Positions 1 through 64,000 of a stretch of DNA of 64,000 nucleotides are shown one piece after another. Numbering within the stretch: position 1 is the first letter of the stretch; the number at the start of each line of letters is the position of its first letter. The notes under the pieces are model-generated. The model saw only the letters and a list, made by a program, of their open reading frames with translations, was not told the origin of the DNA and did not search any database. Location: positions 496,001 through 560,000 of the forward strand of contig NW_026782274.1 in NCBI RefSeq assembly GCF_031769215.1. The letters run 5' to 3'. The translations under genes were made by a program, and so were the position numbers. The stretch is from Ylistrum balloti (lineage: Eukaryota).

Positions 1-192
1 ATTTTAAAGATCACAAAATCGATTAGTAACTATGGTAACCAGTTCTTAATGTTTACAAGACGAACTTATATTTTGCCAGTGATTCATTTGTAATATATTC
101 AAAGTATTGAATTTTCTGCACTTAGCGAATGTGTAACATAATAGTTAGGCTTCACAGCACTGTTTAACAAAGATGTGTTCTTAAAATTACAG

Positions 193-3100
193 AAAAAATG
201 GCGGGAAAATCCTGGATGCGAGGAGATGTTTCATCACATGAGTCTATTAACAATGGACAGTATGATGAAGTGTTTGTTTGGTCACCATAGCAACTGTCAG
301 CTGGAAACGTATGCTTTATTTGTAACAAAACCACAGTTGATGGTGTCTCGTTCTTAGTTTTCATATTAGATTGCTTTTTCGTACAAATTGATAATTTACC
401 GACATTGTTTGGTCCGAAGATAATCCTCATGAATAAATGCACATGGACTTCAAGAGGAAATAAATTACATTTTCGTCCCTCTATCAATAACTAATATGTT
501 ATGGGTTGTCTTTTCTCCACCAGGGTGCGCCCCGCGTACATCCAGTGTGTGTATGACGTCTCTGACCTCATCATCAAGAGGATCATGAATCCGCTTCATC
601 ACTACGGCTTCATATACTCTATGTCTGAAAACGGGTAACCATCACTTAACAATAGTCCGAGACTGGATCAATATAAACTTCGTACTCCTTGTCTGAAAAC
701 GGGTAAACATCACTTAACAATAGTCCGAGACTGGATCAATATAAACTTCATAAACTCCTTGTCTGAAAACGGGTAAACATCACTTAACTATAGTCCGAGA
801 CTGGATCAATATAAACTTCGTACTCCTTGTCTGAAAACGGGTAACTATCACTTAACAATAGTCCGAGACTGGATCAATATAAACTTCATAAACTCCTTGT
901 CTGAAAACGGGTAACCATCACTTAACAATAGTCCGAGACAGGATCAATATAAACTTCGTACTCCTTGTCTGAAAACGGGTAAACATCACTTAACAATAGT
1001 CCGAGACTGGATCAATATAAACTTCATATGCTCTATGTCTGAAAACGGGTAACCATCACTTAACTATAGTCCGAGACAGGATCAATATAAACTTCGTACT
1101 CCTTGTCTGAAAACGGGTAAACATCACTTAACAATAGTCCGAGACTGGATCAATATAAACTTCATAAACTCCTTGTCTGAAAACGGGTAAACATCACTTA
1201 ACTATAGTCCGAGACAGGATCAATATAAACTTCATATGCTCTATGTCTGAAAACGGGTAAACATCACTTAACAATAGTCCGAGACTGGATCAATATAAAC
1301 TTCATATACTCTATGTCTGAAAACGGGTAAACATCACTTAACAATAGTCCGAGACTGGATCAATATAAACTTCATATACTCTATGTCTGAAAACGGGTAA
1401 ACATCACTTAACAATAGTCCGAGACTGGATCAATATAAACTTCATATGCTCCATGTCTGAAAACGGGTAAACATCACTTAACAATAGTCCGAGACTGGAT
1501 CAATATAAACTTCATATGCTCTATGTCTGAAAACGGGTAAACGTCACTTAACAATAGTCCGAGACTGGATCAATATAAACTTCATATGCTCTATGTCTGA
1601 AAACGGGTAAACGTCACTTAACAATAGTCCGAGACTGGATCAATATAAACTTCATATGCTCTATGTCTGAAAACGGGTAACCGTCACTTAACAATAGTCC
1701 GAGACTGGATCAATATAAACTTCATATGCTCTATGTCTGAAAACGGGTAACCATCACTTAACTATAGTCCGAGACAGGATCAATATAAACTTCGTACTCC
1801 TTGTCTGAAAACGGGTAACCATCACTTAACAATAGTCCGAGACTGGATCAATATAAACTTCATATACTCTATGTCTGAAAACGGGTAAATGTATACCACA
1901 CATACATATTGTTCGATGGCTCAAGATGTTAAGATGTTTCTATAGTGTTTAATATTAGTCCATCCTCAAACCAGCCTTATCAGCAATTGGCATGGAGAAA
2001 TATACCCTATTCTGAAAACAAAGAAATGGAGGCTTTTTTTTTTATATCTATCGTCAAAATATCGTCATATTCTTGTACCATTATTTGCCTAAAACATTTT
2101 TGCCTCCTGGTTGTAAGACGCTCCAAGAAATGAATACTGCGTGCTTCATGAAATAATATATGGTTTGATTTTGCAGCATACATTACGAGGAGTGGTTGCA
2201 AAGGAAATGTGAACATTCCTAAATATAGCGCGCCTTTATTGAAAGATATAATTTAAGGACTCTTCTGACTTGCATTGTTAATACTGAGCAAGTGTTATCT
2301 AATATGATAATGCGTTCCGATTCTTTGTTGCAGACGTAAATTTAAATACGCTTGCGATACAATACACGGACACTCGAATATGTTGATAGAACAGAGGAGA
2401 AAATTGTTAGAGACAGAGAAATCCGGATCAAGAAACGTCGACTTTCTGGACATTTTACTCACGGCAAAGGTACCTATGTAAACATATATTCTGAATCGAT
2501 GAGCAAAGGCTTGGGAACAAGTAACAAAGTAATCGTGAGGAAAAACATGGCAGTACTGTTATACTGATGTTGTTTGTTTGCAAATCTACTGACATAAAGG
2601 AATGACAATGATTCCTAAGCTATATTAAGCTTGCATTTTTTCTGTGCGCGATGATAGCCGTTCACGTGATACGCAATAGCGCTATTTATTTCTCGAAATC
2701 GCCTCCCTCTCTACATTCAAATGAAACTATTGAAAGTTGGACACAAGACATAAGTGCCATCATTCTGTCATCACATCTTAATATGAATGTATTTGTACTC
2801 CCGTTGCAGGACTCGGACGGCCAAGGACTGAGTGACCAGGAGATTCAGGACGAGGTGGACACATTTATGTTTGCGGGTCATGATTCCACAGCCAGTACAT
2901 TGTCCTGGTGTCTTTATAACCTGGCCCTACATCCCGAGTATCAGGACCTGTGTCGGGAGGAGGTGGAGCGGGAATGGGGGGACAAGTCCGAGCTCACGTG
3001 GTAGGTCAGGTTTATCTGTCTACTACAACAATACTTATGTCTTACTGTTGTCAGGATTCATAAGATAGCTCGACTGATGATCGGCAACATGTCTACATTA

Positions 3101-3623
3101 AGAAAGAACAGTTTATCATTGAATTTATAAAATAGACTAAGCGATCCGTGTACTTCTAAATTAAGTTTTGAGATTAACAACATAAATAATAACAAAGATT
3201 CTTCCTCACATTATAACGTGGTTTAATTTTCGTGGTAGGGACGACATTCACAAAGTGTCCTTCACCTTTAGCTGTATCAAAGAAAGTCAGAGGTTATTTC
3301 CACCTGTGCCAAATGTGTCCAGGTGTGCTGAAAAGGACATTACCTTACCTGATGGCCGCAATATACCAACAGGTGAGACATAACACGTGATCGACTGCTA
3401 CTATGTTTAGGTTTGTTATTTTCGCGACAGCTGACGTCATGCGAGGACGGCATCCACTTAACAATTAAAAAGAAATGTACACTGAATCAACATACTATAG
3501 AATTGTAGAAGGTTAACTTTAGTGGGTACTACAAATCCACAAATTAATGGACAGTTTAAAATTCACAATATGTTTAGTGCACGTGGAATTCTTTAGTACT
3601 AGTTAACTACGAAATAAAGAGAT

Positions 3624-3683
<60 letters not shown>

Positions 3684-5204
3684 TGCAAAATCTTAAGCTC
3701 GCGAAGGTTTGACTTTTCAGTAGAATGGTGGTCTTAAACAGTCAAGCTATGTTGAGGAAGATGAACCGACATATACACCATAGCCCTTAGCCGTCCAGTT
3801 CTAAGACCTCAGCTTTTACACGATATTCATTGACAATGAAGAATAATTTAAGCTGCTTAAATGGCATTTTGGGATGCTGCACGGACAGGAGAGCTCTGCA
3901 TATTCCTGAATGTTATATTCGAATAGTCAACGACAATATTGATAATTGTTTCTCCTTTCAGGTATGAGAATGGCAGTGTCATTGTTTGCTCTACACAGGA
4001 ACCCGGATGTTTGGGACAATCCTGAAGTACGTTGTTATATTAGTATTGATTTACCTGAAGTTCGTGTAGTACTGTAAGGGTATGAATGAACTTTTCTTTT
4101 TGATATTTCAAACATGAAAAACGCCCCTATGTAATCTGGATGTTATGTAAATATTTAGATGTATGAGTGTATGAAGTCAGTCTGTTTATGGTTCTTCACA
4201 AGACTTGTGTAGTTGATTTACATAGGTCACCTCACCAGGACAACGTGACCTGACAATGACATTAATGAACATATTTTAGATATATCTTATTTGATCAATG
4301 AAGCAGAAAACGCTTCTTCTTCGGAAACAAATTGTCGTCTTGCCCTTAAATAAGTTTCTTACGTTTGTTCATATTTTGTCTTAGTTTTACTCTTATGCTT
4401 CACACTTTAGGTCCTTAGCATCATTGACGAGACCTATAAGAACGAAACAGCTATATGATGTTTCATTTATTGTTTGGCCCTGCTGTATCTTAATATAAAT
4501 TTGTATCAGAAGGCGCTATTGACTTGTTTCTCTAGTGCAATCTTTCATAGGAGTTTAAATTTGAATTCAGATTCTGTGGACATGTCCGTATTTTTTAGTT
4601 GTTTTGATTTGTTCCCTAAATGACCTATGGTCACTTATGATTATTCGTACAGGAATTTGACCCATACAGATTTTCCGAAGAGAACAAGAAAACCAATGCC
4701 GGCTCCGGGAATTTCATCCCTTTTTCAATGGGCCCTAGGTAATATTGATACCCCCAATGTCCTTATTAATCTGAGCTAAGATTTCACTTATTTGTATGCA
4801 GATCAGACCTGAATAAATTATGTACATATCTGTATGAATTCTATGCTTATAAACTTGAGATCCGATTATATTGATACCGTACCGTTATCCTGGTAATACC
4901 GGCATATTACAAGGAAAATTAAAAACTGAATCGGCGCGGTTTACCAGTTGTCCTAAACTTAAATATTGAAAATATTAAAGATATCTGATACATCCAAGAA
5001 ATTTCGAGGAAACTTAAACTAATATTTTATTATTTCAGAAACTGTATAGGACAGGCTTTCGCAACGACCCAGTTGAAGGTTGTCGTTCCAACGGTATTAC
5101 GTAACTTCCGGTTGACCCTAGACCCCACTCGGCCAGCGGAACCGGAAGCCATGCTCATCCTTAGAAGTAAAAATGGACTTTATCTTAATATTAAAGCATT
5201 GTGA
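193..5204 (+). CDS. Cytochrome P450, CYP4 clan, 5'-partial (N-terminal exons lie upstream of the window). Exons 193-308, 524-634, 2334-2469, 2810-3000, 3239-3372, 3962-4026, 4653-4738, 5039-5204
   Basis: Eight GT-AG exons join in phase (1005 nt, 334 aa plus stop). Motifs: DFLDILL, EVDTFMFAGHDST (I-helix), ESQR (ExxR), DPYRF, FSMGPRNCIG (heme Cys). AATAAA at 5315 and 5333. Confidence 0.93.
608..1889 (+). repeat. 68/70-bp minisatellite derived from the CYP4 exon/intron junction (19 copies of GTCTGAAAACGG|GTAA)
   Basis: Core counted at 623, 691, 761, 829, 899, 967, 1037, 1105, 1175, 1245, 1315, 1385, 1455, 1525, 1595, 1665, 1735, 1803, 1873. The first copy is the real exon end and donor (634/635). 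Confidence 0.97.
3627..3681 (+). repeat. (GA)n microsatellite in a CYP4 intron
   Basis: Uninterrupted GA run. Confidence 0.97.
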
Positions 5205-5850
5205 TCAGCGATATAAATGAAACTGAAATTGCACAAAAGACGTAAAAGTGCAATATTGAACTGAAGTGTCACTCTATTTTTGAAATTAGATGGGATAGTA
5301 ACGTTAACACTTACAATAAAGCTTTACCGTACAATAAAATTATATCAATACCATATGTGAGCTGTTTCGTTATATGTTACAAGTGTATAGAGAATACATG
5401 GCCAGTGTCTTAAAATATAAGCTGTATTTTGAAGCGAGACAAAAGTGGCGAGCCTCTACAACTGACCATTTATTTTATTTATCCTGTAACACTGATTGAA
5501 AATCAGACCATCAAACTTCAACAGTTTTGTTAACTCTGTGTTTACCTGACTTTACAGTTACGCTGAACTTTGCCTGATGACGAACGTCCAAATAATTGCT
5601 CCGCGCGGAAACAATTCCAAAGTTCATCGGATATAATAGCGATTTTATGAATTTTCATAAATCAATAAATCAGTACAACATGTAAAATCGCTTATTTCAA
5701 CAACTATTTATATTTTAAACGTAAAATCTAAGTAAATTCAGATAGTAATTCTGTTGAATTACCGCACGTGCTAAATAACAGCTGTTTTCCGTCACTGCCG
5801 AATACAGCAAAATATATGTGGCAAGTGTATTCCAACAACGGCTGCGCCAT

Positions 5851-5970
5851 TGCAGTGGGTGGAGATATAGCAAACCTATGTTTGCAGGGGTGGAGATATA
5901 GCAGACCTACATTTGCAGTGATGGGAATATAACAAACCTACCGTTTGCAGGAGTATGGGGATATAGCAAA
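5851..5970 (+). repeat. About 31-bp degenerate tandem repeat (about 4 copies) between the convergent CYP4 and FMO 3' ends
   Basis: Recurring TTTGCAG..GGAGATATAGCAAACCTA unit. Confidence 0.75.
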
Positions 5971-6368
5971 TTATTCATATACACCTGCGATTACCTAGTT
6001 GAGATGGGAGGGGCAAGCACGTATATCATTTAACGGGCAAATATGTAATATGTATGATAAAGTCAGTCGGACAAGTAATCAAAAGAAATTTTATTTTTAA
6101 GTAAATGCAGAGATACAGCTGATTGAAAATGAAGGTTTACAAAATATAAGCCATCTGCATATACAAATGGTAGAATCTGACATTGAATCAATTTACTGTC
6201 GATATATTACGGGTCTTCTAACGCAACTGGAGGCTTATTTTCTGAAGTCCGTGTCACTCTATGCTTTGGATACTGGATCACTTTGTGGAAAGTTAGGAGT
6301 CTTGCATCATAATCAAATACATGGTTCATATGATACAATTTGTCACTTTGTTTCTGAAACACATACGA

Positions 6369-8226
6369 CTACGAGAATTTTACAAGATTAGTGACGTAGC
6401 CATTAGCAATCACGTATCTGAAGACGTAGAAAAGAAGGACTAAGAAACATATTTTCTTGAAGAGAAGAATCCAGCCGTCGTAAAGTCCGTCCCTCTCTCC
6501 TTCCCCTGACTGTCGCGATTTCATAGGCAGATATGTATGTTCCTCCACCCTTTCGATCGCGTTCTTGGCACCTTCCCAAGAGCCGGGACCGTCCAGGCGC
6601 CATTGTACTGGGGTAGCTGGCCCAAAATACAGTTTATACCAAAGTTTCGGATCAGAGAAGAAGTGTTTCCAGAGGTCCGGTTTACATCCGATCATTGCAC
6701 TAAGTCGGTCGAGGTACTGAATGAAGTAAACCTGCAGACTATACCTGGGAGAGTCGACATATTTCGCTTTGATAAAATCTTTGCGTTTTTCTACATGGGC
6801 AAGACGTTTGGATGCGCTAGGTAACTTAGATTTTCCAGCAAACACCCTGGTGATACATCTTGCTTGCATTTCTAAAACTGGCGGAAGCGAGCCAAACGGT
6901 TGGACTAAGCCGACAACACCGAGGGTGCATGGGTTCAAATCAGTTGGAAACATCAGTTCGTACAGATAAGGATAATGTCCTTCAATTTTGATGATTCCAT
7001 CATCAAGAAAAGGAAAATCAAAGTTGAATCCCGTAGCAAGGATGACAACATCGATGTTCTTAAGAACTGAGCCGTCGTCGAATATAGCGCCATCTGTTGT
7101 GAACTCCTTCACATTGCACTTCACATTAATAGTGCCTAGTAGGATTCTGTTCGGAAGGTCGTCGCTAATAGTGACAACACCCGCGTCAAAGCAGTAGTTT
7201 GGCGACAGGCCGTAGTTGGAATGTTTATAGCGACGATTTATACGGTGGAAGAAAACGGGTCGCATGAGACTCCAAGGCAGGCTCTGGGAAAATCTGTTGA
7301 TGGCGAGATGATCAAACGGGACGCCGTACTCTGCAGCTCTCGAGATTACATATGTCCCTCGTCGGCTTGCTACATATACCTGCAAATAGAATTATTGAAA
7401 GAATTTCACTGATTAGACCGGAAAGTTTTCTGACTGGGCGTGAAATGACAGATACAATAGTTTAGCTTAGCCACATGCAGACCAAGTAAATGATTATATT
7501 TTCATCGTGCCCATTTTCAAATTTAAGGACTTCAAAACATATTGTGATAAACTTGTCCCCTTAATGGTCAAAACAAGATCATTGTACTCTTATGCTTACG
7601 TGTTCAGCATGACGACTCAACTCGCAGGCGACATCGGAGCCGGAATTACCAATGCCGATCACCAATATTCTCTTCCCTTCGAACCCATGGAAGTCCTTGT
7701 AATCGTGAGTGTGTATGACCTTGCCTTTGAATTTATCTAGACCAGAGAATGTCGGCACATTCGGAATACTGAGGTGTCCGTTACACACAATAACAAAATC
7801 AGTCTTCACATTCCGTGATTTGCCAGTGCTTAAATTCTTCACTGACGTCACCCAACTTCCGGTGTCGTCGAAATCGTCTGCCTTTTTAACGTCCTCAACA
7901 ATGTGGCTGAAAGTTATGTAGTTCATCAGGCCAAAATTTTCTGCATAGAGTTGGAGGTATTTCTTAAAGTGTTTGTGTCCCATGAAGTTTGGGAACTCTT
8001 TGGGGATCGGAAAGTCACTGTAACAGGTCATTTCTTTACTAGTGTTAATACTACATGAGTTGTAAAGGCTTGGGTCGCCATCTTTAGACCAGTTGTGGTA
8101 ATTCCAGAGTCCCCCAATGTCCGTATCCTTCTCAAAGCATATTGGTTCCATTCCCTCGTCCAGACATTGTTTGACCGCAGCCAGTCCGGCCACACCCGCC
8201 CCTATTACCAGCACTGTTTTTGCCAT
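6369..8226 (-). CDS. Flavin-containing monooxygenase (class B, FMO family), 545 aa. Coding exons 8226-7600 and 7379-6369
   Basis: GAGVAG (FAD site), FKGKVIHTHDYK (FMO fingerprint FxGxxxHxxxY), GIGNSG (NADPH site), LATGF, hydrophobic C-terminal anchor. One phase-0 GT-AG intron (7599-7380). A pyrimidine tract plus AG sits directly before the ATG, implying a 5'UTR intron. AATAAA on the minus strand at 6095-6090. Confidence 0.95.
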
Positions 8227-11200
8227 CTGAGATAAAAAATGCTTACAGGTAATATGTAAACTGTCACGTCAACGGCGTTAACTAAAAATATCAATATACT
8301 AATTTTTGTTTTAGGGGCGTTAAAAACGTGTTTGGAAAGCTAAACATTGTCTTAACATCTTATACAAGCTTTTACAAGTCTTCTAAAAAGATCAAAAAGA
8401 TTTTTCTGGTTTTTAAGGTGCAAATCTAGTGAATTACTAGCTTGTGAAACAGGATCTTCATAGCATCGGAAATGGCGATTTATAAAAAAATCAATTTCGA
8501 AAAATTAAAAAAAGAGAGAAAGGAAACATATACAAGCATAGTAGTAGTTAATTAATTAAGTAAGTAATTATCTATATCATTATTGAACACTGAAACAAAA
8601 TATAATATTTCTCATTATGTAATAATTCTTATGATTCCTCATCTTTGAAAAGCATATAAGAATATATTTAAAAACTCACAGGAAGTATTCAGTAATTTAG
8701 CATCGTAGATGTATTTATACCAGGGTCAATCTATGGTCACCCCGTCCCTAGCCACCAACGTTCTCTTATTATAAAGCTCAAAGGTTAGGTAATGTAACGA
8801 AAAATCTGATGTCATTTTCCACGGATACATCACAAGTGTCAAAGTGTTGTATTTCCGCGATGTCTAGGTACACAATACTCATATTACTATCAACGTTATT
8901 CCTTAGATCTACAATAGGAGTATACAATAAATAAATAAATAACACATAGATAAATACAGTAAATGATACATAGATAAATAGAAAAACAGATACATAGATA
9001 AATAAATGACGATGGATTATGGCGAAAAATTAACTGAATGAGTGCGATGATGTAGATATGGAGAAAGTTACTTAGAATTAGATACATAAAGATATCAATG
9101 ATGTCTTTAAATCGACGTTTGCATCTTTTTAATTCTTTTTATTATTTATTTTTTTGTATTTCCATCTTGCTGGACATTGGCAAAGCTTGAATTGTTACGT
9201 TGTAAAATATACTCTTCACGGGCTGGTCTTTCTTATACATTGAAAAAAAATATATTGGTTAGCAAAATACGCTGATCACCTCAAATATGAGTATAGTGAT
9301 TGTGATTTTTATATACTGAAATAGGTGAAAATGTTGAGAAGTTCACCGTGATTTTATTAAGAATGGATGACAGTGAAACAGGACTTTGTAGTTCTTGAAC
9401 AGAACACGACCCAAAAGTTATCATATCTCGTTCCTATCAACGAGACTGTTTGGACAACTCGAAAGGAAAATATCGATTTCTGTAGAAATACCACAAGAAT
9501 TTCAGGGTTACTAATGTCTGTATTTTATGGTAGCATACTAGATTTTAAAAGGTTATATCTGACATTAAATAATAACATTTACAAATATTATCAAACGATA
9601 TAAAAATGAAGTGATTTCATGGATCAAACAAACTGGTACCTTTTTCGACTGAATCTGGATGCTGGCAAGCGTCTGTTGGTGTAACGACGTACAGCGATAT
9701 ACGTTCTCGTGCACACGGGGTTATATCGTCACTACTTAGATAACCATAATTACATAAGGTGAAGGTCATGAGATTTTGTACCTGTGAAACAGACGGATAT
9801 GTAACGAACTTCCATGTGCCGCGCTTTGATATTAACACTTCACTGTGTGTGTAGTCTTTCAAACTTCACAACTTTGTTTAAACAATATCTTAATCAATTT
9901 GTTTTGAAAATAAATCCAGTATTTCGGAAACAACGAGTTAAATGGCTGATCAGCAAAAGCTATGCAATAGTTTAAGTTAGCAGTTGGTACCGAATAATTC
10001 CCTCTCTCTGCACTCTCTCATTTTTAATAATGTGTTTACTATTTTTTGTAATAAACATTCTTAAGAAAAGATTATTAAACACCTGGACAGTTCAACCATA
10101 CTGTCGTTTAGTTTAAAAATGTGGAATTTTGGTACCTCAATTTAGGTCATAGATACGTGTCAAAAGTACTGTTGCTACGGATGAACAGATGAACAGAATT
10201 CTCTGTATGCTTAGGGTTGATGAAGAATATTTTGGTATGGCATTTGTTAATTTCAAAATGAATCATTGCTTTCGATCCTGAATTAACCGTTTTATATTGA
10301 CACTGCCCCGAATGAGTTGTCTCTAAGATCACTTGATGCATGGGAGACAAAATTCATCTGAAGTGAAGTGAAACACTAAAAGAAAATACAGACAAATCAA
10401 CAGAATCATAATTCAAATTCGATAGAACGGAACGTTGTGAGTGTTGGCGTTTTCAGCTTTGAATTTGAATTATCGGTATTGAACAAAGTAAGATTTTCTA
10501 CACTGCCTCTTTTTATATATTCTTCATTTCTACTACGCTTTCCTTTTGGTCTTCAGTATCAGTATATTGTTTACCGCTTCTTTTCCTTTCAGTTTACTAA
10601 TATATTTAGTCGTTTTAGAGCACGTGTGTTGAGCAAGGAATAAAAAAAAAGCAGAATTGTTCATCGCCAACTCACTCAAAAGATTAAAGGACCGTCTCAT
10701 TTTTTATTGTTTATTCCTCCCCCCCCCCCCTCCTCTTTTCTCCACGGGCCTTTAATGTTATTTATTTACGTATTGATCATATGATTTCACCGAAAATGGA
10801 AAGGAATTATGACAAAATTGTTCGTGTGCGAGCTATATTTTGTGAGTATAATTTGTAATGTTATACAAGGTTCAAATCTTATGCCTAATTAGATGATTCG
10901 ACCCGTACTGAAGAGAACAGAATATATGACTTCATATTTTTTTAATATTTAAATTGATATAAACCATTTATCAGACTTCAGAAAAAAATCCCTACCGAGA
11001 AGCATGCCATATCTACTTGTTACCAGATCCACTTGTCACCATATCTCCTGAGAACGCGACCTGTGGTGTACTTATTGTAGGTCAGCCCTGGTTACGTAAG
11101 TATGAGGGTGTTTGTCCCTTGTTTTATCTTAATGCAGTCCTGAACTATTATGTTATTGTGGTGATTTGAGTACTTAACTGTGAAACCACTTGATCTTACT

Positions 11201-11569
11201 CTAACATTTTAGCACAGTTCGATTCTCATCTACCTTCCCAACCCGACCCAATTCATTCAATTTTATTTGTTTATTCATCACCTATTTATTTGTTTCACAT
11301 CAATTCAATTTAAACATGTTGACTTATTGCAATCGTTGTTAATATCTCATTGTCAAATGCACGTACTCGTGATCTTATTTTCAAATACATGTACTAGCGA
11401 TATGGAAATAATTCAGTCGTGCCGAATTAGGGAAAGAATGTCGTGATCTCATTTTTGATCATTTATGTAAATCAACGTTCAGATTTATTTTACACCAGAG
11501 GGATAAAACACTAATGATCCACCCCACCAATGTACAAGTACTGGAATCTTACACGTAATATACAATATT

Positions 11570-14500
11570 AATACCGCCATTCACGTGACCGTCGACATCT
11601 CTCAGACTTATTTCCAAGTTCAGTTCTGGAATTTTGATTCGGTAACGTATTACATGCTTTTATAAGTTGTTGAAAGCTAGAAATCCTTGTCGGCGATATT
11701 TTTGCAATATTTGGTTTTTTAAAGCTTTTTGACATAAACAGAATACATGTGAATGCCACATACATTAATTCATTCATCCATCCATCCACTCCATCATCAT
11801 CATCATCATCATCAGTTGACTAAATTCTTGACATCTATAAAAAGTGCAAGAATCAAAATCTTTTTGTATGTCTTTTACCATAGTCACCCCTCTATTAAAC
11901 CATGCTTGATTGAATATAACTGTTTTCCTTCCACCAATCCTCATTGAACCATAGAGAGGTTTCCCAAATATTACTTCTTATAATTTCTGTCCTAACCCTG
12001 TCATTTAATCTTATCCAGGCTGCAGAAACATCCTTCCAAAGTTTATTTTTACACAATTATGACATTTTTTAATATACTCCTTCTCCCTGGTAGATAACAA
12101 ATTCAGATCTGTGCAAGATTCAGGAATTACTTGCCATTTAGCTGTTTTCTGAAACAATCTTCTTACCCATCCCAGTTTCAAAGAATCAATAAATGCCCTT
12201 ACTATTTTCAGCCCTCCATCACAATAATTCTGAGTAACAATATCTCTCTTTACTTTATCAGTTTTACCATACCACAGAAAGTGAAAAAGAGTTGAATTCA
12301 GTTTAACAATGAAATTATCATCAGGGTTTGGCAATGCAATAAATAAATGATTAAATTGGGATATCATTAAAGACTTATTGAGATGAATTTTTCCCACAGG
12401 AGTAAGTGACCTCCTTCTCCATATTTTGACATTAGATTTTGATTTAATTAATTTCTTAATATAGTTTAATTTTGGAATTTTAAGTAAATTAACACTAAAT
12501 TGAACTGAAGTGTTAACTTAACTTTTCCCCACTGGAATTTCAACTATGGTAACAAAGTGTCCTCACTTTATTTTTTACTCCGGATCCAAACCACCTGTGT
12601 TTTGTCAATATTCAATTTCACGCCAGAGATTTTTGCGAAAGCATTTAATTCTACAATTGCTTCTCTCAATGACATTTCTGAACAATCTATATAAGGGAGG
12701 TGTCATCAGCATTTTGAAAGATTAGAATTAGAGTGTTACCGATATCTATCCCCATTTATTTCCTTATTATTTTTAAGTCTAATGGCCAAAATTTCTACAA
12801 ATAGAATACAAATATATGGAGCAAATTGATCGCCTTGACAACAGCCTCCTCTAATATTGATGAATGGAGACAAGGTTCCATCTTGATTTACAACTGCACT
12901 AACATTATTATGAAGCATCTTTATCCAATTTCTTCTGTCAGATGCGAAATTGAAATATTTAAAACCTTCATCAATAGATTTCCAAGAAACAGAATCAAAT
13001 GCTTTCTCAAAATCTATCAAAAACATACCCGGAATATTCATATTTTCAACATATAAAATTATATCATACACTAATCTCGTATTCTCACCAATGTAGTGAC
13101 CCGAAATAAAACCTGATTGATCCTCACCAATTAAAACATCTGAAATTTTCCTTATTCTGCTAGCTATTGTTCCTGATGCAATTTTGTATATGATATTCAA
13201 CAATATAATTGGGCGCCAACTTTTTAGGAACTGTCTTGGCTTATCTCCCTCAGAAACACAAATTCTGACCTCTTGTCTGTGTGTTATTGATAACTTGCCT
13301 GTCTCATAACTAAAATTGATTGACCTTATGATGACCCCTCCCCCCCCCCCCACACTTCCTCCCCATTCCACCTAATTGTCTCCAAAAGAATCTAACAGAA
13401 TTCCACACTGAAACTATCTGTACCAGGGCTTTTGTTTATTTTTCATGCTTTTCAATGTATTTGCTTCTTTGTCCATAGTTTTTCCCCGCTAATTTTGCTG
13501 CATCAGTGAGCCCCTATCATCAGTCTAATTTTGGAATAATTTTTGACGTAAAATTTTTACCTTCTAATCTGAGAAAGTATTTTGTAGTCTTTTCTCCTTC
13601 CTCTTGCTATCTTGCCCGAGATCTTACAGAGCTACCTTTAATCTTTTTTAATAACTGTTTCTTTCTGTGTGATGAGTATGCTATGGTTTCCAAAAATAGC
13701 TGATCATCAATGACATTTGCATTTGGAATATAATCTATATCTTGAAGACTATATATTAAAAGACAATATTGTATTTTCATCTCTAAAATGGTGTTACTTG
13801 AAAGCATTCCTCTTCATTCTGCATACAATAAGGATGGTTTGAATTTCCATAGTCCACTCCCCCATTTAAATTCATTAAATTTCAAGTGGAGAGTTGGAAA
13901 TGAGTGATCAGACCTTTGAACTGGCTCAATACTGGAGTTTGATGATAAATTTTGTGAAATAAGACAAAAATCTAATCTTGCTTGCTTTAATGGATTTTTT
14001 TTCTCCAACTATGTCTTCTCCTGTCAGGATGAACTCTCAATAAATATCTACCAATGAAAAACTTTCCATAATTTCTAATATTTTCTCTCTTGCCTTCAGG
14101 TTATTCGCATTTTTGTAGCTTCTGTCATAATCTAAATCTGGATCCAATACTAAGTTAGAATCTGTGATAAGTGTTATATTACATCCTTCCAGTATCTAGA
14201 GCTAAGACATTTCCTGAATTATCCCCTCTTTTCCCTTTTTAATCTTAATTTCGAAATTATCATTTATCAAAATAACTACCTCTCAAGAATTAGATCTAAA
14301 AGAGCTGAAACAACCATCGTAACCCCACTGATTTCTGATATGTTTGGTTTCCTTCCATGGAATGCGTGTCTTGTAAATCATAGCTACAGATTTTTTAAAA
14401 CTTGAAGTAAGAGAAAACATTAACGATACTCCCAAGACCCTGCCGATTGGCGGAGAGAACAGTTATACCTTCAATTACTAGCTACTTAAAATTACGGTGC

Positions 14501-15540
14501 TTTAAGCCACTTGTCTACATACCTCCACCATCTAACCCAGAACTAGAAAAGAGGAAATATGAGAGGAAAACATATCACATAGAAAGAAACAAAATCATAT
14601 CAATAAGGTTAGAGTACTAAAAGACTGTTAACTCACGGAATATTTAACTTATTTTCTGCCAAATCTACTAAAACTGTTTGCTCGGACTAAGCGGAAATGA
14701 GCAGCAAACCGGAAGTACTATAGCAACATTTGAAATGAATCACTACAGGAAATCCGGACTTTATAATAATATGAAAAAAGAAGCCTAGAGTCCAGAAATG
14801 TATCAGATTGATTTAACATAAATACATATACACATCATATATCCATGTTATAAGTGGTTAAATATACGTTATGTAAATCCTATCTGTATATGTAGAGGGT
14901 AGACTAGAATCTCTATACGTATGATCTCACTTACAGGAGTACACTGATACCTTCCATATTACTGAGACTATACGTACAAACACATGAAACACGTAGCCAA
15001 ACAGACAAACTTTGGATTAAATGTAAAAACTATGATAAATGTCTGATTGTCGAGCCTGAGATAGTCCCTTTCTGGCGGTACAATAACGTGTCTAAATGTC
15101 AAAGTTCGGATTCGGGCCAAATCCCGTTCTTCTTTCGTTGGCCAGAACCACAAATAATTCCCCATCTGTGCTGTAGGTATGCTTCACACTTTTCAGTCTT
15201 TATGCCTGCTTGAGTGTCGCCTGATTACGCTGTGATAAGTTCTCAAAAACTACCTGTCTCTTTCCTCTCAAATTCCTTCTGTTCTTCAATGTCGCTGCCT
15301 TCTTCCTCTTGTTTGTGAATTAACATATGATCGTCCGTGGTCTGTCCTTTGAAGTGTCCGAGTCTATGTGCTACATCACTAGGTTGTATATCCATCTTCA
15401 CCGAGTCTCGGACAAATGCCACAATTTCCCCTACACATTCTTTGACAGTCTCTCTTTCTTTGCTATCCTTATGGAATTCTTCCTTCCTTGCTGTTCTAAA
15501 AAATTCAGCCGATGTCCTAAACTGACGTGACATTTTTTAA
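11570..15540 (-). mobile_element. Decayed L1/Tx1-type non-LTR retrotransposon (ORF1 remnant, endonuclease and RT fragments)
   Basis: ORF1-like DVAHRLG (15243-15533). Endonuclease-like LQDTH (about 14370) and RLDFCLIS..SDH..GSGLWKF (13814-14008). RT WRPIILLN..QSGF..DFEKAFD..QGD (12736-13371). Post-RT fragment 12011-12397. Many stops and frameshifts. Confidence 0.88.
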
Positions 15541-16839
15541 CTGATCGAATTCATCAATCTCTCTTTAGATGTAAACGCTATTTTAGCGCAATATCAATTG
15601 TAAACAAATAAGTCTAATGATGAACGAAGGCAGACGCAATAATTGATATAGGGACGGCAGACAAAAGCTATAATTACAACGATCATAATATTAGGCAATG
15701 TATCTAGCTCGAAAGTGATAGAATAATCTTACCACTAAATATGTATATTTAACGTTTATCAAAACATTGAATCTTGCTTTTTTCTCGAATTCCTGGGGTG
15801 ATGAGTTTCTTACGAGACACATATAATGATCTGTGAGGAGCCACTCGATTCATCGAATCATGAAATTGACAAAAGCAAAATTAAATTCTTTTATTTCAGT
15901 TGAACGGTTTGTTTTCAATATTCTGAACAAATCCAAGTCTGAAGTTACTAGAAATTGTGCAAGTTTAACGGATTTTTGAATTAACAAAATTCTCCCGCAA
16001 AGAATAATGTCTATACTGGTTTTATGTTCGTCTTCCGCTTCAAATTGGGAGGCAGCCATTCTTAAATGGTCATGTAGCGTGTTTTGTTAGCTCTGTGGAT
16101 GATCTTGGTCTTGTTGAAGATTTTCATTTGCAGGCTATGGGAGGTTAAAAATTGTAGCAGACGACAGCATTTGCTAGGTCTAAAACAAATATTTTCAAAG
16201 CGTGGAAAACAAATCTTTTCTGATACAATTTACCATAATGTCATATTTAGATTTATTCAATAATTACTTTATATATTATTCATCGTTATCAATTCATATT
16301 CTGCAAATATGAAGCAAATTTGATTACTTTTATTTAAAGTTTAGCATTAAACATTTATAAGGAATCTCTCCCCTTACAAAACATGTAAAGGGTGTTTTAA
16401 TACGCCAAGATCAATGTTAATCCGGTCAAATTCATCGACAAATGAAATGGGATAAATTTGGTTGCTTCATTAAGTCAAACTTGAGTAGAAATTGAATATG
16501 TAAGAAATCATTTTATATCTGTGTTTTTCAAAGGGCACTGATACGCATGCACCAAAAACGGTAACAAACACCCTAAATTAAGTGGAACATCTTCAATTCA
16601 GTTTCCAGATGTGTTTTAATCCTACATGAACCTGTCAAAATGAAAGGAACGATTTCAAGGAATGTGGAATTCATTTCAGGATAAAAACAGTAACGTAAAC
16701 ACTTAAAGCGAGTAAACAAAGCAGTTGTTTACAGATTCATATATAAAAAAACGCAAAAGAAATTTATGAGATTTATTCAATAAAAATCGTCCTGTGGACA
16801 TTTGTTTGAGAGAAACAGTCACCAAGCCAGCGTTACCAA

Positions 16840-18039
16840 TTAAACCTTGCGTTTAATGACGTAATACTGAAATATCCCGGAGTTGTCAGTGGCGACACCT
16901 ACAGATTGCACTAGACTAAACTTCTGCAATCGCCTGAAGTTAGATGATGACAGAAGAACTGGAGTGTGACCAAACGTAACCATGAACCCGTTCTCTCGAA
17001 CAGTTGGTAGTAATGCATCCAAAAGGACTTCAGCCTCGGTGGAAGTGACGACTTCAGAATTCAAGAAACGATTGAAGCACACATCAGCAGTTCCGGTTGG
17101 TATCTTTGGATCCATTGCATTTCCACAGTGCACTTCATCGACTCGTTCTCTAGCAAAATCAGCCATTTGTTGACTAAGATCTTGACCGAAAGTGTAACTT
17201 TCTGGAAATGCTTTCTGTAACGAAGAGAGAAACACCCCGGTAGAACAGGCGGGGTCGTACAACCTTCCCATTGTCATGGCAACACCACCCAAGAACTGAA
17301 CAGTATACTGTCTTATCCGTTCCTCTCCATGGCTGAGCATTGCATCATAGGTATCGTCAACCTTCCATCCCTCCGCTGGGGAACACAGCTCCTTTCTGGA
17401 GGACTCCCTAAGGAGTGGGAAGGGATAGATAATTTCGACTTTGGATGAGTCCCTAGTCATGATATCCTCAAACAGTTTAAGTTTCTCGGAATTACCTAAG
17501 GGATAATAACTGACCTGTACCTCCTTCTCAGTAATGCGCTCATCGTAAAACAAGCCCAGAATCATATCAGCTGTCACCAAGCTGCAGTGGAGTTCCGGTA
17601 TCTTCCCGGCAATCCAATAATCTGACAAAATCTTTCTTCCGACCAATCTCCACGAACCCGGAACACCAGGTTTTCCCACATCAAGGAAAAATACACTTTG
17701 TGGTAGGTGATGAAATGGCTCGTTAATACGCCTCAAGTCTCTTTCCACGATATTTTCCCATGGTATAACTCTCTCTGGAGATGTACCAGGTGGCATTTTC
17801 TTTTCTTCATATCTTCTAACCTCGCTTATGATGAGTGAGAGACATTTGTTGTCGAGGTGACTCTCAGTGGTCTTACTCAAAGCATCACATAGAAGCTTCT
17901 TCCCGGCATCCCAATTTCCTGATGACAGCAGCTTTCTCGCCTTGTGAAAGTCATTCCGGATTTCTGGGTCATGGATACTTTTGAATATACCATCGTAGCT
18001 TGTAATAGCGTCGGTACGGAGATCCAAGTCATCCGCCAT
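16840..18039 (-). CDS. Intronless class I SAM-dependent transferase, 399 aa from the Kozak-context ATG at 18039; likely 3-amino-3-carboxypropyl (ACP) transferase of the Nat/isonocardicin synthase type
   Basis: Single ORF; CAAC-ATG-G context at 18039; SAM motif I YDPACSTG, motif II GQDLS, RFLNSEVV, FGHTP; AATAAA on the minus strand at 16777-16772. The Nat resemblance is from recall of family motifs, not a search. Confidence 0.85.
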   Translation of the reverse strand: MADDLDLRTDAITSYDGIFKSIHDPEIRNDFHKARKLLSSGNWDAGKKLLCDALSKTTESHLDNKCLSLIISEVRRYEEKKMPPGTSPERVIPWENIVERDLRRINEPFHHLPQSVFFLDVGKPGVPGSWRLVGRKILSDYWIAGKIPELHCSLVTADMILGLFYDERITEKEVQVSYYPLGNSEKLKLFEDIMTRDSSKVEIIYPFPLLRESSRKELCSPAEGWKVDDTYDAMLSHGEERIRQYTVQFLGGVAMTMGRLYDPACSTGVFLSSLQKAFPESYTFGQDLSQQMADFARERVDEVHCGNAMDPKIPTGTADVCFNRFLNSEVVTSTEAEVLLDALLPTVRENGFMVTFGHTPVLLSSSNFRRLQKFSLVQSVGVATDNSGIFQYYVIKRKV

Positions 18040-18630
18040 GTTGAATACAGTTTGTAAGAAAGGGGCACATACACGTGTGTGGTACACGGAATAGGTTAAC
18101 GCCAGCTGTTATCGCACATGTAAGATTAGGGAGTCTTTATCTCACTTGTAACTACATAATCCGTCCAGAGTGACCAGTCAGACTGACCTTCGATAAACAT
18201 TTTGTTACAGGTGAGTCCATCAGCATTTGTGATTGTTTTCGAAAACAACTAAATATAGTAATATAGACAGTCATGTTTTAAAAACTAGGTTAAATCTAAA
18301 TTAAATTGAAAAGATTTTAATTAAAAAATACTGTTAATACAATTTCGATCTACTGAGAAAAAATACAGAGAACGTGTGGTATACCAGATAACACTACATG
18401 TATACAAACGTGAACACGTATGCAAAGATATCCATATTATTCAATAGGCGATACTTTGAAATACTTATTTTCAGTATTAACGTTGAGCTGTTTAGTGAGT
18501 GTAACAGCGGCTCGATCTGTCCAGTCCAACACATATCAATCAGAAAATATTCGTTCTAAAGTTGTTCTGTGCCAAGGTAATTAAGACTCTTTCATTTGCT
18601 TGTTTACTTCTGGAGATTCGGACCAACAAG
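18040..18630. promoter_or_regulatory. Putative bidirectional promoter between the SAM transferase and the divergent P450
   Basis: The two start codons (18039 minus, 18631 plus) face away from each other with 591 bp between them. Confidence 0.6.
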
Positions 18631-21600
18631 ATGGCGTCAACTGGTGTCAGTATCATCATCCACGGTGTGTTGTACTTTCTGAAATATGTCAATTATATGG
18701 TGAGTATTACTAACTTTTCGTTTAAGATGTCTAAACATTCTGAAATGATTCAATTAGATATGATTTCTCAGCATCTTATGCTAATTTTTATGTTTAAAAA
18801 AACCTGAGAAATACATGCACACATGCGCAAGTCCCACATTACACTTTTGGGTATCACATGGTAAGAAATTGCTTGAGGGATTTGAAATGACGACTCTAAT
18901 GCTGGGCACAAAAAACAATATTTGTTTGATATTCAAGAGTTTATTTTCTACATCATGACTTTCGTGCATGATATAGACAACTGACAGACAAATGCACAAC
19001 ACAGGGTTTCCAGATTTGCAAATTGATGAAAATGATGGGAAGGTTTAAATGTCTTTATAACGATCTCGTCAGGAAATATTCGGGAAGCTGGACATGTATT
19101 GATGCTTGTTAATCTGCCTCTTGGTTCCGTATTTATTTACATTGTTCTGTTTTTGGGAACGTGACATTTTATATCAGTAAGACATCTAGAAGTAAGACAT
19201 CGAGATAGCAGTACATGGTTACCGCAATGTAAATTTCAATTCAGGTACAGGAAAAATCATTATCTTCTTAAACAAAGGTTATATCAAATTGTAAAATACT
19301 GGAGTGAAACATAAAAACCATAATCACAGAGTGTAATTAACCATACTTTCATTTGTTGCAGTGCTGCAGTACAACAGTACCAGAGACTGGCGCCATTGTC
19401 AATCTGCTTTTAAACCAACTGTTCGGAGACGACAAACTGAAAAAGCTAGAATACCTTTGTCAATTTTATCATAAATTTGGTCTGTTCAAATATGAAAAGA
19501 AAATATATCTGTTTGATGAGAAACTAGCACAAACTGCCATTCATAAACTAGACAAAGGAGCAGACAACTACTTAGAAGATTCTCCACTCAAAGATACGTT
19601 TTTAGGATCTTCTCAAAAAAGTCCAGAAACAAGACGTGCTATAGCTTCTATTTTTCGTAAAACTTCTATAGATGAAAGAGGTCATGTAATGATCCGTGAC
19701 CTTGACCTTTTGTGTCGAAATATGCAAGAGGTCAGTAGCAAGTCAAGACCAGTGAATATTACCCAGTTCAGCTTAAGACTCGCTCTGGACGTAGTCGGTC
19801 ACGTGCTATTGCATCTTGACCTTGGAGGACTAAAAGGTCATCAAGATCGTCTGCTTGATTCAATGATGACCATTCTGCACAGGTAGGTGAACAAGGAGCT
19901 CAAACGTCGACGTTGTTTACTGGAGATATCTAACCGTATATAAGTAGTTTTAAGATACCCTCCTTTCTTAACGGCTAGTTCATTAACTATTTTTAAAGGA
20001 AACAATATCCTACATTTTGGTTTTACTCTTGAAGCAGTGATAAAAGTCTTTTTAAATGTGGTTTTGTTGTAATGTTAATATGATGGAGAAAGGACGGAAA
20101 TTTTATTTTTTGACTTTGTTTATTATGTGACTTATTTTGTATATGTTTTCTGGAGGTGTTACGCTCTAGCCGAAATAACTACTAACAGCAGTGAGTTCAT
20201 ACGGGCAACCGAGAACCTGGACCGTCTGACGTCACAGATCTTAGAGAACGCACTCAACAAGGATGATCAGACGGAGGACAAGAGGCTGGTTTTCCAGCTT
20301 TACGAGGCTTGTGGCTTCGAACAGGTACATATTATATCGAAATATCTATTAACATTGTGCTTATAAAAATACTAGCAGTCTTATCTACAAATTAATGATT
20401 TGAAGTTATTGATTTTAAATATGTATGTAATAACATGAATTCTAAAGAATCATATATTGAATATATTTTTTTATCATTTACGATTCAAATTAATTAAGTT
20501 GTTTTAAAAAAAAGAGTTATAAGGTAAATTGACTTTCTGAGTTTTGATAACTCGCGGTTTTTATAAAAACGTTTAAATTCCCGGTGTTCCGTGTAATGTC
20601 GGGATATACTGTTGTTTCAGGCCAAAGACAACATGAAACTGTTTCTGATGGCTGGCACAGAAACCACAGCATCTACCTTGCCGGTTATATTTTACCTTCT
20701 TACCAAGTATCCTCACATCCAGGTAATCTTTGTCTCTTACCTGTAATGTTTGTTTATCGAGGTATCATCACATCCAGATAGCCATCCTGTCTTACCTGTT
20801 ATATTTGTTTATCAAAGTATCCGCATATCCAGGTAATTTTTGTCTCTTATATTTTACCTGTCTATCGAGGTATCCTCACATCCAGATAACCATCCTCTCT
20901 TAGTTGGTATATCTTACCTGTCTATCGAGGTATCCCCACATCCAGATAGCTACCCTGTCTCACCCGGTATATTTTACCTGTTTATCGAGGTATCCTCACA
21001 TCCAGATAACTATCTTGTCTTACCTGTTATATTTTACCTGTTTATCGAGGTATCCCCACATCCAGATAGCTACCCTGTCTCACCCGGTATATTTTACCTG
21101 TCTATCGAGGTATCCTCACATCCAGATAATCATCCTGTCTTACCTGTTCTATTTTACCTGTCTATCGATATATCCCGTCATTCCATGATTAACGATACAA
21201 AGTGTTCACTTGTCCTTCATTTCATTACTCCGTCATAATTTCGTTTATGTTCATCACTTCGGATACAGATATTGAACTGTAATACGGCAATGTACGAGGA
21301 TGTAACGATTAGTATACACACAACTATTGTTACATAATCATGCAAGTCTGCTTCTGATTTTAAAATGATAATTATTATTTACTAACTTTAATAAGCTTGA
21401 TTTAAACCTGGAGAACCTTGCAATGGGAATTTTTAGTTTACCCAAAGTGTTAACAATGCATTTTTTGCATGAATTATTACTATAACATTAAGAGTTTGAA
21501 TTCGTGGATTTCGACTTGGTTAATCATTTTTTTGGCACTCGAAAACAGCTTTATCTTTTGGAAAAAGACTAATAGGATAAAACTGCAAAATTATAAGGCA

Positions 21601-23234
21601 CAACGACCCACTTTTTAATCATGAAAATGTTCATATGAAAGCATAAAGTCTTTTTAAAAGATTAGTACACGATCAAATAAATCATTTTCAAAATTTTCAC
21701 TTTTTGGTTGCAGTGCAGTTTTAAGATCGTAAAATTAAATGAAAATCTAACATTTCCCCTTAATTTTCTATCATTTAGTTGTCATTCTACTACCTTTTAA
21801 TAAAAGAGGAAAACATATTGCCTCGAAAATAACAAAGAATGCCTATTATGGAGTAAAAAAATAATAATGATTGATGAAGGGTGGATTATCTCCCGTTACA
21901 TATATATATTCTGCATTTTTGCTTTTAAAATTGAATTTGATCAATTTGGCCTCTAGACCTTTATACATCCTTTACAACCTTAACAAAGTCGATAACACTT
22001 ACAAAATATAAACATCTCCTTCGTTCCCTGCAGAAACTTTTGTGTTTTTCCGACACATCTAGTTCTTCATAGTAGGTCACGTGATATACTATATGTCTGT
22101 TTTTATAATATCACACTTCTAGTTTAGAACATTCTTCAGATGATGTAAATGATAATGTTCGCTTTATTTGTTTGTTTGGAACGTTGGAAACAAACTCACA
22201 AAATACGTTTATGTACAATTAGATGGAACTCCAGGCTGAAGCTGATGAAAATATAGACAGTTTACGGAAAGACCCGAACTTCCCTTTGCCGAAGATAGAT
22301 AGCGTTATGAAGGAGGTACTCCGATTGTATCCTATTGCGCCTTTCATCAGTAGACAGAACCACGGCCCCGTGACTATAGGCAAGATTGATCTGCAGGAAC
22401 ATGTAAGTTAAACGTTACAGTCGTGTTATTTGAACACCTAGTTATGTTACCATAGTGAAATACATCTACATGAATTATGGTTACGTTACCATAGTAACTA
22501 CTTATACGATTTTCTTAACAATTAGGTTGTTATGGCAATCACTCAGGTCATATTTAAACATCTTATCATAGTGTTGCATTCATGTTGTCGTTATAGTTTA
22601 GATATAGTCAAGTGACAATAACAATGTATAGTTACCATTACAACTCTACGTTTAATGTCTGTTGTCAATTTTCCCATTCATAACGGTCACAACGTCTTTC
22701 TAAAAAATAATGCATATGTTATTTTGTATGTTTGGATAATTTAGCAAATGTTCGAAGCACGGCTAATTTATCATGGATATCAGGACCTAGGTAATCCTGT
22801 TCAATATTTTATTCAATGCCAAAAATGACTAACATCAGTTCCTTGGAATGTAAACAGTATACTAATATTGGCTTTTTTGTCGATTGCAGAGCGACCTGCT
22901 GGTATTTACCTGGGGGATTCATAGATCACCATACGCGTGGGACCATCCGCATGACTTCGTACCTTTTCGCTTTTACGAAAGCACTTCCAAAAATCATAGT
23001 TCAAATTTATACATTCCATTCGGTGCCGGATCGCGAGTTTGTATTGGTCAGCACCTAGCGTGGCTCGAGATCCGATTGGCTATTGCGATTTTGCTCAATA
23101 AATTTGATTTCAGGCCAACAGAGGAGACTCCTGACCTTCGGTTTGTGGTAGACTGGACACATGCCGTAGTTCATCCGGACAAAGACATGTTGTTCATGGC
23201 TGTTCCACGTACCAAACCATTTAATATCACTTGA
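18631..23234 (+). CDS. Divergent cytochrome P450, 461 aa. Exons 18631-18699, 19362-19882, 20156-20324, 20621-20722, 22223-22402, 22890-23234
   Basis: Exons join in phase (1386 nt). Hydrophobic N-terminus, AGTETT (I-helix), EVLR (ExxR), PFRF, FGAGSRVCIG (heme Cys). AATAAA at 23532 and 23619. The exon-3 acceptor is an uncommon GAG. Family not recognisable by eye. Confidence 0.9.
20675..21180 (+). repeat. 55-60-bp minisatellite derived from the 3' end of P450 exon 4 and its donor
   Basis: TATCCTCACATCCAG-like core at 20708 (real exon end), 20763, 20818, 20871, 20931, 20991, 21051, 21111. ORFs across the array repeat exon-4 peptide pieces (YPHIQ, LPVIFYL). Confidence 0.93.
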
Positions 23235-24281
23235 CCTAGTATGGAAGCGATGTTTACATTCAATTGACATTACAACTTGAGACGTGTCCTACATACAGTG
23301 TCGTTGCTTTCTTCAGTTTTGGTTCTCATCATTTTGGAACAGAACCATTTGACAAACTTTCTGAATTTATAGGGTGATCTAAACAACCTTATCCTCCCAG
23401 TTAACAAAATGTTTGCAGCAGTTCTACATGTTTAATTACCATTTACCATCTGCTTTATATCTTTACCATTTCTTACGGCTGAAACATACATAAAATGCTA
23501 TTCTGAGATATGTTATTCACATTTTAAGATTAATAAATCATTTGTTTACATATTGTAACATAACTGAGTCCGTGTTCTGTATTGTTGTCTTGTTTAAACA
23601 ATGAAATATGAATTTGAAAATAAAAAGTCATATTTCCTTAGTAATGGAAAGTGGAAAGTCATTAGGCTACATAAATGGACCAAAATGGTTTTAAAAATTG
23701 ATACTTAACTAGATTTATTCTAAATTATGTCTAAATGACGATTTAATGGTATTTCTTTTATGTTCTTTTAAGTAGATAATATTTTTAGATCATGTTTCTT
23801 AAACCCACGATTGCGTAATTTCACTTCAGGGTTTCCTAGATTTTTGACCCCTTGCATCATTTAAGGATTCTGTGACGTAGTTTTATTCAGAATAGGCTTT
23901 TTAAAATTTTTCTTTTAAATTGTTAAGTATTGAGGTCTGCAGATGGACGGCATTCCCTGAGGTAAGAAGCTATATTGCATGACAGGTCTTGATTTTTATC
24001 AACAGTTTAAAATGTACACATCCAATATATAAATTATCAATACAATCGTTAAGACGCATTGTGTACCCCTTCTGGATCCTAATATCAATGGCAAGAAGAT
24101 GAAAGCTTCTTTGATGCTTCTTTGAATTCGATATCCAAAACTTACCAAATTCATTGAGCATCGACGATTTTCCAAGCTTCCTTCTCAGGTTCTAATTGTC
24201 ACTAGTGTCATATACAATTTTAACATTAACCGACCTCTAAAGTAAGATTCAAAGAAAATCAGCATGTAATTTCCAGTGGAC

Positions 24282-24510
24282 AAACAATTAGATACAATAG
24301 TCAGATATTTATCATAACAAAGGCATATGTACATATATAAACAATTAGATACAATAGTCAGATATTTATCATAACAAAGGCATATGTACATATATAAACA
24401 ATTAGATACAATAGTCAGATATTTATCATAACAAAGGCATATGTACATATATAAACAATTAGATACAATAGTTAGATATTTATTTATTACAAAGACACAT
24501 GTATATATTT
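24282..24510 (+). repeat. 57-bp tandem repeat, about 4 copies
   Basis: AAACAATTAGATACAATAG at 24282, 24339, 24396, 24453. Confidence 0.93.
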
Positions 24511-25530
24511 ATGTCTAAAAGAAAGTAAGAAATGTTGTTGTATTCTTATGTAAGTTCAAGTAATTGGGATTGAATAACTGTAGCAGTTGAATTCGAACAT
24601 TCAGAGGTTCATATCAAAAGATTAAAACTGAACAAATAATTAGTCAATTAACATTCAATTAAAGGACTTACTCTAATAACATTGTTCCAGTTATCAAACA
24701 CAGCAGTATCGAGAGTGCTTGTAATAAAAAAATTTCATTAAATCAAACATGTTGAAACAAGTACATGGTGCCTTTATTCCTTGGCTACAAGAAAGTTGCC
24801 ATGTATCCACACACAATCTGCTGAATCTAAGACATCAGGTTGCGTAGCTCTGATAAAGCTTTTTCATTCTCCCAGTCCTCTTCGCCATGATTAAATTCGA
24901 AGCGTAGGGGTTCCAACTTATCTGCTGGAGCTTCCTTGGAATTCACGGAAAAGTATTGATTTTATTTTCGGTGATATATTGATGTCCCGGCTTCCCTTTA
25001 AATTTCCACACTTGTGAGTCTTGGTATCATTGAAAGTCCTGAAAGGTCGAAACATTTTAATGGTTCTATTATTTATAAGACAAATTATTGACTTTGTATT
25101 GAATTCAGATTAATATTTTAATGGGTGTATTTTATAAAACTCTTTTGTTCAAGCTAATAATTATTCATATCACTTCTTCCTAAGAGGTGAGTGTCGATTT
25201 GGACCACCTGGTAAGTTTACATTTGTGGATCAGGTTTGACCAAAAGGTGTTAATTGGGGAGGGGGAGATGGAGTAGGGTAACATTCATAATTTTTCATAT
25301 TTTAACGAAATACGTAATATTTTTGTAATCTTCATCTTGCATCAGGCAATACGAAAGCTGTAGATCATAAAATCGATTGAAAAAAACTCATAGTAGGTCA
25401 CGGTGACCCAGTTTTATAACTGCTAGATTATGTAAAAGATATACTTTCTCTTGTGCGTAAATACACATTTATCATGATATGTTCTAATAAGGTATAGTTT
25501 GCATTGTTTAAAGGATGGAGAATAAGTAAT

Positions 25531-25562
25531 GGGGGTGGAAGGGTGGGAATGGGTGGGAGGGG
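25531..25562 (+). other. G-quadruplex-capable G-run cluster
   Basis: GGGGGTGGAAGGGTGGGAATGGGTGGGAGGGG: at least four G3 runs with short loops. Confidence 0.5.
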
Positions 25563-28500
25563 CTACTTTCTTGGCATCCACCCATCATTTGATTATAAAA
25601 TATTATCAATGAATGTATGAGAATATATAACCCATTAATCTATTTTATATGTAAAAGAAAACCTTGAATGACACTTCAATGATAGTAAAAACTGAGATTG
25701 CCTATTTATGTGGCATTCTGTGATCAACAAGAGCTCTCAACTTTCATTTAAATACATATTTTCTGTGCATAACACACTTTCATTCAAAATTTTGTAACTA
25801 ACATAAATCACATTTATTCAATTAGAGAAACATTGAGTGATTCAAAATGGATTTTCGAATGAAAAATACATTTTCATTCTGATGTTTTTATGTGCAAAAT
25901 TCGTTTATATAATTTGGGATATACGCAAATATGATACAAACAAAATTCAAAGTAGACTTACAGTTGAAGCTTGAATAACGTGACATATCTGCTCATACTA
26001 AGGTCAATAGTTCAAATGATTAATGAGATCTTACAGGTATACCTAAAGGCCAGTTTCTGTTACGTGACCACCTAGTGACTGCGGTGCTTCCAAACTATAT
26101 TAACTTGACCTGCTGTCCTTTGTTTACCACGAACTTGGTGACCAGTGTCGCGGTTATAAACAAAACGACATGTAAATAAATACTGAGGATAACTCAAAAT
26201 AAAGAAAATAAGAATTAATGTTTAGATATTTGCCCAGGGAACAAAATGCAAAGAGTATCAGACAATGTGTTCTAGAAGGGTAAGAACCTTTACATTCGTC
26301 ACGTGTATCGTAATTTATTTCATGATCTCAAAATGAGGAATCGGGTATTGATGATTAAAAAACACACAGAAACAAGCGTTGGGAATTATCACACTTATCA
26401 TACCAATTAGTTGTGATATATTTGTGTTTTAAGATCATTTAGATGTCAGTTATAAATTGAGCCAGGTCATATGCTATCCAAACGAAAGCTGTTTTGATAA
26501 AGGATTGTTTATGTAAGGATCCAAGTCAGTACATAATTATTGTGATCATGAATAGATGACTTGAAATGTATAATTGTATATACAAAAGTACTTAATGTTT
26601 TCTTCTGTAGAAGGCTGGAAAAAGGAAGCTTGTTCGTGATGAAGCCAGTGGTGTCATGCATGTCAACTTCAATGTGATGAAAAAAATCAAAACAAAATGC
26701 CCCTCTCTCTCCTCTTCTTTCACACACAGTATATTATAAGCTGGTACTTTATGTTCAATATTAAGTAAGGAAACTAGATTGTACAATATCTAGATCTCCA
26801 TTATCACGATCTTACCTAACCTTACACGCAGTATATTGTGATTAGGGAGCACTTCTCCTGAGAGATAGTGAAGTTCTCCTCGACCTAAGTACTTCGCCTT
26901 ATGTTGGTACGTGTGAATCAGTGCTCCCTATACAAGTCTGTTTGTTCAGTGTAGCCCTCAGTACATCACGTTCTCAAAGCTATAAATGGATTCTTACCTG
27001 CATATATAGTACTTACCTTGTCTGATAAGTACTGTCTAATTGGCCTCCATTATCTTAGCAGATATATTAAGCTCATTTTATTTTCACTTGTTAAGTAATA
27101 AAACAAAAAAAAAATAATCTTAATCCTGTTACAAATTACTGAAAAAAAATTAACACTACACGAAAAAAAAACAATTCTTATTAATAATGAATCGATTGTA
27201 ATAGATCAAGAAGTGAGATTAAAAAGTAAATTGTTTCGCTGACATATTGAAATTGATATTATCTTTGATGCAAGAGAAGAACAAAACTCCGCCTTGTGTC
27301 TAATTAAAAACAGGAATATAACACTATAATAAAAGTAATATAATACTGTTAGTTGTTTATCTACCCACAAACAAAATTGAACAATGACAAACAGCATACT
27401 CACGATTCAATGGTAGTATATGATTGTGTCAAAAAGAGAAAATTTCAGTGATAACGACGTAAAAGATTTATGTACACCAGTAAAGAAAATACCAACATAC
27501 CAATAGAGTCTTAACATAATTTTAACATCAATGAACTGGGGGTAAAATATCAAGGAAAGAAAGTCTGACACCGGCTTTGACAGAGAAAGTTTCCGTACTT
27601 TATTGACGACACTTGCCATGTAAATTATGGTCAATCCAATGTAATGTTCTCAAATAAGAGTTAGTTAAACAACATCGGACCATCAGGCATGCTAACGAGA
27701 ATCGAACATGAAGATTGAACAAAAAATGCACAAGTAAATAGCACATTTTAATACAAATTTTAAGATGATATCCTAGAGCCAAACGATGAAATAAACTGCA
27801 TCATACAGCTGTTTCGCTCTCCTAGGATTCATCAATGATGCTAAGGACCTAGATTTTAAACCTATGAGGCAACAGAGGAAAATCCAAAATGATTGAAAGA
27901 AATGTCAAAATCTAGATAATGAGGTGCACTAGCCTCATAGTTTGGTAAATTTAATAAATTTCAAATCTCTGATAATTAAAAAAAGTGTTAAGTACATGTA
28001 TTTATCATATTCATCAATTTAAAAAAAATGAACATGGTAGCTCCACAATTTAACGCTTAACTGTCATCACAATATACAAAGAAAAACCTTATCTTTATAT
28101 ACGTATACAGGTGCACTATTGTCTTCTGGTCAAATAAACATTGGATAAATCCAATGTAATCATATTAAAACAAAACATGCATCAGTATTTTTCCGTCTGT
28201 AATACAGTGTCCCAGTGAGCAAATTCTGCAGTAAGTCTGTTGTCATTTTATTCAAATAAATGGTACATACCTTTTTTTGTTTTTATCATAGTTCAAAGAT
28301 CACATCTATAAAGTATTGTTAACGTTGACATTGTTTGTTTTATGAACAAAACACATAAAATACATAAATGATACATACATATGAAAACAATAATATGATT
28401 TTTTATTATGTTGTGTATAAACAATTCTAGTAGCCCGAAGGAGTTCAACATTGGGTGTATATGCTTATGCTTGAGTGAAGAGAAAGTAAAAGGCTTAAAG

Positions 28501-31258
28501 TAAAAGAAATTGCGGTAGTGTACATGCAAAATTTCATCATATGTGGACAAATGTAAACCATGAAAAGAATACAGCGAAGTATTGTTGTGCACTTTATGGT
28601 TATTAAGTAATTACTTACTTGGTTGTATTGGATGTTATTCAAGAGGAAACATCTTGTTAATCAAATCCTGTTTTCTTACTTATGGCGCTTAATAACACGA
28701 GAACGAAAATATCTGCCTTAGATTTGAATGGAAATTGACATTTTCTATTTATATTGCAAGAAACATTAAGTAATGCTCCTATGAGCTATGAGTTTGGATA
28801 CTTTGAGAAACAATAATGTTCCGTCTTGAAAAAAAACTATTAAAGTTTGTATTTATTTATTTATCTATTTATTTATATACTTATTTATTGATTTTTTTAT
28901 TGATTTATTCTTTATGCTTCGCCCACTTGTCATCGATTTGAATTTGAATACGAATTTGTCAACTGTATCTCCTTGTTGTTTCACTAATAGCGTCACTATC
29001 TCAGCGCATTACAGTTCTCTCTAAACCTAGAATTTCGATTATGGTCAAGTCGTGGTCATCTTCATGTCCAGTAGTTTGTACTAACTGGCCTATTCGGTTC
29101 TGAAAGGTCAAAGGGGATTATGAAGCCTCCGAATATAAGGCAAATCTTTCAGAAGTAGATAAAGGTAGACATCGAACAACATGCAGTAATTAGACTAGTG
29201 TCACCCACAAACCTAAAATTTTGGAGAAAAAAAATGCAATTTTGTTTACACACAAATAACGGTAAGTAAGCATGTACTTGTGTTTTATTATTAAGTGCTG
29301 CCATTAAGGAGTGGGTTAGGATTTTTCACGTTTTTTTAACAATAATAATTCATCAAATTGATTTTGCATAACAACAATCACAAGCATATGCTCTTTTTAT
29401 TGATGATCTTAAACAAAATATTTACCAGTTATCTATATCTTTTAAATTCTAGATCGGAATTTTAAAAATTTAACTCAATATTTTCCTTAAAGATTAAGCC
29501 AGTGACAAAAGTATGTATGGTGTTTTTTGTGCGTTCGTCAGAAATGAAAATGTATGAAATCGGGAAAAGTTTTCATCATCAAAATTGATGTAGAATATAT
29601 ACCTTCGCGAACAACTTTCCACCTGTTTTAATCATTATTTTGTATTCATTTTTTGTGTCTTTTGTACAATTTTTAAAATTGCAACTGGTAGATTTTCAAT
29701 CTTCGAGATTTCCGTGACCTGCACACCACGTTAAAAAAAACTTATAATAGACAATTGGCCTAGTGTATTTCTTTCTTTCTGGAGGTCGTATTATTGCACA
29801 CGTCCGATTATTGCACTGTTTACAGCTTCGCAGGCATGCAAAAAACATCTCTTTTAGAAAATCAATGTCTTCGCGCATTGCATATCATTGACAACTGTGT
29901 CTTAGTTCATCTATGGCTCAGAGGCCTCATCAGTAGTAAGTAGCTAGGTGTTGTATAGTTGTTCGTTTTATTTCTCCATGCTGCAAACTGATCATATACA
30001 CCGCAATCAAGAGAATGTCAATGTAAAGAATCTGCCAGCATTTGTTCATAAAAACATCTAATAACACACCCTCAAGGATATCATAGGTTGTGCTCCATCG
30101 CAGATGCGTTTCAATACATGTATACTCATACGTTAGCAACTTGTTCTTGGAAACAGCAAATAATACCATGACTAAAGGGCGGGTCAGTAGTGTGAACAAA
30201 TGTGGGATAGGTGAACAAATGAGGAAATTATAAAGGAAAACAAAAGTAAATATTCAAGTTATCGGTTTGTGTAACTACATGAATGTCCTGTTCTTTCTCC
30301 TTCATACATCAAACAATTTTGATTTATAGCATTATGACATTTTCGCATATTGTTAAATCCTTAGCGTTTTAGTTTTATTACGTTTTATGTCCAATTGAGA
30401 ATGCTGATGTAAATTTACGCCTGAGATTAAATGACACAACATGACGTCAATGGATTTACAAACTAGTTGCTGTGAAATTAGATATTCATACAATTTTCAT
30501 GGTATTTCAAGAAAAGAAATACTGTTACGTGGATACTTTCAATAGTTCATCGACTACCTATTACATACACGGTCACCCGAGTTACAATGTTTCTTGTAAT
30601 ATATCATAGAAAGAAATATTTTTTTCAGAGTAAAGATTATTTTAACTACATTGTAAACATAATACAAAACTTTTGAAATCCCAACTTAGTATGGCTTTAC
30701 AACATGACTACTAAAAATTTAACTGTCTGTAAAGGTAATTTTTGGTGTTTAGACACAGATTCGAGACTGCCCAAATCGTAATCTCCATCACAAAGCAAAA
30801 ATATAAAGACCACACCAAGACTTCTAATTTAAACTTTTATAATGGGGTAATCTAATGCACAAAAACTGTGTACTGCTACCAGAAAAAAGGACTTAACAGC
30901 TGTTATAATTCACTACAGTGTCTGATTTTCAATTTGTATTAAATTGTGCTAAATGTGTGCCTTTTACACAACGATGTCTTTTGTAAATTTCAGGTAAATG
31001 TATATATTCTGAATCCAATAACCTTTGAAATATATTTAATGCGTAAAATATTGTCGCCATGTTAAGAATTTTTCAGGTTTAAGTCTACAGAACATATATA
31101 TGATTTTGTCTGTGGAGACTATCAAGCTTAAATACCACATCTGATATTTTTCTTAGGTGTTCATTTCATTTCCAAAAAGGAATCGAAAACATCAACAATA
31201 TAGTGATAGATACTGTCAACACTGTTGAACTTTCATTTATTACAGGTTTACAGCCAGA

Positions 31259-34200
31259 ATGCCTGTGATTGATATCCCTGACATTACGTCATGCACGAGC
31301 TATATCGCCGCGCTAGATTCCGATCGGTCAATTCCTAGCGCTGTCATTGGAGAAGGTAATCTGCTTCTGTCTTGCCTAGAATATTTGACAGATGCCAGCT
31401 TCACTATTTCAGCCGTCTTCACAGATACACCTGTAGTCAAAACCTTCTGCGAAGAGAAGAAAATACTTCAGTGGAAAAGAGGAACAGATATCGAACATGC
31501 CCTGAGAGATATTCCAATTGACTATCTTTTTAGTATATCTAATCCTAGAGTTTTGACAGATTCTGTATTACAAATACCCAGAAAACTGTCAATCAACTAC
31601 CATGATTCACCACTTCCCAGATATGCTGGAATCCACGCAACCAGCTGGGCCATCATCAATGGCGAATCGAACCATGGTATTTCCTGGCACGTAATCGAGA
31701 CGGGTATCGACACTGGAGATATTCTCCAGACAAGAGCAGTTAAAATTGATCCTGACGATTCTGCATTCACATTAAATATGAAATGCCAAGAAGCAGCCAA
31801 ATCAGCATTCCAAATTCTGATCAAGGATGTTAAACAGGACTGCATTAACCGAACGACACAACCGGTTTCTGGAAGGTCGTATTACGGGTTGCATGCCATA
31901 CCGCCAAACATTGGAGTCCTTAATTTCCAGACGTCCTGTACAAATATCTGCAATCTTGGAAGGGGACTGGAGTTCGGAACTCATGACAATGCACTTGGAA
32001 GCCCCAAAGTTATGACATCAACAGGCGATTTTGTGCTCGTCACAAATGTCGAAGAATCTAATTGCAGTTTTGACGAACATGTTAAACATGGAACTATCAC
32101 AGAAATAGTTGACGATACTTTGGTTGTCAAAACGCAGGGAAACTCGGTTTTGCTGTCAATTACAAAATTGGATGGATCCCATCTGTCGCCATCAGAATAC
32201 AGCGATCTTGGGATATCGGTTGGTGAAAAGCTTTCAAGTAATTTTGCGGTAGACACGGAAAATCTGACACAAATAAGAAAGAAGGAGACATTTTGGAGAA
32301 GAAAGTTAAAGATTTATGATCCAACGACATTTTTCCGACAAAGAATGAATGTGGTTGCAGGTATCATAGATGTTTCTACAGCAATCAACGTCAAGTCGAT
32401 CGTTATTCCGCTACCCGTCCCAAACATGAATGGACACAGCTTCCATACACATACTTGTGAACTTCTTATGTCAGCATTTGTTGCATTCATCGGACGAATG
32501 ACTTGTAACTCGAATGTCTCTCTCGGTATCCTGGCAAACAAGTCGACTGTACCCGAAATGGCAAGAGGACTTTACTCTGACATCTGTCCAGGAGTATTCA
32601 CCGTCGATCTACAGCAGAAAACACATGTTGTCTTGCATGACCTTTACGAAATGATAAAAACTTACAGAGAGGCACAATCGTTCTTAGTAGATGCGTTTTA
32701 CAGGTACCCTGAACTCCGTGGACAAAAGAGAACACCTCACCATAACATAGCGATAGGCCAAATTCCTAGTCATGCGTCAGCTACCGGTGTTGCACAGCAC
32801 GTTCTTCATGACTGCAACATATTGCTACTGTTTAATGACGACGGAGATGAGATGCATTTGATGTACAAGGAAAAGATCGGTCAAGATTTCCAATATATCA
32901 GTGATGTTCTTCAGCACTTCCCAACATTTCTCACTACTAGTGACCTGAATCAGCCTTTGCACGAGACTCATCTAGTCTCAGACGAGGAACTTAAACAACT
33001 TTATCTACAGCCTCTTCCTTTCAAGCCGTCAACCAAAAGCGTTTATGACGTTTTCGAAGAACAGTGTAGGTCTAGTCCAAATAACATAGCTCTGCGGTCA
33101 TCAGCTACATCATACACCTACAACCAGTGTAACGAGTTAGCAATGAAGGTTTCATGCCTTCTTGATGCCACATATGAAGATGAAAGAATCATTGGACTTC
33201 ATTTTCCAAATTCAATGGAATATGTAGTCTCCGTCATCGGCGTTTTGAAAACCAATCGTGCATTTCTGCCACTTCCCATAGATTACCCTGAAGAAAGGAT
33301 GACTTTCACTCTGCGAGATGCAAAAGTCCATAGTATGTTGACTACCGCCTCAGTTTATGAAAACCTGAAATCTAAGGGATTTTCATTGACACAGGTAGGA
33401 GCAGATGCTGTGCAGATAGATCGTAATGAAGTAATACTTGTTCGATTTGCGAAAAATGAGAACAAGGTGAAAGGAAATGAAAATGACTTTGTCCATATCA
33501 TTGATGGAAAGGCAAAAAAAGGCGGCGTCCAGACTGGCAGAATTCTGAATGGACATGAGGAATGTGGAAGGACAAAAAATGGAGAATGCGATGCTGATGA
33601 CTTTAAGATTCTCCAGAACAATGGCTTTACTTCAAAAATGACGAGTCAGATATTAGATGAGGAACTTTGTTACGTGATGTATACGTCAGGTTCCACTGGT
33701 AGACCTAAGGGAGTTCAAGTAAGCCACTCCGGTGTCGTCAATCTCGCTAAAGCGCAGATAGAGCTCTGGAGTCTTCACGATGGTGATGTGATTGCCCAAT
33801 TCGCCTCCATTGGATTCGACGCGACGGTATCTGAAATATTCACAGCCCTATTTTCTGGTGCAACTCTCGTTACTCTTTCCGACGAAGAACGTTTAGGCCA
33901 GGAATTCATCCGTACGTTAAACATGCTGGATGTGAATACAATCACACTGCCCCCATCCGCCCTCAACATATACAGTCCAAACGACCTACCCAAACTAGAA
34001 AAGGTTGTTACCGCTGGAGAAGCCTGTTCGCTAGGAACTGCCCTCAAATGGACGGTCGACAACAAGACAATAAGATTCTTCAACGCATACGGCCCGACTG
34101 AAACAACTGTTTGTGCAACATGTTATGAATTCAAATCGTCCGATGTCCACGTCGACAACACTCAAGACTTACCAATTGGCATGGCCATACCTGGCATGAG

Positions 34201-36268
34201 TGTATATCTTTTTGACAACTTCATGAAACCAGTTCCTCCTGATGTTGTTGGCGAGATCTACGTAGGAGGTATTGGTGTATCCAAGGGATACATCGGTCAC
34301 GCAGCGGAGCACAACTTGGAACGATTTGTCCAGAATCCAATGACAGATCAGCTTTGCCTGTTATACAAAACAGGCGATCACGCGTTTCAATCAAATGATG
34401 GCAATATCACTTACATCGGGAGGTTGGATGACATGATAAAGATCAGGGGCCAACGAGTTGACCTTAGTGAAATTGAGCAAGTTCTGATTCAACATACAAA
34501 GGTGGAACTTGCTGTCGTTGTAGCACATAGATGTACAGACTCGAATGAGATTAGTATAGCGGCGTATGTGGCACCTTCTTTCGTGTACTTGTCGGAATTA
34601 CGGGAGTACTTGACGAAAGCTCTTCCAAAATACATGATACCGACGTTCATTAAGAAAATTGAGGTAGCTGACTTCCCAATGACACTGAATGGCAAAATAG
34701 ACAGAAAACGTCTTGAAAAAGACGAATCTGTACATGAACAATCAAGATTTGGTGGAGGCAGTCATCTAAACGAAACGCAACTTGCTATAGCTCAACTTTG
34801 GTGTACAGTTCTCAAACTTAACGAATCGATAATACATGAATTTCACCGCCAGACATCTTTCAGTGAACTCGGCGGCAACTCTTTGCAGTTGGTGCTCCTA
34901 CAGCGTACGTTAGAAGACAAGCTCCATATCCAGTTGTCGTTTACAGACCTAGGTATGGCAGATACGATAGAGGAATTCTGCGACGTCATCAGAAGAAAGA
35001 AAGATATGCTCCGAAGATCTAATCAAAACAATTCAAATGATCTGCGTGATCTTCGTCAGGTAATAGTGCAGGATTCTATTCTAGATCCATCGATCATACC
35101 TCAACATGCTAGGCGTGGCTCTATTAAGTTCAGTCACTTCTCGGCGTTTGTACAGAAATGTTCCATGAAATACCCAAGGAACGCTCTAATGTCAGGCGTG
35201 ACCGGATTCCTGGGGGCGTATCTCCTGTCTGAACTTCTTGAACAAACAAACGCTCATGTGTGTTGTATGGTTCGAGAATCTACAGAGGCAAGGGGATTCG
35301 GTAGAATAGTTGAAAATCTCAGAAAGTACAACTTATGGAAAGTAGAATATGGGAGTAGAATCGCGGTAGTGATATCCGACCTATCACAGGAAAATCTCGG
35401 TATAGCGCCAGACATTTACACGGCACTTTGCAACGTCATCGATGTTGTATTCATGAATGCAGCCAAGATGAATTTCAACACTGATTATGATGACCACAAG
35501 GTTGCAAATGTCGACAGTACCAAGGAATTCATCAAATTCGCTGTAACAGGCACTCAGAAATATATATTTTCAACGTCATCGTTGAGCGTTTTCCTCTTCC
35601 CCAACAGCCCTTCCAGCACACCACCAACCAATCGAATGTGTTATGAGACCGAGTTCTGGGATGACCCTTGCACCTTAGAAGGGGGCTATGGAAAAAGCAA
35701 ATGGGCAAGTGAAAAATTGGTCGTGCAAGCACTCGAGTACCTCCCTGGCGGAGCTATATTCCGACCAGCAAGAATATCTGGATGCTCTTTTGACGGCGCT
35801 GGTCCAAGGAACGACCTTTTCGCGTCTACCTTAATCGGTATGACGCAATTAGGGTCGTTTCCCGACATGGACTTTCCCTACGATCTCACACCAGTGGACT
35901 ATGTAGCCAAGGCAATGGTGGAAATCTCTCTGCAGATTTGCAACGACAGTAACCATCATGAACATGTTTATCATCTGTTCAATTCTCAGACAATTCCTTT
36001 TAAGGACATTTTCAAAGGAATGGGTCTGAAGTCTCTTCCTCTTGAACAATGGCGCCAAGAACTCCGAAATGCATCTGACGACAGCAAGGTCCTTATCCCG
36101 TTTACACCGTTTTTCCATTCCGAGTTTTGGGACAAGGCGCCTCACTGGCCAGTATTTGACACTTCAAACACAGACAGACTTACCAGCGACCGCACAAAGG
36201 AACTATTGAAACCTTCAAAAGACCTCTTGTGCTTGTACAAAACATATTTTGGTCTAAATACCAAATAG
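31259..36268 (+). CDS. Monomodular NRPS, 1669 aa: formyltransferase (N and C subdomains), relic condensation lobe, adenylation (Tyr-type code), PCP, terminal NAD(P)H thioester reductase (FmtATR-like)
   Basis: F domain: NYHDSPLPRYAG and GIDTGD (Asn113, His115, Asp151). A domain: YVMYTSGSTGRPKG, FDAT, NAYGPTE, GEIYVGG..GY, YKTGD, GRLDDMIKIRGQRVDLSEIE, LPKYMIP, NGKID. T domain: LGGNSL (Ser1208). R domain: SGVTGFLG, STSS, YGKSK. Uninterrupted 5010-nt ORF; spliceosomal acceptor TTTATTACAG ends at 31245. Confidence 0.97.
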   Translation: MPVIDIPDITSCTSYIAALDSDRSIPSAVIGEGNLLLSCLEYLTDASFTISAVFTDTPVVKTFCEEKKILQWKRGTDIEHALRDIPIDYLFSISNPRVLTDSVLQIPRKLSINYHDSPLPRYAGIHATSWAIINGESNHGISWHVIETGIDTGDILQTRAVKIDPDDSAFTLNMKCQEAAKSAFQILIKDVKQDCINRTTQPVSGRSYYGLHAIPPNIGVLNFQTSCTNICNLGRGLEFGTHDNALGSPKVMTSTGDFVLVTNVEESNCSFDEHVKHGTITEIVDDTLVVKTQGNSVLLSITKLDGSHLSPSEYSDLGISVGEKLSSNFAVDTENLTQIRKKETFWRRKLKIYDPTTFFRQRMNVVAGIIDVSTAINVKSIVIPLPVPNMNGHSFHTHTCELLMSAFVAFIGRMTCNSNVSLGILANKSTVPEMARGLYSDICPGVFTVDLQQKTHVVLHDLYEMIKTYREAQSFLVDAFYRYPELRGQKRTPHHNIAIGQIPSHASATGVAQHVLHDCNILLLFNDDGDEMHLMYKEKIGQDFQYISDVLQHFPTFLTTSDLNQPLHETHLVSDEELKQLYLQPLPFKPSTKSVYDVFEEQCRSSPNNIALRSSATSYTYNQCNELAMKVSCLLDATYEDERIIGLHFPNSMEYVVSVIGVLKTNRAFLPLPIDYPEERMTFTLRDAKVHSMLTTASVYENLKSKGFSLTQVGADAVQIDRNEVILVRFAKNENKVKGNENDFVHIIDGKAKKGGVQTGRILNGHEECGRTKNGECDADDFKILQNNGFTSKMTSQILDEELCYVMYTSGSTGRPKGVQVSHSGVVNLAKAQIELWSLHDGDVIAQFASIGFDATVSEIFTALFSGATLVTLSDEERLGQEFIRTLNMLDVNTITLPPSALNIYSPNDLPKLEKVVTAGEACSLGTALKWTVDNKTIRFFNAYGPTETTVCATCYEFKSSDVHVDNTQDLPIGMAIPGMSVYLFDNFMKPVPPDVVGEIYVGGIGVSKGYIGHAAEHNLERFVQNPMTDQLCLLYKTGDHAFQSNDGNITYIGRLDDMIKIRGQRVDLSEIEQVLIQHTKVELAVVVAHRCTDSNEISIAAYVAPSFVYLSELREYLTKALPKYMIPTFIKKIEVADFPMTLNGKIDRKRLEKDESVHEQSRFGGGSHLNETQLAIAQLWCTVLKLNESIIHEFHRQTSFSELGGNSLQLVLLQRTLEDKLHIQLSFTDLGMADTIEEFCDVIRRKKDMLRRSNQNNSNDLRDLRQVIVQDSILDPSIIPQHARRGSIKFSHFSAFVQKCSMKYPRNALMSGVTGFLGAYLLSELLEQTNAHVCCMVRESTEARGFGRIVENLRKYNLWKVEYGSRIAVVISDLSQENLGIAPDIYTALCNVIDVVFMNAAKMNFNTDYDDHKVANVDSTKEFIKFAVTGTQKYIFSTSSLSVFLFPNSPSSTPPTNRMCYETEFWDDPCTLEGGYGKSKWASEKLVVQALEYLPGGAIFRPARISGCSFDGAGPRNDLFASTLIGMTQLGSFPDMDFPYDLTPVDYVAKAMVEISLQICNDSNHHEHVYHLFNSQTIPFKDIFKGMGLKSLPLEQWRQELRNASDDSKVLIPFTPFFHSEFWDKAPHWPVFDTSNTDRLTSDRTKELLKPSKDLLCLYKTYFGLNTK

Positions 36269-36689
36269 AGGAAGCACGCAAACATTTTCTAATCAAAACT
36301 CATTATTGTGCAGTTCTTCTTTTCGGTTAAACCTCTTCATCCTGTAGTAAAGTCTCTTGTCCAATACTCGTGTCACATGACACTTTCTGTAAGGAGGTTT
36401 AGAAAATTATACAGTGTCTTAAATGTGTAACAATATTTTTGCTGAAATCCACTATATTCATTCCAAAGACATTAGTCCATTTCTGAGTGGATTATCATCA
36501 CAGAAAGGTGTAATCATAATCGGACATAACGATTGTGGTTACAATGGGAGGAAGGGGGATATTTCAGGTAGTAGTATTCTCAAGAGTCCCAGACTCATAT
36601 TTTTCACATCGTATAACTTAAGACAGTGTTGCAAGATAACAATCAAGGTATCTTTGACAAGCCGTTTTATCATTTAACCCTATTTCCTC

Positions 36690-37360
36690 TTCAGGGAATA
36701 TTTTTCACTTCATTGAAAATTAACACAATGCAAACAATTTAACTCAAAGTAAAAAGAATTTCACCTAAGTGAAAAAATATGTTGTGTAGACATAATGTTA
36801 AATAATTTTCACTTAAGTGAAATTACTTTCACCTTCAGGTAGATATGGTCATTGCAATCTGGATGTTTCTTATCCATCTCTTTTTATTAATTGACAGATC
36901 AATTTATATGCTTACTGCATTATATGACTTATACTGTTATTGGTAGAAACTATTCGTTGTATCTCATTTTATTTCCCTTAAGGGAAAAATATTTTTTTTC
37001 CATTATGTGTTTTTTCATTAGTGAAATGGATTTTATTTCCATTGTGTGTTTTTCACTGAAATGAAAATGATTCTTAATTCCATTTTTTTTTTACTTGTGT
37101 CAAGAAAGATTTTTTTAATTGCCATTACATATTCGGGCTCTGAAAGAGATAGTAAACACCAAATGATTTATTAACAAATGGGCTAGTCCAAATCTATTGA
37201 GTAGGATTTCTGCCACCAAACTTTTTGTTTAATTTCACTTTTTCAAGCGAAAAAGATTTTCACTGAAGTGAAATACAACATAATGCGAAAAGAAGTTTGG
37301 TTGCTTTAAGGCAAAATGAATTTCACTGAAGTGAAATAAATCAAATGCATATTTCACCTT
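36690..37360. other. Cluster of TTTCAC-N4-GTGAAA palindromes
   Basis: Perfect copies at 36759, 36807, 37258, 37321; variants at 36972 (TTTCCC-TTAA-GGGAAA) and 37051 (one mismatch). Confidence 0.75.
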
Positions 37361-40300
37361 AATTAAATGTTAAAATGGCTTGCCATGGAAGTTTTAGGGA
37401 TCTCTATAAGATACTAAATTATCCATTAATTGAGTTGACTCTCTATTTATTATTGAAACATTTTGTAACTAAAATATCAGCCATTTTTTTTCAAACATTA
37501 AAACAGTGAACTATTTATATGAAGTCTTAGTACTGTGAATCACTTAGATTTCGTGCAAACTTCATTTTATGAACTCACCTCTGCAGACATATTGACCAAT
37601 ACTTTATTTCGCAGGCATTGATCCAGAAAAGACAATTATGAATTATTGGAGACAGAAACTCTAGGAAACTCCCATATCGGCACCCGATATCTTCATATTG
37701 GTGACCATTTTACTTAAGAGAGTGACATGACTATACCTGTTGTTTACATGCACATGCTGAATTGTATGTGAAACTTCTACATTATTTCATGTTGCAGAAT
37801 GAATTGAGTTGTTTTCAGGGTAAGATAACAGGACTCCTATATGCCAGACTTATGATGCAGTGCTACACTTTTACACAGCAGTCGTTCAAGCAGTAACGAC
37901 TTTGAAGGTTTTGCAACTGTTTATTTTATGAGTTAATAAAACAAATCTTATGCATGTCTCATTGTAAATATTTTTACACGTTTCCAACACAAAAATTGCA
38001 TAAGGGATTAACAATTTCACCTAATAGCAAACGTGCTTGACCATTTTGTGCAGTTCTACAGACAGTAATACGTGGAGTTCTAAACATGTCTGAATTTGAA
38101 AGGAATATATGACTAGAAAATATGTTTGTGCTATTATAATTATAAACACATAAATTCAATGGAAGTGTAAACAGAAGTAAAAGTAAGTTAACATCGAAAT
38201 GACAACGATGTCATCAAAAGATTCGCACAAATAATCACAGTAGTTTTGAATTCATGATTGACTCTCCTCACATATTAACACTGAAATAAATACCACGCAA
38301 AATATAAGTGATTTATAGTAATAAACATGATTGTAAAATTTCTTATCGTAACTATAGATAGAAAATGTTGTTCCTGATGAAGACTTTTAAGGTATAATGT
38401 GAAGGTATCTAAAGTGTTAACTTAAGGATTGAATATCACTTCTGTGCAATGAGCCAGTGATTTGACCAGGAGAAAATTGGATTCATGTGGACAGATGCAC
38501 AAGAGATGGAAATACATCAACTGTGGGATTAACAATGCTAAAATGTCTTCATTATGTTTTAGACATTTATAATCTCTCACCATTAAGTATAAATATGTCT
38601 CTCACCAGTTTGTTAATTTGTTTGTAAACCCCATGTTTCCTCAGCAAATAAAATTTGAGGATGGCCTAAAGGAGTGTAGCATGACAAAAACTTTAAAAAG
38701 AGACAGCTCTCCAAAATTCACAATTCTTATTTATTGTTAATAAAGAATGTTCACAAACAACAAGCTGTAAAAACAATTTTTTCATACAGTGGAATTTTGT
38801 GGTTTTCCAAAACTATACATTTTCTTTGTACTTGATTTCCTGGGTAAATCTTGCTCACCAAATCAACTTAAATCAATATCAACCTTAATCCTAGAATTGG
38901 AGTGCCCACAAATTTAAAGAAAACAATTTTACAGCAGGATGTGGAAATATACAAAGTTATCCTGGGATCTTTTAATGAACATATTTTTGAAAAACTCTTT
39001 GGTATATGTATATGGTATTTCTTTCACTCAAGTCATATTTCAGAAGTTACAAAAAAAAAACACTGGCTTTTGAAACTGTTTTTGTATTTTTTGAAAATAA
39101 CTAGAGAGAGTAAAAGAAATATCATAAATAACAACTTCAAGTTTTTGTGACTTCTTTTTACTTCATTCCATAGTTAAATTGATATGTTCTGTAGCATGTG
39201 TGTTTTGTTTACATCATTAATATGCAAAACTGACAATTTCAGAAATACATGGAGATATTTTAACTCATTACTAGAAATAATTTGGTTTTTACCATCAAAG
39301 TAAATAAAGAATAGAAATCCAATTAAAAATCAGATTATTACAATAGCAAGTGTGACCTTCTTATTGCACAGACTAATTTCTGTGAGGGTATGAAGCACCG
39401 AAGGAGTTTGTCCTCTCAGCCAATCAAAACATGCTGAAGTACAGAGGCCTGTCACCTTGATACAAATAATTTTACTTCTGACATTAAACTATCAAGCATT
39501 TTATTTTAATATAAGGAAAGCATTATTGTACAAGGAATAAAAATCAAACCAAAGAGAAACTTCTACACGTTGAAAAATTATTCATCTAGAATATGAAACA
39601 TAAAATTGACACCTTCATTACTTTATTTGTGCACATATTTAGTACCACACCAGCATATCTAGATGTGTTGATCCATTTTGTACACATGACCATAGAAGTT
39701 TCTAGGTTTATATTGCTTTTCCTTGTGATCCTTCCCACAGAAATGATGCAAACCTTTCTATGCAGTAGAAATGTTTTTGTCACTATCACTATAACCTGTT
39801 AAAAAGACTTTTCATTTGAGAATAATTCTGATCCTATAACAGGCCTGTTCTGTTATGCTATATACCTATGATATGTATATGAATATATATTGTAATACAG
39901 TTTTTGAAATAAATATCATTCTTATTTTTCCTTGAATTATCATCATGTGTTGTTTAATCATTTCTTTGTTATAACTTATAAATAAAATGATGTCTCAGTG
40001 AAATAGATAACACGAAATAACATTAAATACAATTGTCTTTGGCAACTAAAGTTATAAAGGACCTGTTGAAAAATTTCCTGTCTTAAATGGCAATGACTTT
40101 TTCTTAATCTACAAAAAAATGAGTAAAATGGTTAAGAGGTTTACTAAAGACAAGGAAAAATGATTAGATAAATTCTATACTTCCTTAATACAAATGTGAG
40201 GTTCTCAAAGTTTTATCTGCTGATAAACTACATCATTAAAGCGGTATGTTTTATCCAAATCTGTTTTAAAGATTTCTTTGAAGAGCTACCCCTATAACGC

Positions 40301-40480
40301 TTATCTTCATTAAGTCATGCAATCATTGCTTTGGATTTATAGTTATAAAAGCATAATTTTCTTCTCCCGAGACAGATTTTTTCCACAGTAAACAAATTTG
40401 TCATCCACAAGACAGAATCCATCAGGCTTCAATATGACATTACACATCATACTTAATAACATAATGTGTAATCACACAAA

Positions 40481-43209
40481 TCATAAATCCTTGAGGCTAC
40501 GAATGGCATCAGCGCTTGCTTTAATCAGTTCACAAAGTTGTGTACATCTTTGGAGGTTTGTCTCAGTCTTCAATTGTTCTGATGCCCACTGAAGTTTGCC
40601 ACACAGACTGTCCACTGCATCTCCTTGGATTTGATCAATTGCCCCTGTGGCTGGGATACTGTGGGAGGAGGAAGAAAGTGTACCCTGATGGATTGGGGGT
40701 ATATCTACATGATGTATCTCTGCCCTTGTTGTGGACGGTGGTGCAGTTGGCTGGCCAAATGTTGATGGAATTGATGTTAGGGAGGAGTGATTCCTTCCAC
40801 TGACTGAATGATCTTCAGCAGAGGAGCTCTCCAGTGTTGAACGACTACCTTCAAAAACTTGAGATCGAGCTGCAGTTGGATTTGTGACTGCAATGAGGAA
40901 ATCAGTGAAAATTAGAAAGTTACAAGATCAAGTTGTATAATCATACACTAATGATAAATTCAATGTTGGAAAGGTACATATCTTGTTACTTCCTGCAAGC
41001 CCACACCAGAACATTTAACTGGCAGCATAAATAAATATCTACATATGTATACCTTTATTCAAACGAAATAATTCAAAACAAAAATTCAACATCTTCTTTA
41101 TAAAGCAATACAGCGGTGTATGTTTTTGTGATCGGGATTTAAATGTGTAAAACACCTACATAACACAAAAACTTTTTACGCATTATGTAAATTAAAACTT
41201 CACACTAATTGTATCTTCCTTTTATCAGCCTGTATTAACCCTGAATGTTATTTATTCTAATATTGATGAACGATGAATTCAAAAATTGACATAATGGGTC
41301 CCTAAATTTATCTGAGTGTCATGAAATGGTGACAAATCCATGCACCTGATGTTACTGTTTTTTTTTATAATTCATACCAATCAACAGTCATGTGAACAAC
41401 AAAACATATAATCAGATTGATTATGATCGTGAAACACACACATTTTTTGGACCACTAAAGAAATAAAACATGCTGAGAAAATCAGTTAACGTAACTATCC
41501 TTTCAAAAGTTACAGTGACAAGGAATGATTACATACCTGGATTGTCTTTGTCTGTGTCTGTATCTAATTCCTTACATGTTATGCAGTATTTTTCCCCGGC
41601 TTTTGTCTCCATCAGAATAGTCTACAACAAATAAAACGATTAAACCCCTCTCAAAACAGGACAGATGTGGATATATACATAATCAAGCATTTTTGAAAGT
41701 TGAGATAAATTTTGAGTAAATATTGTGCTTTGTCTTAGCCAGTTTCTGGTTTATGTTAAGATTTTAAAGGATGTTGTCACAGTTTATTGATATTCAAGGG
41801 AAGTTTAATACATAATTTATGATGTAAAACATAAAAATCATTACACCATTTCCAATAAATGATACTGATTTTTTAAGACAGACTACAGAGATAACTTTCT
41901 TCCTATACACTACTGGGACTATTTTTAGAATTTCAGGACTTTAGTTTCCTTTCCCGACATGGATTAATATTACATCTAGACTCTTGTGATGATTCTCTAA
42001 CTTCCTAAGAAATCTATTATTTCTCAGCTCCTACCGACTGATGTTTAATTCGAAAATTTATATATTACATAGGTATATAGGTATACTTACGGAACATTCA
42101 TCACAGACGATTCCCAGCATCTTGTAACCTTTCAGAAGGTAGTCGCCCATGATTTTGCTGATTTTGTCTGACCTTTCTCTACGAGCAGCAATTATTTTCA
42201 TCTCTGCTTCGCTTGGTGGTTGCCATTCTTCTAAAGTGAAATTAAGTGCATAGAGTCTTACATTTAATGTAGAATGATATAAAAGACATGAAACTTCCGT
42301 TAATCACTGATCATGAAAGTTAAGGAAAATTCTAAAGACAGTCATGAGAATCTAGATTTCATCATGTAAGTTAATGCAACAGAGTTGAATCTTCAGGGTA
42401 AGAATTATTACTAATTTTAGAGGTGCCTGGGTCTGGTAAAGATCAAAATCAGTACACCAACATTTTAGGAACTCAAACTTTTCCTGTGGGACTCCTTCAA
42501 GTTTTTTAGAGCCTACCATATCTCTAAGAAATGGACCACATTCAAATTTTGCATATGTATCCTCTTAACTCAACAGGATTTTAAATTTTTTTTACTTAAT
42601 ATTTTAGTATAATTATAACAGAGACATATATATGTTTCTGAATTATAAGTCATTAAAACCTCATTTTTTAATATAACAAAAACTGTAATGATTGTATACA
42701 TGTAATAAGTTAAGATAGTTTTACATCATGAATTTGTACTTTATAATGAGAATATCATACATCATAAAAACTCATTAGCTCTGTACAGATAGTTGAGTTA
42801 CATGGAACAACCAAGTTACTTTTTTCCGTTTTAAGAGGTCACTTTAACACAAAGCTAGGACTGTTTGCCATAGATATGATCAAAACATTTCGATGTTATG
42901 CCAAGGACTTAGATGAATATAAATATATAGATATATAAATGTTATATAAATAACTATCTCTTACAGGCAAACACATCCAGTACATTAGCTTGTTACATGC
43001 AACTGTATCATACATTTGGTTAAAAGTGAAACCGACAATCAAAACTCAGTTCTTTAACACCAAATTGTAAAAATATGTAAAGAGCTGGCATAGACATTCG
43101 TACAAACATCAAACACAAATAAATGTAAGGAATTTAAACAATCGTCAGACCTACCCATTTCTTCTGTCAAAAGAGCCTCATCCACGTTGTTATTCATGGT
43201 CGCCGCCAT
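40481..43209 (-). CDS. ZNRD2: ZNRD2/SSSCA1 orthologue, 228 aa. Exons 43209-43155, 42230-42091, 41621-41537, 40887-40481
   Basis: WQPPSEAEMKIIAARRERSDKISKIMGDYLLKGYKMLG, zinc-ribbon CxxC..CxxC, DKDNP, C-terminal KLQWASEQL..QLCELIKASADAI. Exons in phase (687 nt). Confidence 0.93.
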
Positions 43210-44469
43210 TGATGTTATATAGTAAACGCAAAACGGAGTCTGGACGGGAAATAAGGCAGAGTTTGGGGTTTTTTTAAACTCCAAAAGCCACCATCCTCAC
43301 ACGAAAAAGAGTCGCTGCAGTTTTACTTATTCTTTTGTCCATTTCCATCATGATCAGTATACCAGGAAACTGTTATTTCAACATTTATTTACAAATGTAT
43401 TTCAACCCTTGAATAACAAACCCTCGTTATTTTTTCAGTCTAAGAATACGAGATCTAGGTCTATGGCAGTAGTCTGCGTAAAACTATTCAGAAAATAAAC
43501 GATTAAGGAAAAAACATTTGGTGGGTAATGTCAATTAGAGATTTACACTCGAGATTGATTGGTCTCGAAACTTGGGGGAGGGGATAGGTGTCAAAATAAG
43601 CGAACTATTCATTTGAAGAAAAAATGCATCATAAATCTTATAAAAAAAAAACATTCTTTTTTGACAATGCATATGTAAACAATCCATATAAATATGGTCC
43701 AGAATCAATGTATCGAAATACGGTTAATGTACATGTATTTCAGTTTCTTAAATCAGAATTCAGTTTGCTTTCACACCGTGGGTTGATTAAGACTACAAAG
43801 TTCGCGGCCTACGGGGTTGAAGAGGTAAAGCCGACATTGAACGATGCCCGGGATACCTGTAAAATCAGGAAGTTATGCATGAAAGATGAATTTGAACTTA
43901 TAGTATATCTCCAGACAAACCGTCCATTTTACTTGTTAAAATCATCTGGTAAATTAATTAATTTAATTAATCACATTGTGAATGAAACTAATTAGATTAC
44001 ATTGTGTTTTGTTCACGTTGAACACATCATTGGTCATCATTACGGTGTAAAAAATAAAATCTTAAAATGTAAAGTTGAAAATACTTGGAAGATAAATTTG
44101 TGACATTTGGCGGTAAATTTCTGAAAATCAAAACTTGTTTTCGCGGTCATTTCATATATTTTTTCATATATTTGTTCAATATATACATCATAAATATACA
44201 AAAGAACGCATCAGCCATCCTCACATTCACGTTCAGAAATCACAAATAAAAATACTATTATGACATTCACACCGATTTACATCATACTACATACATGGTA
44301 GACACAAACATCCTTAACTTCATCTTCCGCATCATCTACGCTTGTCAATTAACATCATCACAATGTAAGCATGCACTTCATGTATACTGGTATACATTCA
44401 TCATCATCCTCCTCCTCATCATCGTCATCATCATGACACATGCACACATTACACTCATTGTGGTAATAC

Positions 44470-44906
44470 TAGTGTTGGGAATCGGCTGAAATTTCCTGAT
44501 CGATCATCAACATTGTGTAACCGATCGATGATCGATTAAAATCGATTAATTTTTAATTGTCTGTTTTGGGATATTATTCAAGTCTAAATATGTATTTTGT
44601 GTTATGTTTTAACAGTAATTCACGTAATTACTAAAACTGTTGTACCTACACCATCTTTTTGTGTGCTTGTTATTCGTTTATTGCACAGAATACTTTTTAA
44701 TATAAACAAATGTCTTTTTTTAAAAGATAATTCTATTAATGTTTAAAATAATTTCAATGTTGAAATAATCTCTTTTCATACATCACGATGATCGACTACA
44801 GATTTCTTAATCGATTAAATGATCAAACATCTCAAACAAGTGATACTCGATTAAATCAGGGACGTATATATGTCCCTGATTAAATCGATTAATCGGAACA
44901 ACACTA
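44470..44906. mobile_element. Non-autonomous hAT-type element (MITE), 437 bp
   Basis: Terminal inverted repeats TAGTGTTG/CAACACTA. Exact 8-bp target-site duplication GGTAATAC (44462-44469 and 44907-44914). Multiple subterminal ATCGAT motifs. Confidence 0.9.
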
Positions 44907-45155
44907 GGTAATACAGTTAACTTTTTTTTATAACACACTTCAAAAGCGATTTAATCATAACGATGTGATTTTTGCTCCCTTTAACAATCTGTCGTAACCT
45001 GTGTTTTTAACAATAGAATAAAATGAAATGACTAGAAAATTCGTGTTAAACTACAAAAAATCATGGACATGTGCAAGGCTTCCCGGAAGTGAAGGGGAGG
45101 GAACTCTGGTTAATACACCAATCAGAAGCGGTCCGCGAAAACTGAACAGTTCAAA

Positions 45156-48100
45156 ATGCCGAAATGCGAATTGTTTTATTTTAATGTTTTTGTAAATGGA
45201 CATCCTCTGAAAGAGTACACCATCGGTTCTGAGTTCTACATTGAATCTGACCTTCATACAGAGTCGTCGTATTGCATTGAGGAGCAGGATGCCGAAGGAA
45301 ACACACAGGTGAATTTTGCCCAAATAATCGTGCGTAACGAGCTCTAGGCTCGTGATGGCATGCGCTCGAACGGTACCACAGGGACTTGATGAAAGTTCCC
45401 AATTACGTCCTTGGTCTTTTCCATGATTATAAATAGCACGTGTTCAAAACAGAAAAAAATGCTTGATTAAAAAAAGAAGGTTTTTCAGCCATTCACCAGT
45501 TTACCTGTCTGTGGAAATGTTTTCTCGTATCAGAGACATATATAATGATATATACGTCTCTGCTCGTATCCATTAACCAGGTGATATTCTCACGCGGTGG
45601 AGTACGCAGTGATAGACTTGTTATGTCTGGGATATGACGCCAATTTGGAAAATTAGCAGTGGCATTGACATAAATGATGACCTTTATTACACAGATGTTA
45701 CACGAAATCTATCAAATATGACAGATGACCTGCCGACCAGTCCTCTCCATCCTTCCCTGCCCTTCGCACGTTTGACCGCCTCGCTCAGCTTCAATCCTGT
45801 CCATTCTGTGATATTGTCTTCCCATCTCTTCTTCTGTCTTCCTCTCTTTCTTCCTCCTCTGACTGTTCCCTGGAGCACTGTCTTGGCAAGCCTCTCTCCT
45901 CTTGTTACATAGCCGAACAATTTTGGTTTGCATCTCTTGGTTGTGGTGAGAAGATCTTCATAGGGATCAATGGCTTGCCTTATTCAGTTTTTGACTTCCT
46001 CATTGGTTATGTGGTCTTTGTAGGAGATGCCAAGCAGTCTTCTAAAGCAGCTCATTTCTGAGGCCTGAATTCTCCTCTCTAATTCTGCTGTCAGGGTCCA
46101 TGTTTCACAAGCATACAGGAAAACTGAGTTGACAAGGGAACGCATGAGTCTTATCTTTGAGCTGTACTTGATTGCCTTGTCCTTCCAGATGATGTTCAAC
46201 TTAGCTAGTGTTGCAGCTGGCATTGCAACTCTGGCTAGTACTTCAGGCTTGGACCCCTCATCTGAAATTATTGCTCCAAGGTATTGGAATTTCTTCACGG
46301 TTTCAAGCTTTTCTCCGTCAGTGATGTCAGTTTGGATTCCATGGTTGCTATTTGTCGTCAGTTTTGTATTGTTTGCACTGATTTCCATGCCGTAAGCTGT
46401 GGAGGATCTGTCTTGTTGCCTGACCATGTTCTCCAGTTCTTGTTCTGAGCCTTTGAGTCCATCTACATCAGCAGCAAAACGCAGGTTTGTGATTGTTCTG
46501 CCACCAATGCTGACTGTTCCTGGGTGGTCTTCAAGTACATCTGTCATAATTCTCTCAAGGAAAACATTGAAGATTGTCAGCGAGAGCAAACATCCTTGTC
46601 TCACTCCAACTGTGGTTTGGAACATGTCTCCGATGTCCCCGTTGAGGTAAACCGCACTGCTGGTTTTGTTGTATAGCTTCTGTATGACGCGGATGATGTT
46701 AGCGTTGATGTTGTAGTAGTTCGTGGTCGCCCAGAGTGCCGCATGCCACATTCTGTTGAATGCCTTCTTGAAGTCTACAAATACGTGGTAGAGTTCTTGT
46801 TGGTGTTGAAGGTATCTCTCACACAGAATCCTGAGGTTGAAGATCTGCTCAGTTGTGCTGGGTCCTGCCCTGAATCCTGCCTGCTCTTCAGCTATAATTT
46901 CTTCAGCCTGGGGTCTTAGCCTATTCAATATGATCCTGAGCATCACTTTGCTAGGATGACATTTCAGGCTGATGGTGTGGTAGTTATTGCACTGTTGTAG
47001 GTTGCCTTTCTTGGGTAGGGTGATCATTAAAGACTGGGTCCATTGTGTTGGCCACTCTCCCGTCTCCCAGATCTTCTGGCATGTAGCGCATAGATCATGG
47101 CCTCACCCCCTGCATGCACTAGTTCTCCTGGGATGTTATCAATGAATGCTGATTTTCCTTTCTTCAGGGACTTCACTGCTTCCTCCACTTCTTCTCTGAG
47201 GATGGGGAAGCTGTCTGTGTCTGTTGTCAGAGGGATGTTGAGCTTCTCTGTATCGCCTGTTGCGCGGTATGAGTATAGATATGCGGTGTACTCTGTCCAC
47301 CTGTTCAAGATGTCTTTAGACTCGGTCAGACACTTCCCGTATTTGTCGAGAATGGTGCTAGGCAGTCCTTGCTTGCAGCTGGTGAGGTTCTTCACCACTT
47401 GGTAGGCCTTCTTGGCATTGTTTGCTTCAAGGTTCCGTTCAATGTCGTTGCACTGATCAGTAATCCAGTCTTCCTTTGCCTTGAGCATGCTCATCTTGAC
47501 CTGCTTGTCTGCTTGTCTGTACTTGTCTGCTCCCTCATCACACGAAATGCAATGTCTCTTTTGTTTTTTTTATATCTCTTTAAAGCTTAATATGTGATAA
47601 AATATAAAATGTTACATTTTGCCTCAACAAAATCTGGAAATCATTCCTCTTTAACTTTTCTCTCTCTCATATTTCAACTAATGTTCAAGCTTGGTAGCCG
47701 TTATAATAACACACTATGGTATTAATTTTGTTTTCATGTTTATGGGGAAGGGATCTGGTATACATCATCCTGTGATACTTGTAGAATTTATTGTATACCT
47801 AGCAAAAATGTTCGGTCAAATTTGAGTGTCGGATAGCCTTAAAATATTGATTAAAATCTCCCAAGAAAATAGACTTAATCCAGGAGTAATTTCATGCGAA
47901 GGTTTAGATTAGGTTTAATTGATATACGCCAATTTCAAAGGTGAATGATGTTGAATCTCTGTCACCAGGCCAATTGCCATGCATCACTCTTAATACTGTA
48001 ATTCATTGAGTAGTCTCGTTTACAGGGACAAGTTCAAATAATGGTAATTAATGAAAACTAAATTATTTTTATGAAACATTTTGCATAAAAAGTGTTTTTT

Positions 48101-51100
48101 GACTTACAGAGGTACCCTGTGACACCTTTCAGTATCCATGGGTGCATTAACAACACATACGACTTCCCTATGTACCTGAAGCTGTGTGTTGATGGGCAGC
48201 AGATTTGGATGAAACCTTTTCCTCCACACAAGAAAGAGGTGTTGTAAGTGTCCTGTTTGATGCAGTAATTACCTTGATCCATGGTCCGTTCATAAAGCAT
48301 TGTTGGTATCGCTATATCTTTAGAAGTACTGAATGGATCCCTCTCACATTTTACCTTGGGGTGGGGTAAAGTTAAATAAAGTTTTCATAATGAAATTTTT
48401 GAGCATAATTTGTTTATTGTCCTTTGGGAATAGATTAAACTCAGACTTGTTAGTAGGCCTATAGGAAGACAGTTTGATGTTATGCACATATTGACTCTGA
48501 CTGACCCCAAGGGGCTGATGAGTGGGGCCAAAAAGGGTCATATTTACTTAAATTTCAAAAATCTTCCTTCTCAACATCCAAATATGGAAGAATCAAATAC
48601 TTTTCAAGGATGGAAGGCTCATAAGTTTCTTTACCAAAATTGAAAATTTCAATACTCAGGGTCTCACATTTCCCCTTGGGGATGGGGGTAAATTTCACCA
48701 TACAAAATTGTAAATTCCCTGACCCCATTGGAAGAGGGGTACAGTTTACAGTTAAAAGTTAATTTAAGAAAACTACATTTTGGAGCATGATTTGTTTATT
48801 TTCCATTCGAAATATTTCAAACTTTGTTAGAGTTATTTGTATAGGAGGATAGTTTGATGGTATGTACATGTTGATGCCAGGTGATCCCCGTGGGCTGATC
48901 TATGCGGCCAAAAGAGATAAAATTTACTAAAATTTCAAAACTCACAATCCTGAGTTATATGGTAGAATCAAATACATGTACTGACTGGATTGAAATGTCT
49001 AGAGGTACTTTACCAAAATTGTAAATTTCATGACCTAAGGGTCTCGCATTTCCCATCTTTGGGAGGAATATAAGTTTATGATAGTTATATAATTTTTTAG
49101 AAAAAATTGTTTACATTTTGTTACAAATAATTCTAAATTAGTTAGGATAACAGATTGATGGTATTGTTATGGCAGACATTTCCCTGGCTGATACCCAGGG
49201 ACTGATGAACTTGGCCAAAAAGGGTTAGATTGGCTCAAGTTTCAAAAACATCTTCTCTATACCCAAATATGGTAGAATCAAAGTCTCCATGCATGAGAGG
49301 TTTTTAAAGTGATTTACCAAAAAATGTGGATTTGATGACCCAGGGCTCTTGCATTGTCTATAAGGGAGGAGGTACAGTTTTCTGTAGTTTAAATTGTATT
49401 GGGAAACAGCAGTTTTAGGGGTAATTTCTTTTAACTTAAATCTGGTTAGTATCATGCATGGGATGGTAGTTAATGTTACGCCCAGTTTACACTTGTATTA
49501 CATGCACATTGTGTGTTATCTTACTTTGTTAACAAGATTATTTCTGTGATAAAGTTAAAGAACAACGACAGCATTGGTAGAATTCAGGGGCCTCTTGTTG
49601 TCATAAGCTGGTTTTGATGCTGTTAACTTGTTTCATTGTTTATTATTTAAGTCGGGTAAAGGGATACAAACACCAACATGTGATTCGGGAGCTGCTCTTT
49701 ACACTACCCAGGATGGATGAAAGTCATTCAGTAAGTTATTTCATAGTATAGAATATTGAAGACCTGTGTGCCTTTATATACTCTACATTTCATGTGTTAA
49801 TTCGTCAAAATTACAACAATTACAGAATACTACCTGATCGTCAACAATTTATGAAAGTTCTCGGGCCTGTTTCTTCAGGGGCCTACATATGCTGTTCAGT
49901 TTGTATATTCTACATGAATGTTTTCATGTGGTTTGGCTTTATTGATGTTATCTCAGATTGTGAAAACAATTTTTTTATTTTATTTTATTTAAAGTTTAAG
50001 GGGACATAAGTTAGCTTTTTAGCAGCTGCATTCTTCAAGGGATTTTGATCAAAATTCACACATTTATGTAGGCTGTAATATCATGGAAAAGTTTGAGTTA
50101 CAGTGTTGATAGTTCATATCTACATCTTTTTAAAACATGAAATTAATTTTTCTCTGGGACTGTGTACATTGTTTTGAAACTTGACATAACATTTATCCTA
50201 AGTAATACTAAATTGCTTGGTGATTGGTAGATCAGTGTGACATATCTTTTAATTGGTTGGACTTGGCATTCACTTTGGTTTCTAACCATAAGAGGTAATT
50301 TTTCCAGTGTTAATCAAATATCATTTCAAACTAATAAAGGACCACAAAAGTCAAGTCATTGTTATTATTTTAATTAAATCTTTGTCAGCTGTCTAAAGGT
50401 TACTTTAATTTGGAGATTTTTGTCGAGCTTCATGCACTTGTCTATCCATTTCTCATCAAACACGCTCGATTCTTGAGGGGATCTGTATTGCTTGTGATGA
50501 ATCTTTTGATTTATGTTTTTATCTTTGTGTAGCCTCAAAAAAAGAGACAGAAGAGTGGTGATAAGTCCACAACAGAGAGTGAAGCTGATAACTTGCAGGG
50601 TACCATTAGCATGCAGTGTATAGAAGCAAAGGCAGTTGGTACATTTACCACCTGTGGAACCACATTCTTAGAAGCCAGATCAGCAGAGCTGTCTTCATGC
50701 CCAAGCTTATGTCAGTCATCGAAGAAACATGGTAGGTCATTGACTAATCAGTCAATAAGTTTATATCAGCCTCTCGTGATGACAAACACTTGTCCTGTAC
50801 ATGTACACATTGTAGTGTTATTGATTCATTTTAGTTTTATATTGTGCTAAAACATGATTTGCTAATGTGACAAAAGATGAGCTAAAATTTGATTGTGTTA
50901 AATCAAGTTCATTTACAGTATACAAATACCATATATATCTGGCCAGGCTTTTTTCCTGGTATCTACTCTATACTAATCACTTAATATGTTTGATTGACAG
51001 ATACCTAAAACATTATGACCATTAGTTATCATTATCAATATTTCTATACAGAAAGTTGTATATAACATGTTATGAGTAGTTGTGTGTAGTCTACAGGTGT

Positions 51101-53148
51101 TCCTTATAGAGACCCATACTAAATTGAAGTTATTGGGTATTATTTTGAAATAACATTTTCTCCTGAATGGTCTGTCATAGCAAGAAATGAAGATAGGGCC
51201 TCAACATATGCATTGCATATAGTACATAGAAATCAAAACTTGTACCTCATTCCAGATGGCTATGATTGCTGTCATCGTTAAAAATTTGATATTGCTATTT
51301 CAGCTAAATTAAGATTGAAACATGACAGTGGCCTCCATCTTGAGAATCTTTTATTGTTTCTTATTGCATTGAGACAGGACTTTCACTGATCATCCAAATG
51401 GGAAATTAGACTTGTGTGACATGAAGGCCATAACTGAAAGCTACCTTTGCAATGCAAAAAGTTTTACACAGATAGATTAACAGTTCTGTTTAAAACATTT
51501 TTTTTCTCATCAGAATTTCTTGCAACAGCATAGCTACAGTAATGTAGAATCATTTGAAAGAATTTACAGAAAGCAATACAAGTATAAAGAAAAAGAAAAT
51601 ACTTTCTGTTACCATAGAGACAGAGCTCCAACAAGAAAATATGTATATAGTTTGTGCTAACCAAAATTCAGACCAATGTGACATTCAAGATGGCTGCTAC
51701 GACAGCCATCTTTAAAATTACTGTAAGTATTAGTAGTAATAGTAACCACTACCACTCTTAAATAAATTCGGATACAGAGACAGGGACTTCATGAGTGTTT
51801 AGGACAGGGTCAACTTTTGGTCAAAATGGATCCATATGACATTTACGATGGTGGCTATGGCCATTGTGTTGGGCCCACTCTCTATGGTCATACCTTAATT
51901 CAAACTGGCCACATTCTGACAAAAAAAAAATTATCTTTTTATTTTCTGAACAGAAACTCTGACTCAGATAGGACTTTTTTCCACTTAGGCTTAAACATTC
52001 ATATGCATGTGTCAAGTCGCATTCTAGACCACCACCGTAACTGCCATCTTAATATACTTAAAAACCTGTTATTGCTTATTCTTTTAAGCGGAAAGGTGTA
52101 TTGAGTGGGGACTTTACCTGACAAGTTTCCAGAAAGAGTTCTTAATGAAATTTGGATCTCAAGGCCATATATTGATGAAAAATTTTGGAATTTACAGCAG
52201 ATGATAACAATAAAGATTTACTGACAATTATGTAGGTAATTCCTTTCATTATTTTATTAGTTGACCACAGTCCTCTCATCTGTTTAGTGAAAAATCAAAC
52301 ACCAGTAGAGTGTTGGCCTGTTCTATCAGAATTTCTCATAAATGAAAGTGTATTTTCTGTATGTTTCAGGAAATGTTGGTGTTTCAACCCGAGAAGGCCG
52401 AAGTCTATATCATGTAAGCCAAGACCACAACAGAAGGAAAACAATGGTGAGGTACAAAGTAGGCCAGCACCATTTTGAAGGAGTAGTTATAAAGTACCGC
52501 CCTCGCTACACACTTCAGGAGCTGGGCATAACAGACGAGGCCTGGAACTCTATCAACACCTCCAGGCAGAAATCTCAAAACATAGATACAAATGATTCCA
52601 AATCAAATGTTAAACAACAAGGAGCAGACGAAGAGGTTGGTAATGAGAATGTAGATCCAAACGTCAATGAACCTCTAGATTTTACTGACAAGTTCAGGAA
52701 AATGAATTGCTACACCCCAACACCAAGCTCTGGATCAGCTGATCAGGAATCTCAAGGCATTAATGGTGGACGTTTATTCTGCCTATCACCTCGTGCTAAA
52801 CATAAAATGTCTGTAGATTCCCCTTCTGCCATGAAAATGCACATGAACTCCCCAGCTGATTTTCAGAAATTGAATATCTTCTCACCAAGTGATAGCAATA
52901 AAGTTGGAAAAACAGATGTAAACTCACCATCGGAACTACTGCATAAATCTCAACGAAGATGTGTTCAGGTGGAAAAACAGTTAAAGGATGACGACAATAA
53001 GCAGTTCCGACTGATTGAAATCGATGACGATGTACAGATTCTTGAGGAGGTCGATGATGATGTCATCTGGATGGGTGATGATAGCTGCTGTTTCCTCGAT
53101 ATCTCGGAACCGGACATCTCCATGGTGGACCTGAGCGAGGACATATAG
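45156..53148 (+). CDS. Uncharacterised 447-aa protein. Exons 45156-45308, 48110-48243, 49652-49730, 50533-50731, 52370-53148
   Basis: Five GT-AG exons join in phase (1344 nt). Beta-rich N-terminal domain (VFVNGHPLKEY, LKLCVDGQ, IRELLF, KYRPRYTLQELGI), low-complexity S/P/D/N C-terminal half, acidic hydrophobic tail. Confidence 0.8.
45687..47560 (-). mobile_element. 5'-truncated RTE-clade LINE in intron 1 of the uncharacterised gene (antisense)
   Basis: RT ORF 47027-45984 (EEQAGFR, FVDFKKAF, GVRQGC, LRFAADVD, FQYLG); RTE-type tail FGYVTR..GGRKRGRQKKRWED; frameshifts at ORF junctions; catalytic xADD degraded. Confidence 0.92.
48340..49450. repeat. Three degenerate copies of a 300-400-bp interspersed repeat unit
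   Basis: GGGCTGAT..GGCCAAAA..AAATTTCAAAA..ATATGG(A/T)AGAATCAAA recurs near 48510, 48890 and 49200. Confidence 0.6.
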
Positions 53149-56127
53149 ACAAGGACAGAGCAAAAAAAGCACAAGGATTTTCATGATGAAAGTGAAGTAC
53201 TGCTGGAAAGAACTTGAACTTGAGTGAATTCTTGCTTTTTAAATTGATTAACATAATTCCAAAGGTAAAATCATATTTTACAGGACTTGTTAATTTCAAA
53301 AAGTCTTGGATAATAGATAACCATTGTATATTAGTAATGTACTCAAAAGAATATGAAACCTAGTGCTATGCTCATGTGTGTTCATGTGTTTATATATACA
53401 CACTGTTATACATAACTGGCTGTACTGCAGTTATATAAATGGTGCTTACTTCTATATTTCAGAATGAAAGTACGTCATACAGTACTTCAATAGTACTCCT
53501 TTATCATTGATAAACCTTTTTCTACTTTGCTTGTCTAGATTATAACAGTTTCTTTCCTAGAGTTGTTAAGATTTTGGTGGAGGTGGGGTAGGAGTGATGT
53601 ACCTTGTTGGTGGTGCTCCCAGTGCCATATAGAGTTTTTGTACTTGGTGTGGGCGTGTATACTCTAAGTACACTTTACGTGTCCAGATTACATTCCCATC
53701 TGACCAAGTGATCAAATTTGTTCAGTATTCTGAATATGAATCTGGTCTTTCTTCTTTCCTTTATGCCTCTCAGCTTTATCTTATTTTTTCCTGTAATTTT
53801 TTATTACAAAATTTCTCATCTTTTCCTCCTTCTTTCATTCCATCCTGTGTATTTAACTTTTTTCTCACATAAACCTTTGGTAAATGTTTGTTGGCTTTGG
53901 TACAGTACACATTTGATAATGAAATGTCCCTGATTTGTAACCAATACAAAGCCAAACAGTGTGTTGTACAATATATCATTCAACGGAGGTAACTGTTGAT
54001 ATATAAACTATACTGTAGAAGTTCATTTAATTTCAGCCAATACCGGAATCAGTCGATGGTGATGGCACGTTGGTCTCAAAGTCATACTGATAGATAAAAT
54101 AGTGTGTGGAAAAGCCAAAAGTTGACTGAATCTTGTAAATGAAAACAAAATAAAGTGTTTTTATAATGAATAAGTCTAAGGCAAATTTGATAAACATCAG
54201 TTCCTTTTAAAGGCTTAAATTTCTTTAATTATTTCTGGTATTGCATACTGTAACTCATCCTTAAGGCATAGAATGAGCTGATGGTAGTCTACAGATAATC
54301 TGATACAGTTTGATATTAGCTTGTAAATGTTTTTATTTACTGTTATAAACATCAATGATTTTTTACTGCAAATTAACACAGGTTTAAAGTGACATCACAG
54401 GAAAACAATTTTTTCTATTATTATTATTGCATATATATAAATATCAAGTGTATCACCTCATGAACTATGAGATGTTTTTCACTGAAATATGCACATAAAG
54501 ATTTCAATTTATAATTATAGAAAGGAACTCCTTATCTGTTGATCAACAGTCTGGACATGTAAATTTTAGCTTCATATATATATGTATATATATATGGAAT
54601 CAATGAGACAATGTTGGCAATTGATGTCACTTATTTTGTAATTCTGAATTGACTTACAGGTATCAAATAATATTTACTTAACCCATAGCAATTCTCGATG
54701 TTGAAAAACAGAATTTTACTTACTGTGTCACTGCTGTCTATGTCATTTCTGTCTGCCATCATGTGTTTGTGTTTACAAAACAAACTGCCTCATTTCCATG
54801 TTAATGTTGTTATCATTTAATTTGAGAGGGGTGTCCCGAACCAAAGAGGTGGTCATGCTGGACATTACAAAATGACTGAATGTTGGGATAGTATAGAAAC
54901 ATAAATAGAAGTATAAAAAACGTGTACAATCATTAACAAAATCAAGGGTTTACTGCGATTCACCTTTAACAGTGTGAAATTGAAAGAATCTAACATTTGG
55001 TCCAAGAATCTAAATGGATTAAAATAATTGGAATATCATTAAATGCCATGGTGTGGTAACAATATAATGTTGACATTCTCTTGCAAATCTCATTTTTAAC
55101 TGATTTCTGAAACTTGCATTGCTTTAATTTTAGTTATCCTTCCTTATATCAATTTGCAAGAAGTTTTGTTTCATTTTGTTTGTTTTTTTTGTCCGATGTT
55201 TCAGTCTTGTCCAGGGGACTGCCTTCTCACATTTCAATCATGTATGTAACACTTCAACTGCTTCATTATCACGACATGTTTTACTTTTGTAAGCTGATTT
55301 GCTCTGTAACTTTTATACACCTAATTTATTGTGTTTTGATACAAGAATGTATTAGTTTGGTGTGGAATTAATTTTATTTCTCATCATTAATTTTGTTTCC
55401 ACATAGGTTGTGGGTAGCCACTGTACAACAGATTCCTCTTGATTTGTTTTGGTGCAGGTTACACATTGTTGACATTTTTGTGTTCACAAACTACATTTCA
55501 GTTTTAATACACAGATCTTTTTGTTTCAAAACATTATGAGCAATTTCAGGTTATCTTGACCAGCATATATGTTTTGCCATAAACTTTAATTCAAAGTAAA
55601 TCTATGAGTTTCATATTGTACATATGTTATGTAGATCATCAGAGATTTATCCTCTGTAAATTTATTTGTGTATCACTGTCTGAACATTATGAAAAATAAA
55701 AATCTATACCACAGAGACTTGGCATGAATTCCCAACCTACTGTCCGTATATATGTAATAATTCATATATATATGATACATGTATTGTAAAACACATACAT
55801 TTTGATATATGGATAGTGGGTTAGAATTTGTCCCTGTGATATCTACAGATGTTTTATATCCATATACCAGGTAACATCCTTGTTCAAGTCAAATGTCAGG
55901 TGACAGGTCTCTATATGTGCTTTAACTTGCCTAATCCAACATGAAAAACTATGTTCTCATTGATGGAAATATATTATCCTCAAAATCAAGTTATTTGTTG
56001 TTTTTATATATAAAGATTTTTCTTGTGTTCATGTATTTCTCTTCATCGCATCCAACTAAACATCACTTAAATTCAGATCATGTTGACACATTGGGAATAA
56101 ATAACACATCCAAACAAATATGATTGC

Positions 56128-57050
56128 TTAAGATGTCCTTGAGACCTAAAGACTGGGCAAGGTGTCCTTAAGATTGATTAAAATGTTCTCAGGACCTGGA
56201 ATGATGTCCTGGAGACTGGGCAAGGTGTCCTTAAGATTGATTAAGATGTTCTCAGGACCTGGAATGATGTCCTGGAGACTGGGCAAGGTGTCCTTAAGAT
56301 TGATTAAGATGTTCTCAGGACCTGGAATGATGTCCTGGAGACTGGGCAACTTGTCCTGGAGACTAGTCATGGCATCCTTTAGACTAAATAAGATGTTCTC
56401 AGGACCTGGAATGGTGTCCTGGAGACTGGGTAATGTGTCCTAGAGACTGGAATGTGTCCTTTAGATTAATGAAGATGTTGTCAGGATCTGAAATAATGTC
56501 CTGGAGAGTGGGCAAGGTGTCCTTAAATTAATTAAGATGTTCTCGGGACCTGGAATGATGTCCTGAAGACTGGGCAATGTGTCCTTAAGATTGATTAAGA
56601 TGTTGTCAGGACTTGGAATGTTGTCCTAGAGATGAGGCAACCTGTCATGAAGATTGGGAAAGTTGTCCTTTAGATTGATCAAGATGTTCTCGGGACCTAG
56701 AAGGATGTCCTGGAGACTGGCAAGGTGTCCTTGAGATTGGCGAAGTTGTTCTCAGGACCTGGAATTATGTCCTGGAGAATGGGTAAAATGACTTTGATAG
56801 CAGCAAGCCTGTCCTAAAAACTAGTTAAGGTGTTCTTCAGAGAGCAGGGAAGATGTCCTTGAGACCTAAATTGAGGTCAAAGTGACCAGGCTAAAATGGC
56901 CTTGAGTCAGTGTAAGATGTCGTAGAGACCAGAAAATATTTCATTGAGACAAGGAAGGATATCTGGAGGTTGGATAAGATATCCTGGAGACAGAAAAGAT
57001 GTTCTGAAGACCACGAAGAACGTCCTCTGGACAGGTTTAAGATGTCCTAC
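56128..57050 (+). repeat. Minisatellite: 21-bp monomers organised as a 63-bp higher-order unit, decaying rightwards
   Basis: GGTGTCCTTAAGATTGATT at 56161, 56224, 56287. Each unit has three related 21-mers (GTGTCCTTAAGA.., ATGTTCTCAGGA.., ATGTCCTGGAGA..). Confidence 0.92.
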
Positions 57051-59778
57051 TGATTAAAGTTTTCTTCTATTTACCATATTCCTCATTTTATGAAAAGAAA
57101 AACAAAGATTGCCTGGTTAATGCATGTGGTAGTCTTTAATTTATTCCAAGCCTTAAGTTATATTGAAGTATGGCACACAGTTAACATGATATTTCTGCTA
57201 CTTCTATGTCAAAAAGGACATGACAATAACATTAGACAACATGACATTTACACCAGACGACATGTGTTTGTTGTTTATATGATACTTCAAGTTGAGGTTC
57301 CAGCTTTTTTTCAATAGAATTTTAGTGTAGAGATTTACCACGAAGATTTATATTGACTTTAATACAAAGAAAATACATGGCAGTTTTTTTATATTGTTAC
57401 CGGTACTACAGAAGTGCACAAATGTCACAGTAGCACATTGGATAGTTTGTAGTTTCCTCTTTTACGAGGAATAAATTGAGTATACTAGCTGTCATAGAAC
57501 TGTAATAGAAATCTTTCAAATGTCACAGCTATTGATGACATTAGAACTCTTTATTGGAAGTAAACTAGTGTTTGGACTTGCCTCTTTTAACATGTACAAC
57601 ACTTTTAACATAACCTGCATTACTGTCCGTTTTCTTCTACATGGCACGATTGAACCTTAGTGGTTTTACCACAAACAGGTCTATTCTGTATTTATCATCA
57701 CATGTAAAATTGACCTGTTCTGACTTTACAGGTATGTAAATGTTTGAGACCTTAACTTAGTTTGTAATATCAACAATTTAGAAAAATAAATGCAACAATA
57801 AATACAGATACTGATAATTATGTTTGATTATTGTGCCACAGTTCAGTAAAAATAACACTCAAAGTTCAAGCTACACACATAATCATAAATACAGTCATAA
57901 ACGACTACATATCTATTGATTTACTTGCCGTCATGTTTCCAGCGAAATATGTATGATGTATAATTCCCAAAATGTTTCCAACAGTACAAAAATTAATTGT
58001 ATGAAAACAAAAAATAACTACAGAATTTCATTAATATCCTGAGAAAACAAAATTTGTGCAAATTTTTAAATGGAGATGGAGCAAATAAATATACAATTTG
58101 GTTCATGTCAAGGAATTTGACAAATACAGTTTAACTTCGCTATCTCAAACTCCTACAACTCCAAGTATTTCTTCTGTTCCACACAGACTTTTCACTGAAC
58201 ATTTTATCTCACTTAAATCAAATACATGGATAACTCGAAGTTTTCTAATGGTCCTGCCGACTTTGAAATAACAAATTTCGACTGTACATCAGTCTGTCAT
58301 TTTATAATAAGGCACATAGGCATTAAGTATGAATCAATAGTTTGCGAATAAAAATCTAAAAATGAGATTAAATATTGCAGAAATGTACATTCCAACTCTT
58401 GAAACTTCATGCTATTTTTTATTTACAGAATATCTCTTCCTCACGTCCACATTTTTGTAACATTTTCACAAGTCTACATTCAATGGTGTGAGTCATGCTG
58501 AAAAATTGTTAGTATTATGACCCACGTCTGAAGTTTCAGAAGATTTTTAGGTTGAGGTAATAATGACTAGAGTGGAGCATGGTTCAGGGACAGAACCTTG
58601 TTTCTATACCTCAGTAGGTATCATTCAGCTTCCAGGGTATCAAAAAATAATCCAAACTGTTGTAAAAACATGATATACCACACATGGTTTAACACTTCAG
58701 CATACTTTGGCTGACAGGATGAACTTTATTGAAAGGGCACTTCACACTCTTATGGAAGTTAGAAAACACAATAAGTGGTTCACAATTCTTTTTGTAATAA
58801 TTTGACTTTACATGGATTTCTATCCTTTTTTCTCTCTTAATAATGAAAATAATACACCAATTTATTTCTAGTTGTAATTCATCACTTACATCTCCATGTA
58901 CAATTAGCAGCATTTCACTAAAGGTCATAACATTTCACCCTTCATATCATTTCAGCCTAACTGATGCTTAACAAAACATGGGTACAAAACAGGTTAATTT
59001 AACCTTGGGATAGCATTTCCATTGTGGTAGCAACACATCACACAAACTCATGGTTGTTATGTATGGTATTTCTCTCACTCTTATTTTAAAAACTTCAAAA
59101 ACACTTGCTAAAGCCTGTTTTTGCATAACTTCTAAAAAAAATAACTCACTCAAAGGAAAGCAATATCAAATACCACAACCATTCATTGTGTAACCTCTAT
59201 TAATATCTGGCAAAGTTCCAGTTTTCCCACTTAATCACACTTTGTCAATTATCAAACAGATAAAAGAAGTCGAGGATCACCAATGAAATTTTCAAATCCA
59301 ATGTATGGAACATCACACATCATAGCAGAGGCTCATTTTAAAATTCATTTTACATCACAGTCTCCATGATATTCGTTTGGTTAAACTAAAAAATCTCAAA
59401 GACTTTGAAAGCTGCCAATTACAAAGGATTAACAGAAATGACACTTGTTTCAAGTATCTAATGGTGGTAACAGAACAATTTTTTTAACATGTTAATCATA
59501 AAAAAAACATTACCTGATGATGTCAACACACTAAAACACTACTTAAATAGAACAAAACATAACTTTTATATTTACACGATGTACCATTAAATACAAAGAT
59601 GTTTGTAAATACAGAAATATCTGGTTCAGTATAAATAATGGTGGCAGAAAAAGACAATTATTTGTATATATAAGGATTACCCAAATAAAACAGAAATATG
59701 TAAATATGGATATGTTTAACACACTGTATATATTATGACAAAACAAATTATTATGCTAGTATTAATTATCTACCCTTG

Positions 59779-62700
59779 TCAAGAATGAAGTCTCTGCTTG
59801 AGCATTTCAATGATTTGTAGAATGGCTTGTTTGTCTGAATCATTGGGGTCACGTTTCAGGAACGTCTCAAAGTGATGAACAACTTTACGGGTTAGGTCCC
59901 TTTTATTGTAGTCATGGGATATATGTAGCATTTTTTCACAGGCCAGAGCATAGTTCTTGTGCCAGTAGGCTGGGAAACCAGGGCTGTTATCCATGGCTTC
60001 TGTGTACAACTGTGAGGCAGAAAAATGAAAATTACACATGAAAACTTTTCACTTTTTTGAGATACTTCTACTCAGACTAATACAATGTTTACATTTAGGT
60101 CTATTATACCTTTCCAGTTACAGAGTGGTTCTGTCTGGTCATGTGTCAAATTAGACTTTGAGTTGGATATTCCACAAAAAAAAAACGAATAAACACCAGT
60201 GTATTTATTTTACCTGGTAGGAGGAAAGGAGTGCTTCATTTCTTTCTTTTTCATTATCTAAGGCCTGGGATCTGTCATAAAGGAAATATGCCGTGCTGAT
60301 TCTGTAATGAGAGATATCTGAGTATCACAACCTCAAACAGATTTATACATTTCCAAAATCTGTGCAAAGTGACTGTTGAACTTTTTACTATCCAAAAACC
60401 TGTGTATTAAGACCTGTTTTAGAGATTCCAGCAACATCATGAAGTTTAATGGACAAGGTGAACACAGGAAACTGAATTACTTACCCTCGAAGTTAGAACA
60501 TCTCAGTCTCCCACACTTAGCATCTATTTATTTCTATTTCTACCATATCACACAGCAGACTTACTTGGCATTCCACATCTCATCAGTTGCCACACGTTCC
60601 CAAGAGGTTTCCAAAAATCTGCAAAATAAAATATTCAAATTTACTTCAAATCTGACTTTTGTTTAATCTGAGATTATTGACTACCGTGAAAATTTCAAAA
60701 TCATAATTCTCCATTAAAAGTTAAAAAGAAATATCTTAATGAAAATATTGATTTAAACCACAGAACTAAGATCAAAACCACCATTTCAACACTGAATAAA
60801 AATTTACTTTCTCATACAAGGTTCAGGGATCCAAAAGGACATAATCAAATACAAGTCATAAGTCTCACCTTACTCAATGTACATAAGAAAGTGCTCAAAT
60901 TATGGTATTCTCATAAATAATTTTCATACCCGCCAGGTGGGTGAGTCCAGTTCTGTGCGATTTTCCTAGCAGATGTGATGTGTGCTGCCAGGTCAAATGT
61001 TGCCCCTTTCCTCACAAGCTTACTGCACACACCATAGGGTACCAAAGTGTAACCAGCTTGCCAGGAGGTCTCGTGGTCCTGGACTCCAATACAGGCGAAT
61101 ATTGGGGCTCTACAGAGGGGAGAAATACAAAAACTTCATCAGAAATGAGTAGAAACATATTAACATACACAGCATTTGTCAAATCATGAATTTGGGAATA
61201 TGACTGAAGAGATACTGCATAATGGTAAATTCTCCCTCCAAGTTATTTTCACTCCAGTCTTATTATACATGAATTCCTTTGATGCTCATTTTGCCCATTG
61301 AGGCTTATATAAAGGTGTTTTATAAATGTAACAAATTTTCGCTTCAATCTTAAATTCACTGTCCCACTCCACAGACAAAAAGGTGAATAATTAATGAGGA
61401 TAAACATTTCACGGTATACAGTAATGTCTGAAGAGGTAAATTCAAGAAATCTAAGTGATTTACATTAGTATTGAATGAACTGAAAATAAGCACTGAATGG
61501 GGAACATTTTGATATAACTTACATAAGTACATTGACTCTGATACCTACTGATTGTAATTGACATCAAGAAATCTCTGGAATGTAAAAGAAATTCTGCCAT
61601 CCTTTCTCCTGCTGTTGGTCAAATGAAACATGTCCCCAGGAAATGTGATCCCAGGCATTGTCCATCCTAGCATGGGAACTGACCATTCGTAAGTCAAGAT
61701 CTGTAAAGGATAAGTCAAGGAATATAAACTCTCATATACTGAAACTTTTGTCTAAAGCAGGAAGTAATGAGTTAAGGAGATAATCTTAGCAATGAGTTAC
61801 TGTGAACTAGATTGTCATATTATCTATGGGGGAAGATCACATTTTTTTTATCAAATTTTTTATATTTGAATTAAAATTAACTTCCAAATTATAAAAACAT
61901 ATTACCTCCTGATCAAATATTTGAATGTCATGCCTTATGTTTTCACACAAACGTAAATATCTGGAAAGGAAAAAGAAAAGAAACAATTATATTAAAGGTT
62001 AAAGATGAGACATCATACATACCCAAAAAAAGAGCTTAGTTTCACACTTCAATCTATTCTGCACACCAGCATATGTGCTTCTATATATATTCTGATCATA
62101 ATCTTAGATGAAATGATACACATCAGATCACCTCCACTGGTATATCACTGGATTACATTACAAGAGCCTGAATTTTTCATCTGCTATAGTGCAGGTACAT
62201 ATAAATCAGTTTTATTTTATTGCTTAATTTTGTCATTACTTATATTGCTGAAACATTTTCTCTATATATGATGTGTGATCACTTACTACATCACCCCGAC
62301 AACCATTCTAAATCATCATGACACATGTTTAGCCTACATCAATGCTTTGTCGGAATATTAAGTGGTCCATCAACACATGATCTACCTGAAAGTATTTGAA
62401 GGCAAGTCCCCCTTGGTAAGTATAATGGCATTTGGAGGCATGTTCGTCAGGATATCTTCTCCAAACTCATGAATGACCCAGTTCCCACTTTGGTCACTCA
62501 CATGATAATGACGTTGCTATAGTGATGATATATAAACAGTTTCGTTATCCATAAAAAGTATTAATAAATGCATCATGAACTTCAAACTTATCATCATTGC
62601 ATAAATTTTATATGAGCTGAGATTAAGCACTGTGATTTATTGTTAAAAGACAACATTACATTAAGCAGAATATGATATTAAGCATATTGACAATAAGTGA

Positions 62701-63520
62701 AGTACTGTACACAGGAGATAAGTCAACATTGATCAGAATCAGAACTCATATTCATGAATCAAAACACTGAAATCGGTCCTAGTTTCCACTAACTGGAAAA
62801 TGACACTATGTTGTAGTGATTGACAATAAGTATTTCACATCTTTAGATTTGTTGCCTGATATCAAACATGCTTTCATAAAATTAGTTTATTTGTGGTTTG
62901 CTATATGTAAAAACAGTATAGAATATACAATAAATAATATTTTATTTTCGCAGAAAAATCAAACATCCTTAATTTAGTAAATTAATATTTCTATTTTTTC
63001 TTTAAGCTCTGGATAGAAGGTATCTAGATTGGAAGGTTGAAGTATATGTTCTTCTGTGATATTTTAATTATGTTGCTCTACATATTTATAAAAAATACAC
63101 CAAAACAATCCACAAGGACAATATCCTAAGCAGTTTGACTTACCAACTGGAAAACAGACAACAGAAGAGCTACAAGTAAGTCTGGTCTTGTGTTCTCAAA
63201 GAAGGCTTTGTTCATCTTTGTAAACCAGAAAAAGTAGCTGAAGCAAAAAAATAAACCATATATACTTTTCAATGCGCTTCACTAGGAAAGGTGAATATGT
63301 CTATAATTATATTTTTGTTGTTAAACAATTTTAAAAAAAAAAGTTCATATTTTTATTTTAATATGAGTAAGTACTGTATGTATACTGCCAGTTTGTTAAT
63401 AGGAGGTAAAGAAACAATAATCTATTATTGCATAGATATAACATACTTAATGACATCACTGTATGCTACTGCTGCAATAGTTATGACAATCAGATCACTC
63501 TGCATCCAGAATCTTTCCAC
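59779..63520 (-). CDS. TMEM260: TMEM260 protein O-mannosyltransferase, 3' part (continues beyond the window). Exons 63520-63447, 63237-63144, 62516-62386, 61960-61906, 61700-61549, 61109-60930, 60618-60565, 60301-60214, 60009-59779
   Basis: VERFWMQS, MPPNAIILTKGDLPSNTFRY, DQE/LTYEW, SWERVATDEMW, WHKNYALACEKM match the TMEM260 C-terminal half as I recall it. Exons in phase (1059 nt). Confidence 0.92.
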
Positions 63521-64000
63521 CTGTGATGAAAATATAGAACTGTTTTTAAAAAGTTATTCCTAGTTTTCAAAGCTATGACATACGAAATATGACCAGTGAG
63601 CTATGGATTTCTAAATAATAATTCTATGTGCAACTATGTTTATTGAATATTTTAAAAGCAGAAAATTTACTGATAACATGATGGTCAATTAGAAAGAGAG
63701 AAATATGAATCAAGTGATTGAGGTGAACATTAAGTCAAATACACCATAGCCAGGCTCTGTTAATTACAACTGTTTATATCGTTTATATCCAAGAAAGATG
63801 TAGATATTTATCTAATATGTAATGCATTAATTCACCATTGGATGAGGCCAAATTCACCTCACAAAACTTAGAAGTACATATTTATAAAATGACTAGATAT
63901 CATCAGTATCAATATATACATTCAGGACATACAACCCCTGGATATAGATATTATTGTTATCATGTTTCCTACTGATAACAGCGTTTTTGTATGTGTGATA

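What the first reader, a model, noticed from the sequence alone, without database searches (positions are those of the whole stretch)
193..36268. Animal-encoded biosynthetic gene cluster: NRPS + ACP-transferase + FMO + two P450s (bursatellin/oxazinin-type pathway)
Seen in sequence: five enzyme genes of five different types lie within 36 kb with no recognisable housekeeping gene between them. Housekeeping genes resume at ZNRD2 (40.5 kb). Inferred chemistry: the NRPS gives N-formyl-tyrosinol; the SAM enzyme adds a homoserine ether to the phenol; FMO and P450 convert the amino-acid end of that ether to an aldoxime and then a nitrile; a P450 hydroxylates the benzylic carbon. The product would be N-formyl-beta-hydroxy-O-(2-cyanoethyl)tyrosinol, the structure of the mollusc metabolite bursatellin, whose aryl ether core is shared by mussel oxazinins. 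From recall, a mollusc bur-ox pathway with FmtATR and ACT enzymes has been reported, so the core may be known. A complete physical cluster that also supplies oxidases for the remaining steps is rare in animals and makes those steps testable.
Basis: partly seen in the sequence, partly recalled or inferred. Interest (0 to 1): 0.95.

Follow-up and report, generated by a model that had tools for sequence, protein, structure and literature searches.

The report
Scallop bursatellin-oxazinin (bur-ox) gene cluster
This is a scallop's copy of the already published mollusc "bur-ox" gene cluster that makes bursatellin/oxazinin-type tyrosine nitriles; the only possibly new point is that a second, CYP4-type P450 has stayed beside the cluster's flavin monooxygenase in four bivalve orders.

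Summary
Five intact enzyme genes lie in window 193-36268:
- a CYP4F-like P450, whose 5' end is cut by the window start
- an FMO
- an isonocardicin-synthase-like aminocarboxypropyl transferase (ACT)
- a divergent 461-aa P450 ("P450b"), head-to-head with ACT
- an intronless Fmt-A-T-R NRPS with a Tyr-type specificity code

Only retroelement debris lies between them, and ZNRD2 follows the NRPS.

The interpretation as a bursatellin/oxazinin cluster is right but not new. Venugopalan & Schmidt (JACS 2025, PMC11869996) described bur-ox as fmt-atr + act + p450 + fmos, including in scallops. A 2026 paper's supplement shows the Pecten maximus cluster. The window is from another pectinid: its NRPS is 82% identical to Pecten and 58% to Mytilus californianus.

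What I add:
- **CYP4 orthogroup.** The CYP4-like gene belongs to a distinct bivalve orthogroup (SH-aLRT 98-100) with an I-helix GHDST signature. It sits next to the bur-ox FMO(s) in Pectinida, Mytilida, Unionida and Venerida.
- **Animal precedent.** A millipede FMO plus CYP4GL4 converts an amino acid to an aldoxime and then a nitrile.
- **NRPS detail.** FmtATR carries a vestigial condensation-domain C-lobe between its Fmt and A domains.

The scan's other notes on this topic all lie on this same window, not on other DNA.

The parts
193..5204 (+). CYP4F-like P450, 3' two-thirds of the gene. Exons at 193-308, 524-634, 2334-2469, 2810-3000, 3239-3372, 3962-4026, 4653-4738 and 5039-5204. The 5' exons lie upstream of the window. 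The I-helix reads FMFAGHDST. The heme loop FIPFSMGPR|NCIGQAFA is split by an intron.
   Evidence: orthogroup and linkage
6369..8226 (-). Class B flavin monooxygenase, 545 aa, convergent with the CYP4 gene. Exon 1 is 7600-8226 and exon 2 is 6369-7379. Motifs present: GAGVAG, FKGKVIHTHDY, GIGNSG.
12011..13371 (-). LINE-type reverse-transcriptase remnants. These are filler and not part of the pathway.
   Evidence: RVT_1, E 8.9e-18
16840..18039 (-). ACT: an intronless, SAM-dependent 3-amino-3-carboxypropyl transferase, isonocardicin-synthase-like, 399 aa.
18040..18630 (.). 591-bp divergent intergenic region between ACT and P450b, a probable shared bidirectional promoter (inferred). The head-to-head pairing is conserved in Mizuhopecten, Argopecten, Ruditapes and Sinanodonta.
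18631..23234 (+). P450b: a divergent 461-aa P450 with six GT-AG exons at 18631-18699, 19362-19882, 20156-20324, 20621-20722, 22223-22402 and 22890-23234. Motifs: AGTETTA, EVLR, FGAGSRVCIG. The N-terminus is short and only weakly hydrophobic, with no PPGP hinge.
31259..36268 (+). FmtATR NRPS, a single 1669-aa ORF. Domains: Fmt at nt 31472-31810; vestigial condensation-domain C-lobe at nt 32246-32992; A domain at nt 33053-34696 (code DASTVAAVCK); T domain at nt 34787-34990 (GGNSL); R domain at nt 35195-35917 (GVTGFLG, YGKSK).
40484..42303 (-). ZNRD2/SSSCA1-like gene marking the end of the cluster. It has the same position and opposite-strand orientation after the NRPS in Argopecten.

Best explanation
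The stretch is a pectinid scallop's orthologue of the published mollusc bur-ox (bursatellin-oxazinin) biosynthetic gene cluster.

**Steps shown for orthologues in the literature.** The T-R part of FmtATR reduces N-formyl-tyrosyl thioester by four electrons to N-formyl-tyrosinol. ACT uses SAM to put a 3-amino-3-carboxypropyl (homoserine) ether on the phenol.

**Steps inferred.**
- The Fmt and A domains formylate and load tyrosine.
- The FMO N-oxidises the amino-acid end of the ether and, with decarboxylation, gives an aldoxime.
- A P450 dehydrates the aldoxime to the nitrile.
- A P450 hydroxylates the benzylic carbon.

My best guess is that the FMO-linked CYP4F-like enzyme is the aldoxime dehydratase and that the ACT-linked P450b is the hydroxylase. 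The CYP4F-like gene is probably a real, conserved member of the cluster in bivalves, and not a chance neighbour.
For: **Match to the published cluster.**
- Domain content and order match the published cluster.
- The window's NRPS is 82, 80 and 77% identical to the Pecten, Mizuhopecten and Argopecten proteins, 58% to Mytilus californianus FmtATR and 49% to Haliotis.
- The A-domain code is DASTVAAVCK or DASTIAAVCK in all seven mollusc orthologues aligned.
- The Fmt N-x-H and Asp loop, the T-domain Ser, and the R-domain TGxxGxxG and YxxxK motifs are all present.
- ACT matches isonocardicin synthase 8zhu at E 5.6e-45. Its relatives are annotated 'isonocardicin synthase-like' in many molluscs.

**Conserved gene order.**
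- The P450b/ACT divergent pair is conserved in three bivalve orders.
- The whole locus is collinear with Argopecten chromosome CM084266.1.

**CYP4 linkage.**
- The CYP4 gene is adjacent to the bur-ox FMO(s) in Argopecten, Mytilus galloprovincialis, Potamilus and Ruditapes.
- The linked copies form one clade (SH-aLRT 100, stem length 0.46), apart from 45 other CYP4 representatives.
- With the Magallana gigas and Potamilus representatives added, the clade has SH-aLRT 98 against 70 others.
- The clade has a specific I-helix GHDST, against GHDTT in 150 motif instances in the other sequences.

**Chemical precedent in an animal.** The millipede FMO MOxS makes an aldoxime from an amino acid, and CYP4GL4 dehydrates it to the nitrile (PMC12671775).
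Against: - No expression, metabolite or enzyme data exist for this species or for any of the three oxidases.
- The bur-ox paper's main text names only one P450 and assigns nitrile formation to the FMOs.
- No CYP4 copy lies within 10 kb of the FMO in Saccostrea.
- In Haliotis the P450 next to the FMO pair is clan-2-like, not CYP4.
- Only one FMO is present here, against two in Mytilus, Potamilus and Haliotis.
- The linked CYP4 sequences from other species are pseudo-proteins stitched from tblastn hits, and the trees are quick searches on 215-330 columns.
- The CYP4 gene is truncated by the window edge, so its intactness is unproven.
Confidence: 0.88

Rival explanations
1. The cluster is bur-ox, but the CYP4F-like gene is only a passenger. 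Its place next to the FMO is inherited microsynteny with no role in the pathway. P450b and the FMO(s) do all the oxidative tailoring, as the published model proposes.
For: - The published main text lists one P450 and two FMOs and assigns the nitrile to the FMOs.
- Saccostrea has no CYP4 copy within 10 kb of the FMO.
- Haliotis has a different P450 clan at that position.
- CYP4 genes are numerous in molluscs, and the nearest outgroups are ordinary CYP4F fatty-acid hydroxylase-like proteins.
Against: - Adjacency is kept in four bivalve orders despite changes of orientation. It is convergent in scallop, mussel and unionid but tandem in Ruditapes.
- The orthogroup is single and well separated, with its own I-helix change.
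- A CYP4-clan enzyme with the needed activity is known in another invertebrate.
Confidence: 0.4
2. The scallop cluster makes a related but different end product, such as a non-hydroxylated, non-nitrile or oxazinin-type tyrosinol ether. On this reading the oxidases have roles other than those the reader assigned, for example the reverse assignment of the two P450s.
For: - Only one FMO lies at this locus, while other taxa have two.
- Scallops carry a second ACT-FMO locus elsewhere.
- The paper found oxazinins, not bursatellin, in bivalves. It notes that ACT is substrate-promiscuous and that the reaction order is unresolved.
Against: The core enzymes and the Tyr specificity code are conserved with those of taxa in which the family's metabolites were found.
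Confidence: 0.3
3. The bacteria-like genes (NRPS, ACT, P450b) come from bacterial contamination or a symbiont contig and are not in the animal genome.
For: - The NRPS and ACT genes are intronless.
- Their nearest non-mollusc relatives are bacterial.
Against: - P450b, the FMO and the CYP4 gene have GT-AG introns.
- LINE fragments and animal genes (ZNRD2) flank and interrupt the locus.
- G+C is a uniform 31-44%.
- The locus is collinear on chromosome-scale assemblies of other scallops.
Confidence: 0.01

Closest known systems
bur-ox cluster of molluscs (Venugopalan & Schmidt, J Am Chem Soc 2025, PMC11869996; also rediscovered by SynBGC, PMC12833800, whose supplement shows the Pecten maximus cluster)
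   Same: - FmtATR NRPS with a Tyr-type A domain
- isonocardicin-synthase-like ACT
- a short, divergent P450 next to ACT
- an animal-type FMO
- intron-bearing animal context
- wide distribution in bivalves and gastropods
   Different: - There is one FMO at this locus, not two.
- The NRPS and ACT genes are intronless here, as the NRPS is in Mytilus californianus.
- A CYP4F-like P450 lies beside the FMO. The paper's main text does not mention it, and I could not see its figures or supplement.
Millipede cyanogenesis enzymes ChuaMOxS (FMO) and CYP4GL4 / CYP30008A2 (PMC12671775)
   Same: An animal class B FMO and a CYP4-clan P450 are proposed to act in series: amino acid to aldoxime to nitrile. This is a resemblance in how the pair would work, not family membership.
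   Different: - The millipede substrate is free phenylalanine, not an O-aryl homoserine.
- No clustering with the CYPs is mentioned for the millipede FMO in what I read.
- No orthology is shown, because I had no millipede sequences.
- Activity of the mollusc enzymes is untested.
Linear gramicidin synthetase LgrA initiation module (F-A-T; PDB 6mfz, 5es5)
   Same: It is the best solved-structure match. It has a formyltransferase domain fused to an A-T module that formylates the loaded amino acid.
   Different: - FmtATR ends in a thioester reductase and is a single module.
- It has about 390 extra residues between Fmt and A. These comprise a weak Formyl_trans_C-like segment and a condensation-domain C-lobe.
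- This arrangement is shared with bacterial F-A-T-R proteins such as P0327.
Isonocardicin synthase (NAT; PDB 8zhu)
   Same: It is a SAM-dependent transfer of a 3-amino-3-carboxypropyl group to a phenol oxygen. Homology over residues 112-397 has E 5.6e-45.
   Different: - The mollusc enzyme has an extra N-terminal region of about 110 residues.
- It acts on tyrosinols, as shown for the Mytilus orthologue in the paper and not here.
CYP4F subfamily P450s (vertebrate CYP4F3/4F22-like, annelid CYP4F)
   Same: - These are the nearest named relatives, at 46-50% identity over the C-terminal 232 residues.
- The heme loop is FxPFSxGxRNCIGQxFA.
   Different: - The first Thr of the I-helix is Ser (GHDST) across the orthogroup.
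- The Glu that covalently links heme in many CYP4s is Ala in the two scallops.
- The genes are linked to a natural-product cluster.

Membership tests
bur-ox (bursatellin-oxazinin) gene cluster | Monomodular NRPS with Fmt-A-T-R domain order | tested here: met
   Pfam finds Formyl_trans_N at residues 72-184, AMP-binding at 599-1011 with its C-terminal part, PP-binding at 1177-1244 and NAD_binding_4 at 1313-1553. The protein is 58% identical to Mytilus californianus FmtATR over 98% of its length.
bur-ox (bursatellin-oxazinin) gene cluster | Tyrosine-activating A domain | tested here: inconclusive
   The ten code residues, read by anchoring on A4, A5 and A10 motifs, are DASTVAAVCK. They are identical or V/I-equivalent in all seven mollusc orthologues. 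That this string is a Tyr code, and the GrsA numbering behind it, rest on my memory of Stachelhaus et al. and on the paper's antiSMASH call for Mytilus. No predictor was run here.
bur-ox (bursatellin-oxazinin) gene cluster | Isonocardicin-synthase-like aminocarboxypropyl transferase in the same locus | tested here: met
   Match to PDB 8zhu at E 5.6e-45. Orthologues are named 'isonocardicin synthase-like' in Ylistrum, Argopecten, Ruditapes, Haliotis and Crassostrea virginica. The gene lies 13 kb from the NRPS.
bur-ox (bursatellin-oxazinin) gene cluster | Short, divergent P450 close to ACT that lacks a typical membrane anchor | tested here: met
   P450b is 461 aa and lies 591 bp head-to-head with ACT. 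Its N-terminal 15-residue hydropathy peaks at 1.45 and it has no PPGP hinge. The paper's claim that the P450 is 'bacteria-like' was not tested. The best PDB matches of the C-terminal exon are eukaryote-type P450s.
bur-ox (bursatellin-oxazinin) gene cluster | Animal-type FMO gene(s) in the locus | tested here: met
   One 545-aa FMO lies 8.6 kb from ACT. It is 88% identical to the Argopecten neighbour of ACT and about 43% to vertebrate FMO5. There is only one copy here, against two in Mytilus.
bur-ox (bursatellin-oxazinin) gene cluster | Enzyme activities (tyrosinol formation, O-aminocarboxypropylation) and presence of the metabolites | not testable with these tools
   These were shown for the Crassostrea virginica T-R construct and Mytilus californianus ACT in PMC11869996. 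There are no data for this species.
Cytochrome P450 family 4 (CYP4F-like) | P450 fold motifs and more than 40% identity to CYP4 members | tested here: met
   Pfam p450 hits on two exons. Motifs EVDTFMFAGHDST, ESQRLFP and FIPFSMGPRNCIGQAFA are present. Identity to CYP4F-like representatives is 46-50% over 232 residues. Only a partial sequence is available.
Class B flavin-containing monooxygenase | FAD GxGxxG, FxGxxxHxxxY and NADPH GxGxxG motifs | tested here: met
   GAGVAG, FKGKVIHTHDY and GIGNSG are present in exon 1. The Pfam FMO-like profile is covered full-length across the two exons.
Aldoxime-forming FMO / aldoxime-dehydrating CYP4 pair (millipede MOxS and CYP4GL4) | Demonstrated conversion of amino acid to aldoxime to nitrile, or orthology to the characterised enzymes | not tested
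This is a works-like analogy only.
NRPS condensation (C) domain | Two-lobed chloramphenicol-acetyltransferase-like fold with an HHxxxDG catalytic motif | tested here: not met
   Only the C-terminal lobe is present. Model residues 146-394 align to EntF 177-434 (Z 16.1, rmsd 3.3, 217 residues) and to the LgrA C domain 943-1199 (Z 15.8). No HHxxxD[GA] motif occurs anywhere in the protein. It is a vestigial, non-catalytic remnant.

The most novel reading that the evidence does not exclude
A dedicated bivalve CYP4F-derived orthogroup (I-helix GHDST) has been kept beside the bur-ox FMO(s) since before the split of pteriomorph and heteroconch bivalves. It would be the missing enzyme that, with the FMO, turns the O-homoserine ether into the 2-cyanoethyl ether through oxidative decarboxylation to an aldoxime and then P450-catalysed dehydration. 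That would be a second, independent animal FMO + CYP4 route to nitriles, convergent with the millipede MOxS/CYP4GL4 pair. It would complete the bursatellin pathway, leaving P450b as the benzylic hydroxylase.
Probability: 0.35. Interest if true: 0.6.

Novelty: already known. Interest (0 to 1): 0.35.

Why it matters
Animal-encoded NRPS clusters are rare, and bur-ox is one of the few that have been characterised. This locus confirms that scallops carry the complete, intact set in about 36 kb, but that has been published.

The useful residue of this work is practical. It names a concrete, conserved candidate for the uncharacterised nitrile-forming or hydroxylating steps: the FMO-linked CYP4F-like orthogroup, alongside P450b and the FMO. 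It gives exon models for all the genes. It also points to a biochemical precedent that makes a three-enzyme reconstitution on the known ACT product a straightforward experiment.

The vestigial C-lobe in FmtATR hints that the enzyme descends from a bacterial F-(C)-A-T-R synthetase. It may also matter for the expression problems the authors reported with full-length FmtATR.

Tried and rejected
1. **phmmer of the 65-aa I-helix exon of the CYP4 gene against 1.84 billion representatives.** The exon is too conserved to separate orthologues by score. No full-length representative stood out. I therefore stitched linked copies from the loci and used trees instead.
2. **PDB search with the N-terminal exon of P450b.** It found nothing meaningful. 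The Atlas feature searches only said 'P450'. So I did not test the paper's claim that P450b is bacteria-like.
3. **Finding the Mytilus ACT/P450 context, to decide which P450 the paper drew.** Cluster names did not identify a Mytilus ACT. The 10-kb flanks of the Mytilus californianus NRPS are empty.
4. **Supplementary material.** The bur-ox paper's supplement is not held. The SynBGC supplement holds only figure legends. I therefore cannot say whether the CYP4 gene is already drawn there.
5. **A second FMO or other paralogous fragments in the window.** None found.
6. **Bacterial contamination.** Rejected on introns, LINEs and conserved chromosomal context.
7. **The Haliotis P450 beside the FMO pair as a CYP4 orthologue.** Rejected. 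Its N-terminus has the PPGP/PVIGN pattern of clan-2 P450s, a judgement from my knowledge of P450 motifs, and it has no tblastn similarity to the linked CYP4s.
8. **Extracting the specificity code by alignment to 1AMU.** Not possible with the alignments shown, so I used motif anchoring.
Full report
**What is in the window.**

The window is AT-rich animal DNA (G+C 0.30-0.44) without assembly gaps.

The NRPS at 31259-36268 (+) is a single 1669-aa ORF. Its Pfam domains are Formyl_trans_N (72-184), AMP-binding (599-1011, plus AMP-binding_C), PP-binding (1177-1244) and NAD_binding_4 (1313-1553).

The ORF at 16840-18039 (-) has only weak methyltransferase Pfam hits. It matches the solved isonocardicin synthase (8zhu) at E 5.6e-45 over residues 112-397. 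Its mollusc relatives are annotated 'isonocardicin synthase-like'.

Two ORFs at 7579-8226 and 6369-7385 (-) cover the FMO-like Pfam profile at positions 1-211 and 208-530. With a GTAAGC donor and a TTGCAG acceptor they join into a 545-aa FMO (exons 7600-8226 and 6369-7379). This is the length of the Argopecten orthologue.

**The two P450 genes.**

P450b starts 591 bp from ACT on the opposite strand. I derived a six-exon, all-GT-AG model spanning 18631-23234. It gives an open 461-aa frame with AGTETTA, EVLR and FGAGSRVCIG motifs. The annotated Mizuhopecten, Ruditapes and Sinanodonta orthologues are 462, 453 and 454 aa. The N-terminus is short and only moderately hydrophobic and has no proline hinge. 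This fits the paper's description of a P450 lacking the usual anchor.

The other P450 runs from the window edge to 5204 (+) in at least eight GT-AG exons. It has CYP4 hallmarks: EVDTFMFAGHDST and FIPFSMGPR|NCIGQAFA. Its nearest named relatives are CYP4F-like. Its first ~140 codons lie outside the window.

Between the genes there are only LINE reverse-transcriptase fragments and satellites. No further copies of any cluster gene are present. ZNRD2 follows on the minus strand at about 40.5-42.3 kb.

**What it is.**

[quoted passage not shown] They describe the bur-ox cluster as:
- fmt-atr;
- an isonocardicin-synthase-like act;
- a P450 close to act that looks globular and bacteria-like;
- two animal-type fmos.

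They show that a Crassostrea virginica T-R construct reduces N-formyl-tyrosyl thioester to the alcohol. They also show that Mytilus californianus ACT makes the phenolic homoserine ether. They propose that the P450 and FMOs install the hydroxyl and nitrile groups. They report the cluster in mussels, oysters, clams, scallops and gastropods.

A later paper used the cluster to validate a synteny tool. Its supplement lists Pecten maximus and Argopecten irradians and illustrates the Pecten cluster (PMC12833800).

The window's NRPS is 82% identical to the Pecten maximus protein, 80% to Mizuhopecten, 77% to Argopecten, 58% to Mytilus californianus and 49% to Haliotis. The genome is therefore another pectinid and the locus is an orthologue of a published cluster.

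**Functional motifs in the NRPS**:
- Fmt INYHDSPLPRYAG and GIDTGDIL;
- A3 YTSGSTGRPKG;
- T-domain GGNSL;
- R-domain GVTGFLG and YGKSK.

The ten specificity positions, read by motif anchoring, are DASTVAAVCK. The same string, or its V/I variant, is found in all seven mollusc orthologues aligned. That this is a tyrosine code rests on my memory and on the paper's antiSMASH prediction.

**Synteny.**

Using ACT, FMO and NRPS relatives as handles, I fetched ±10 kb around them in other molluscs.

| Species (order) | Arrangement found |
|---|---|
| Argopecten irradians, CM084266.1 (Pectinida) | Whole locus collinear: CYP4 (-), FMO (+), an uncalled but intact ACT ORF (+), 5' end of P450b (-); ~19 kb further the NRPS, then ZNRD2 |
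| Mizuhopecten (Pectinida) | P450b head-to-head with ACT; NRPS on the same 312-kb contig |
| Ruditapes (Venerida) | CYP4 (+), FMO (+), ACT (-), P450b (+) within 24 kb |
| Sinanodonta (Unionida) | P450b / ACT head-to-head |
| Potamilus (Unionida) | FMO, FMO, CYP4 (convergent); consecutive locus tags run ACT ...024261, FMO ...024263, CYP4 ...024265 |
| Mytilus galloprovincialis (Mytilida) | FMO, FMO, CYP4 (convergent) |
| Saccostrea (Ostreida) | No CYP4 within 10 kb of the FMO |
| Haliotis asinina (gastropod) | FMO, FMO, then a 500-aa P450 with a clan-2-like N-terminus |

Scallops also carry a second ACT-FMO pair on another chromosome, followed by a C-type lectin gene.

**Is the CYP4 gene more than a neighbour?**

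Over the C-terminal 232 residues the window protein compares as follows:
- 79% identical to the Argopecten linked copy;
- 67% to the Mytilus linked copy;
- 55% to the Ruditapes linked copy;
- at most 50% to any of the CYP4 representatives of 380 aa or longer, among the 150 best hits, that phmmer found in a 1.84-billion-protein library.

In a maximum-likelihood tree the four linked copies form one clade (SH-aLRT 100, stem 0.46) apart from 45 other sequences. When shorter representatives are added, the Potamilus cluster neighbour and a Magallana gigas protein (K1QQU8) join them (SH-aLRT 98 against 70 others).

Every member of this clade has GHDST in the I-helix. The other representatives show GHDTT in 150 motif instances and GHDTV in 4. 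The residue changed is the first Thr of the 'acid-alcohol' pair. From general P450 knowledge, this Thr is the conserved threonine involved in oxygen activation.

This is a single bivalve-wide orthogroup that has stayed beside the bur-ox FMO(s) in four orders despite local inversions. I read that as moderate evidence of functional linkage. It is not proof.

Caveats:
- the non-window sequences are stitched from tblastn segments;
- the trees are quick searches;
- flanks were limited to 10 kb;
- I could not see the published figures, which may already show this gene.

**How it most likely works.**

Shown for orthologues: reductive release of N-formyl-tyrosinol and O-aminocarboxypropylation.

Inferred:
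1. The FMO N-oxidises the alpha-amino group of the homoserine ether. With decarboxylation this gives the aldoxime.
2. A P450 dehydrates the aldoxime to the 2-cyanoethyl ether.
3. A P450 hydroxylates the benzylic carbon.

An animal precedent for the first two steps now exists. In the millipede Chamberlinius, the FMO MOxS makes phenylacetaldoxime from phenylalanine. CYP4GL4 (CYP4 clan) or CYP30008A2 (CYP2 clan) then dehydrates it to the nitrile in an NADPH-dependent reaction (PMC12671775).

The supporting observations are the convergent CYP4/FMO pair on one side, the divergent P450b/ACT pair on the other, and the altered oxygen-activation residue in the CYP4. I give this assignment about 0.35. 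The published alternative (FMOs alone make the nitrile, one P450 hydroxylates) and the reverse assignment are not excluded.

**A side result on the NRPS.**

LgrA aligns to residues 87-184 and again from residue 576 onward. That leaves about 390 residues with only a weak Formyl_trans_C hit. The segment is present in all mollusc FmtATRs and in bacterial F-A-T-R proteins.

An AlphaFold2 model built on 34 homologues has mean pLDDT 84 and pTM 0.80. Residues 146-394 of the model, which are protein residues ~330-578, superpose on the C-terminal lobe of condensation domains: EntF 177-434 at Z 16.1 and rmsd 3.3 Å over 217 residues, and the LgrA C domain 943-1199 at Z 15.8. No HHxxxDG motif exists in the protein. 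FmtATR therefore contains a vestigial, non-catalytic half C domain ahead of the A domain. The paper's Fmt-A-T-R description does not mention it.

**Verdict.**

The finding's interest score of 0.95 is not justified.
- What remains of modest interest is the conserved CYP4F-like orthogroup as a testable candidate for the missing tailoring step, and the NRPS C-lobe remnant.

Noticed in passing
window 32246-32992 (NRPS residues ~330-578); weak Formyl_trans_C-like part at about 31904-32176: FmtATR has about 390 residues between the Fmt and A domains that LgrA lacks. By predicted fold, the second half is the C-terminal lobe of an NRPS condensation domain (Z 16.1 to EntF, 15.8 to the LgrA C domain), with no HHxxxDG motif anywhere in the protein. 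The segment is conserved in all mollusc FmtATRs and in bacterial F-A-T-R homologues.
   Followed up: yes
window 2810-3000 (CYP4 exon with the I-helix); L003, L005, L007; P0402, P0412: The FMO-linked CYP4 orthogroup has GHDST where other CYP4 representatives have GHDTT (150 motif instances). The two scallops also replace the heme-linking Glu by Ala (FMFAGHDST).
   Followed up: yes
window 20684-21176: A 60-bp-unit minisatellite in intron 4 of P450b begins inside the 3' end of exon 4 (exon end 20722). It repeats that exon's last codons, translated '...YPHIQ', several times. I did not check whether the repeats also carry the donor site and so offer cryptic splice sites.
   Followed up: partly
window 608-1889: A large satellite lies in an intron of the CYP4 gene: 70/138-bp unit, about 18.5 copies, 93% matches.
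   Followed up: no
L001 / L004 (Argopecten CM084271.1, 27.72-27.75 Mb); Mizuhopecten P0002 and P0123 on a 675,784-bp contig: Scallops have a second, paralogous ACT-FMO pair on another chromosome. It has the same order and strand and is followed by a C-type lectin gene, with no P450 or NRPS within 10 kb. ACT there is 73% and FMO 75% identical to the window's proteins.
   Followed up: partly
L009 21944-22265 (Haliotis asinina CM074533.1): In this abalone the tandem bur-ox-type FMO pair is followed by a 500-aa P450 whose N-terminus (…LPPGPRAWPVIGNLL…) looks like CYP clan 2, not CYP4. In the millipede, a clan-2 P450 is the second aldoxime dehydratase.
   Followed up: partly
window 33359-33658 (NRPS residues ~701-800): A stretch inside the A domain, between the A2 and A3 motifs, is rich in K/N/G/E. 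It shows no conservation among seven mollusc orthologues (0 of 100 columns) and is absent from LgrA. It is probably a disordered insertion loop.
   Followed up: no
window 45984-47494 (-) and 12011-13371 (-): There are two LINE-like reverse-transcriptase remnants (RVT_1, E 6.2e-27 and 8.9e-18). One lies inside the cluster between the FMO and ACT genes.
   Followed up: no
L003 754-1950 (Argopecten CM084266.1): An intact 399-codon ACT ORF, 77% identical to the window's ACT, has no gene call on record at the orthologous Argopecten locus. Only the paralogue on the other chromosome appeared as a protein in my search.
   Followed up: partly

What the first reader, a model, noticed from the sequence alone, without database searches (positions are those of the whole stretch)
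193..8226. Convergent FMO and CYP4 pair as a candidate amino acid to aldoxime to nitrile module
Turning Ar-O-CH2CH2-CH(NH2)COOH into Ar-O-CH2CH2-CN needs N-hydroxylation with decarboxylation to an aldoxime, then dehydration. The carbon count fits the 2-cyanoethyl ether of bursatellin and oxazinins exactly. As I recall, an FMO forms the aldoxime and a CYP4-family P450 dehydrates it in millipede cyanogenesis, and plant CYP79/CYP71 use the same logic. Here an FMO and a CYP4 sit tail-to-tail, with poly(A) signals under 800 bp apart, at the edge of the NRPS/ACT locus. I know of no assigned nitrile-forming enzymes for this pathway, so this is the most novel testable prediction.
Basis: inference. Interest (0 to 1): 0.85.

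Follow-up and report, generated by a model that had tools for sequence, protein, structure and literature searches.

The report
Conserved FMO–CYP4 pair beside bursatellin genes
This scallop DNA carries a flavin monooxygenase gene and a CYP4-type P450 gene tail to tail beside the published mollusc bursatellin/oxazinin genes; the same two genes are neighbours in five bivalve orders, so they are testable but unproven candidates for making the compounds' nitrile group.

Summary
An intact two-exon FMO gene (545 aa, minus strand, 8226..6369) converges on the last eight exons of a CYP4-family P450 (plus strand, 193..5204; its 5' part lies before the window). The stop codons are 1164 bp apart.

The locus is the scallop copy of the published bur-ox cluster (Venugopalan & Schmidt, JACS 2025). 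That paper already lists two FMOs in the mussel cluster and predicts, without a test, that they install the nitrile. So the FMO half of the idea is not new. Its main text mentions no CYP4.

New here:
- The CYP4 belongs to a single-copy mollusc CYP4 subfamily (clade support 100/100).
- Its orthologue is the FMO's immediate neighbour in Pectinida, Mytilida, Ostreida, Unionida and Venerida. It is convergent in four; the FMO is inverted in Ruditapes.
- The order CYP4-FMO-ACT-P450 is the same in scallop and Ruditapes.
- In scallops the ACT-FMO pair was duplicated as a unit without the CYP4.
- In abalone the genes are dispersed.

The millipede precedent holds (FMO makes the aldoxime, CYP4GL4 dehydrates it; PLoS Genet 2025). 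There is no biochemical evidence for the mollusc genes. The scan had not noted this pair before.

The parts
193..5204 (+). 3' two-thirds of a CYP4-family P450 gene. Exons: 193-308, 524-634, 2334-2469, 2810-3000, 3239-3372, 3962-4026, 4653-4738, 5039-5204 (TGA at 5202-5204). They encode the C-terminal 334 aa. The 5' exons lie before the window.
   Evidence: All borders are AG/GT and the reading frame is continuous. The exons are the only blocks conserved with A. irradians. One exon matches Pfam p450. The best solved structure is CYP4B1, at 1e-16 against 5e-8 for the next hit. The protein is 89% identical to A. irradians P0358 'cytochrome P450 4F12-like'.
2810..3000 (+). I-helix exon carrying the CYP4 signature, read here as EVDTFMFAGHDST.
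   Evidence: Alignment. Other CYP4s read EVDTFMFEGHDTT. The Thr-to-Ser change is found in all 15 members of the mollusc clade. The Glu-to-Ala change (the site of the CYP4 haem ester bond, from general knowledge) is found only in scallops and Haliotis.
4653..5204 (+). The last two exons, with the haem-binding loop FSMGPRNCIG split across the intron.
   Evidence: The motif fits FxxGxRxCxG. The clade-specific residue is I/M/L/T where other CYP4s have Ala.
608..1889 (+). Minisatellite (70-bp unit, 18.5 copies) filling most of the intron after exon 524-634. Its unit begins with the last 27 bases of that exon and its GT donor.
   Evidence: Tandem Repeats Finder, score 2137. The exon end was read.
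5205..6368 (.). Intergenic stretch between the two stop codons. It holds candidate poly(A) hexamers (plus strand 5315 and 5333; minus strand 6090-6095) and a 31-bp repeat at 5850-5970.
   Evidence: No Rfam family matches. Nothing here is conserved with A. irradians.
6369..7379 (-). FMO exon 2 (336 aa plus stop). It ends in a hydrophobic C-terminal anchor.
   Evidence: Pfam FMO-like positions 208-530 of 532, E 2e-86. The hydropathy maximum is at residues 511-530.
7600..8226 (-). FMO exon 1 (209 aa) with the FAD motif GAGVAG, the FMO motif FKGKVIHTHDY and the NADPH motif GIGNSG.
   Evidence: Pfam FMO-like positions 1-211, E 4e-80. Motif positions 9, 166 and 191. Splice sites were read.
16840..18039 (-). 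Intronless aminocarboxypropyl transferase (ACT) of the bur-ox cluster. It makes the proposed FMO substrate.
   Evidence: Its orthologues are named 'isonocardicin synthase-like'. Pfam finds a methyltransferase domain. The mussel orthologue was characterised in PMC11869996.
19353..23234 (+). Bacterial-like P450, head to head with ACT. It is the p450 of the published cluster and a rival candidate for aldoxime dehydration.
   Evidence: Pfam p450 match on the last exon. It has the same position beside ACT in A. irradians and Ruditapes.
31259..36268 (+). FmtATR non-ribosomal peptide synthetase (formyltransferase, adenylation, carrier and reductase domains).
   Evidence: Pfam Formyl_trans_N, AMP-binding, PP-binding and NAD_binding_4, in that order.

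Best explanation
The FMO and the CYP4 are an anciently linked pair of membrane-anchored animal oxidases forming the outer edge of the bivalve bur-ox (bursatellin/oxazinin) gene neighbourhood. The most likely mechanism has three steps. First, ACT puts a 3-amino-3-carboxypropyl group on the tyrosinol phenol; this step is shown in the literature. Second, the FMO N-hydroxylates that alpha-amino group twice, with decarboxylation, to give the aldoxime; this is inferred. Third, the CYP4 dehydrates the aldoxime to the 2-cyanoethyl ether; this is also inferred. Shown here: gene structure, family membership, orthology, conserved adjacency, co-duplication of ACT with the FMO, and purifying selection. Inferred: every catalytic step assigned to the FMO and the CYP4.
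For: 1. Family and integrity.
- The FMO has a full-length Pfam match and all three motifs. Its A. irradians orthologue P0001 (87% identical) matches ancestral mammalian FMO structures at E 1e-137 to 1e-142.
- The CYP4 matches CYP4B1 best among solved structures and is 44-46% identical to the vertebrate CYP4F/4B/4F22 representatives in the set.
- Against A. irradians, dN/dS is 0.033 for the FMO and 0.042 for the CYP4, although dS is saturated.

2. Orthology.
- The window CYP4 falls in a mollusc-only clade of 15 sequences with 100/100 support, whose branching follows the species tree.
- It is 56-89% identical to clade members and 41-49% identical to all other CYP4s, including other Haliotis CYP4s.

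3. Synteny. The FMO and this CYP4 are direct neighbours in:
- A. irradians;
- Mytilus coruscus, convergent, 9.4 kb apart;
- Saccostrea echinata, convergent, 12.3 kb apart with no gene called between them;
- Potamilus streckersoni, convergent;
- Ruditapes philippinarum, with the FMO inverted.
The order CYP4-FMO-ACT-P450 is the same in scallop and Ruditapes. The other neighbours differ between species (lectin, CwfJ-domain and TPR genes).

4. FMO-ACT coupling.
- A second ACT-FMO pair sits on another A. irradians chromosome.
- The FMO and ACT trees show matching pairs of pectinid paralogue clades.

5. Precedent.
- A clade I FMO plus a CYP4-clan P450 make a nitrile from an amino acid in a millipede (PMC12671775).
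- The bur-ox authors predict that the FMOs install the nitrile but name no dehydratase.

6. Location. The FMO has a C-terminal anchor and the CYP4 orthologues have an N-terminal anchor followed by FPGP. That would place both on the same membrane.
Against: - No biochemical, expression or metabolite evidence links either enzyme to the pathway.
- The duplicated ACT-FMO pair has no CYP4 beside it.
- In Haliotis the FMOs, ACT and the CYP4 orthologue are unlinked. The FMOs there sit next to a CYP2-like P450 instead.
- In Saccostrea no ACT or NRPS lies within 10 kb of the FMO-CYP4 pair.
- No named caenogastropod or heterobranch protein fell in the FMO or CYP4 clades, yet bursatellin itself comes from heterobranchs. 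The searches are word-limited, so this is weak evidence.
- This FMO clade may be the main or only mollusc FMO lineage and could have general duties.
- Old adjacency can persist without a shared function.
- The bacterial-like P450 beside ACT could be the dehydratase.
Confidence: 0.4

Rival explanations
1. Only the FMO, alone or with the second tandem FMO seen in mussel, oyster and Potamilus, serves the pathway. The CYP4 is a lipid or xenobiotic omega-hydroxylase that has simply stayed next door. Dehydration of the aldoxime would then be done by the bacterial-like P450 or by an unlinked enzyme.
For: - The ACT-FMO pair was duplicated and kept without a CYP4.
- The published cluster description lists FMOs but no CYP4.
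- The CYP4 is a slowly evolving single-copy gene, as housekeeping enzymes are.
- In H. cracherodii it stands alone.
- The bacterial-like P450 is head to head with ACT in scallop and Ruditapes.
Against: - The CYP4 has stayed the FMO's immediate neighbour in five bivalve orders while the other neighbours changed, and it survived a local inversion in Ruditapes.
- P450s are the only animal enzymes so far shown to dehydrate aldoximes, and one of them is a CYP4-clan enzyme.
Confidence: 0.25
2. Neither gene serves the pathway. FMO and CYP4 are an old pair of general detoxification or lipid oxidases, and the horizontally acquired ACT, P450 and NRPS genes happened to land beside them in an early mollusc. 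The linkage is inherited, not selected.
For: - Both proteins are canonical animal enzymes, close to vertebrate FMO and CYP4F/4B.
- No other mollusc FMO lineage turned up, so this clade may carry the general FMO functions.
- The genes are dispersed in Haliotis.
- In Saccostrea the pair lies among unrelated genes.
Against: - ACT and FMO were co-duplicated and both copies retained in Argopecten and Mizuhopecten.
- ACT-FMO linkage is seen in three bivalve subclasses here, and in Mytilus according to PMC11869996.
- The nitrile needs an N-oxidising enzyme, and none other is in the cluster.
Confidence: 0.2
3. The CYP4 does take part, but in another step. Candidates are benzylic hydroxylation of the tyrosinol, N-hydroxylation of the amino acid (CYP79-like), or the oxidative coupling that builds the oxazinin morpholinone. 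The FMO or the bacterial-like P450 would take the remaining steps.
For: The order of steps and the roles of the oxidases are undetermined according to the authors. CYP4 enzymes are primarily hydroxylases (general knowledge). The clade keeps an acid-alcohol pair (Asp-Ser) in the I helix, which is compatible with oxygen activation.
Against: The bacterial-like P450 is already a candidate for the hydroxylation. Nothing in the sequence points to any of these steps.
Confidence: 0.15

Closest known systems
bur-ox (bursatellin/oxazinin) gene cluster of molluscs: FmtATR NRPS, ACT, bacterial-like P450 and two FMOs (Venugopalan & Schmidt, J Am Chem Soc 2025; PMC11869996)
   Same: The window holds the scallop copy. 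It has FmtATR, ACT and the bacterial-like P450 head to head with ACT, plus an animal-type FMO next to ACT. The paper already predicts that the FMOs install the nitrile.
   Different: - The main scallop locus has one FMO, not two. A second ACT-FMO pair lies on another chromosome in A. irradians.
- The paper's main text names no CYP4 and calls the FMOs the only animal-derived genes of the cluster. Here a CYP4 orthologue flanks the FMO in five bivalve orders.
- The paper's supplementary figures are not held, so I cannot exclude that the gene is drawn there.
Millipede cyanogenesis enzymes ChuaMOxS (FMO, group B clade I) with CYP4GL4 and CYP30008A2 (Chamberlinius hualienensis; PLoS Genet 2025; PMC12671775)
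   Same: - The proposed logic is the same: a C-terminally anchored animal FMO makes an aldoxime from an alpha-amino acid, and a CYP4-clan P450 dehydrates it to a nitrile.
- There the FMO is substrate-specific and the P450s are broad. That fits one CYP4 serving two ACT-FMO pairs.
   Different: - The millipede substrate is free L-Phe. Here it would be the amino-acid end of an aryl homoserine ether.
- The millipede genes carry widely separated gene numbers (003298, 008368), so they are probably unlinked (my inference). The bivalve genes are adjacent.
- Any resemblance would be convergent. I could not compare sequences directly with the millipede enzymes.
Vertebrate CYP4F/CYP4B/CYP4A fatty-acid and xenobiotic omega-hydroxylases (structure: rabbit CYP4B1, 5T6Q/6C93)
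   Same: - CYP4B1 is the best solved-structure match, and identity to CYP4F/4B proteins is 44-46%.
- The window gene has the CYP4 I-helix signature and the haem loop, and its orthologues have an N-terminal anchor.
   Different: - The whole mollusc clade has Ser for the first Thr of GHDTT and a bulky residue for the Ala of PFSAGPR.
- Scallops and Haliotis have lost the Glu that forms the CYP4 haem ester.
- The substrate is unknown.
Plant CYP79/CYP71 and fern FOS1 aldoxime routes to nitriles and cyanogenic glucosides
   Same: The chemistry is the same: amino acid to N-hydroxy amino acid to aldoxime to nitrile. In ferns an FMO takes the first step (cited in PMC12671775).
   Different: The protein lineages are unrelated (plant CYP79/CYP71 and clade IV FMOs). 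No homology is claimed.

Membership tests
Class B flavin-containing monooxygenase (Pfam PF00743, animal clade I) | Full-length match to the FMO-like profile | tested here: met
   Exon 1 matches profile positions 1-211 and exon 2 positions 208-530 of 532, at E 4e-80 and 2e-86.
Class B flavin-containing monooxygenase (Pfam PF00743, animal clade I) | FAD GxGxxG, FMO-identifying FxGxxxHxxxY/F and NADPH GxGxxG motifs | tested here: met
   GAGVAG at residue 9, FKGKVIHTHDY at 166 and GIGNSG at 191.
Class B flavin-containing monooxygenase (Pfam PF00743, animal clade I) | C-terminal membrane anchor and closeness to vertebrate FMO1-5 | tested here: met
   The hydropathy maximum is at residues 511-530. 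The orthologue P0001 matches ancestral mammalian FMO2, FMO5 and FMO3-6 structures at 1e-137 to 1e-142.
CYP4 family of cytochrome P450 | P450 fold with the Cys haem loop FxxGxRxCxG | tested here: met
   Pfam p450 match on the I-helix exon and on the full-length orthologue P0358 at 2e-109. The loop reads FSMGPRNCIG.
CYP4 family of cytochrome P450 | At least 40% identity to named CYP4 proteins (the nomenclature rule quoted in PMC12671775) | tested here: met
   44-46% identity over about 331 aligned residues to the turtle CYP4F22-like, duck CYP4F8 and catfish CYP4B1-like representatives. Only the C-terminal 334 aa of the window gene could be compared.
CYP4 family of cytochrome P450 | I-helix signature EVDTFMFEGHDTT, including the Glu that esterifies the haem | tested here: inconclusive
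   The window reads EVDTFMFAGHDST, 11 of 13 positions. The Glu is Ala in scallops and Haliotis but is kept in most clade members.
bur-ox biosynthetic gene cluster | Physical linkage to FmtATR and ACT in this genome | tested here: met
   The FMO start lies 8.6 kb from ACT and 23 kb from the NRPS. The CYP4 is the next gene outward.
bur-ox biosynthetic gene cluster | Linkage conserved in other molluscs | tested here: met
   - FMO with ACT: A. irradians (two loci), Ruditapes, Potamilus and Mizuhopecten.
- CYP4 with FMO: A. irradians, Mytilus, Saccostrea, Potamilus and Ruditapes.
- Not met in Haliotis.
bur-ox biosynthetic gene cluster | Demonstrated role in bursatellin/oxazinin formation | not testable with these tools
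   This needs enzyme assays or gene knock-down. The literature has only a prediction for the FMOs.
FMO plus P450 aldoxime-to-nitrile pathway (millipede type) | The FMO converts an alpha-amino acid to an aldoxime | not testable with these tools
   Activity cannot be read from the sequence. ChuaMOxS is one of ten similar FMOs in that millipede and was identified only by assay.
FMO plus P450 aldoxime-to-nitrile pathway (millipede type) | The P450 dehydrates the aldoxime to the nitrile | not testable with these tools
   No sequence signature for this activity is known to me. The clade-specific I-helix and haem-loop changes are suggestive at most.
FMO plus P450 aldoxime-to-nitrile pathway (millipede type) | Sequence relationship to ChuaMOxS or CYP4GL4 | not tested
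Only clan-level likeness (clade I FMO, CYP4 clan) can be stated.

The most novel reading that the evidence does not exclude
Bivalves carry a physically linked two-enzyme nitrile synthase. A native animal FMO and a dedicated CYP4 subfamily member would act on the product of horizontally acquired, bacterial-like enzymes (NRPS, ACT), converting an aryl homoserine ether to a cyanoethyl ether through an aldoxime. This would be a second, independent animal invention of the millipede FMO/CYP4 solution. It would also be the first case in which such a pair has stayed adjacent since the major bivalve lineages diverged (by my estimate about half a billion years), inside an animal biosynthetic gene cluster of mixed native and acquired origin.
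Probability: 0.3. Interest if true: 0.75.

Novelty: new member of a known kind. Interest (0 to 1): 0.55.

Why it matters
How molluscs make the nitrile of bursatellins and oxazinins is the main open step of the only animal NRPS gene cluster with characterised tailoring enzymes. The published work names FMOs as a guess and offers no enzyme for the dehydration step.

A specific single-copy CYP4 subfamily has stayed next to the cluster's FMO across five bivalve orders. ACT and FMO duplicate together. An FMO plus a CYP4-clan P450 already do this chemistry in a millipede.

If confirmed, the pathway would extend the bur-ox cluster by one gene. It would be a second animal case of the FMO-plus-P450 aldoxime route. 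It could also supply enzymes for placing nitriles on tyrosine-derived scaffolds, a use the bur-ox authors themselves suggest.

If the CYP4 turns out to be an ordinary omega-hydroxylase, the result is still a clean example of very old gene adjacency without shared function.

Tried and rejected
- The representative-library search with the 72-aa I-helix exon returned mostly fused or fragmentary predictions and no scallop orthologue. I used the partial oyster protein P0057 as a stepping stone to the orthologue set.
- I considered the P450 beside the Haliotis FMOs as a CYP4 orthologue and rejected it. It gives no tblastn match, and its PPGP and AGTETT motifs are of CYP2 type.
- I considered the 1890-aa gene beside the Saccostrea FMOs as the NRPS and rejected it. 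It has no match to the scallop NRPS and no Pfam hit on record.
- I looked for an FMO pseudogene or a second FMO between the FMO and ACT in the window. There is none; the only insert is a reverse-transcriptase fragment.
- The region from the pair to ACT (window 1-20000) has no Rfam family, and the stretch between the two stop codons shares no conserved block with A. irradians.
- The poly(A) hexamers occur at about chance frequency, so I gave them no weight.
- dN/dS against the paralogous locus could not be computed because synonymous sites are saturated.
They gave only contig-length matches.
- The supplement of the bur-ox paper is not held.
- The scan's earlier notes hold nothing on this pair.

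Full report
**1. What is in the sequence**

The window is AT-rich animal DNA with no N runs. The scan's earlier notes call it a scallop. Its FMO is 87% identical to an Argopecten irradians protein over the full length (88% in exon 2) and 77% identical in exon 2 to a Mizuhopecten one. It therefore comes from a different pectinid.

The FMO gene lies on the minus strand and has two exons:
- Exon 1 is 8226..7600 (209 codons) and ends at a GTAAGC donor.
- Exon 2 is 7379..6369 (336 codons plus stop) and follows a TTGCAG acceptor. The product is 545 aa.
- Both exons match Pfam FMO-like end to end.
- The FAD, FMO-identifying and NADPH motifs and a C-terminal hydrophobic anchor are all present.
- The A. 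irradians orthologue matches ancestral mammalian FMO structures at about 1e-140.

The P450 lies on the plus strand:
- Eight exons with AG/GT borders (193-308 ... 5039-5204) give a continuous 334-aa C-terminal part.
- These exons are the only blocks that align with the A. irradians locus.
- The I-helix exon matches CYP4B1 far better than any other solved P450, at 1e-16 against 5e-8.
- The closest full-length non-mollusc relatives are vertebrate CYP4F/4B/4F22-like proteins at 44-46% identity.
- The 5' third of the gene lies before the window. The A. irradians, mussel, oyster and clam orthologues begin with a hydrophobic anchor and an FPGP hinge.

The two genes converge. Hexamers of this kind are expected by chance at this base composition.

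**2. Context and what is already published**

Further along the window lie three more genes:
- an intronless methyltransferase-fold gene at 16840-18039, minus strand;
- a P450 head to head with it at 19353-23234;
- an intronless 1669-aa protein at 31259-36268 with formyltransferase, adenylation, carrier and reductase domains.

Venugopalan & Schmidt (J Am Chem Soc 2025; PMC11869996) describe this bur-ox cluster in Mytilus as nrps (FmtATR), act, a bacterial-like p450 and two fmos. They show the reductase and ACT steps biochemically. They write that the P450 and the FMOs are predicted to install the hydroxyl and the nitrile respectively, pending biochemical characterisation.

So the FMO's presence and its suspected role in nitrile formation are published as a prediction. 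The main text mentions no second, animal-type P450, and it calls the FMOs the only animal-derived genes of the cluster. The supplement is not held. No later paper in the library addresses the nitrile step.

In Chamberlinius hualienensis the FMO ChuaMOxS makes phenylacetaldoxime from Phe, and CYP4GL4 (CYP4 clan) and CYP30008A2 (CYP2 clan) dehydrate it to the nitrile (PMC12671775).

**3. Is the CYP4 an ordinary paralogue or a specific orthologue?**

A search seeded with a partial oyster relative returned a sharply separated top group of 492-511-aa proteins plus two shorter predictions (437 and 448 aa). They come from Crassostrea, Saccostrea, Mytilus, Pinctada, Tegillarca, Argopecten, Ruditapes, Dreissena, Mya and Haliotis. 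Their E-values are 1e-116 or better. The next hits are deuterostome CYP4s at 1e-97 or worse.
- In an alignment the window protein is 56-89% identical to this group and 41-49% identical to all other CYP4s, including two other Haliotis CYP4s.
- A maximum-likelihood tree puts the 15 sequences in one clade with 100/100 support. Within it, pteriomorphs, imparidents and gastropods separate as in the species tree. It is a single-copy mollusc CYP4 subfamily.
- All members have Ser in place of the first Thr of GHDTT, and a bulky residue in place of Ala in PFSAGPR.
- The Glu that esterifies the haem in CYP4 enzymes (general knowledge) is Ala only in scallops and Haliotis.
- I draw no functional conclusion from these changes.

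**4. Synteny**

I fetched up to 10 kb on each side of FMO or CYP4 orthologues and located genes by the supplied gene calls and by tblastn with the window proteins.

| Species and locus | Gene order, written with the CYP4 on the plus strand | Notes |
|---|---|---|
| Window scallop | CYP4(+) FMO(-) ACT(-) P450b(+) ... NRPS(+) | Reference arrangement |
| A. irradians, chromosome CM084266 | Same order and orientations | |
| Ruditapes philippinarum | CYP4(+) FMO(+) ACT(-) P450b(+) | Same order, only the FMO inverted |
| Potamilus streckersoni | CYP4(+) FMO(-) second FMO(-) | The ACT gene carries the adjacent locus tag. The 15 best matches of the CYP4 fragment are all clade members |
| Mytilus coruscus | CYP4(+) then FMO(-), 9.4 kb apart | Convergent |
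| Saccostrea echinata | CYP4(+) then FMO(-), plus a second divergent FMO | 12.3 kb apart on one record, no gene called between; a CwfJ-domain gene lies beyond the CYP4 |
| Dreissena, Pinctada | Not resolved | FMO and CYP4 share a chromosome |
| Tegillarca, Pinctada | Not resolved | ACT and CYP4 share a chromosome |
| Haliotis | Dispersed | Two tandem FMOs next to a CYP2-like P450; ACT on another chromosome; the CYP4 orthologue stands alone |

The FMO-CYP4 adjacency is therefore ancestral to autobranch bivalves. It is kept in five orders while the outer neighbours differ.

**5. FMO phylogeny and the co-duplication**
- The window FMO lies in a mollusc-only clade with 100/100 support. That clade branches beyond annelid and vertebrate FMO5-like proteins, and its branching is broadly that of the species tree.
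- The second FMOs of oyster and Potamilus are fast-evolving lineage-specific copies. The Haliotis pair is a recent tandem duplicate.
- No other mollusc FMO lineage appeared in the search. This clade may therefore be the main mollusc FMO, but the search is word-limited.
- In A. irradians a second locus on another chromosome holds an ACT paralogue and an FMO paralogue with the same spacing and orientation, followed by a lectin gene and no CYP4.
- The FMO tree and the ACT tree each split the pectinid sequences into the same two paralogue clades. Mizuhopecten has both ACT copies, and one of them shares a contig with its FMO.
- ACT and FMO were therefore duplicated together in an early scallop, and both pairs were kept. 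This is the strongest evidence here that the FMO acts with ACT. It is also evidence that the CYP4 is not needed in cis.

**6. Selection and expression hints**
- Against A. irradians, dN/dS is 0.033 for the FMO and 0.042 for the CYP4, with saturated dS. Both genes are under strong purifying selection.
- Intron-free full-length copies of the mussel CYP4 occur on 1.8-kb contigs assembled from sequencing runs. Many short contigs carry full-length FMOs. This suggests that both are transcribed, but I could not test co-expression.

**7. Mechanism and rivals**

Best-supported reading (confidence 0.4): ACT attaches the 3-amino-3-carboxypropyl group, which is shown in the literature. The FMO then N-hydroxylates the alpha-amine twice, with decarboxylation, to give the aldoxime (inferred). 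The membrane-bound CYP4 dehydrates the aldoxime to the 2-cyanoethyl ether (inferred). In the millipede the FMO is narrow in substrate and the P450s are broad. That fits two ACT-FMO pairs sharing one CYP4.

Rivals:
- The FMO acts without the CYP4, and the bacterial-like P450 or an unlinked enzyme dehydrates the aldoxime (0.25).
- Both genes are general oxidases, and the linkage is only inherited (0.2).
- The CYP4 works at another step (0.15).

Points against the module:
- The genes are dispersed in abalone.
- No ACT or NRPS lies within 10 kb of the oyster pair.
- No close orthologues were found in heterobranchs, the source of bursatellin, though that search is weak.
- There is no biochemical evidence at all.

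**8. Verdict**

The FMO part repeats a published prediction. The new result is the recognition of a dedicated, syntenic CYP4 subfamily as a candidate extra member of the bur-ox neighbourhood, together with the co-duplication of ACT and FMO. I class this as a new member of a known kind and rate it moderately interesting, because it turns an open biosynthetic step into a defined two-enzyme experiment.

Noticed in passing
window 608-1889 (+): The CYP4 intron after exon 524-634 is filled by a minisatellite of 18.5 copies of a 70-bp unit (93% matches). The unit starts with the last 27 bases of the exon and includes its GT donor, so the intron carries about 18 extra copies of the exon end and splice donor. 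Whether these decoy donors are used is unknown.
   Followed up: partly
L002:616-11857 (A. irradians CM084271) and Mizuhopecten proteins P0201/P0003: A second ACT-FMO pair lies on another scallop chromosome, retained in two genera, with a C-type lectin gene in place of the CYP4. I could not see whether an NRPS or a bacterial-like P450 lies upstream, because the look-ups were exhausted.
   Followed up: partly
L004:10001-22265 (Haliotis asinina) and L006:10001-20100 (H. rubra): In abalone two tandem FMOs of the same clade are followed on the same strand by a CYP2-clan-like P450 (PPGP hinge, AGTETT I helix). The other millipede aldoxime dehydratase, CYP30008A2, is also a CYP2-clan enzyme. This could be a different FMO-P450 partnership or a coincidence.
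   Followed up: partly
L003:3106-5055 (Saccostrea echinata) and L009:710-2977 (Potamilus streckersoni): A second, fast-evolving FMO copy (38-55% identical to the window FMO) sits just upstream of the conserved FMO in oyster and in a freshwater mussel. This probably corresponds to the 'two fmos' of the published Mytilus cluster. The copy is not annotated in the Saccostrea gene calls.
   Followed up: partly
window 12011-13371 (-) and 45984-47494 (-): Reverse-transcriptase fragments (Pfam RVT_1) of retroelements are inserted between the FMO and ACT and downstream of the NRPS. They account for the wider FMO-ACT spacing in the window than in A. irradians.
   Followed up: partly
window 20840-21238 (+): Overlapping open reading frames inside the bacterial-like P450 gene show a repeated peptide pattern (SIEVSSHPDN... 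/ SRYPHIQI...). This points to a tandem DNA repeat within an intron.
   Followed up: no
window 52342-53148 (+): An open reading frame of 268 aa, acidic and serine-rich, has no Pfam match. Nothing links it to the cluster.
   Followed up: no
window 5850-5970: A 31-bp tandem repeat (3.8 copies) lies in the stretch between the two gene ends. It is not conserved in A. irradians.
   Followed up: no

What the first reader, a model, noticed from the sequence alone, without database searches (positions are those of the whole stretch)
16840..18039. The apparent methyltransferase is probably a 3-amino-3-carboxypropyl transferase
The C-terminal half (YDPACSTG..GQDLSQQM..RFLNSEVV..FGHTP) looks to me like bacterial Nat/isonocardicin synthase rather than any animal methyltransferase. 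Nat moves the ACP group of SAM onto a phenolic oxygen in nocardicin. A Tyr-loading NRPS nearby supplies such a phenol. Automated annotation would call this a generic methyltransferase and miss the chemistry.
Basis: partly seen in the sequence, partly recalled or inferred. Interest (0 to 1): 0.85.

Follow-up and report, generated by a model that had tools for sequence, protein, structure and literature searches.

The report
Scallop copy of published ACP transferase

Summary

**Family.** It is a clear homologue of isonocardicin synthase (Nat):
- By sequence, PDB 8zhu scores E 5.6e-45; every other solved structure scores E > 0.5.
- By fold, TM 0.89 to 8zhv/8zhu; ordinary methyltransferases follow more than 20 orders of magnitude behind.
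- It keeps all 60 columns that are at least 90% conserved in the family.
- It evolves under purifying selection (dN/dS about 0.1).

**Cluster.** It lies head-to-head with a multi-exon P450. An FMO lies 8.6 kb away and a Tyr-coded Fmt-A-T-R synthetase 13 kb away.

**Prior work.** This is the bur-ox cluster of Venugopalan & Schmidt (JACS 2025). They showed that the Mytilus enzyme adds 101 Da to N-formyl-tyrosinol using SAM, and they list scallops as carriers. The scan's follow-up on the neighbouring synthetase in this window had already reached this paper. The reading is supported, but it is already known.

**Seen in passing, not in that paper's main text:**
- A bdelloid rotifer carries an A-T-R, P450 and ACT cluster with the same head-to-head layout.
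- 23 of 80 bacterial loci carry a contiguous A-T-R, ACT and CmlA-like beta-hydroxylase triad with Tyr-type codes. Two of them also have a formyltransferase.

The parts
16840..18039 (-). ACT coding sequence, one exon, 399 aa including start and stop codons; the scallop bur-ox aminocarboxypropyl transferase
   Evidence: ORF and translation. It aligns end to end with 399-400 aa single-exon orthologues in Mizuhopecten and Argopecten.
16849..17706 (-). Nat-homologous catalytic region, residues 112-397
   Evidence: phmmer against PDB 8zhu_A, E 5.6e-45, chain residues 48-325. Foldseek against 8zhv/8zhu, E about 1e-30, TM 0.89 by target length.
17860..18039 (-). N-terminal extension of about 60 residues, predicted as a helical hairpin. 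Molluscs and the rotifer-like clade have it; the roughly 335-aa bacterial proteins do not.
   Evidence: Alignment A1. The AF2 model has helices at 25-39 and 43-55 with pLDDT above 90 from residue 21.
17236..17259 (-). YDPACSTG, the family's version of SAM-binding motif I. It replaces the usual glycine-rich D/ExGxGxG loop.
   Evidence: D262, A264, C265 and G268 are invariant in A1. Nat reads YDAACSTG in the printed alignment.
17173..17187 (-). GQDLS motif, the acidic motif II position of class I SAM enzymes
   Evidence: Identical in Nat.
17047..17070 (-). RFLNSEVV motif. R324 and N327 are invariant.
   Evidence: Nat reads RHLNAFVV.
16951..16974 (-). FGHTPVLL motif
   Evidence: GHTPVL is identical in Nat.
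16772..16777 (-). AATAAA polyadenylation signal, about 65 nt after the stop codon
   Evidence: Read directly from the sequence.
19353..23234 (+). Multi-exon cytochrome P450, head-to-head with ACT. Exon-like ORFs lie at 19353-19886, 20127-20366, about 20612-20700 (AGTETT I-helix), 22223-22411 (EVLR) and 22884-23234 (PFGAGSRVCIG heme loop).
   Evidence: ORF translations. Mizuhopecten has the same head-to-head P450/ACT layout, and so does Rotaria.
31259..36268 (+). FmtATR, a single-exon Fmt-A-T-R synthetase with Tyr code DASTVAAVCK. It supplies the N-formyl-tyrosinol acceptor.
   Evidence: Pfam; code read off the sequence; published function in PMC11869996.
6369..8226 (-). Two-exon flavin monooxygenase downstream of ACT on the same strand; the candidate nitrile-forming oxidase of the cluster
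   Evidence: Pfam FMO-like, E 1.8e-86 and 3.7e-80. An FMO also follows ACT in Mizuhopecten L002 and Argopecten L003.

Best explanation
The gene encodes the scallop orthologue of ACT, the SAM-dependent 3-amino-3-carboxypropyl transferase of the mollusc bur-ox (bursatellin/oxazinin) cluster. The neighbouring FmtATR activates tyrosine, formylates it and releases it by four-electron reduction as N-formyl-tyrosinol. ACT then binds SAM so that the phenolate attacks the gamma-carbon of the methionine moiety rather than the methyl group. The products are the phenolic O-homoserine ether (+101 Da) and 5'-methylthioadenosine. The clustered FMO and P450 are predicted, not shown, to convert the homoserine arm to the 2-cyanoethyl ether and to hydroxylate the benzylic carbon. 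Shown here: homology, fold, motif retention, orthology, purifying selection and cluster context. Shown by others on the Mytilus orthologue: the chemistry. Inferred: that the scallop enzyme does the same, and the order of steps in vivo.
For: Sequence: the only significant PDB hit is isonocardicin synthase 8zhu (E 5.6e-45, 286 residues); the next hits score E > 0.5. Fold: an AF2 model with pLDDT 93 and pTM 0.91 matches 8zhv/8zhu at E about 1e-30 and TM 0.89, while the best ordinary methyltransferases score E about 4e-8 and TM 0.6 or less. Motifs: all 60 family columns that are at least 90% conserved are kept. Orthology: molluscs form one clade (100/98) that includes the Mytilus sequences P0042 and P0043, which are 54% identical to the window protein, and Crassostrea virginica P0022. 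The window protein sits inside the scallop subclade (100/99). Selection: dN/dS is 0.08-0.13 against three scallop orthologues with dS above 1. Context: a head-to-head P450, an FMO and FmtATR all lie within 30 kb, the gene set published as bur-ox (PMC11869996). Biochemistry of the orthologue: McalACT with SAM and N-formyl-L-tyrosinol gives m/z 297.1445 (+101 Da), the O-homoserine ether is confirmed by NMR, and there is no product without the phenol OH. Wider support: in 23 of 80 bacterial loci the homologue lies directly after an A-T-R enzyme carrying the same or a near-identical Tyr-type code.
Against: Nothing was measured on the scallop protein itself. It is only 54% identical to the Mytilus sequences standing in for the assayed enzyme, and I did not have McalACT's own sequence. 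No RNA run for this organism was found, so expression is unproven. McalACT is slow (kcat about 3 per hour) and accepts several N-acyl tyrosinols, and its authors say the order of steps is ambiguous. The true acceptor in vivo may therefore be a different intermediate. No paper on the Nat crystal structures is in the library, so I could not check named catalytic residues, only conservation.
Confidence: 0.88

Rival explanations
1. It is an ACP transferase of the same family, but its natural acceptor or timing differs from N-formyl-tyrosinol. The acceptor could be the beta-hydroxylated diol, deformylated tyrosinol, a carrier-bound tyrosine or another phenol. Scallops, which have at least two diverged copies in Mizuhopecten, may have split these roles between copies.
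For: McalACT accepts several N-acyl tyrosinols, and its authors call the order of reactions ambiguous. Mizuhopecten has two copies as far apart (dS 1.06) as either is from the window gene, and they sit in different neighbourhoods: L001 next to the P450, L002 next to an FMO. In bacteria the homologue can be fused to the A-T-R enzyme (L032) or to a CmlA-like beta-hydroxylase (L055).
Against: The window copy has the P450, the FMO and FmtATR all around it. The free alcohol N-formyl-tyrosinol is a good substrate of the orthologue, with Km 0.28 mM.
Confidence: 0.08
2. It is an ordinary SAM-dependent O-methyltransferase, as the Pfam domain name suggests, and methylates the tyrosine-derived phenol.
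For: The only Pfam hits are Methyltransf_25, Methyltransf_11 and Methyltransf_12. The fold is the class I Rossmann fold shared with methyltransferases.
Against: Apart from Nat, no solved structure scores better than E 0.5 by sequence. NCBIfam methyltransferase equivalogs score 11-18 bits against cut-offs of 159-400. The glycine-rich motif I is replaced by DPACSTG, as in Nat. The Mytilus orthologue gives +101 Da, not +14. The known mollusc products carry a 2-cyanoethyl ether, not a methyl ether.
Confidence: 0.02
3. The ORF is a bacterial contaminant or a silent relic of horizontal transfer with no present function.
For: It has no introns, and its nearest non-animal relatives are bacterial. No RNA run was found for this organism.
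Against: The flanks are animal DNA: GC 31-44%, reverse-transcriptase fragments, and a multi-exon P450 and a two-exon FMO beside it. The same layout occurs in chromosome-scale scallop assemblies. dN/dS of about 0.1 over dS above 1 shows long-standing constraint. The start codon has a good context (A at -3, G at +4), and an AATAAA follows the stop codon. Many orthologues come from contigs of 1.3-2.5 kb, a size that would fit transcripts, though I did not check what those runs were. The published work found the cluster's synthetase gene in mussel transcriptomes.
Confidence: 0.02

Closest known systems
ACT of the mollusc bur-ox cluster (McalACT, Mytilus californianus; Venugopalan & Schmidt, J Am Chem Soc 2025, PMC11869996)
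   Same: Same length class (397-399 aa) and the same N-terminal extension. Mytilus congeners are 54% identical over 98% of the length. Both fall in the same monophyletic mollusc clade and have the same neighbours (FmtATR, P450, FMO). The paper lists scallop genomes among the carriers.
   Different: A different species and a diverged sequence, with no assay on the scallop protein. The window copy branches outside the four other scallop sequences retrieved, so it comes either from a more distant species or from an old paralogue.
Nat / isonocardicin synthase of Nocardia uniformis (PDB 8zhu, 8zhv, 9upq; Reeve, Breazeale & Townsend 1998, cited in PMC11869996)
   Same: Homologous over the whole catalytic region (35-36% identity, TM 0.89). 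From the printed alignment it shares 20 of the 22 invariant family columns, including DxACSTG, GQDLS, RxLN, GHTPVL and FQxYV. Both transfer the ACP group of SAM to a phenolic oxygen.
   Different: Nat acts on a tripeptide beta-lactam (nocardicin E or G), not on an amino alcohol. It lacks the animal N-terminal helices and reads RHLNAF where the scallop protein reads RFLNSE. In nocardicin the homoserine arm is kept; in bursatellin it is oxidised to a nitrile.
Bacterial A-T-R / ACT / CmlA-like beta-hydroxylase gene triads
   Same: The ACT homologue lies directly after a Tyr-coded reductive A-T-R enzyme (DASTVAAVCK or DAATVAAVCK). A beta-hydroxylase is present, and two loci also carry a formyltransferase. 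These are the same chemical steps as bur-ox.
   Different: The hydroxylase is a diiron CmlA-type enzyme, not a P450. No FMO is present. The genes form operons, sometimes fused (A-T-R-ACT in L032, ACT-CmlA in L055). In the ACT tree these bacteria are not the resolved sister of the animals.
Ordinary class I SAM O-methyltransferases (Pfam Methyltransf_25 / Methyltransf_11)
   Same: Rossmann-type SAM-binding core; the Pfam domain models match weakly (32 and 25 bits).
   Different: The motif I glycines are replaced. An extra N-terminal beta-rich subdomain is shared only with Nat. Sequence similarity to every solved methyltransferase is insignificant. The orthologue transfers ACP, not methyl.
Other ACP transferases (TYW2, Tsr3, TapT/DTWD, nicotianamine synthase/CntL, BtaA, MccD)
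   Same: The same formal reaction: nucleophilic attack on the gamma-carbon of SAM with release of methylthioadenosine.
   Different: No detectable sequence relationship: none of those with solved structures appears in the PDB search even at E up to 10. By established knowledge they have different folds or subfamilies and different acceptors (RNA bases, amines, lipids).

Membership tests
Nat-type SAM:phenol 3-amino-3-carboxypropyl transferases (isonocardicin synthase family) | Significant sequence homology to Nat across the catalytic region | tested here: met
   8zhu_A scores E 5.6e-45 and 157 bits, query 112-397 against chain 48-325.
Nat-type SAM:phenol 3-amino-3-carboxypropyl transferases (isonocardicin synthase family) | Same three-dimensional fold as the solved Nat structures, set apart from generic methyltransferases | tested here: met
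   The AF2 model has pLDDT 93. Foldseek places 8zhv/8zhu at ranks 1-4 (E about 1e-30, TM 0.89). Rank 5 onward scores E 4e-8 or worse, with TM up to 0.63.
Nat-type SAM:phenol 3-amino-3-carboxypropyl transferases (isonocardicin synthase family) | Family signature columns: DxACSTG in place of GxGxG, GQDLS, RxLN, GHTPVL, FQxYV, and conserved C152, W225 and E239 | tested here: met
   60 of 60 columns that are at least 90% conserved are kept. Nat shares 20 of the 22 invariant columns, read by eye from the alignment printed.
Nat-type SAM:phenol 3-amino-3-carboxypropyl transferases (isonocardicin synthase family) | Catalysis: an ACP (+101 Da) product with 5'-methylthioadenosine as co-product | not testable with these tools
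   Shown for Nat and for McalACT in the literature, not for this protein.
Mollusc bur-ox ACT (orthologue of McalACT) | Falls inside the mollusc ACT clade together with Mytilus sequences | tested here: met
   In the careful IQ-TREE run molluscs form one clade at 100/98, including Mytilus P0042 and P0043 and Crassostrea virginica P0022; the scallop subclade has 100/99. McalACT's own sequence was not on hand, so congeners stood in for it.
Mollusc bur-ox ACT (orthologue of McalACT) | Genomic clustering with FmtATR, a bacteria-like P450 and an FMO | tested here: met
   The P450 lies at 19353-23234, head-to-head with ACT. The FMO lies at 6369-8226 and FmtATR at 31259-36268. Other scallops show the same neighbours.
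Mollusc bur-ox ACT (orthologue of McalACT) | Expressed in the animal | tested here: inconclusive
   The one run found holds the stretch as contigs of unrecorded kind, and no RNA run was found. Indirect support: dN/dS of about 0.1, a good start-codon context and an AATAAA signal.
Ordinary class I SAM methyltransferases | Glycine-rich motif I (D/ExGxGxG) and similarity to characterised methyltransferases | tested here: not met
   Motif I reads DPACSTG. PDB methyltransferases score E 0.5 or worse. NCBIfam equivalogs fall far below their cut-offs. Only the generic Pfam domain models match.
Other ACP transferase families (TYW2, Tsr3, CntL/nicotianamine synthase and others) | Sequence homology to a solved member | tested here: not met
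   None appears among the PDB sequence hits up to E 10.

The most novel reading that the evidence does not exclude
The bur-ox core may be much older and wider than a mollusc speciality. It consists of a Tyr-specific A-T-R reductive synthetase, a Nat-like ACP transferase and a beta-hydroxylase. Under this reading it is a bacterial gene cluster found in more than 20 species across Actinomycetota, Pseudomonadota and Bdellovibrionota. In places the genes are fused: A-T-R-ACT in one polypeptide, or ACT-CmlA. The cluster would have entered animals as a linked unit, and bdelloid rotifers as well as molluscs now carry it with the same P450/ACT head-to-head arrangement. Bacteria and rotifers would then make still-undescribed O-homoserine-ether (or nitrile) tyrosinol compounds related to bursatellin and, in scaffold logic, to chloramphenicol.
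Probability: 0.45. Interest if true: 0.6.

Novelty: already known. Interest (0 to 1): 0.28.

Why it matters
For the finding as stated, little is new. The enzyme class, its reaction, its cluster and its presence in scallops were published in February 2025. What this window adds is one more intact, constrained copy.

The family does matter more broadly:
- It is one of very few animal-encoded nonribosomal pathways.
- It shows a rare use of SAM as an alkyl donor other than methyl.
- Its products occur in shellfish that people eat.

The side observations would turn the paper's open remark about 'possible ancient HGT' into a testable statement. They name candidate donor-type clusters that can be expressed in the laboratory, and a second animal phylum in which to look for the metabolites.

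Tried and rejected
- **Nat structure paper.** I looked for a paper on the Nat crystal structures (8zhu, 8zhv) to check named catalytic and acceptor-pocket residues. None is in the library, so only conservation could be used.
- **Supplementary tables.** The bur-ox paper's supplementary tables, which would list scallop species and accessions, are not held.
- **P0093.** I suspected that P0093 (326 aa, the length of the 8zhu chain) was Nat itself. It is not: it scores E 3e-35 to 8zhu and sits in a different bacterial cluster.
- **Nocardia in the genome scan.** The genome-contig scan returned no Nocardia uniformis locus among the 80 it kept. Nat's YDAACSTG and LGHTPVL, as printed, do not fit the two search patterns.
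- **Expression.** No RNA run holds the stretch. The one run laid down is contigs only, so it says nothing about transcription.
- **Donor lineage.** The quick tree left the animal clade in a polytomy. The careful tree puts molluscs and the rotifer-like clade together only at 86/71. It separates them from the A-T-R-linked bacterial clade by a 96/90 branch, with an unresolved position (56/5) relative to the host-associated 'upper' clade. No donor can be named.
- **P0088.** This long-branch protein also has an N-terminal extension, but its neighbourhood is an ordinary bacterial one without an NRPS.
- **Specificity codes.** A regular-expression read of the codes failed on the bacterial proteins and mis-anchored on the rotifer protein. 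The alignment-based read worked for 15 loci. In 7 loci it picked the wrong ORF and one locus gave no candidate ORF; these 8 are left uncounted.
- **Species.** The organism was not identified. The window's own protein is not in the protein collection, and its best hits are Pectinidae at 72-76%.

Full report
**The observation**

The window looks like animal DNA. GC is 30-44%, there are no tRNA or Rfam hits, and reverse-transcriptase fragments and genes split by introns are present. On the minus strand an ORF runs from the ATG at 18039 to the TAA at 16842-16840 and encodes 399 aa. A longer in-frame reading from a GTG at 18087 is not needed, because every orthologue begins at the same MADD start and aligns end to end.

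A contig from a public run spans 15800-19400 with 0.55% differences. Three fall in the CDS and none is an indel there.

**What the protein is**

- Pfam sees only generic Methyltransf_25/11/12 domains.
- NCBIfam methyltransferase equivalogs score far below their cut-offs.
- Against all PDB sequences the single significant hit is isonocardicin synthase 8zhu, at E 5.6e-45 over residues 112-397. Everything else scores E > 0.5.
- An AlphaFold2 model built on a 49-sequence alignment has pLDDT 93 and pTM 0.91.
- Foldseek puts the four Nat chains first (E about 1e-30, TM 0.89 by target length, 35-36% identity). A gap of more than 20 orders of magnitude follows before ordinary class I methyltransferases appear.
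- The window protein keeps all 60 family columns that are at least 90% conserved. Read from the printed alignment, Nat shares 20 of the 22 invariant ones. These include DxACSTG where methyltransferases have their glycine-rich loop, plus GQDLS, RxLN, GHTPVL and FQxYV.

**Relatives**

- The best hits are scallops: Mizuhopecten (two copies, 76% and 73%), Ylistrum (74%) and Argopecten (73%).
- Other bivalves score 52-63%, gastropods 38-51%, a bdelloid rotifer 38% and bacteria 34-42%.
- Cluster look-ups identify P0022 as Crassostrea virginica, and P0042 and P0043 as Mytilus edulis, M. galloprovincialis and M. coruscus. The Mytilus sequences are 54% identical to the window protein.
- In a careful IQ-TREE analysis of 68 rows the molluscs form one clade (100/98) and the window protein sits in the scallop subclade (100/99).
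- Against three scallop orthologues dN/dS is 0.08-0.13 with dS above 1.

**Context**

- ACT lies head-to-head with a P450 of at least five exons at 19353-23234.
- A two-exon FMO lies 8.6 kb downstream on the same strand at 6369-8226.
- A single-exon Fmt-A-T-R synthetase lies at 31259-36268. Its specificity code reads DASTVAAVCK.
- Mizuhopecten has ACT head-to-head with a P450 in one locus and followed by an FMO in another. Argopecten has ACT followed by an FMO.
- An AATAAA lies about 65 nt after the stop codon, and the start codon has A at -3 and G at +4.

**What is already known**

The scan's earlier follow-up on the neighbouring synthetase pointed to a 2025 paper, which I read. Venugopalan & Schmidt (PMC11869996) describe exactly this gene set as the bur-ox cluster of molluscs.

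- They note that the 'methyltransferase' is an isonocardicin synthase homologue.
- They show that recombinant McalACT with SAM converts N-formyl-L-tyrosinol to a +101 Da product, identified by MS/MS and NMR as the phenolic O-homoserine ether.
- A substrate lacking the phenol OH gives no product.
- They list scallop genomes among the carriers.
- They propose that the P450 and the FMOs install the hydroxyl and the nitrile.

The claim that automated annotation would miss the chemistry is only partly true, since NCBI already names the orthologues 'isonocardicin synthase-like'.

**Mechanism, and what is inferred**

I take the scallop enzyme to do what McalACT does. It binds SAM so that the acceptor phenolate attacks C-gamma of the methionine arm, releasing methylthioadenosine. 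The acceptor is N-formyl-tyrosinol released by FmtATR.

Homology, fold, motifs, orthology, constraint and neighbourhood were shown here. The chemistry was shown by others on an enzyme whose Mytilus congeners are 54% identical to this one. The in-vivo acceptor and the order of steps are open even for Mytilus. Expression in this scallop is unproven, because no RNA run was available.

**Seen in passing: a rotifer cluster**

A Rotaria socialis contig (L084) carries three linked genes:
- An A-T-R protein with a canonical 67-nt GT-AG intron. It is 33% identical to scallop FmtATR over residues 805-1646, has the same code DASTVAAVCK, and has no Fmt domain.
- An intronless P450.
- The ACT homologue, head-to-head with that P450.

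The main text of the paper does not mention rotifer homologues. The rotifer-like clade and the molluscs share the N-terminal extension of about 60 residues that the roughly 335-aa bacterial proteins lack. The two groups are sisters at moderate support, 86/71.

**Seen in passing: bacterial triads**

A scan of one genome per bacterial species returned 80 loci. In 23 of them the ACT homologue lies beside both an NRPS-like enzyme and a CmlA-type diiron beta-hydroxylase; in most, the NRPS-like gene sits immediately upstream and the hydroxylase immediately downstream on the same strand. In 19 of the 23 the upstream match reaches into the reductase domain.

- The genera include Streptomyces, Kitasatospora, Lentzea, Actinokineospora, Kineosporia, Burkholderia, Xenorhabdus and Rickettsiella, plus a Silvanigrellales bacterium.
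- Pfam scans confirm the domains in the three loci checked. L032 encodes A-T-R-ACT as one 1204-aa protein and also has an MFS transporter, a CmlA-like enzyme and a formyltransferase. L070 has the same set as separate genes. Xenorhabdus L055 fuses ACT to the CmlA-like enzyme.
- Where the upstream ORF was picked correctly, the A-domain codes are DASTVAAVCK (L045, L070), DAATVAAVCK (actinomycetes) or close variants.

These clusters encode the steps needed for a beta-hydroxy-tyrosinol O-homoserine ether, N-formylated in the two loci that carry a formyltransferase. I found nothing on them in the library.

The ACT tree does not nest the animals inside this bacterial clade. Transfer as a unit is therefore an inference from linkage and shared codes, not from phylogeny.

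**Verdict**

The finding itself is already known, so interest is low. The side observations are the only part that may be new.

Noticed in passing
L084:1239-9251 (Rotaria socialis contig CAJNYU010001116.1): A bdelloid rotifer carries a bur-ox-like cluster. It has an A-T-R synthetase with a 67-nt GT-AG intron, code DASTVAAVCK and no Fmt domain. Next to it an intronless P450 lies head-to-head with an ACT homologue (P0074). The P450/ACT layout is the same as in the window. The main text of the 2025 bur-ox paper does not mention rotifer homologues.
   Followed up: partly
L032:5352-12569; L070:4068-11487; L055:2032-7389; also L034-L036, L038-L042, L044-L048, L056, L058, L063, L064, L067, L068, L072: 23 of 80 bacterial loci have the ACT homologue beside both an NRPS-like A-T(-R) enzyme (Tyr-type codes where readable) and a CmlA-like diiron beta-hydroxylase, mostly as a contiguous same-strand triad. 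L032 fuses A-T-R and ACT into one 1204-aa protein, and Xenorhabdus L055 fuses ACT to the hydroxylase. L032 and L070 also carry a formyltransferase and an MFS transporter. This gene set could make a bursatellin-like core in bacteria.
   Followed up: partly
L004-L031 (for example Cardinium L010 and L016, Amoebophilaceae L007, gut Bacilli and Mycoplasmatota, Absconditicoccaceae L005, Peregrinibacteria L006): A second large clade of ACT homologues occurs in endosymbionts, candidate-phyla-radiation bacteria and gut Bacillota. Nearly all of these have no NRPS next door (two of the loci placed in that clade, L018 and L029, do), so their acceptor is unknown.
   Followed up: no
L001:10001-11200 and L002:10001-11200 (Mizuhopecten yessoensis): Mizuhopecten has two intact ACT copies as diverged from each other (dS 1.06) as from the window gene. 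One lies next to the P450 and the other next to an FMO. Mytilus also has two copies on one contig (VDI72202 and VDI72207). Duplication of this gene seems to recur in bivalves.
   Followed up: partly
window 20730-21238 (+), inside an intron of the P450: Overlapping ORFs in three frames all read as repeated peptide units (YLSIEVSSHPDN-like). This points to a tandem DNA repeat of a few tens of bases within the intron.
   Followed up: no
window 12736-13371 (-) and 45984-47494 (-): Reverse-transcriptase (RVT_1) ORF fragments from retroelements lie between the cluster genes and beyond FmtATR.
   Followed up: no
L086:563-11543 (metagenome-assembled contig JAANTA011543758.1): The bacterial homologue P0093 (42% identical to the window protein) sits in a different operon. 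Its neighbours are an aromatic amino-acid lyase or aminomutase, an asparagine synthase-like enzyme, a methyltransferase, a carbamoyltransferase and an ATP-grasp enzyme. This looks like another uncharacterised aromatic amino-acid pathway that uses this transferase family.
   Followed up: no

What the first reader, a model, noticed from the sequence alone, without database searches (positions are those of the whole stretch)
18040..23234. Highly divergent P450 head-to-head with the ACP transferase: candidate benzylic beta-hydroxylase
The start codons are separated by only 591 bp, which suggests shared regulation. The P450 keeps the O2-activating Thr (AGTETT), ExxR and the heme Cys, so it should be an active monooxygenase. 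It lacks a recognisable WxxxR C-helix motif, is short (461 aa) and has an exon layout unlike the CYP4 in the window. Bursatellin and oxazinins carry a benzylic oxygen that needs such an enzyme. It could instead be the oxime or nitrile enzyme.
Basis: partly seen in the sequence, partly recalled or inferred. Interest (0 to 1): 0.7.

Follow-up and report, generated by a model that had tools for sequence, protein, structure and literature searches.

The report
Scallop copy of published bur-ox P450
This is an intact, strongly conserved cytochrome P450 gene back-to-back with the aminocarboxypropyl transferase gene of the mollusc bursatellin/oxazinin gene cluster; a 2025 paper already proposed it as the pathway's hydroxylase, so the finding is real but not new, and its chemistry is still untested.

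Summary
A six-exon, 461-aa P450 gene (18631-23234, +) starts 591 bp from the ATG of a single-exon ACT gene on the other strand. AGTETT, ExxR, PFRF and the heme cysteine are present, and the tryptophan of WxxxR is absent.

The gene is the scallop ortholog of the P450 in the published bur-ox cluster (Venugopalan & Schmidt, JACS 2025). That paper already predicts that the P450 installs the hydroxyl group and the FMOs make the nitrile.

- **Intact and constrained.** All 125 family-conserved residues are kept. dN/dS against the Mizuhopecten ortholog is 0.08.
- **Conserved gene pair.** The ACT/P450 head-to-head pair is present at 8 of 9 orthologous loci examined. One of these is a hemichordate, which the paper does not mention.
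- **Shared introns.** Hemichordate and mollusc genes share intron positions. None is shared with a Lottia CYP3-clan gene.
- **Isolated lineage.** Best matches outside the family are bacterial by a small margin. AU tests reject neither a bacterial nor a CYP3-like sister group.
- **N-terminal helix.** A hydrophobic helix sits in its own first exon. This does not sit easily with the paper's 'globular' description.

The function (benzylic hydroxylase or oxime/nitrile enzyme) cannot be settled by computation.

The parts
16840..18039 (-). ACT (aminocarboxypropyl transferase, isonocardicin-synthase-like) gene. Single exon, 399 aa, ATG at 18039.
   Evidence: ORF. Pfam Methyltransf_25/11. 77% identical over its full length to the gene called next to the Mizuhopecten P450. 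The family was characterised as ACT in PMC11869996.
18040..18630 (.). 591-bp region between the two divergent start codons; candidate shared promoter.
   Evidence: The rest of this spacer cannot be aligned between scallops (dS about 1.1).
18107..18117 (+). TGTTATCGCAC, an 11-mer conserved in the ACT/P450 spacer of three scallops, 41-67 nt upstream of the ACT ATG. It holds a GATA core on the other strand.
   Evidence: Exact match in the window, Mizuhopecten (L002:9900) and Argopecten (L010:9806). It is the only match with up to 1 mismatch in 64 kb, 19 kb and 27.5 kb respectively. It is absent from the spacers of the other species.
18631..18699 (+). P450 exon 1: 23 aa, MASTGVSIIIHGVLYFLKYVNYM, the N-terminal hydrophobic helix.
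   Evidence: (P0158 residues 1-23 align here). The donor is GTGAGT.
19362..19882 (+). P450 exon 2: 173 codons plus 2 nt. Holds the VPETG hinge, helices A-E and the C-helix SPETRR.
   Evidence: 87% identical to P0158. Pfam p450 reaches 13.3 bits.
20156..20324 (+). P450 exon 3: 1 nt plus 56 codons, the short F/G-helix region.
   Evidence: The phase-2 intron before it is shared with Mizuhopecten, Dreissena, Mercenaria and Littorina.
20621..20722 (+). P450 exon 4: 34 codons, the I-helix with AGTETT.
   Evidence: Pfam p450 30.9 bits.
20677..21176 (+). Minisatellite (60-nt unit, 120/180-nt super-units) whose first unit is the last ~45 nt of exon 4 plus the splice donor region.
   Evidence: Tandem Repeats Finder and blastn self-matches. 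The later units read CAGATAAC where the exon junction reads CAG|GTAATC.
22223..22402 (+). P450 exon 5: 60 codons, the J/K helices with ExxR (KEVLR).
   Evidence: Pfam p450 20.7 bits.
22890..23234 (+). P450 exon 6: 114 codons plus the stop. Holds FTWGIHR, PFRF, the heme loop FGAGSRVCIG and the family motif VVDWTHAVVHPDKD.
   Evidence: Pfam p450 81.9 bits.
6369..8226 (-). Context: FMO gene (at least two exons), the other oxidase of the cluster.
   Evidence: ORFs. 84% identical to the FMO upstream of ACT in Argopecten.
31259..36268 (+). Context: intron-free FmtATR NRPS gene, 8 kb downstream of the P450.
   Evidence: 82% identical to Pecten maximus, 80% to Mizuhopecten; PMC11869996.

Best explanation
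The gene is the scallop ortholog of the cytochrome P450 of the mollusc bur-ox (bursatellin/oxazinin) gene cluster. It is an intact, O2-activating heme-thiolate monooxygenase with a weak N-terminal membrane helix. It is transcribed divergently from the ACT gene across a short spacer, and the two are probably regulated together. The most likely reaction is hydroxylation of the benzylic (beta) carbon of the tyrosine-derived scaffold. That would supply the benzylic oxygen of bursatellin and of the morpholinone ring of oxazinin-1 and -2. The clustered FMOs would then N-oxygenate the aminocarboxypropyl group on the way to the nitrile. Shown here: gene integrity, orthology, purifying selection, conserved pairing with ACT, and complete catalytic motifs. 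Inferred, not shown: co-regulation, the substrate, the site of oxidation, the order of steps and the redox partner. Identity as the bur-ox P450 ortholog: about 0.97. Beta-hydroxylase role: about 0.5.
For: Orthology: 85% identity (385/451) to the Mizuhopecten protein P0158, with all 55 invariant and 70 near-invariant family residues kept. The family clade has 100/100 support and its internal order follows mollusc relationships. Synteny: FMO(-), ACT(-), P450(+), FmtATR(+) in the window, matching the published cluster. Selection: dN/dS 0.08 with dS about 1.1 against Mizuhopecten. Pairing: ACT lies head-to-head with the P450 in the window (591 bp), Mizuhopecten (142 bp), Argopecten (245 bp), Crassostrea virginica (235 bp), Mercenaria (~0.9 kb), Littorina (~1.5 kb), Dreissena (~3.1 kb) and the hemichordate Glandiceps (776 bp). 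A scallop-conserved 11-mer lies in the spacer. Catalysis: the acid-alcohol pair E268/T269 (P0158 numbering), ExxR, PFRF and FGAGSRVCIG are conserved across the family. Fold: the AlphaFold2 model of P0158 has mean pLDDT 87 and matches CYP3A4/5, P450 BM3, CYP97 and CYP184A1 at TM about 0.75. Chemistry, from established knowledge: class B FMOs oxygenate N and S nucleophiles and do not hydroxylate sp3 C-H bonds, so the P450 is the only clustered enzyme suited to benzylic hydroxylation. The published authors make the same prediction.
Against: No experiment or computation here identifies the substrate. P450s also turn amino acids into oximes and oximes into nitriles (plant CYP79 and CYP71, from general knowledge), so the nitrile route is equally open to this enzyme. 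The pairing is with ACT, not with FmtATR. In the hemichordate the pair occurs with no FmtATR within 10 kb, and no hemichordate appeared among the listed FmtATR hits. That would fit a role on the ACT product. Haliotis keeps the P450 with no ACT within 10 kb upstream. The window's own N-terminal helix is only marginally hydrophobic (Kyte-Doolittle 19-mer mean 1.34), so membrane anchoring and CPR dependence are uncertain.
Confidence: 0.5

Rival explanations
1. The P450 works on the group that ACT installs. It N-hydroxylates and decarboxylates the O-(3-amino-3-carboxypropyl) ether to an aldoxime, or dehydrates that oxime to the 2-cyanoethyl ether. This would make it functionally like plant CYP79/CYP71 or insect CYP405/CYP332. 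The benzylic oxygen would then come from another enzyme.
For: The tight divergent pairing is with ACT specifically, at 8 of 9 orthologous loci, while the distance and orientation to FmtATR and the FMO vary. In the hemichordate the ACT/P450 pair stands with no FmtATR within 10 kb, and no hemichordate FmtATR was listed in the protein search. Many invariant polar residues lie in the stretches expected to contact substrate (SPLKDTFLGS, TILHRCYAL, VVDWxHAVVHPDKD), which would suit a zwitterionic substrate. The O2-activating motifs suit N-hydroxylation as well as C-hydroxylation.
Against: The cluster already holds FMOs, the enzyme class best suited to N-oxygenation, and no other enzyme able to hydroxylate a benzylic C-H bond. 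There is no sequence affinity to the CYP79 or CYP71 families: CYP76-type plant P450s sit far away in the tree. The apparent absence of FmtATR in the hemichordate is weak evidence, because the ACT gene itself was left unannotated there.
Confidence: 0.25
2. The P450 hydroxylates the beta carbon of (N-formyl)tyrosine while it is still bound as a thioester to the T domain of FmtATR, before reductive release. Bacterial NovI, OxyD and P450sky act this way on carrier-bound amino acids.
For: The P450 sits in an NRPS cluster and has bacterial best hits. The published work could not fix the order of steps.
Against: None of the carrier-dependent beta-hydroxylases (OxyD, P450sky, NikQ) is among the best 60 solved-structure hits. 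The top hits are CYP184A1, CYP97, CYP3A and BM3. The conserved partner is ACT rather than the NRPS.
Confidence: 0.1
3. The P450 has a role in or outside the pathway that is neither of the above. Examples are forming the indole-bearing morpholinone of oxazinins, or a detoxification role that only happens to be linked to ACT.
For: Function is untested. A scallop paralog (P0166) has left the cluster and lies beside an aerolysin-like gene, so the family can take other contexts.
Against: Pairing with ACT is kept across bivalves, a gastropod and a hemichordate, and selection is strongly purifying. The distribution matches that of the cluster genes.
Confidence: 0.15

Closest known systems
P450 of the bur-ox cluster of Mytilus (Venugopalan & Schmidt, J Am Chem Soc 2025, PMC11869996)
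   Same: Same gene family: 57-60% identity to the Mytilus galloprovincialis protein P0002. Same neighbours (ACT, FMO, FmtATR). Same predicted role, installing the hydroxyl group.
   Different: This is a scallop copy. The paper calls the protein globular and bacteria-like. Here every full-length member carries a hydrophobic N-terminal helix encoded by its own first exon, and the tree does not place the family inside the bacterial clade. The paper does not mention the hemichordate pair.
CYP184A1 of Streptomyces avermitilis (PDB 7wzl/7wzm) and related ~450-aa bacterial E-class P450s
   Same: Best solved-structure hit to the family profile (154 bits, aligned over profile positions 102-426). Similar length. 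The best non-family database hits are bacterial or from metagenomes (156 bits).
   Different: Only 24-31% identity. The bacterial proteins have no N-terminal hydrophobic helix. The margin over CYP97 (150 bits) and CYP3A (132 bits) is small. The AU test does not reject a bacterial sister group, and no analysis here supports one (p 0.14).
Animal CYP3 clan (CYP3A4/3A5) and CYP4 clan
   Same: Top Foldseek hits at TM about 0.75. NCBI's automatic names are '3A28-like' and '4Z1-like'. The layout is microsomal in style: N-terminal helix followed by a proline hinge.
   Different: Not inside either clade in the tree. None of the 12 introns of a Lottia CYP3-clan gene coincides with the family's introns. 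The tryptophan of WxxxR is lost in the whole family. The protein is about 40 residues shorter.
Carrier-protein-dependent beta-hydroxylases NovI, OxyD and P450sky (functional analogy only, from general knowledge)
   Same: They hydroxylate the beta carbon of tyrosine or other amino acids in NRPS pathways.
   Different: They are not among the best 60 solved-structure hits by sequence. They belong to a different P450 class.
Plant CYP79/CYP71 and insect CYP405/CYP332 oxime- and nitrile-forming P450s (functional analogy only, from general knowledge)
   Same: They convert an alpha-amino acid to an aldoxime and then a nitrile. The aminocarboxypropyl ether must undergo the same net change.
   Different: No specific sequence relationship was seen.

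Membership tests
Cytochrome P450 superfamily (Pfam PF00067) | Heme-thiolate loop FxxGxRxCxG | tested here: met
   FGAGSRVCIG in exon 6. Exon 6 scores 81.9 bits against a cut-off of 22.8.
Cytochrome P450 superfamily (Pfam PF00067) | K-helix ExxR and the PERF-type motif | tested here: met
   KEVLR in exon 5 and PFRF in exon 6. Both are invariant in 23 family members.
Cytochrome P450 superfamily (Pfam PF00067) | I-helix (A/G)Gx(D/E)T(T/S) oxygen-activation motif | tested here: met
   AGTETT in exon 4, 30.9 bits. A265, G266, E268, T270 and A271 are invariant.
bur-ox cluster P450 (PMC11869996) | Orthology to the mussel cluster P450 | tested here: met
   tblastn of P0002 (Mytilus) and P0158 (Mizuhopecten) covers all six exons. 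All 125 conserved positions are kept. The clade has 100/100 support.
bur-ox cluster P450 (PMC11869996) | Clustered with ACT, FMO and FmtATR | tested here: met
   FMO 6369-8226(-), ACT 16840-18039(-), P450 18631-23234(+), FmtATR 31259-36268(+).
bur-ox cluster P450 (PMC11869996) | Catalyses an oxidation of a bursatellin/oxazinin intermediate | not testable with these tools
   No biochemical data exist for any member.
Animal CYP3 clan | Falls inside the clan in a phylogeny | tested here: inconclusive
   Outside the CYP3-like clade (100/99) in the free tree. A forced union is not rejected (lnL difference 9.6, p-AU 0.30).
Animal CYP3 clan | Shared intron positions with clan members | tested here: not met
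   None of the 12 Lottia CYP3-like introns matches family introns at P0158 residues 23, 197, 254, 288 or 348. Only one comparator gene was used.
Animal CYP4 clan | Falls inside the clan in a phylogeny | tested here: inconclusive
   Outside the CYP4-like group (85/68), on an unresolved backbone. No AU test was run for this union.
Bacterial-type soluble P450 acquired by transfer | Nested among bacterial sequences | tested here: inconclusive
   The bacterial clade (93/73) excludes the family in the free tree. A forced union is not rejected (lnL difference 3.2, p-AU 0.14). Best profile hits are bacterial by 20 bits.
Bacterial-type soluble P450 acquired by transfer | No N-terminal membrane segment | tested here: not met
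   Family members carry a hydrophobic N-terminal helix (Kyte-Doolittle 15-mer maxima about 1.4-2.4, apart from one divergent gene model at 0.72). It is encoded by a separate exon and predicted helical by AlphaFold2. Bacterial relatives have none. It is weaker than in typical CYP4 anchors, so true membrane insertion is not shown.
Carrier-protein-dependent amino acid beta-hydroxylase P450s (OxyD, NovI, P450sky) | Sequence relationship to those families | tested here: not met
   Absent from the best 60 solved-structure hits for both the single sequence and the family profile.

The most novel reading that the evidence does not exclude
ACT and this P450 form an old, self-contained two-gene module that is not tied to the mollusc NRPS. 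The pair, in the same divergent orientation and with shared intron positions, also exists in the hemichordate Glandiceps talaboti. There it lies beside a WelO5-like Fe/2OG enzyme gene, and no FmtATR was seen within 10 kb. On this reading the P450 acts on the ACT product, for example turning the aminocarboxypropyl ether into the nitrile. The module would predate the protostome-deuterostome split, or have moved between animal phyla. Cyanoethyl or homoserine aryl ethers should then occur in acorn worms.
Probability: 0.2. Interest if true: 0.6.

Novelty: already known. Interest (0 to 1): 0.3.

Why it matters
Animal biosynthetic gene clusters are rare. In the bur-ox cluster only the reductase and ACT steps have been shown experimentally. 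The enzymes that install the benzylic oxygen and the nitrile are still unassigned, and this P450 is the leading candidate for one of them. The scallop gene gives another intact ortholog for expression trials, which have a low success rate according to the authors. The comparative results sharpen what to test. First, express the protein with and without its first-exon helix, and with a eukaryotic CPR as well as bacterial redox partners. Second, give as much weight to ACT products as to tyrosinols when choosing substrates. Third, look in hemichordates for related metabolites.

Tried and rejected
1. Relic exon. tblastn alignments ran from exon 5 upstream into 22139-22222, as if a decayed copy of the I-helix exon lay there. 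The protein-level score is only 28 against 14.7 +/- 2.9 for shuffles (3 of 2000 reach it), there is no DNA similarity, and an in-frame TAG is present. I treat it as unproven.

2. Clan assignment. The careful tree leaves the backbone unresolved. AU tests reject neither a bacterial nor a CYP3-like sister group.

3. Intron sharing with the CYP3 clan. None was found, but only one comparator gene was used.

4. Joined spliced protein. Exons were searched one at a time by reference. Full-length analyses used the database orthologs P0158 (85% identical) and P0002 as stand-ins. The selection and residue checks were also done exon by exon.

5. Failed look-ups. Encoding contigs for P0151 (Mytilus californianus) and P0187 (a fish CYP3A) were not on record.

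6. FmtATR in the hemichordate. This could not be properly tested. The flanks are only 10 kb and the protein search is limited by query length and by annotation.

7. Promoter scan. The sigma-70 promoter and terminator scan was not used because this is a eukaryotic locus.

8. My own argument from memory. I first thought oxazinins lack a benzylic oxygen, which would have favoured the nitrile role. I dropped it. The paper describes them as built on 'tyrosinol or deformylated bursatellin', and the reported masses of oxazinin-1 and -2 fit the oxygenated core.


Full report
**What is in the sequence**

The window is eukaryotic (about 35% G+C, retroelement ORFs, split genes). Between 18631 and 23234 on the plus strand lie six open segments that together encode a cytochrome P450. 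I read the exon borders from the sequence:
- exon 1, 18631-18699
- exon 2, 19362-19882
- exon 3, 20156-20324
- exon 4, 20621-20722
- exon 5, 22223-22402
- exon 6, 22890-23234, including the stop

All five introns begin GT and end AG, and the model has 461 codons. tblastn of database orthologs covers every exon with the same borders.

On the minus strand, a single ORF encodes a 399-aa SAM-methyltransferase-fold protein. Its ATG at 18039 is the start also used by the Mizuhopecten and Argopecten orthologs.

- AGTETT in exon 4
- KEVLR (ExxR) in exon 5
- PFRF and FGAGSRVCIG in exon 6
- a C-helix reading SPETRRAIASIF, which keeps the arginine but has no tryptophan

Pfam's p450 model passes its threshold on exons 4 and 6. 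It barely registers on the 177-aa N-terminal exon (13.3 bits).

Exons were searched one at a time by reference. Full-length work used the database orthologs P0158 (Mizuhopecten, 85% identical) and P0002 (Mytilus).

**What it is**

That paper describes a mollusc gene cluster, bur-ox, made of four kinds of gene:
- the NRPS FmtATR
- an aminocarboxypropyl transferase (ACT)
- a cytochrome P450
- two FMOs

It shows experimentally the reductase step and the ACT step. Of the P450 it says three things. The P450 lies next to ACT. It is 'predicted to be globular' and 'bacteria-like'. [quoted passage not shown] No biochemical test of the P450 is reported there, and none turned up in later papers of the library.

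The window carries the same set in one block: FMO (6369-8226, -), ACT (16840-18039, -), P450 (+) and an intron-free FmtATR (31259-36268, +). The FmtATR protein is 82% identical to that of Pecten maximus and 80% to Mizuhopecten. The P450 exons are 85% identical to Mizuhopecten and about 83% to Argopecten. The window therefore comes from another scallop species.

**Is it functional?**

A 23-member alignment of the family has 55 invariant and 70 nearly invariant positions. The window's exons keep every one of them. Against the Mizuhopecten gene, summed exon by exon, dS is about 1.1 and dN/dS is 0.08. That indicates strong purifying selection.

An AlphaFold2 model of P0158 built on the family alignment is confident (mean pLDDT 87, pTM 0.89) and shows an ordinary P450 fold. 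Its closest solved structures are CYP3A4/3A5, P450 BM3, CYP97 and CYP184A1, at TM about 0.75 and about 20% identity.

**How divergent, and from where?**

A search with the Mytilus ortholog gave three tiers of hits:
- bivalves and gastropods, down to E = 1e-100
- one hemichordate protein (Glandiceps talaboti, 36% identity, 1e-73)
- everything else at 1e-23 or worse, aligned mostly over the C-terminal third

With a family profile, members score 353 bits or more and the best outsider scores 156 bits. The outsiders at the top are about 450-aa bacterial or metagenomic P450s with 24-31% identity. Animal CYP3-like proteins follow at 133-136 bits. Against solved structures the profile's order is CYP184A1 of Streptomyces (154 bits), CYP97A3 (150), CYP3A (132) and BM3 (121).

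A careful maximum-likelihood tree used 60 proteins under LG+C20+F+G4. It gives the following:
- The family is a 100/100 clade on a stem of about one change per site.
- The hemichordate is sister to all molluscs.
- Gastropods and bivalves separate roughly as the species do.
- The clade attaches to an unresolved backbone. It lies outside the bacterial clade (93/73), the CYP3-like clade (100/99) and the CYP4-like group (85/68).

AU tests reject neither a union with the bacterial sequences (p 0.14) nor one with the CYP3-like animals (p 0.30).

The paper's 'bacteria-like' stays a possibility that these data neither establish nor exclude.

Two features look eukaryotic rather than bacterial.

First, family members begin with a hydrophobic helix followed by an (I/V)PEPG-type hinge. 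Kyte-Doolittle 15-mer maxima are about 1.4-2.4, except for one divergent gene model at 0.72. In every locus mapped the helix is encoded by its own first exon. The bacterial relatives have no such segment. The helix is weaker than the anchors of typical CYP4 proteins: the window's 19-mer mean is 1.34, against a usual threshold of about 1.6. I therefore call it a marginal anchor or membrane-associating helix. It does not sit easily with 'globular'.

Second, the gene is intron-rich, whereas ACT and FmtATR are intron-free.

**Intron history**

I mapped the exact exon structures of eight family genes on their contigs and placed the introns on the alignment. Positions below use P0158 numbering.

| Intron | Phase | Molluscs | Hemichordate |
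|---|---|---|---|
| after the N-terminal helix (residue ~23) | 0 | all mapped | present, in a poorly aligned stretch |
| residue 254 | 0 | all mapped | within three columns, next to an alignment gap |
| residue 348 | 0 | all mapped | exact match |
| residue 288 | 0 | all mapped | absent |
| residue 197 | 2 | scallops, Dreissena, Mercenaria, Littorina | absent |

None of the 12 introns of a Lottia CYP3-clan gene coincides with any of these.

The hemichordate and mollusc genes therefore descend from one ancestor that already had introns. They are not two separate acquisitions from bacteria. If the gene came from bacteria, the transfer and the first intron gains happened before these lineages received it.

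**The link with ACT**

This is the strongest comparative result. ACT lies immediately upstream of the P450 on the opposite strand in eight of the nine orthologous loci examined.

| Species (locus) | Distance between start codons |
|---|---|
| This window | 591 bp |
| Mizuhopecten (L002) | 142 bp |
| Argopecten (L010) | 245 bp |
| Crassostrea virginica (L003) | 235 bp |
| Mercenaria (L007) | ~0.9 kb |
| Littorina (L008) | ~1.5 kb |
| Dreissena (L006) | ~3.1 kb |
| Glandiceps talaboti, hemichordate (L001) | 776 bp |

In Littorina, FmtATR lies 6.6 kb beyond the P450. In Glandiceps the ACT homolog is an intact 405-aa ORF, 41% identical to the scallop protein, and it is not annotated in the record. 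Haliotis has no ACT within 10 kb upstream of its P450. A scallop-specific paralog, P0166, has left the cluster.

The paper's main text does not mention hemichordates.

Within scallops the spacer has diverged beyond alignment. The exception is one exact 11-mer, TGTTATCGCAC (window 18107-18117), 41-67 nt upstream of the ACT ATG in all three species and unique in each locus. It is a candidate regulatory element, but it could equally lie in the ACT 5'UTR.

Expression itself was not testable.

**What it most likely does**

Shown: an intact, constrained, O2-activating P450 that is genetically tied to ACT inside the bur-ox cluster.

Inferred: its reaction. The pathway still needs two kinds of oxidation:
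- a benzylic oxygen, present in bursatellin; the paper describes oxazinins as built on 'tyrosinol or deformylated bursatellin', and the reported masses of oxazinin-1 and -2 fit the oxygenated core
- conversion of the aminocarboxypropyl ether to a 2-cyanoethyl ether

From established enzymology, class B FMOs oxygenate nitrogen and sulfur nucleophiles and do not hydroxylate sp3 C-H bonds. A P450 does so readily. The simplest assignment is therefore P450 for benzylic hydroxylase and FMOs for N-oxygenation toward the oxime and nitrile.

The main rival, at about 0.25, is that the P450 acts on the ACT product to form the oxime or nitrile, as CYP79/CYP71 do in plants. Two points favour it. The conserved partner is ACT rather than the NRPS. 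And the pair stands in a hemichordate with no FmtATR in view. That last point is weak, because the flanks are short and the annotation there is incomplete.

A carrier-bound beta-hydroxylation of the NovI/OxyD kind is possible. No sequence affinity supports it.

**Verdict**

- proof of integrity and constraint for the scallop gene
- conservation of the ACT/P450 divergent pair, including in a hemichordate
- intron positions shared between the hemichordate and mollusc genes
- a phylogenetic result that leaves the 'bacterial origin' claim open
- evidence for an N-terminal helix that bears on how the enzyme should be expressed

Noticed in passing
L001:8007-9224 (-) and L001:10001-13329 (+), Glandiceps talaboti OZ203274.1: A hemichordate carries the same divergent ACT/P450 pair. 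The ACT homolog is an intact 405-aa single-exon ORF, 41% identical to the scallop ACT, and is not annotated in the record. The P450 is 36% identical and shares intron positions with the mollusc genes. The bur-ox paper does not mention hemichordates.
   Followed up: partly
L001:1-2889 (+): The gene upstream of the hemichordate ACT/P450 pair hits Pfam WelO5 (Fe/2OG halogenase/hydroxylase-like). No FmtATR or FMO lies within the 10-kb flanks. This may be a different small cluster built around the same pair.
   Followed up: no
window 18107-18117: TGTTATCGCAC is conserved exactly in the ACT/P450 spacer of three scallop species whose spacers otherwise do not align. It is unique in each locus and holds a GATA core on the opposite strand.
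   Followed up: partly
window 20677-21176: A 60-nt-unit minisatellite in intron 4 is built from copies of the last ~45 nt of exon 4 plus the splice donor region. Only the first unit keeps the GT donor at the exon junction. The Mizuhopecten intron 4 is only 359 bp, against 1500 bp here.
   Followed up: partly
window 22139-22222: The frame continuous with exon 5 reads DDVNDNVRFICLFGTLETNSQNTFMYN*. This is faintly like the I-helix exon (score 28 against 14.7 +/- 2.9 for shuffles). In the hemichordate the I-helix and K-helix parts share one exon. It may be a relic, or it may be chance.
   Followed up: partly
L005:10001-16352, Mizuhopecten NEDP02005373.1: A scallop-specific paralog of the bur-ox P450 (P0166, 510 aa, with an N-terminal extension) lies away from ACT, beside a gene with a weak ETX_MTX2 (aerolysin-like) hit.
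   Followed up: no
window ~2770-5190 (+): A CYP4-like P450 gene sits upstream of the FMO. Its heme-binding part is split over more exons than in the bur-ox P450. Whether it belongs to the cluster is unknown.
   Followed up: no
window 12011-13371 (-) and 45984-47494 (-): Reverse-transcriptase-like ORFs (retroelement remnants) flank the cluster genes.
   Followed up: no

What the first reader, a model, noticed from the sequence alone, without database searches (positions are those of the whole stretch)
31259..36268. Formyltransferase-A-T-R NRPS with a tyrosine specificity code (DASTVAAVCK)
Aligning the A4-A5 region by hand to GrsA gives D235 A236 S239 T278 V299 A301 A322 V330 C331 K517 = DASTVAAVCK (coded at about 33818-34114, Lys near 34695). 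That is the Stachelhaus code for Tyr/beta-hydroxy-Tyr in glycopeptide NRPSs. The formyltransferase catalytic Asn/His/Asp, the PCP Ser1208 and the reductase GxxGFLG and YxxxK motifs are all intact. The enzyme should therefore load Tyr, N-formylate it from 10-formyl-THF and release it reductively as tyrosinal or tyrosinol. Animal NRPSs are few (Ebony, AASDH, nematode nemamide enzymes), and this architecture differs from those.
Basis: partly seen in the sequence, partly recalled or inferred. Interest (0 to 1): 0.9.

Follow-up and report, generated by a model that had tools for sequence, protein, structure and literature searches.

The report
Scallop copy of published FmtATR synthetase

Summary
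Window 31259-36268(+) is one open 1669-codon frame with formyltransferase, adenylation, carrier and thioester-reductase domains.

- **Catalytic residues:** N113/H115/D151, Ser1208, GVTGFLG and YGKSK are all present. All are conserved in about 40 mollusc orthologs.
- **Selection:** dN/dS against Pecten maximus is 0.09.

That paper reports the pathway in scallops. It showed experimentally that an oyster T-R construct reduces N-formyl-Tyr thioester to N-formyl-tyrosinol. The window also holds the other cluster genes: an isonocardicin-synthase-like aminocarboxypropyltransferase, P450 genes and an FMO.

Two details may be new:
- The formyltransferase is a full two-subdomain ArnA/Met-tRNA-FMT type, not the short LgrA type.
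- It is followed by only the C-terminal lobe of a condensation domain (residues 331-573, no HHxxxDG). Bacterial relatives share this arrangement.

A-domain and formyltransferase activities remain untested anywhere. I obtained no RNA evidence. The scan had noted this same stretch once more (s1-258914), not other DNA. Verdict: real, correctly read, already known.

The parts
31259..36268 (+). Complete single-exon coding sequence of the FmtATR ortholog (1669 aa plus stop)
   Evidence: Orthologs in Pecten maximus and Mytilus californianus are also single-exon.
31331..32236 (+). Formyltransferase domain, residues 25-326, with N and C subdomains. Catalytic N113 (31595-31597), H115 (31601-31603), D151 (31709-31711).
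   Evidence: Pfam Formyl_trans_N. Weak Formyl_trans_C hit. AF2 pLDDT 88.7. Z 29 to the ArnA formyltransferase domain 1-304 and Met-tRNA formyltransferase 1-314. Triad invariant in orthologs and bacterial relatives.
32249..32977 (+). C-terminal lobe only of an NRPS condensation domain, residues 331-573. No N-lobe and no HHxxxDG motif.
   Evidence: No Pfam hit. AF2 pLDDT 82.8. Foldseek matches C domains at E 1e-8. VIA-align Z 16-17 to residues of about 180-450 of EntF, AB3403, RzmA-Cs, CDA-C1 and McyB C domains. dN/dS 0.07.
33053..34696 (+). Adenylation domain, residues 599-1146. Code residues at 33818-34114 and K1146 at 34694-34696 give DASTVAAVCK.
33419..33658 (+). Poorly conserved, charged insert of about 80 aa inside the A domain (residues 721-800), between the N-terminal part and the SGSTGxPKG motif
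   Evidence: Conservation of 4-11% in non-pectinid orthologs. dN/dS 0.49 against 0.07 for the rest of the A core.
34787..34990 (+). Carrier (T/PCP) domain, residues 1177-1244. Phosphopantetheine Ser1208 at 34880-34882 in GGNSLQ.
35186..36214 (+). Thioester reductase domain, residues 1310-1652. GVTGFLG at 1313-1319 and Y1477/K1481.
   Evidence: PF07993 at 168 bits. TIGR01746 scores 207.8 bits, just under its 213.35 cutoff. Motifs. dN/dS 0.039.
16840..18087 (-). Neighbouring single-exon aminocarboxypropyltransferase (ACT) gene, isonocardicin-synthase-like
   Evidence: Methyltransf_25/11 hits. Homologs are named isonocardicin synthase-like. It is 76% identical to a Mizuhopecten protein on the same 312-kb contig as the Mizuhopecten NRPS.
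19353..23234 (+). Neighbouring multi-exon cytochrome P450, head-to-head with ACT. Exons seen at 19353-19886, 22223-22411 and 22884-23234.
   Evidence: Pfam p450 hits on the last two exons. ORF list.
6369..8226 (-). Neighbouring flavin monooxygenase in two exon-sized ORFs (7579-8226 and 6369-7385)
   Evidence: FMO-like hits covering profile positions 1-211 and 208-530

Best explanation
This is the scallop ortholog of FmtATR, the single-module NRPS of the mollusc bur-ox (bursatellin/oxazinin) gene cluster. The proposed mechanism has four steps. The A domain adenylates L-tyrosine and loads it on the phosphopantetheine of Ser1208. The N-terminal ArnA/FMT-type formyltransferase moves a formyl group from 10-formyl-THF to the tethered amino group. 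The C-terminal SDR-type reductase uses NAD(P)H twice and releases N-formyl-L-tyrosinol. The clustered ACT, P450 and FMO enzymes then add the homoserine ether, the beta-hydroxyl and the nitrile. Shown here are the domain set, the intact catalytic residues, the Tyr-type code, orthology, clustering and purifying selection. Shown in the literature, for the oyster ortholog only, is T-R reduction of N-formyl-Tyr thioester to the alcohol, and for the mussel ACT, its activity. The tyrosine activation step, the formylation step and the order of steps are inferred. The half condensation domain between Fmt and A is most likely a non-catalytic scaffold that keeps the usual C-A platform. That last point is inference.
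For: The code DASTVAAVCK follows from alignment to 1amu and is conserved as DAST[V/I]AAVCK in about 40 mollusc orthologs, with the Fmt triad, PCP Ser and reductase motifs also conserved. The protein is 77-82% identical to scallop proteins, 58% to Mytilus californianus LOC127698786, and 42-49% to Haliotis and Aplysia, all with the same architecture. Cluster partners lie in the window. The published model and experiments are in PMC11869996. dN/dS is 0.09 overall, 0.093 for Fmt, 0.07 for the C-lobe and 0.039 for R. The ORF is intact in a second DNA sample. The gene lies in AT-rich animal DNA with retroelement fragments, on a 765-kb contig.
Against: No enzyme activity has been measured for this protein. 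In the literature the full-length enzyme, the A domain and the Fmt domain could not be assayed reproducibly, so tyrosine loading and formylation are predictions everywhere. The oyster T-R accepted several N-acyl aromatic thioesters, so the reductase does not set specificity. I obtained no transcript evidence for this species, because the only run laid proved to be DNA. The Tyr assignment of the code rests on memory and on antiSMASH as quoted in the paper.
Confidence: 0.82

Rival explanations
1. The enzyme is the same, but the A domain's true substrate is a modified or different aromatic amino acid, such as beta-hydroxy-Tyr, O-aminocarboxypropyl-Tyr or Phe. The order of steps would then differ from the published scheme.
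For: The paper states that the order of reactions is ambiguous because ACT and T-R are promiscuous. The pocket differs from the Phe pocket of GrsA/TycA mainly by W239S, which enlarges its base. The closest PDB pocket matches include engineered TycA variants that carry Ser at this position. From memory, the same code is used for beta-hydroxy-Tyr in glycopeptide NRPSs.
Against: antiSMASH calls the ortholog Tyr-activating. The code is a 10/10 match to a natural Tyr code (from memory). N-formyl-tyrosinol is accepted by the downstream ACT.
Confidence: 0.1
2. The Fmt domain is not an active aminoacyl-S-carrier N-formyltransferase (inactive scaffold or hydrolase). The enzyme would then release plain tyrosinol or tyrosinal, with formylation occurring elsewhere or not at all.
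For: Formylation has never been shown for any FmtATR. Some oxazinins contain unformylated tyrosinol. The Fmt domain is only distantly related to the one proven NRPS F domain, LgrA (E about 5e-4 against 1e-14 for ArnA).
Against: The N/H/D triad and the HxSxLPxxxG-type motif are invariant from bacteria to molluscs. dN/dS is 0.093. The full folate-dependent formyltransferase fold is predicted at Z 29. Bursatellin is N-formylated.
Confidence: 0.06
3. The ORF is bacterial contamination, a recent insertion or a dead relic rather than a working animal gene.
For: The ORF has no introns. Its GC content is 43% against 32-33% in the flanks. Outside molluscs the nearest relatives are bacterial.
Against: The gene lies inside a 765-kb contig between intron-containing animal genes and retroelements. 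Single-exon orthologs sit on chromosome-scale scaffolds of Pecten maximus and Mytilus californianus. The best bacterial match to the N-terminal 29-620 query (Fmt, half-C and start of the A domain) is only about 31% identical. There is strong purifying selection. The frame is intact in a second sample.
Confidence: 0.02

Closest known systems
FmtATR of the mollusc bur-ox cluster (Mytilus spp., Crassostrea virginica; Venugopalan and Schmidt 2025, PMC11869996)
   Same: It has the same Fmt-A-T-R order and the same DAST[V/I]AAVCK code. It is a single exon, as is the Mytilus californianus ortholog. It is clustered with ACT, P450 and FMO. It is 58% identical over its full length to the M. californianus protein.
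   Different: It comes from a different species (a pectinid). It carries an extra, poorly conserved insert of about 80 aa in the A domain. The window shows one FMO and two P450 genes, whereas the published Mytilus cluster has two FMOs and one P450. No biochemistry exists for this copy.
LgrA initiation module (F-A-T) of linear gramicidin synthetase
   Same: It has an N-terminal folate-type formyltransferase that would act on the carrier-tethered amino acid. LgrA is the best PDB match for the A-T region. The N/H/D triad is shared.
   Different: The LgrA F domain is 193 aa and abuts the A domain (PMC10510592). Here Fmt has two subdomains (about 300 aa) and is nearest to ArnA and Met-tRNA FMT. A half condensation domain separates it from the A domain. 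LgrA continues into further modules, whereas this enzyme ends in a reductase.
Bacterial NRPS initiation modules with Fmt, half-C and A (unnamed; Acidobacteriota, Chloroflexota, cyanobacteria, Legionella, Myxococcota and others)
   Same: They show collinear homology across Fmt, the C-lobe and the start of the A domain (27-37% identity).
   Different: The eight bacterial proteins examined are multi-module synthetases carrying C domains, and four of them also a TE. None is close enough to name a donor.
Tyr-reducing A-T-R enzymes of fungi and bacteria (for example LnaA/HqlA type, AusA), recalled from memory and not tested here
   Same: An aromatic amino acid is activated and released reductively. 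AusA and MxcG models match the A-T-R part.
   Different: They lack a formyltransferase. They usually release aldehydes that cyclise or dimerise. Scores are far below their NCBIfam family cut-offs.

Membership tests
FmtATR (bur-ox NRPS of molluscs) | One polypeptide with the order formyltransferase, adenylation, carrier, reductase | tested here: met
   Pfam hits in that order
FmtATR (bur-ox NRPS of molluscs) | Full-length orthology to the proteins named in the paper | tested here: met
   58% identity over 98% of the query to Mytilus californianus LOC127698786, and 77-82% to other scallops. The Crassostrea virginica sequence could not be identified by name among the hits.
FmtATR (bur-ox NRPS of molluscs) | Tyrosine-type A-domain specificity code | tested here: met
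   DASTVAAVCK by alignment to 1amu, conserved in orthologs. The Tyr meaning of the code comes from memory and from antiSMASH as quoted in PMC11869996.
FmtATR (bur-ox NRPS of molluscs) | Genomic clustering with an isonocardicin-synthase-like ACT, a P450 and an FMO | tested here: met
   ACT at 16840-18087(-), P450 at 19353-23234(+) and FMO at 6369-8226(-)
FmtATR (bur-ox NRPS of molluscs) | [quoted passage not shown] | not testable with these tools
   Shown only for the oyster T-R construct. The motifs are intact here.
LgrA-type formylation domain | Short F domain of about 190 aa directly fused to the A domain | tested here: not met
   Fmt spans residues 25-326 with a C-terminal subdomain. A C-lobe at 331-573 lies between it and the A domain. 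The match to LgrA F has E of only about 5e-4.
Folate-dependent formyltransferase superfamily | Asn/His/Asp catalytic triad and the full fold | tested here: met
   N113/H115/D151 are invariant. Z 29 to ArnA and FMT.
NRPS condensation domain (for residues 331-573) | Two-lobed fold with an HHxxxDG active site in the N-lobe | tested here: not met
   Only the C-lobe aligns (target residues of about 180-450). There is no Pfam Condensation hit for this protein and no HHxxxDG.
NRPS thioester reductase (TIGR01746 / PF07993) | GxxGxxG nucleotide motif and a YxxxK catalytic pair | tested here: met
   GVTGFLG at 1313 and YGKSK at 1477. PF07993 scores 168 bits. TIGR01746 scores 207.8 against a cutoff of 213.35.

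The most novel reading that the evidence does not exclude
The N-terminal half of FmtATR may define a structural class of NRPS initiation module that I did not find described in the two NRPS papers I read for this (PMC11869996, PMC10510592). It would consist of a full two-subdomain ArnA/FMT-type formyltransferase fused to only the C-terminal lobe of a condensation domain, followed by the A domain. The arrangement is conserved under purifying selection in molluscs and shared with hundreds of bacterial synthetases. The half-C lobe would act as the platform that positions the formyltransferase for the carrier domain, which differs from the LgrA solution.
Probability: 0.4. Interest if true: 0.4.

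Novelty: already known. Interest (0 to 1): 0.27.

Why it matters
The gene belongs to one of the few animal-encoded NRPS pathways, and that pathway is clustered with its tailoring genes. This makes it a real and interesting piece of animal natural-product biology, found in a food animal. The pathway was published in 2025 and scallops were already listed as carriers, so the value here is confirmation. The report also adds a precise annotation of one more ortholog and its cluster. Two things could still help the field. First, the A and Fmt activities of this enzyme class have never been shown, because the mussel and oyster proteins misfold, so another ortholog is one more candidate for expression. 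Second, the domain map given here (two-subdomain Fmt, half-C lobe, variable A-domain insert) suggests better construct boundaries than a simple Fmt | A-T-R split.

Tried and rejected
1. **RNA evidence.** The only run offered for the gene (X1) gave a 6.5-kb contig collinear with 30827 to about 37372, with no joints. I first read this as an unspliced transcript bracketed by TATA-like and AATAAA signals. X1 also holds 58% of the words of the intergenic stretch 24600-29600, so it is a DNA run. The contig therefore says nothing about transcription or splicing. It only shows that the frame is intact in a second sample.

2. **Literature check of the code.** Searching for the code string found no paper. 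The bur-ox paper's supplements are not held, so I could not see which scallop species or accessions it lists.

3. **Bacterial donor.** 415 bacterial loci carry the Fmt, half-C and A arrangement, but the best is only 31-32% identical and they are spread over many phyla. No donor can be named.

4. **On-carrier beta-hydroxylation by an OxyD/NikQ-type P450.** The last exon of the clustered P450 matches CYP17, CYP97, CYP3A and BM3-type enzymes in the PDB. No OxyD/NikQ-type enzyme appears among the 60 best matches shown, and the first exon matches nothing. There is no support for this idea from these tools.

5. **Pfam on residues 330-600.** It found nothing for this protein. Only the fold search revealed the C-lobe.

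6. **Contamination or pseudogene.** Rejected; see the rival explanations.

Full report
**The sequence.** Window 31259-36268(+) is a single open frame of 1669 codons. It is the only long ORF in an AT-rich region: the ORF is 43% GC and the flanks are 32-33%. Pfam places five domains in order:
- Formyl_trans_N at 72-184
- AMP-binding at 599-1011
- AMP-binding_C at 1071-1146
- PP-binding at 1177-1244
- NAD_binding_4 at 1313-1553

NCBIfam adds the amino-acid adenylation model above its cutoff. It also hits the thioester-reductase model at 207.8 bits, just below the 213.35 cutoff.

**The specificity code.** A HMMER alignment of residues 835-1000 to chain 1amu_A prints the chain in GrsA numbering. 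Reading it column by column gives D235=D854, A236=A855, W239=S858, T278=T896, I299=V917, A301=A919, A322=A943, I330=V951 and C331=C952. The A10 lysine is K1146. The best PDB matches for this pocket segment are the Phe-activating TycA and GrsA. The pocket differs from theirs mainly by W239S, I299V and I330V. That fits an aromatic substrate with a para substituent.

That this exact code is a Tyr/beta-hydroxy-Tyr code is my recollection of Stachelhaus et al. 1999. I could not find the string in the paper library. The bur-ox paper reports that antiSMASH calls the ortholog's A domain tyrosine-activating.

**Other motifs.** The Fmt residues N113, H115 and D151, the PCP Ser1208 (GGNSLQ), the reductase GVTGFLG (1313-1319) and YGKSK (1477-1481) are all present. 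In a MAFFT alignment of about 40 full-length mollusc orthologs the code is DAST[V/I]AAVCK in nearly all. The Fmt triad, carrier serine and reductase motif are also conserved. The exception is a Mya protein that lacks the Fmt triad.

**What it is.** A whole-protein search finds same-architecture proteins across molluscs:
- Pecten maximus, 82% identity
- Mizuhopecten yessoensis, 80%
- Argopecten irradians, 77%
- Mytilus californianus, 58%
- Many other bivalves, 52-58%
- Haliotis, 49%
- Aplysia, 42%

The window therefore comes from a pectinid scallop. The family is published. Venugopalan and Schmidt (JACS 2025, PMC11869996) describe FmtATR as the NRPS of the bur-ox cluster (nrps, act, p450, two fmos) in Mytilus. 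They report the pathway in oysters, clams, abalones and scallops and predict N-formyl-L-tyrosinol as the product.

Their experiments gave two results. The Crassostrea virginica T-R didomain reduces N-formyl-Tyr-CoA or -SNAC to N-formyl-tyrosinol with NADPH. The mussel ACT makes the phenolic homoserine ether. Full-length enzyme, A-T-R and the Fmt step could not be assayed reproducibly, and the order of steps is left open.

**The cluster is in the window.**
- ORF 16840-18087(-) is a SAM-methyltransferase-fold protein. Its homologs are named isonocardicin synthase-like. It is 76% identical to a Mizuhopecten protein on the same 312,184-nt contig as the Mizuhopecten NRPS. In Sinanodonta the two genes are three locus tags apart.
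- Head-to-head with it lies a multi-exon P450 at 19353-23234(+).
- An FMO in two exon-sized ORFs lies at 6369-8226(-).
- A second P450 exon lies at 2651-3004(+).
- Retroelement RT fragments lie at 12011-13371(-) and 45984-47494(-).

**Is it a working animal gene?**
- The orthologs in Pecten maximus (L081) and Mytilus californianus (L082) sit on scaffolds of 53 and 127 Mb. Their gene spans equal 3 x (protein length + 1), so they are single-exon too.
- dN/dS against Pecten is 0.093 overall (dS about 1.09). By region it is 0.093 for Fmt, 0.07 for the half-C region, 0.067 for the A core, 0.039 for R, and 0.49 for the insert at residues 721-800.
- A second DNA sample (X1) carries the frame with 29 substitutions, 13 of them amino-acid changes, none at a catalytic or code residue, and no stop or indel inside the ORF.
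- I have no RNA evidence. X1 also holds the intergenic stretch 24600-29600 and is therefore a DNA run.

**Finer anatomy.** This part may add to the paper.

Residues 185-598 have no significant Pfam hit but are 35-50% conserved among non-pectinid orthologs. An AlphaFold2 model of residues 1-335 has pLDDT 88.7. Its residues 25-326 align at Z 28-29 with the whole formyltransferase domain of ArnA (1-304) and with Met-tRNA formyltransferase (1-314), C-terminal subdomain included. By sequence, ArnA, sugar N-formyltransferases and FDH hydrolase domains score E 1e-14 to 1e-11, while the LgrA F domain scores about 5e-4. LgrA's F domain is only 193 residues and abuts its A domain (PMC10510592).

A model of residues 320-612 has pLDDT 82.8. 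It matches NRPS condensation domains by Foldseek at E 1e-8. VIA-align gives Z 16-17, but only to their C-terminal lobes: EntF 179-434, AB3403 191-459, RzmA-Cs 181-430 and CDA-C1 201-448. There is no N-lobe and no HHxxxDG. The architecture is therefore Fmt(N+C) - half-C - A - T - R.

Eight bacterial multi-module NRPSs from the first search align collinearly across Fmt and at least the start of the half-C. Several, such as P0056, P0070 and P0065, align right through to the start of the A domain. Identities are 27-37%. A scan of one genome per bacterial species found 415 such loci in Acidobacteriota, Chloroflexota, cyanobacteria, Legionella, Myxococcota, Desulfobacterota and others. The best is 31-32% identical. 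The arrangement is therefore inherited from bacteria as a block. The transfer is old, since it is shared by bivalves and gastropods, and no donor can be named.

**Mechanism.**
- Shown here: all catalytic motifs are intact and under selection, the pocket is Tyr-type, and orthology and clustering hold.
- Shown elsewhere: four-electron reduction by the orthologous T-R, and ACT chemistry.
- Inferred: Tyr adenylation and loading on Ser1208, formyl transfer from 10-formyl-THF to the tethered amine by the N113/H115/D151 site, and a scaffold or docking role for the half-C lobe in place of the usual C-A platform.

**Rivals.** Three alternatives are kept at low weight: a modified aromatic substrate or a different order of steps, an inactive Fmt domain, and contamination or a relic gene. 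The P450's last exon resembles CYP17, CYP97, CYP3A and BM3-type enzymes, and no OxyD/NikQ-type carrier-dependent hydroxylase appears among the 60 best matches shown. I therefore found no support for beta-hydroxylation on the carrier.

**Verdict.** The enzyme class, its predicted product and its presence in scallops are already published, so the finding is already known. The modest additions are the domain map (two-subdomain ArnA-type Fmt, half-C lobe, variable A insert), the selection analysis, and the annotation of this scallop's cluster. The scan's earlier notes on this window cover the same stretch and its neighbours and agree with this reading.

Noticed in passing
window 33419-33658 (residues 721-800): There is a charged, low-conservation insert of about 80 aa inside the A domain. 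Identity to non-pectinid orthologs is 4-11% and dN/dS is 0.49. It looks like a lineage-variable surface loop.
   Followed up: partly
window 2651-3004 (+): This is an exon of a second cytochrome P450 (Pfam p450 positions 238-315), convergent with the FMO at 6369-8226(-). The published Mytilus cluster lists one P450 and two FMOs, so the scallop layout may differ.
   Followed up: partly
window 12011-13371 (-) and 45984-47494 (-): Reverse-transcriptase (RVT_1) ORF fragments of retroelements flank the cluster genes.
   Followed up: no
window 20684-21176 and 24282-24508: Tandem repeats are present: units of 60, 120 and 180 bp inside a P450 intron, which produce a spurious 132-aa ORF, and a 57-bp unit repeated four times in the P450-NRPS intergenic region.
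   Followed up: no
loci L001-L080 (bacterial genomes): Hundreds of bacterial NRPS genes share the formyltransferase, half condensation domain and A arrangement. They include Anabaena, Planktothrix, Legionella, Nannocystis and many Acidobacteriota and Chloroflexota MAGs.
   Followed up: partly
proteins P0121, P0122 and P0181 (Mizuhopecten); P0015/P0024 (Potamilus); P0026/P0032 (Sinanodonta); P0040 (Mya): Several bivalves carry two or more paralogs of the ACT or of the NRPS. A Mya arenaria paralog lacks the Fmt triad and carries ankyrin repeats (PF12796).
   Followed up: no
window 31217, 36406, 36515 and 36614-36639: Small indel polymorphisms between the window and DNA run X1 lie only outside the ORF, in the upstream and downstream flanks.
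   Followed up: partly
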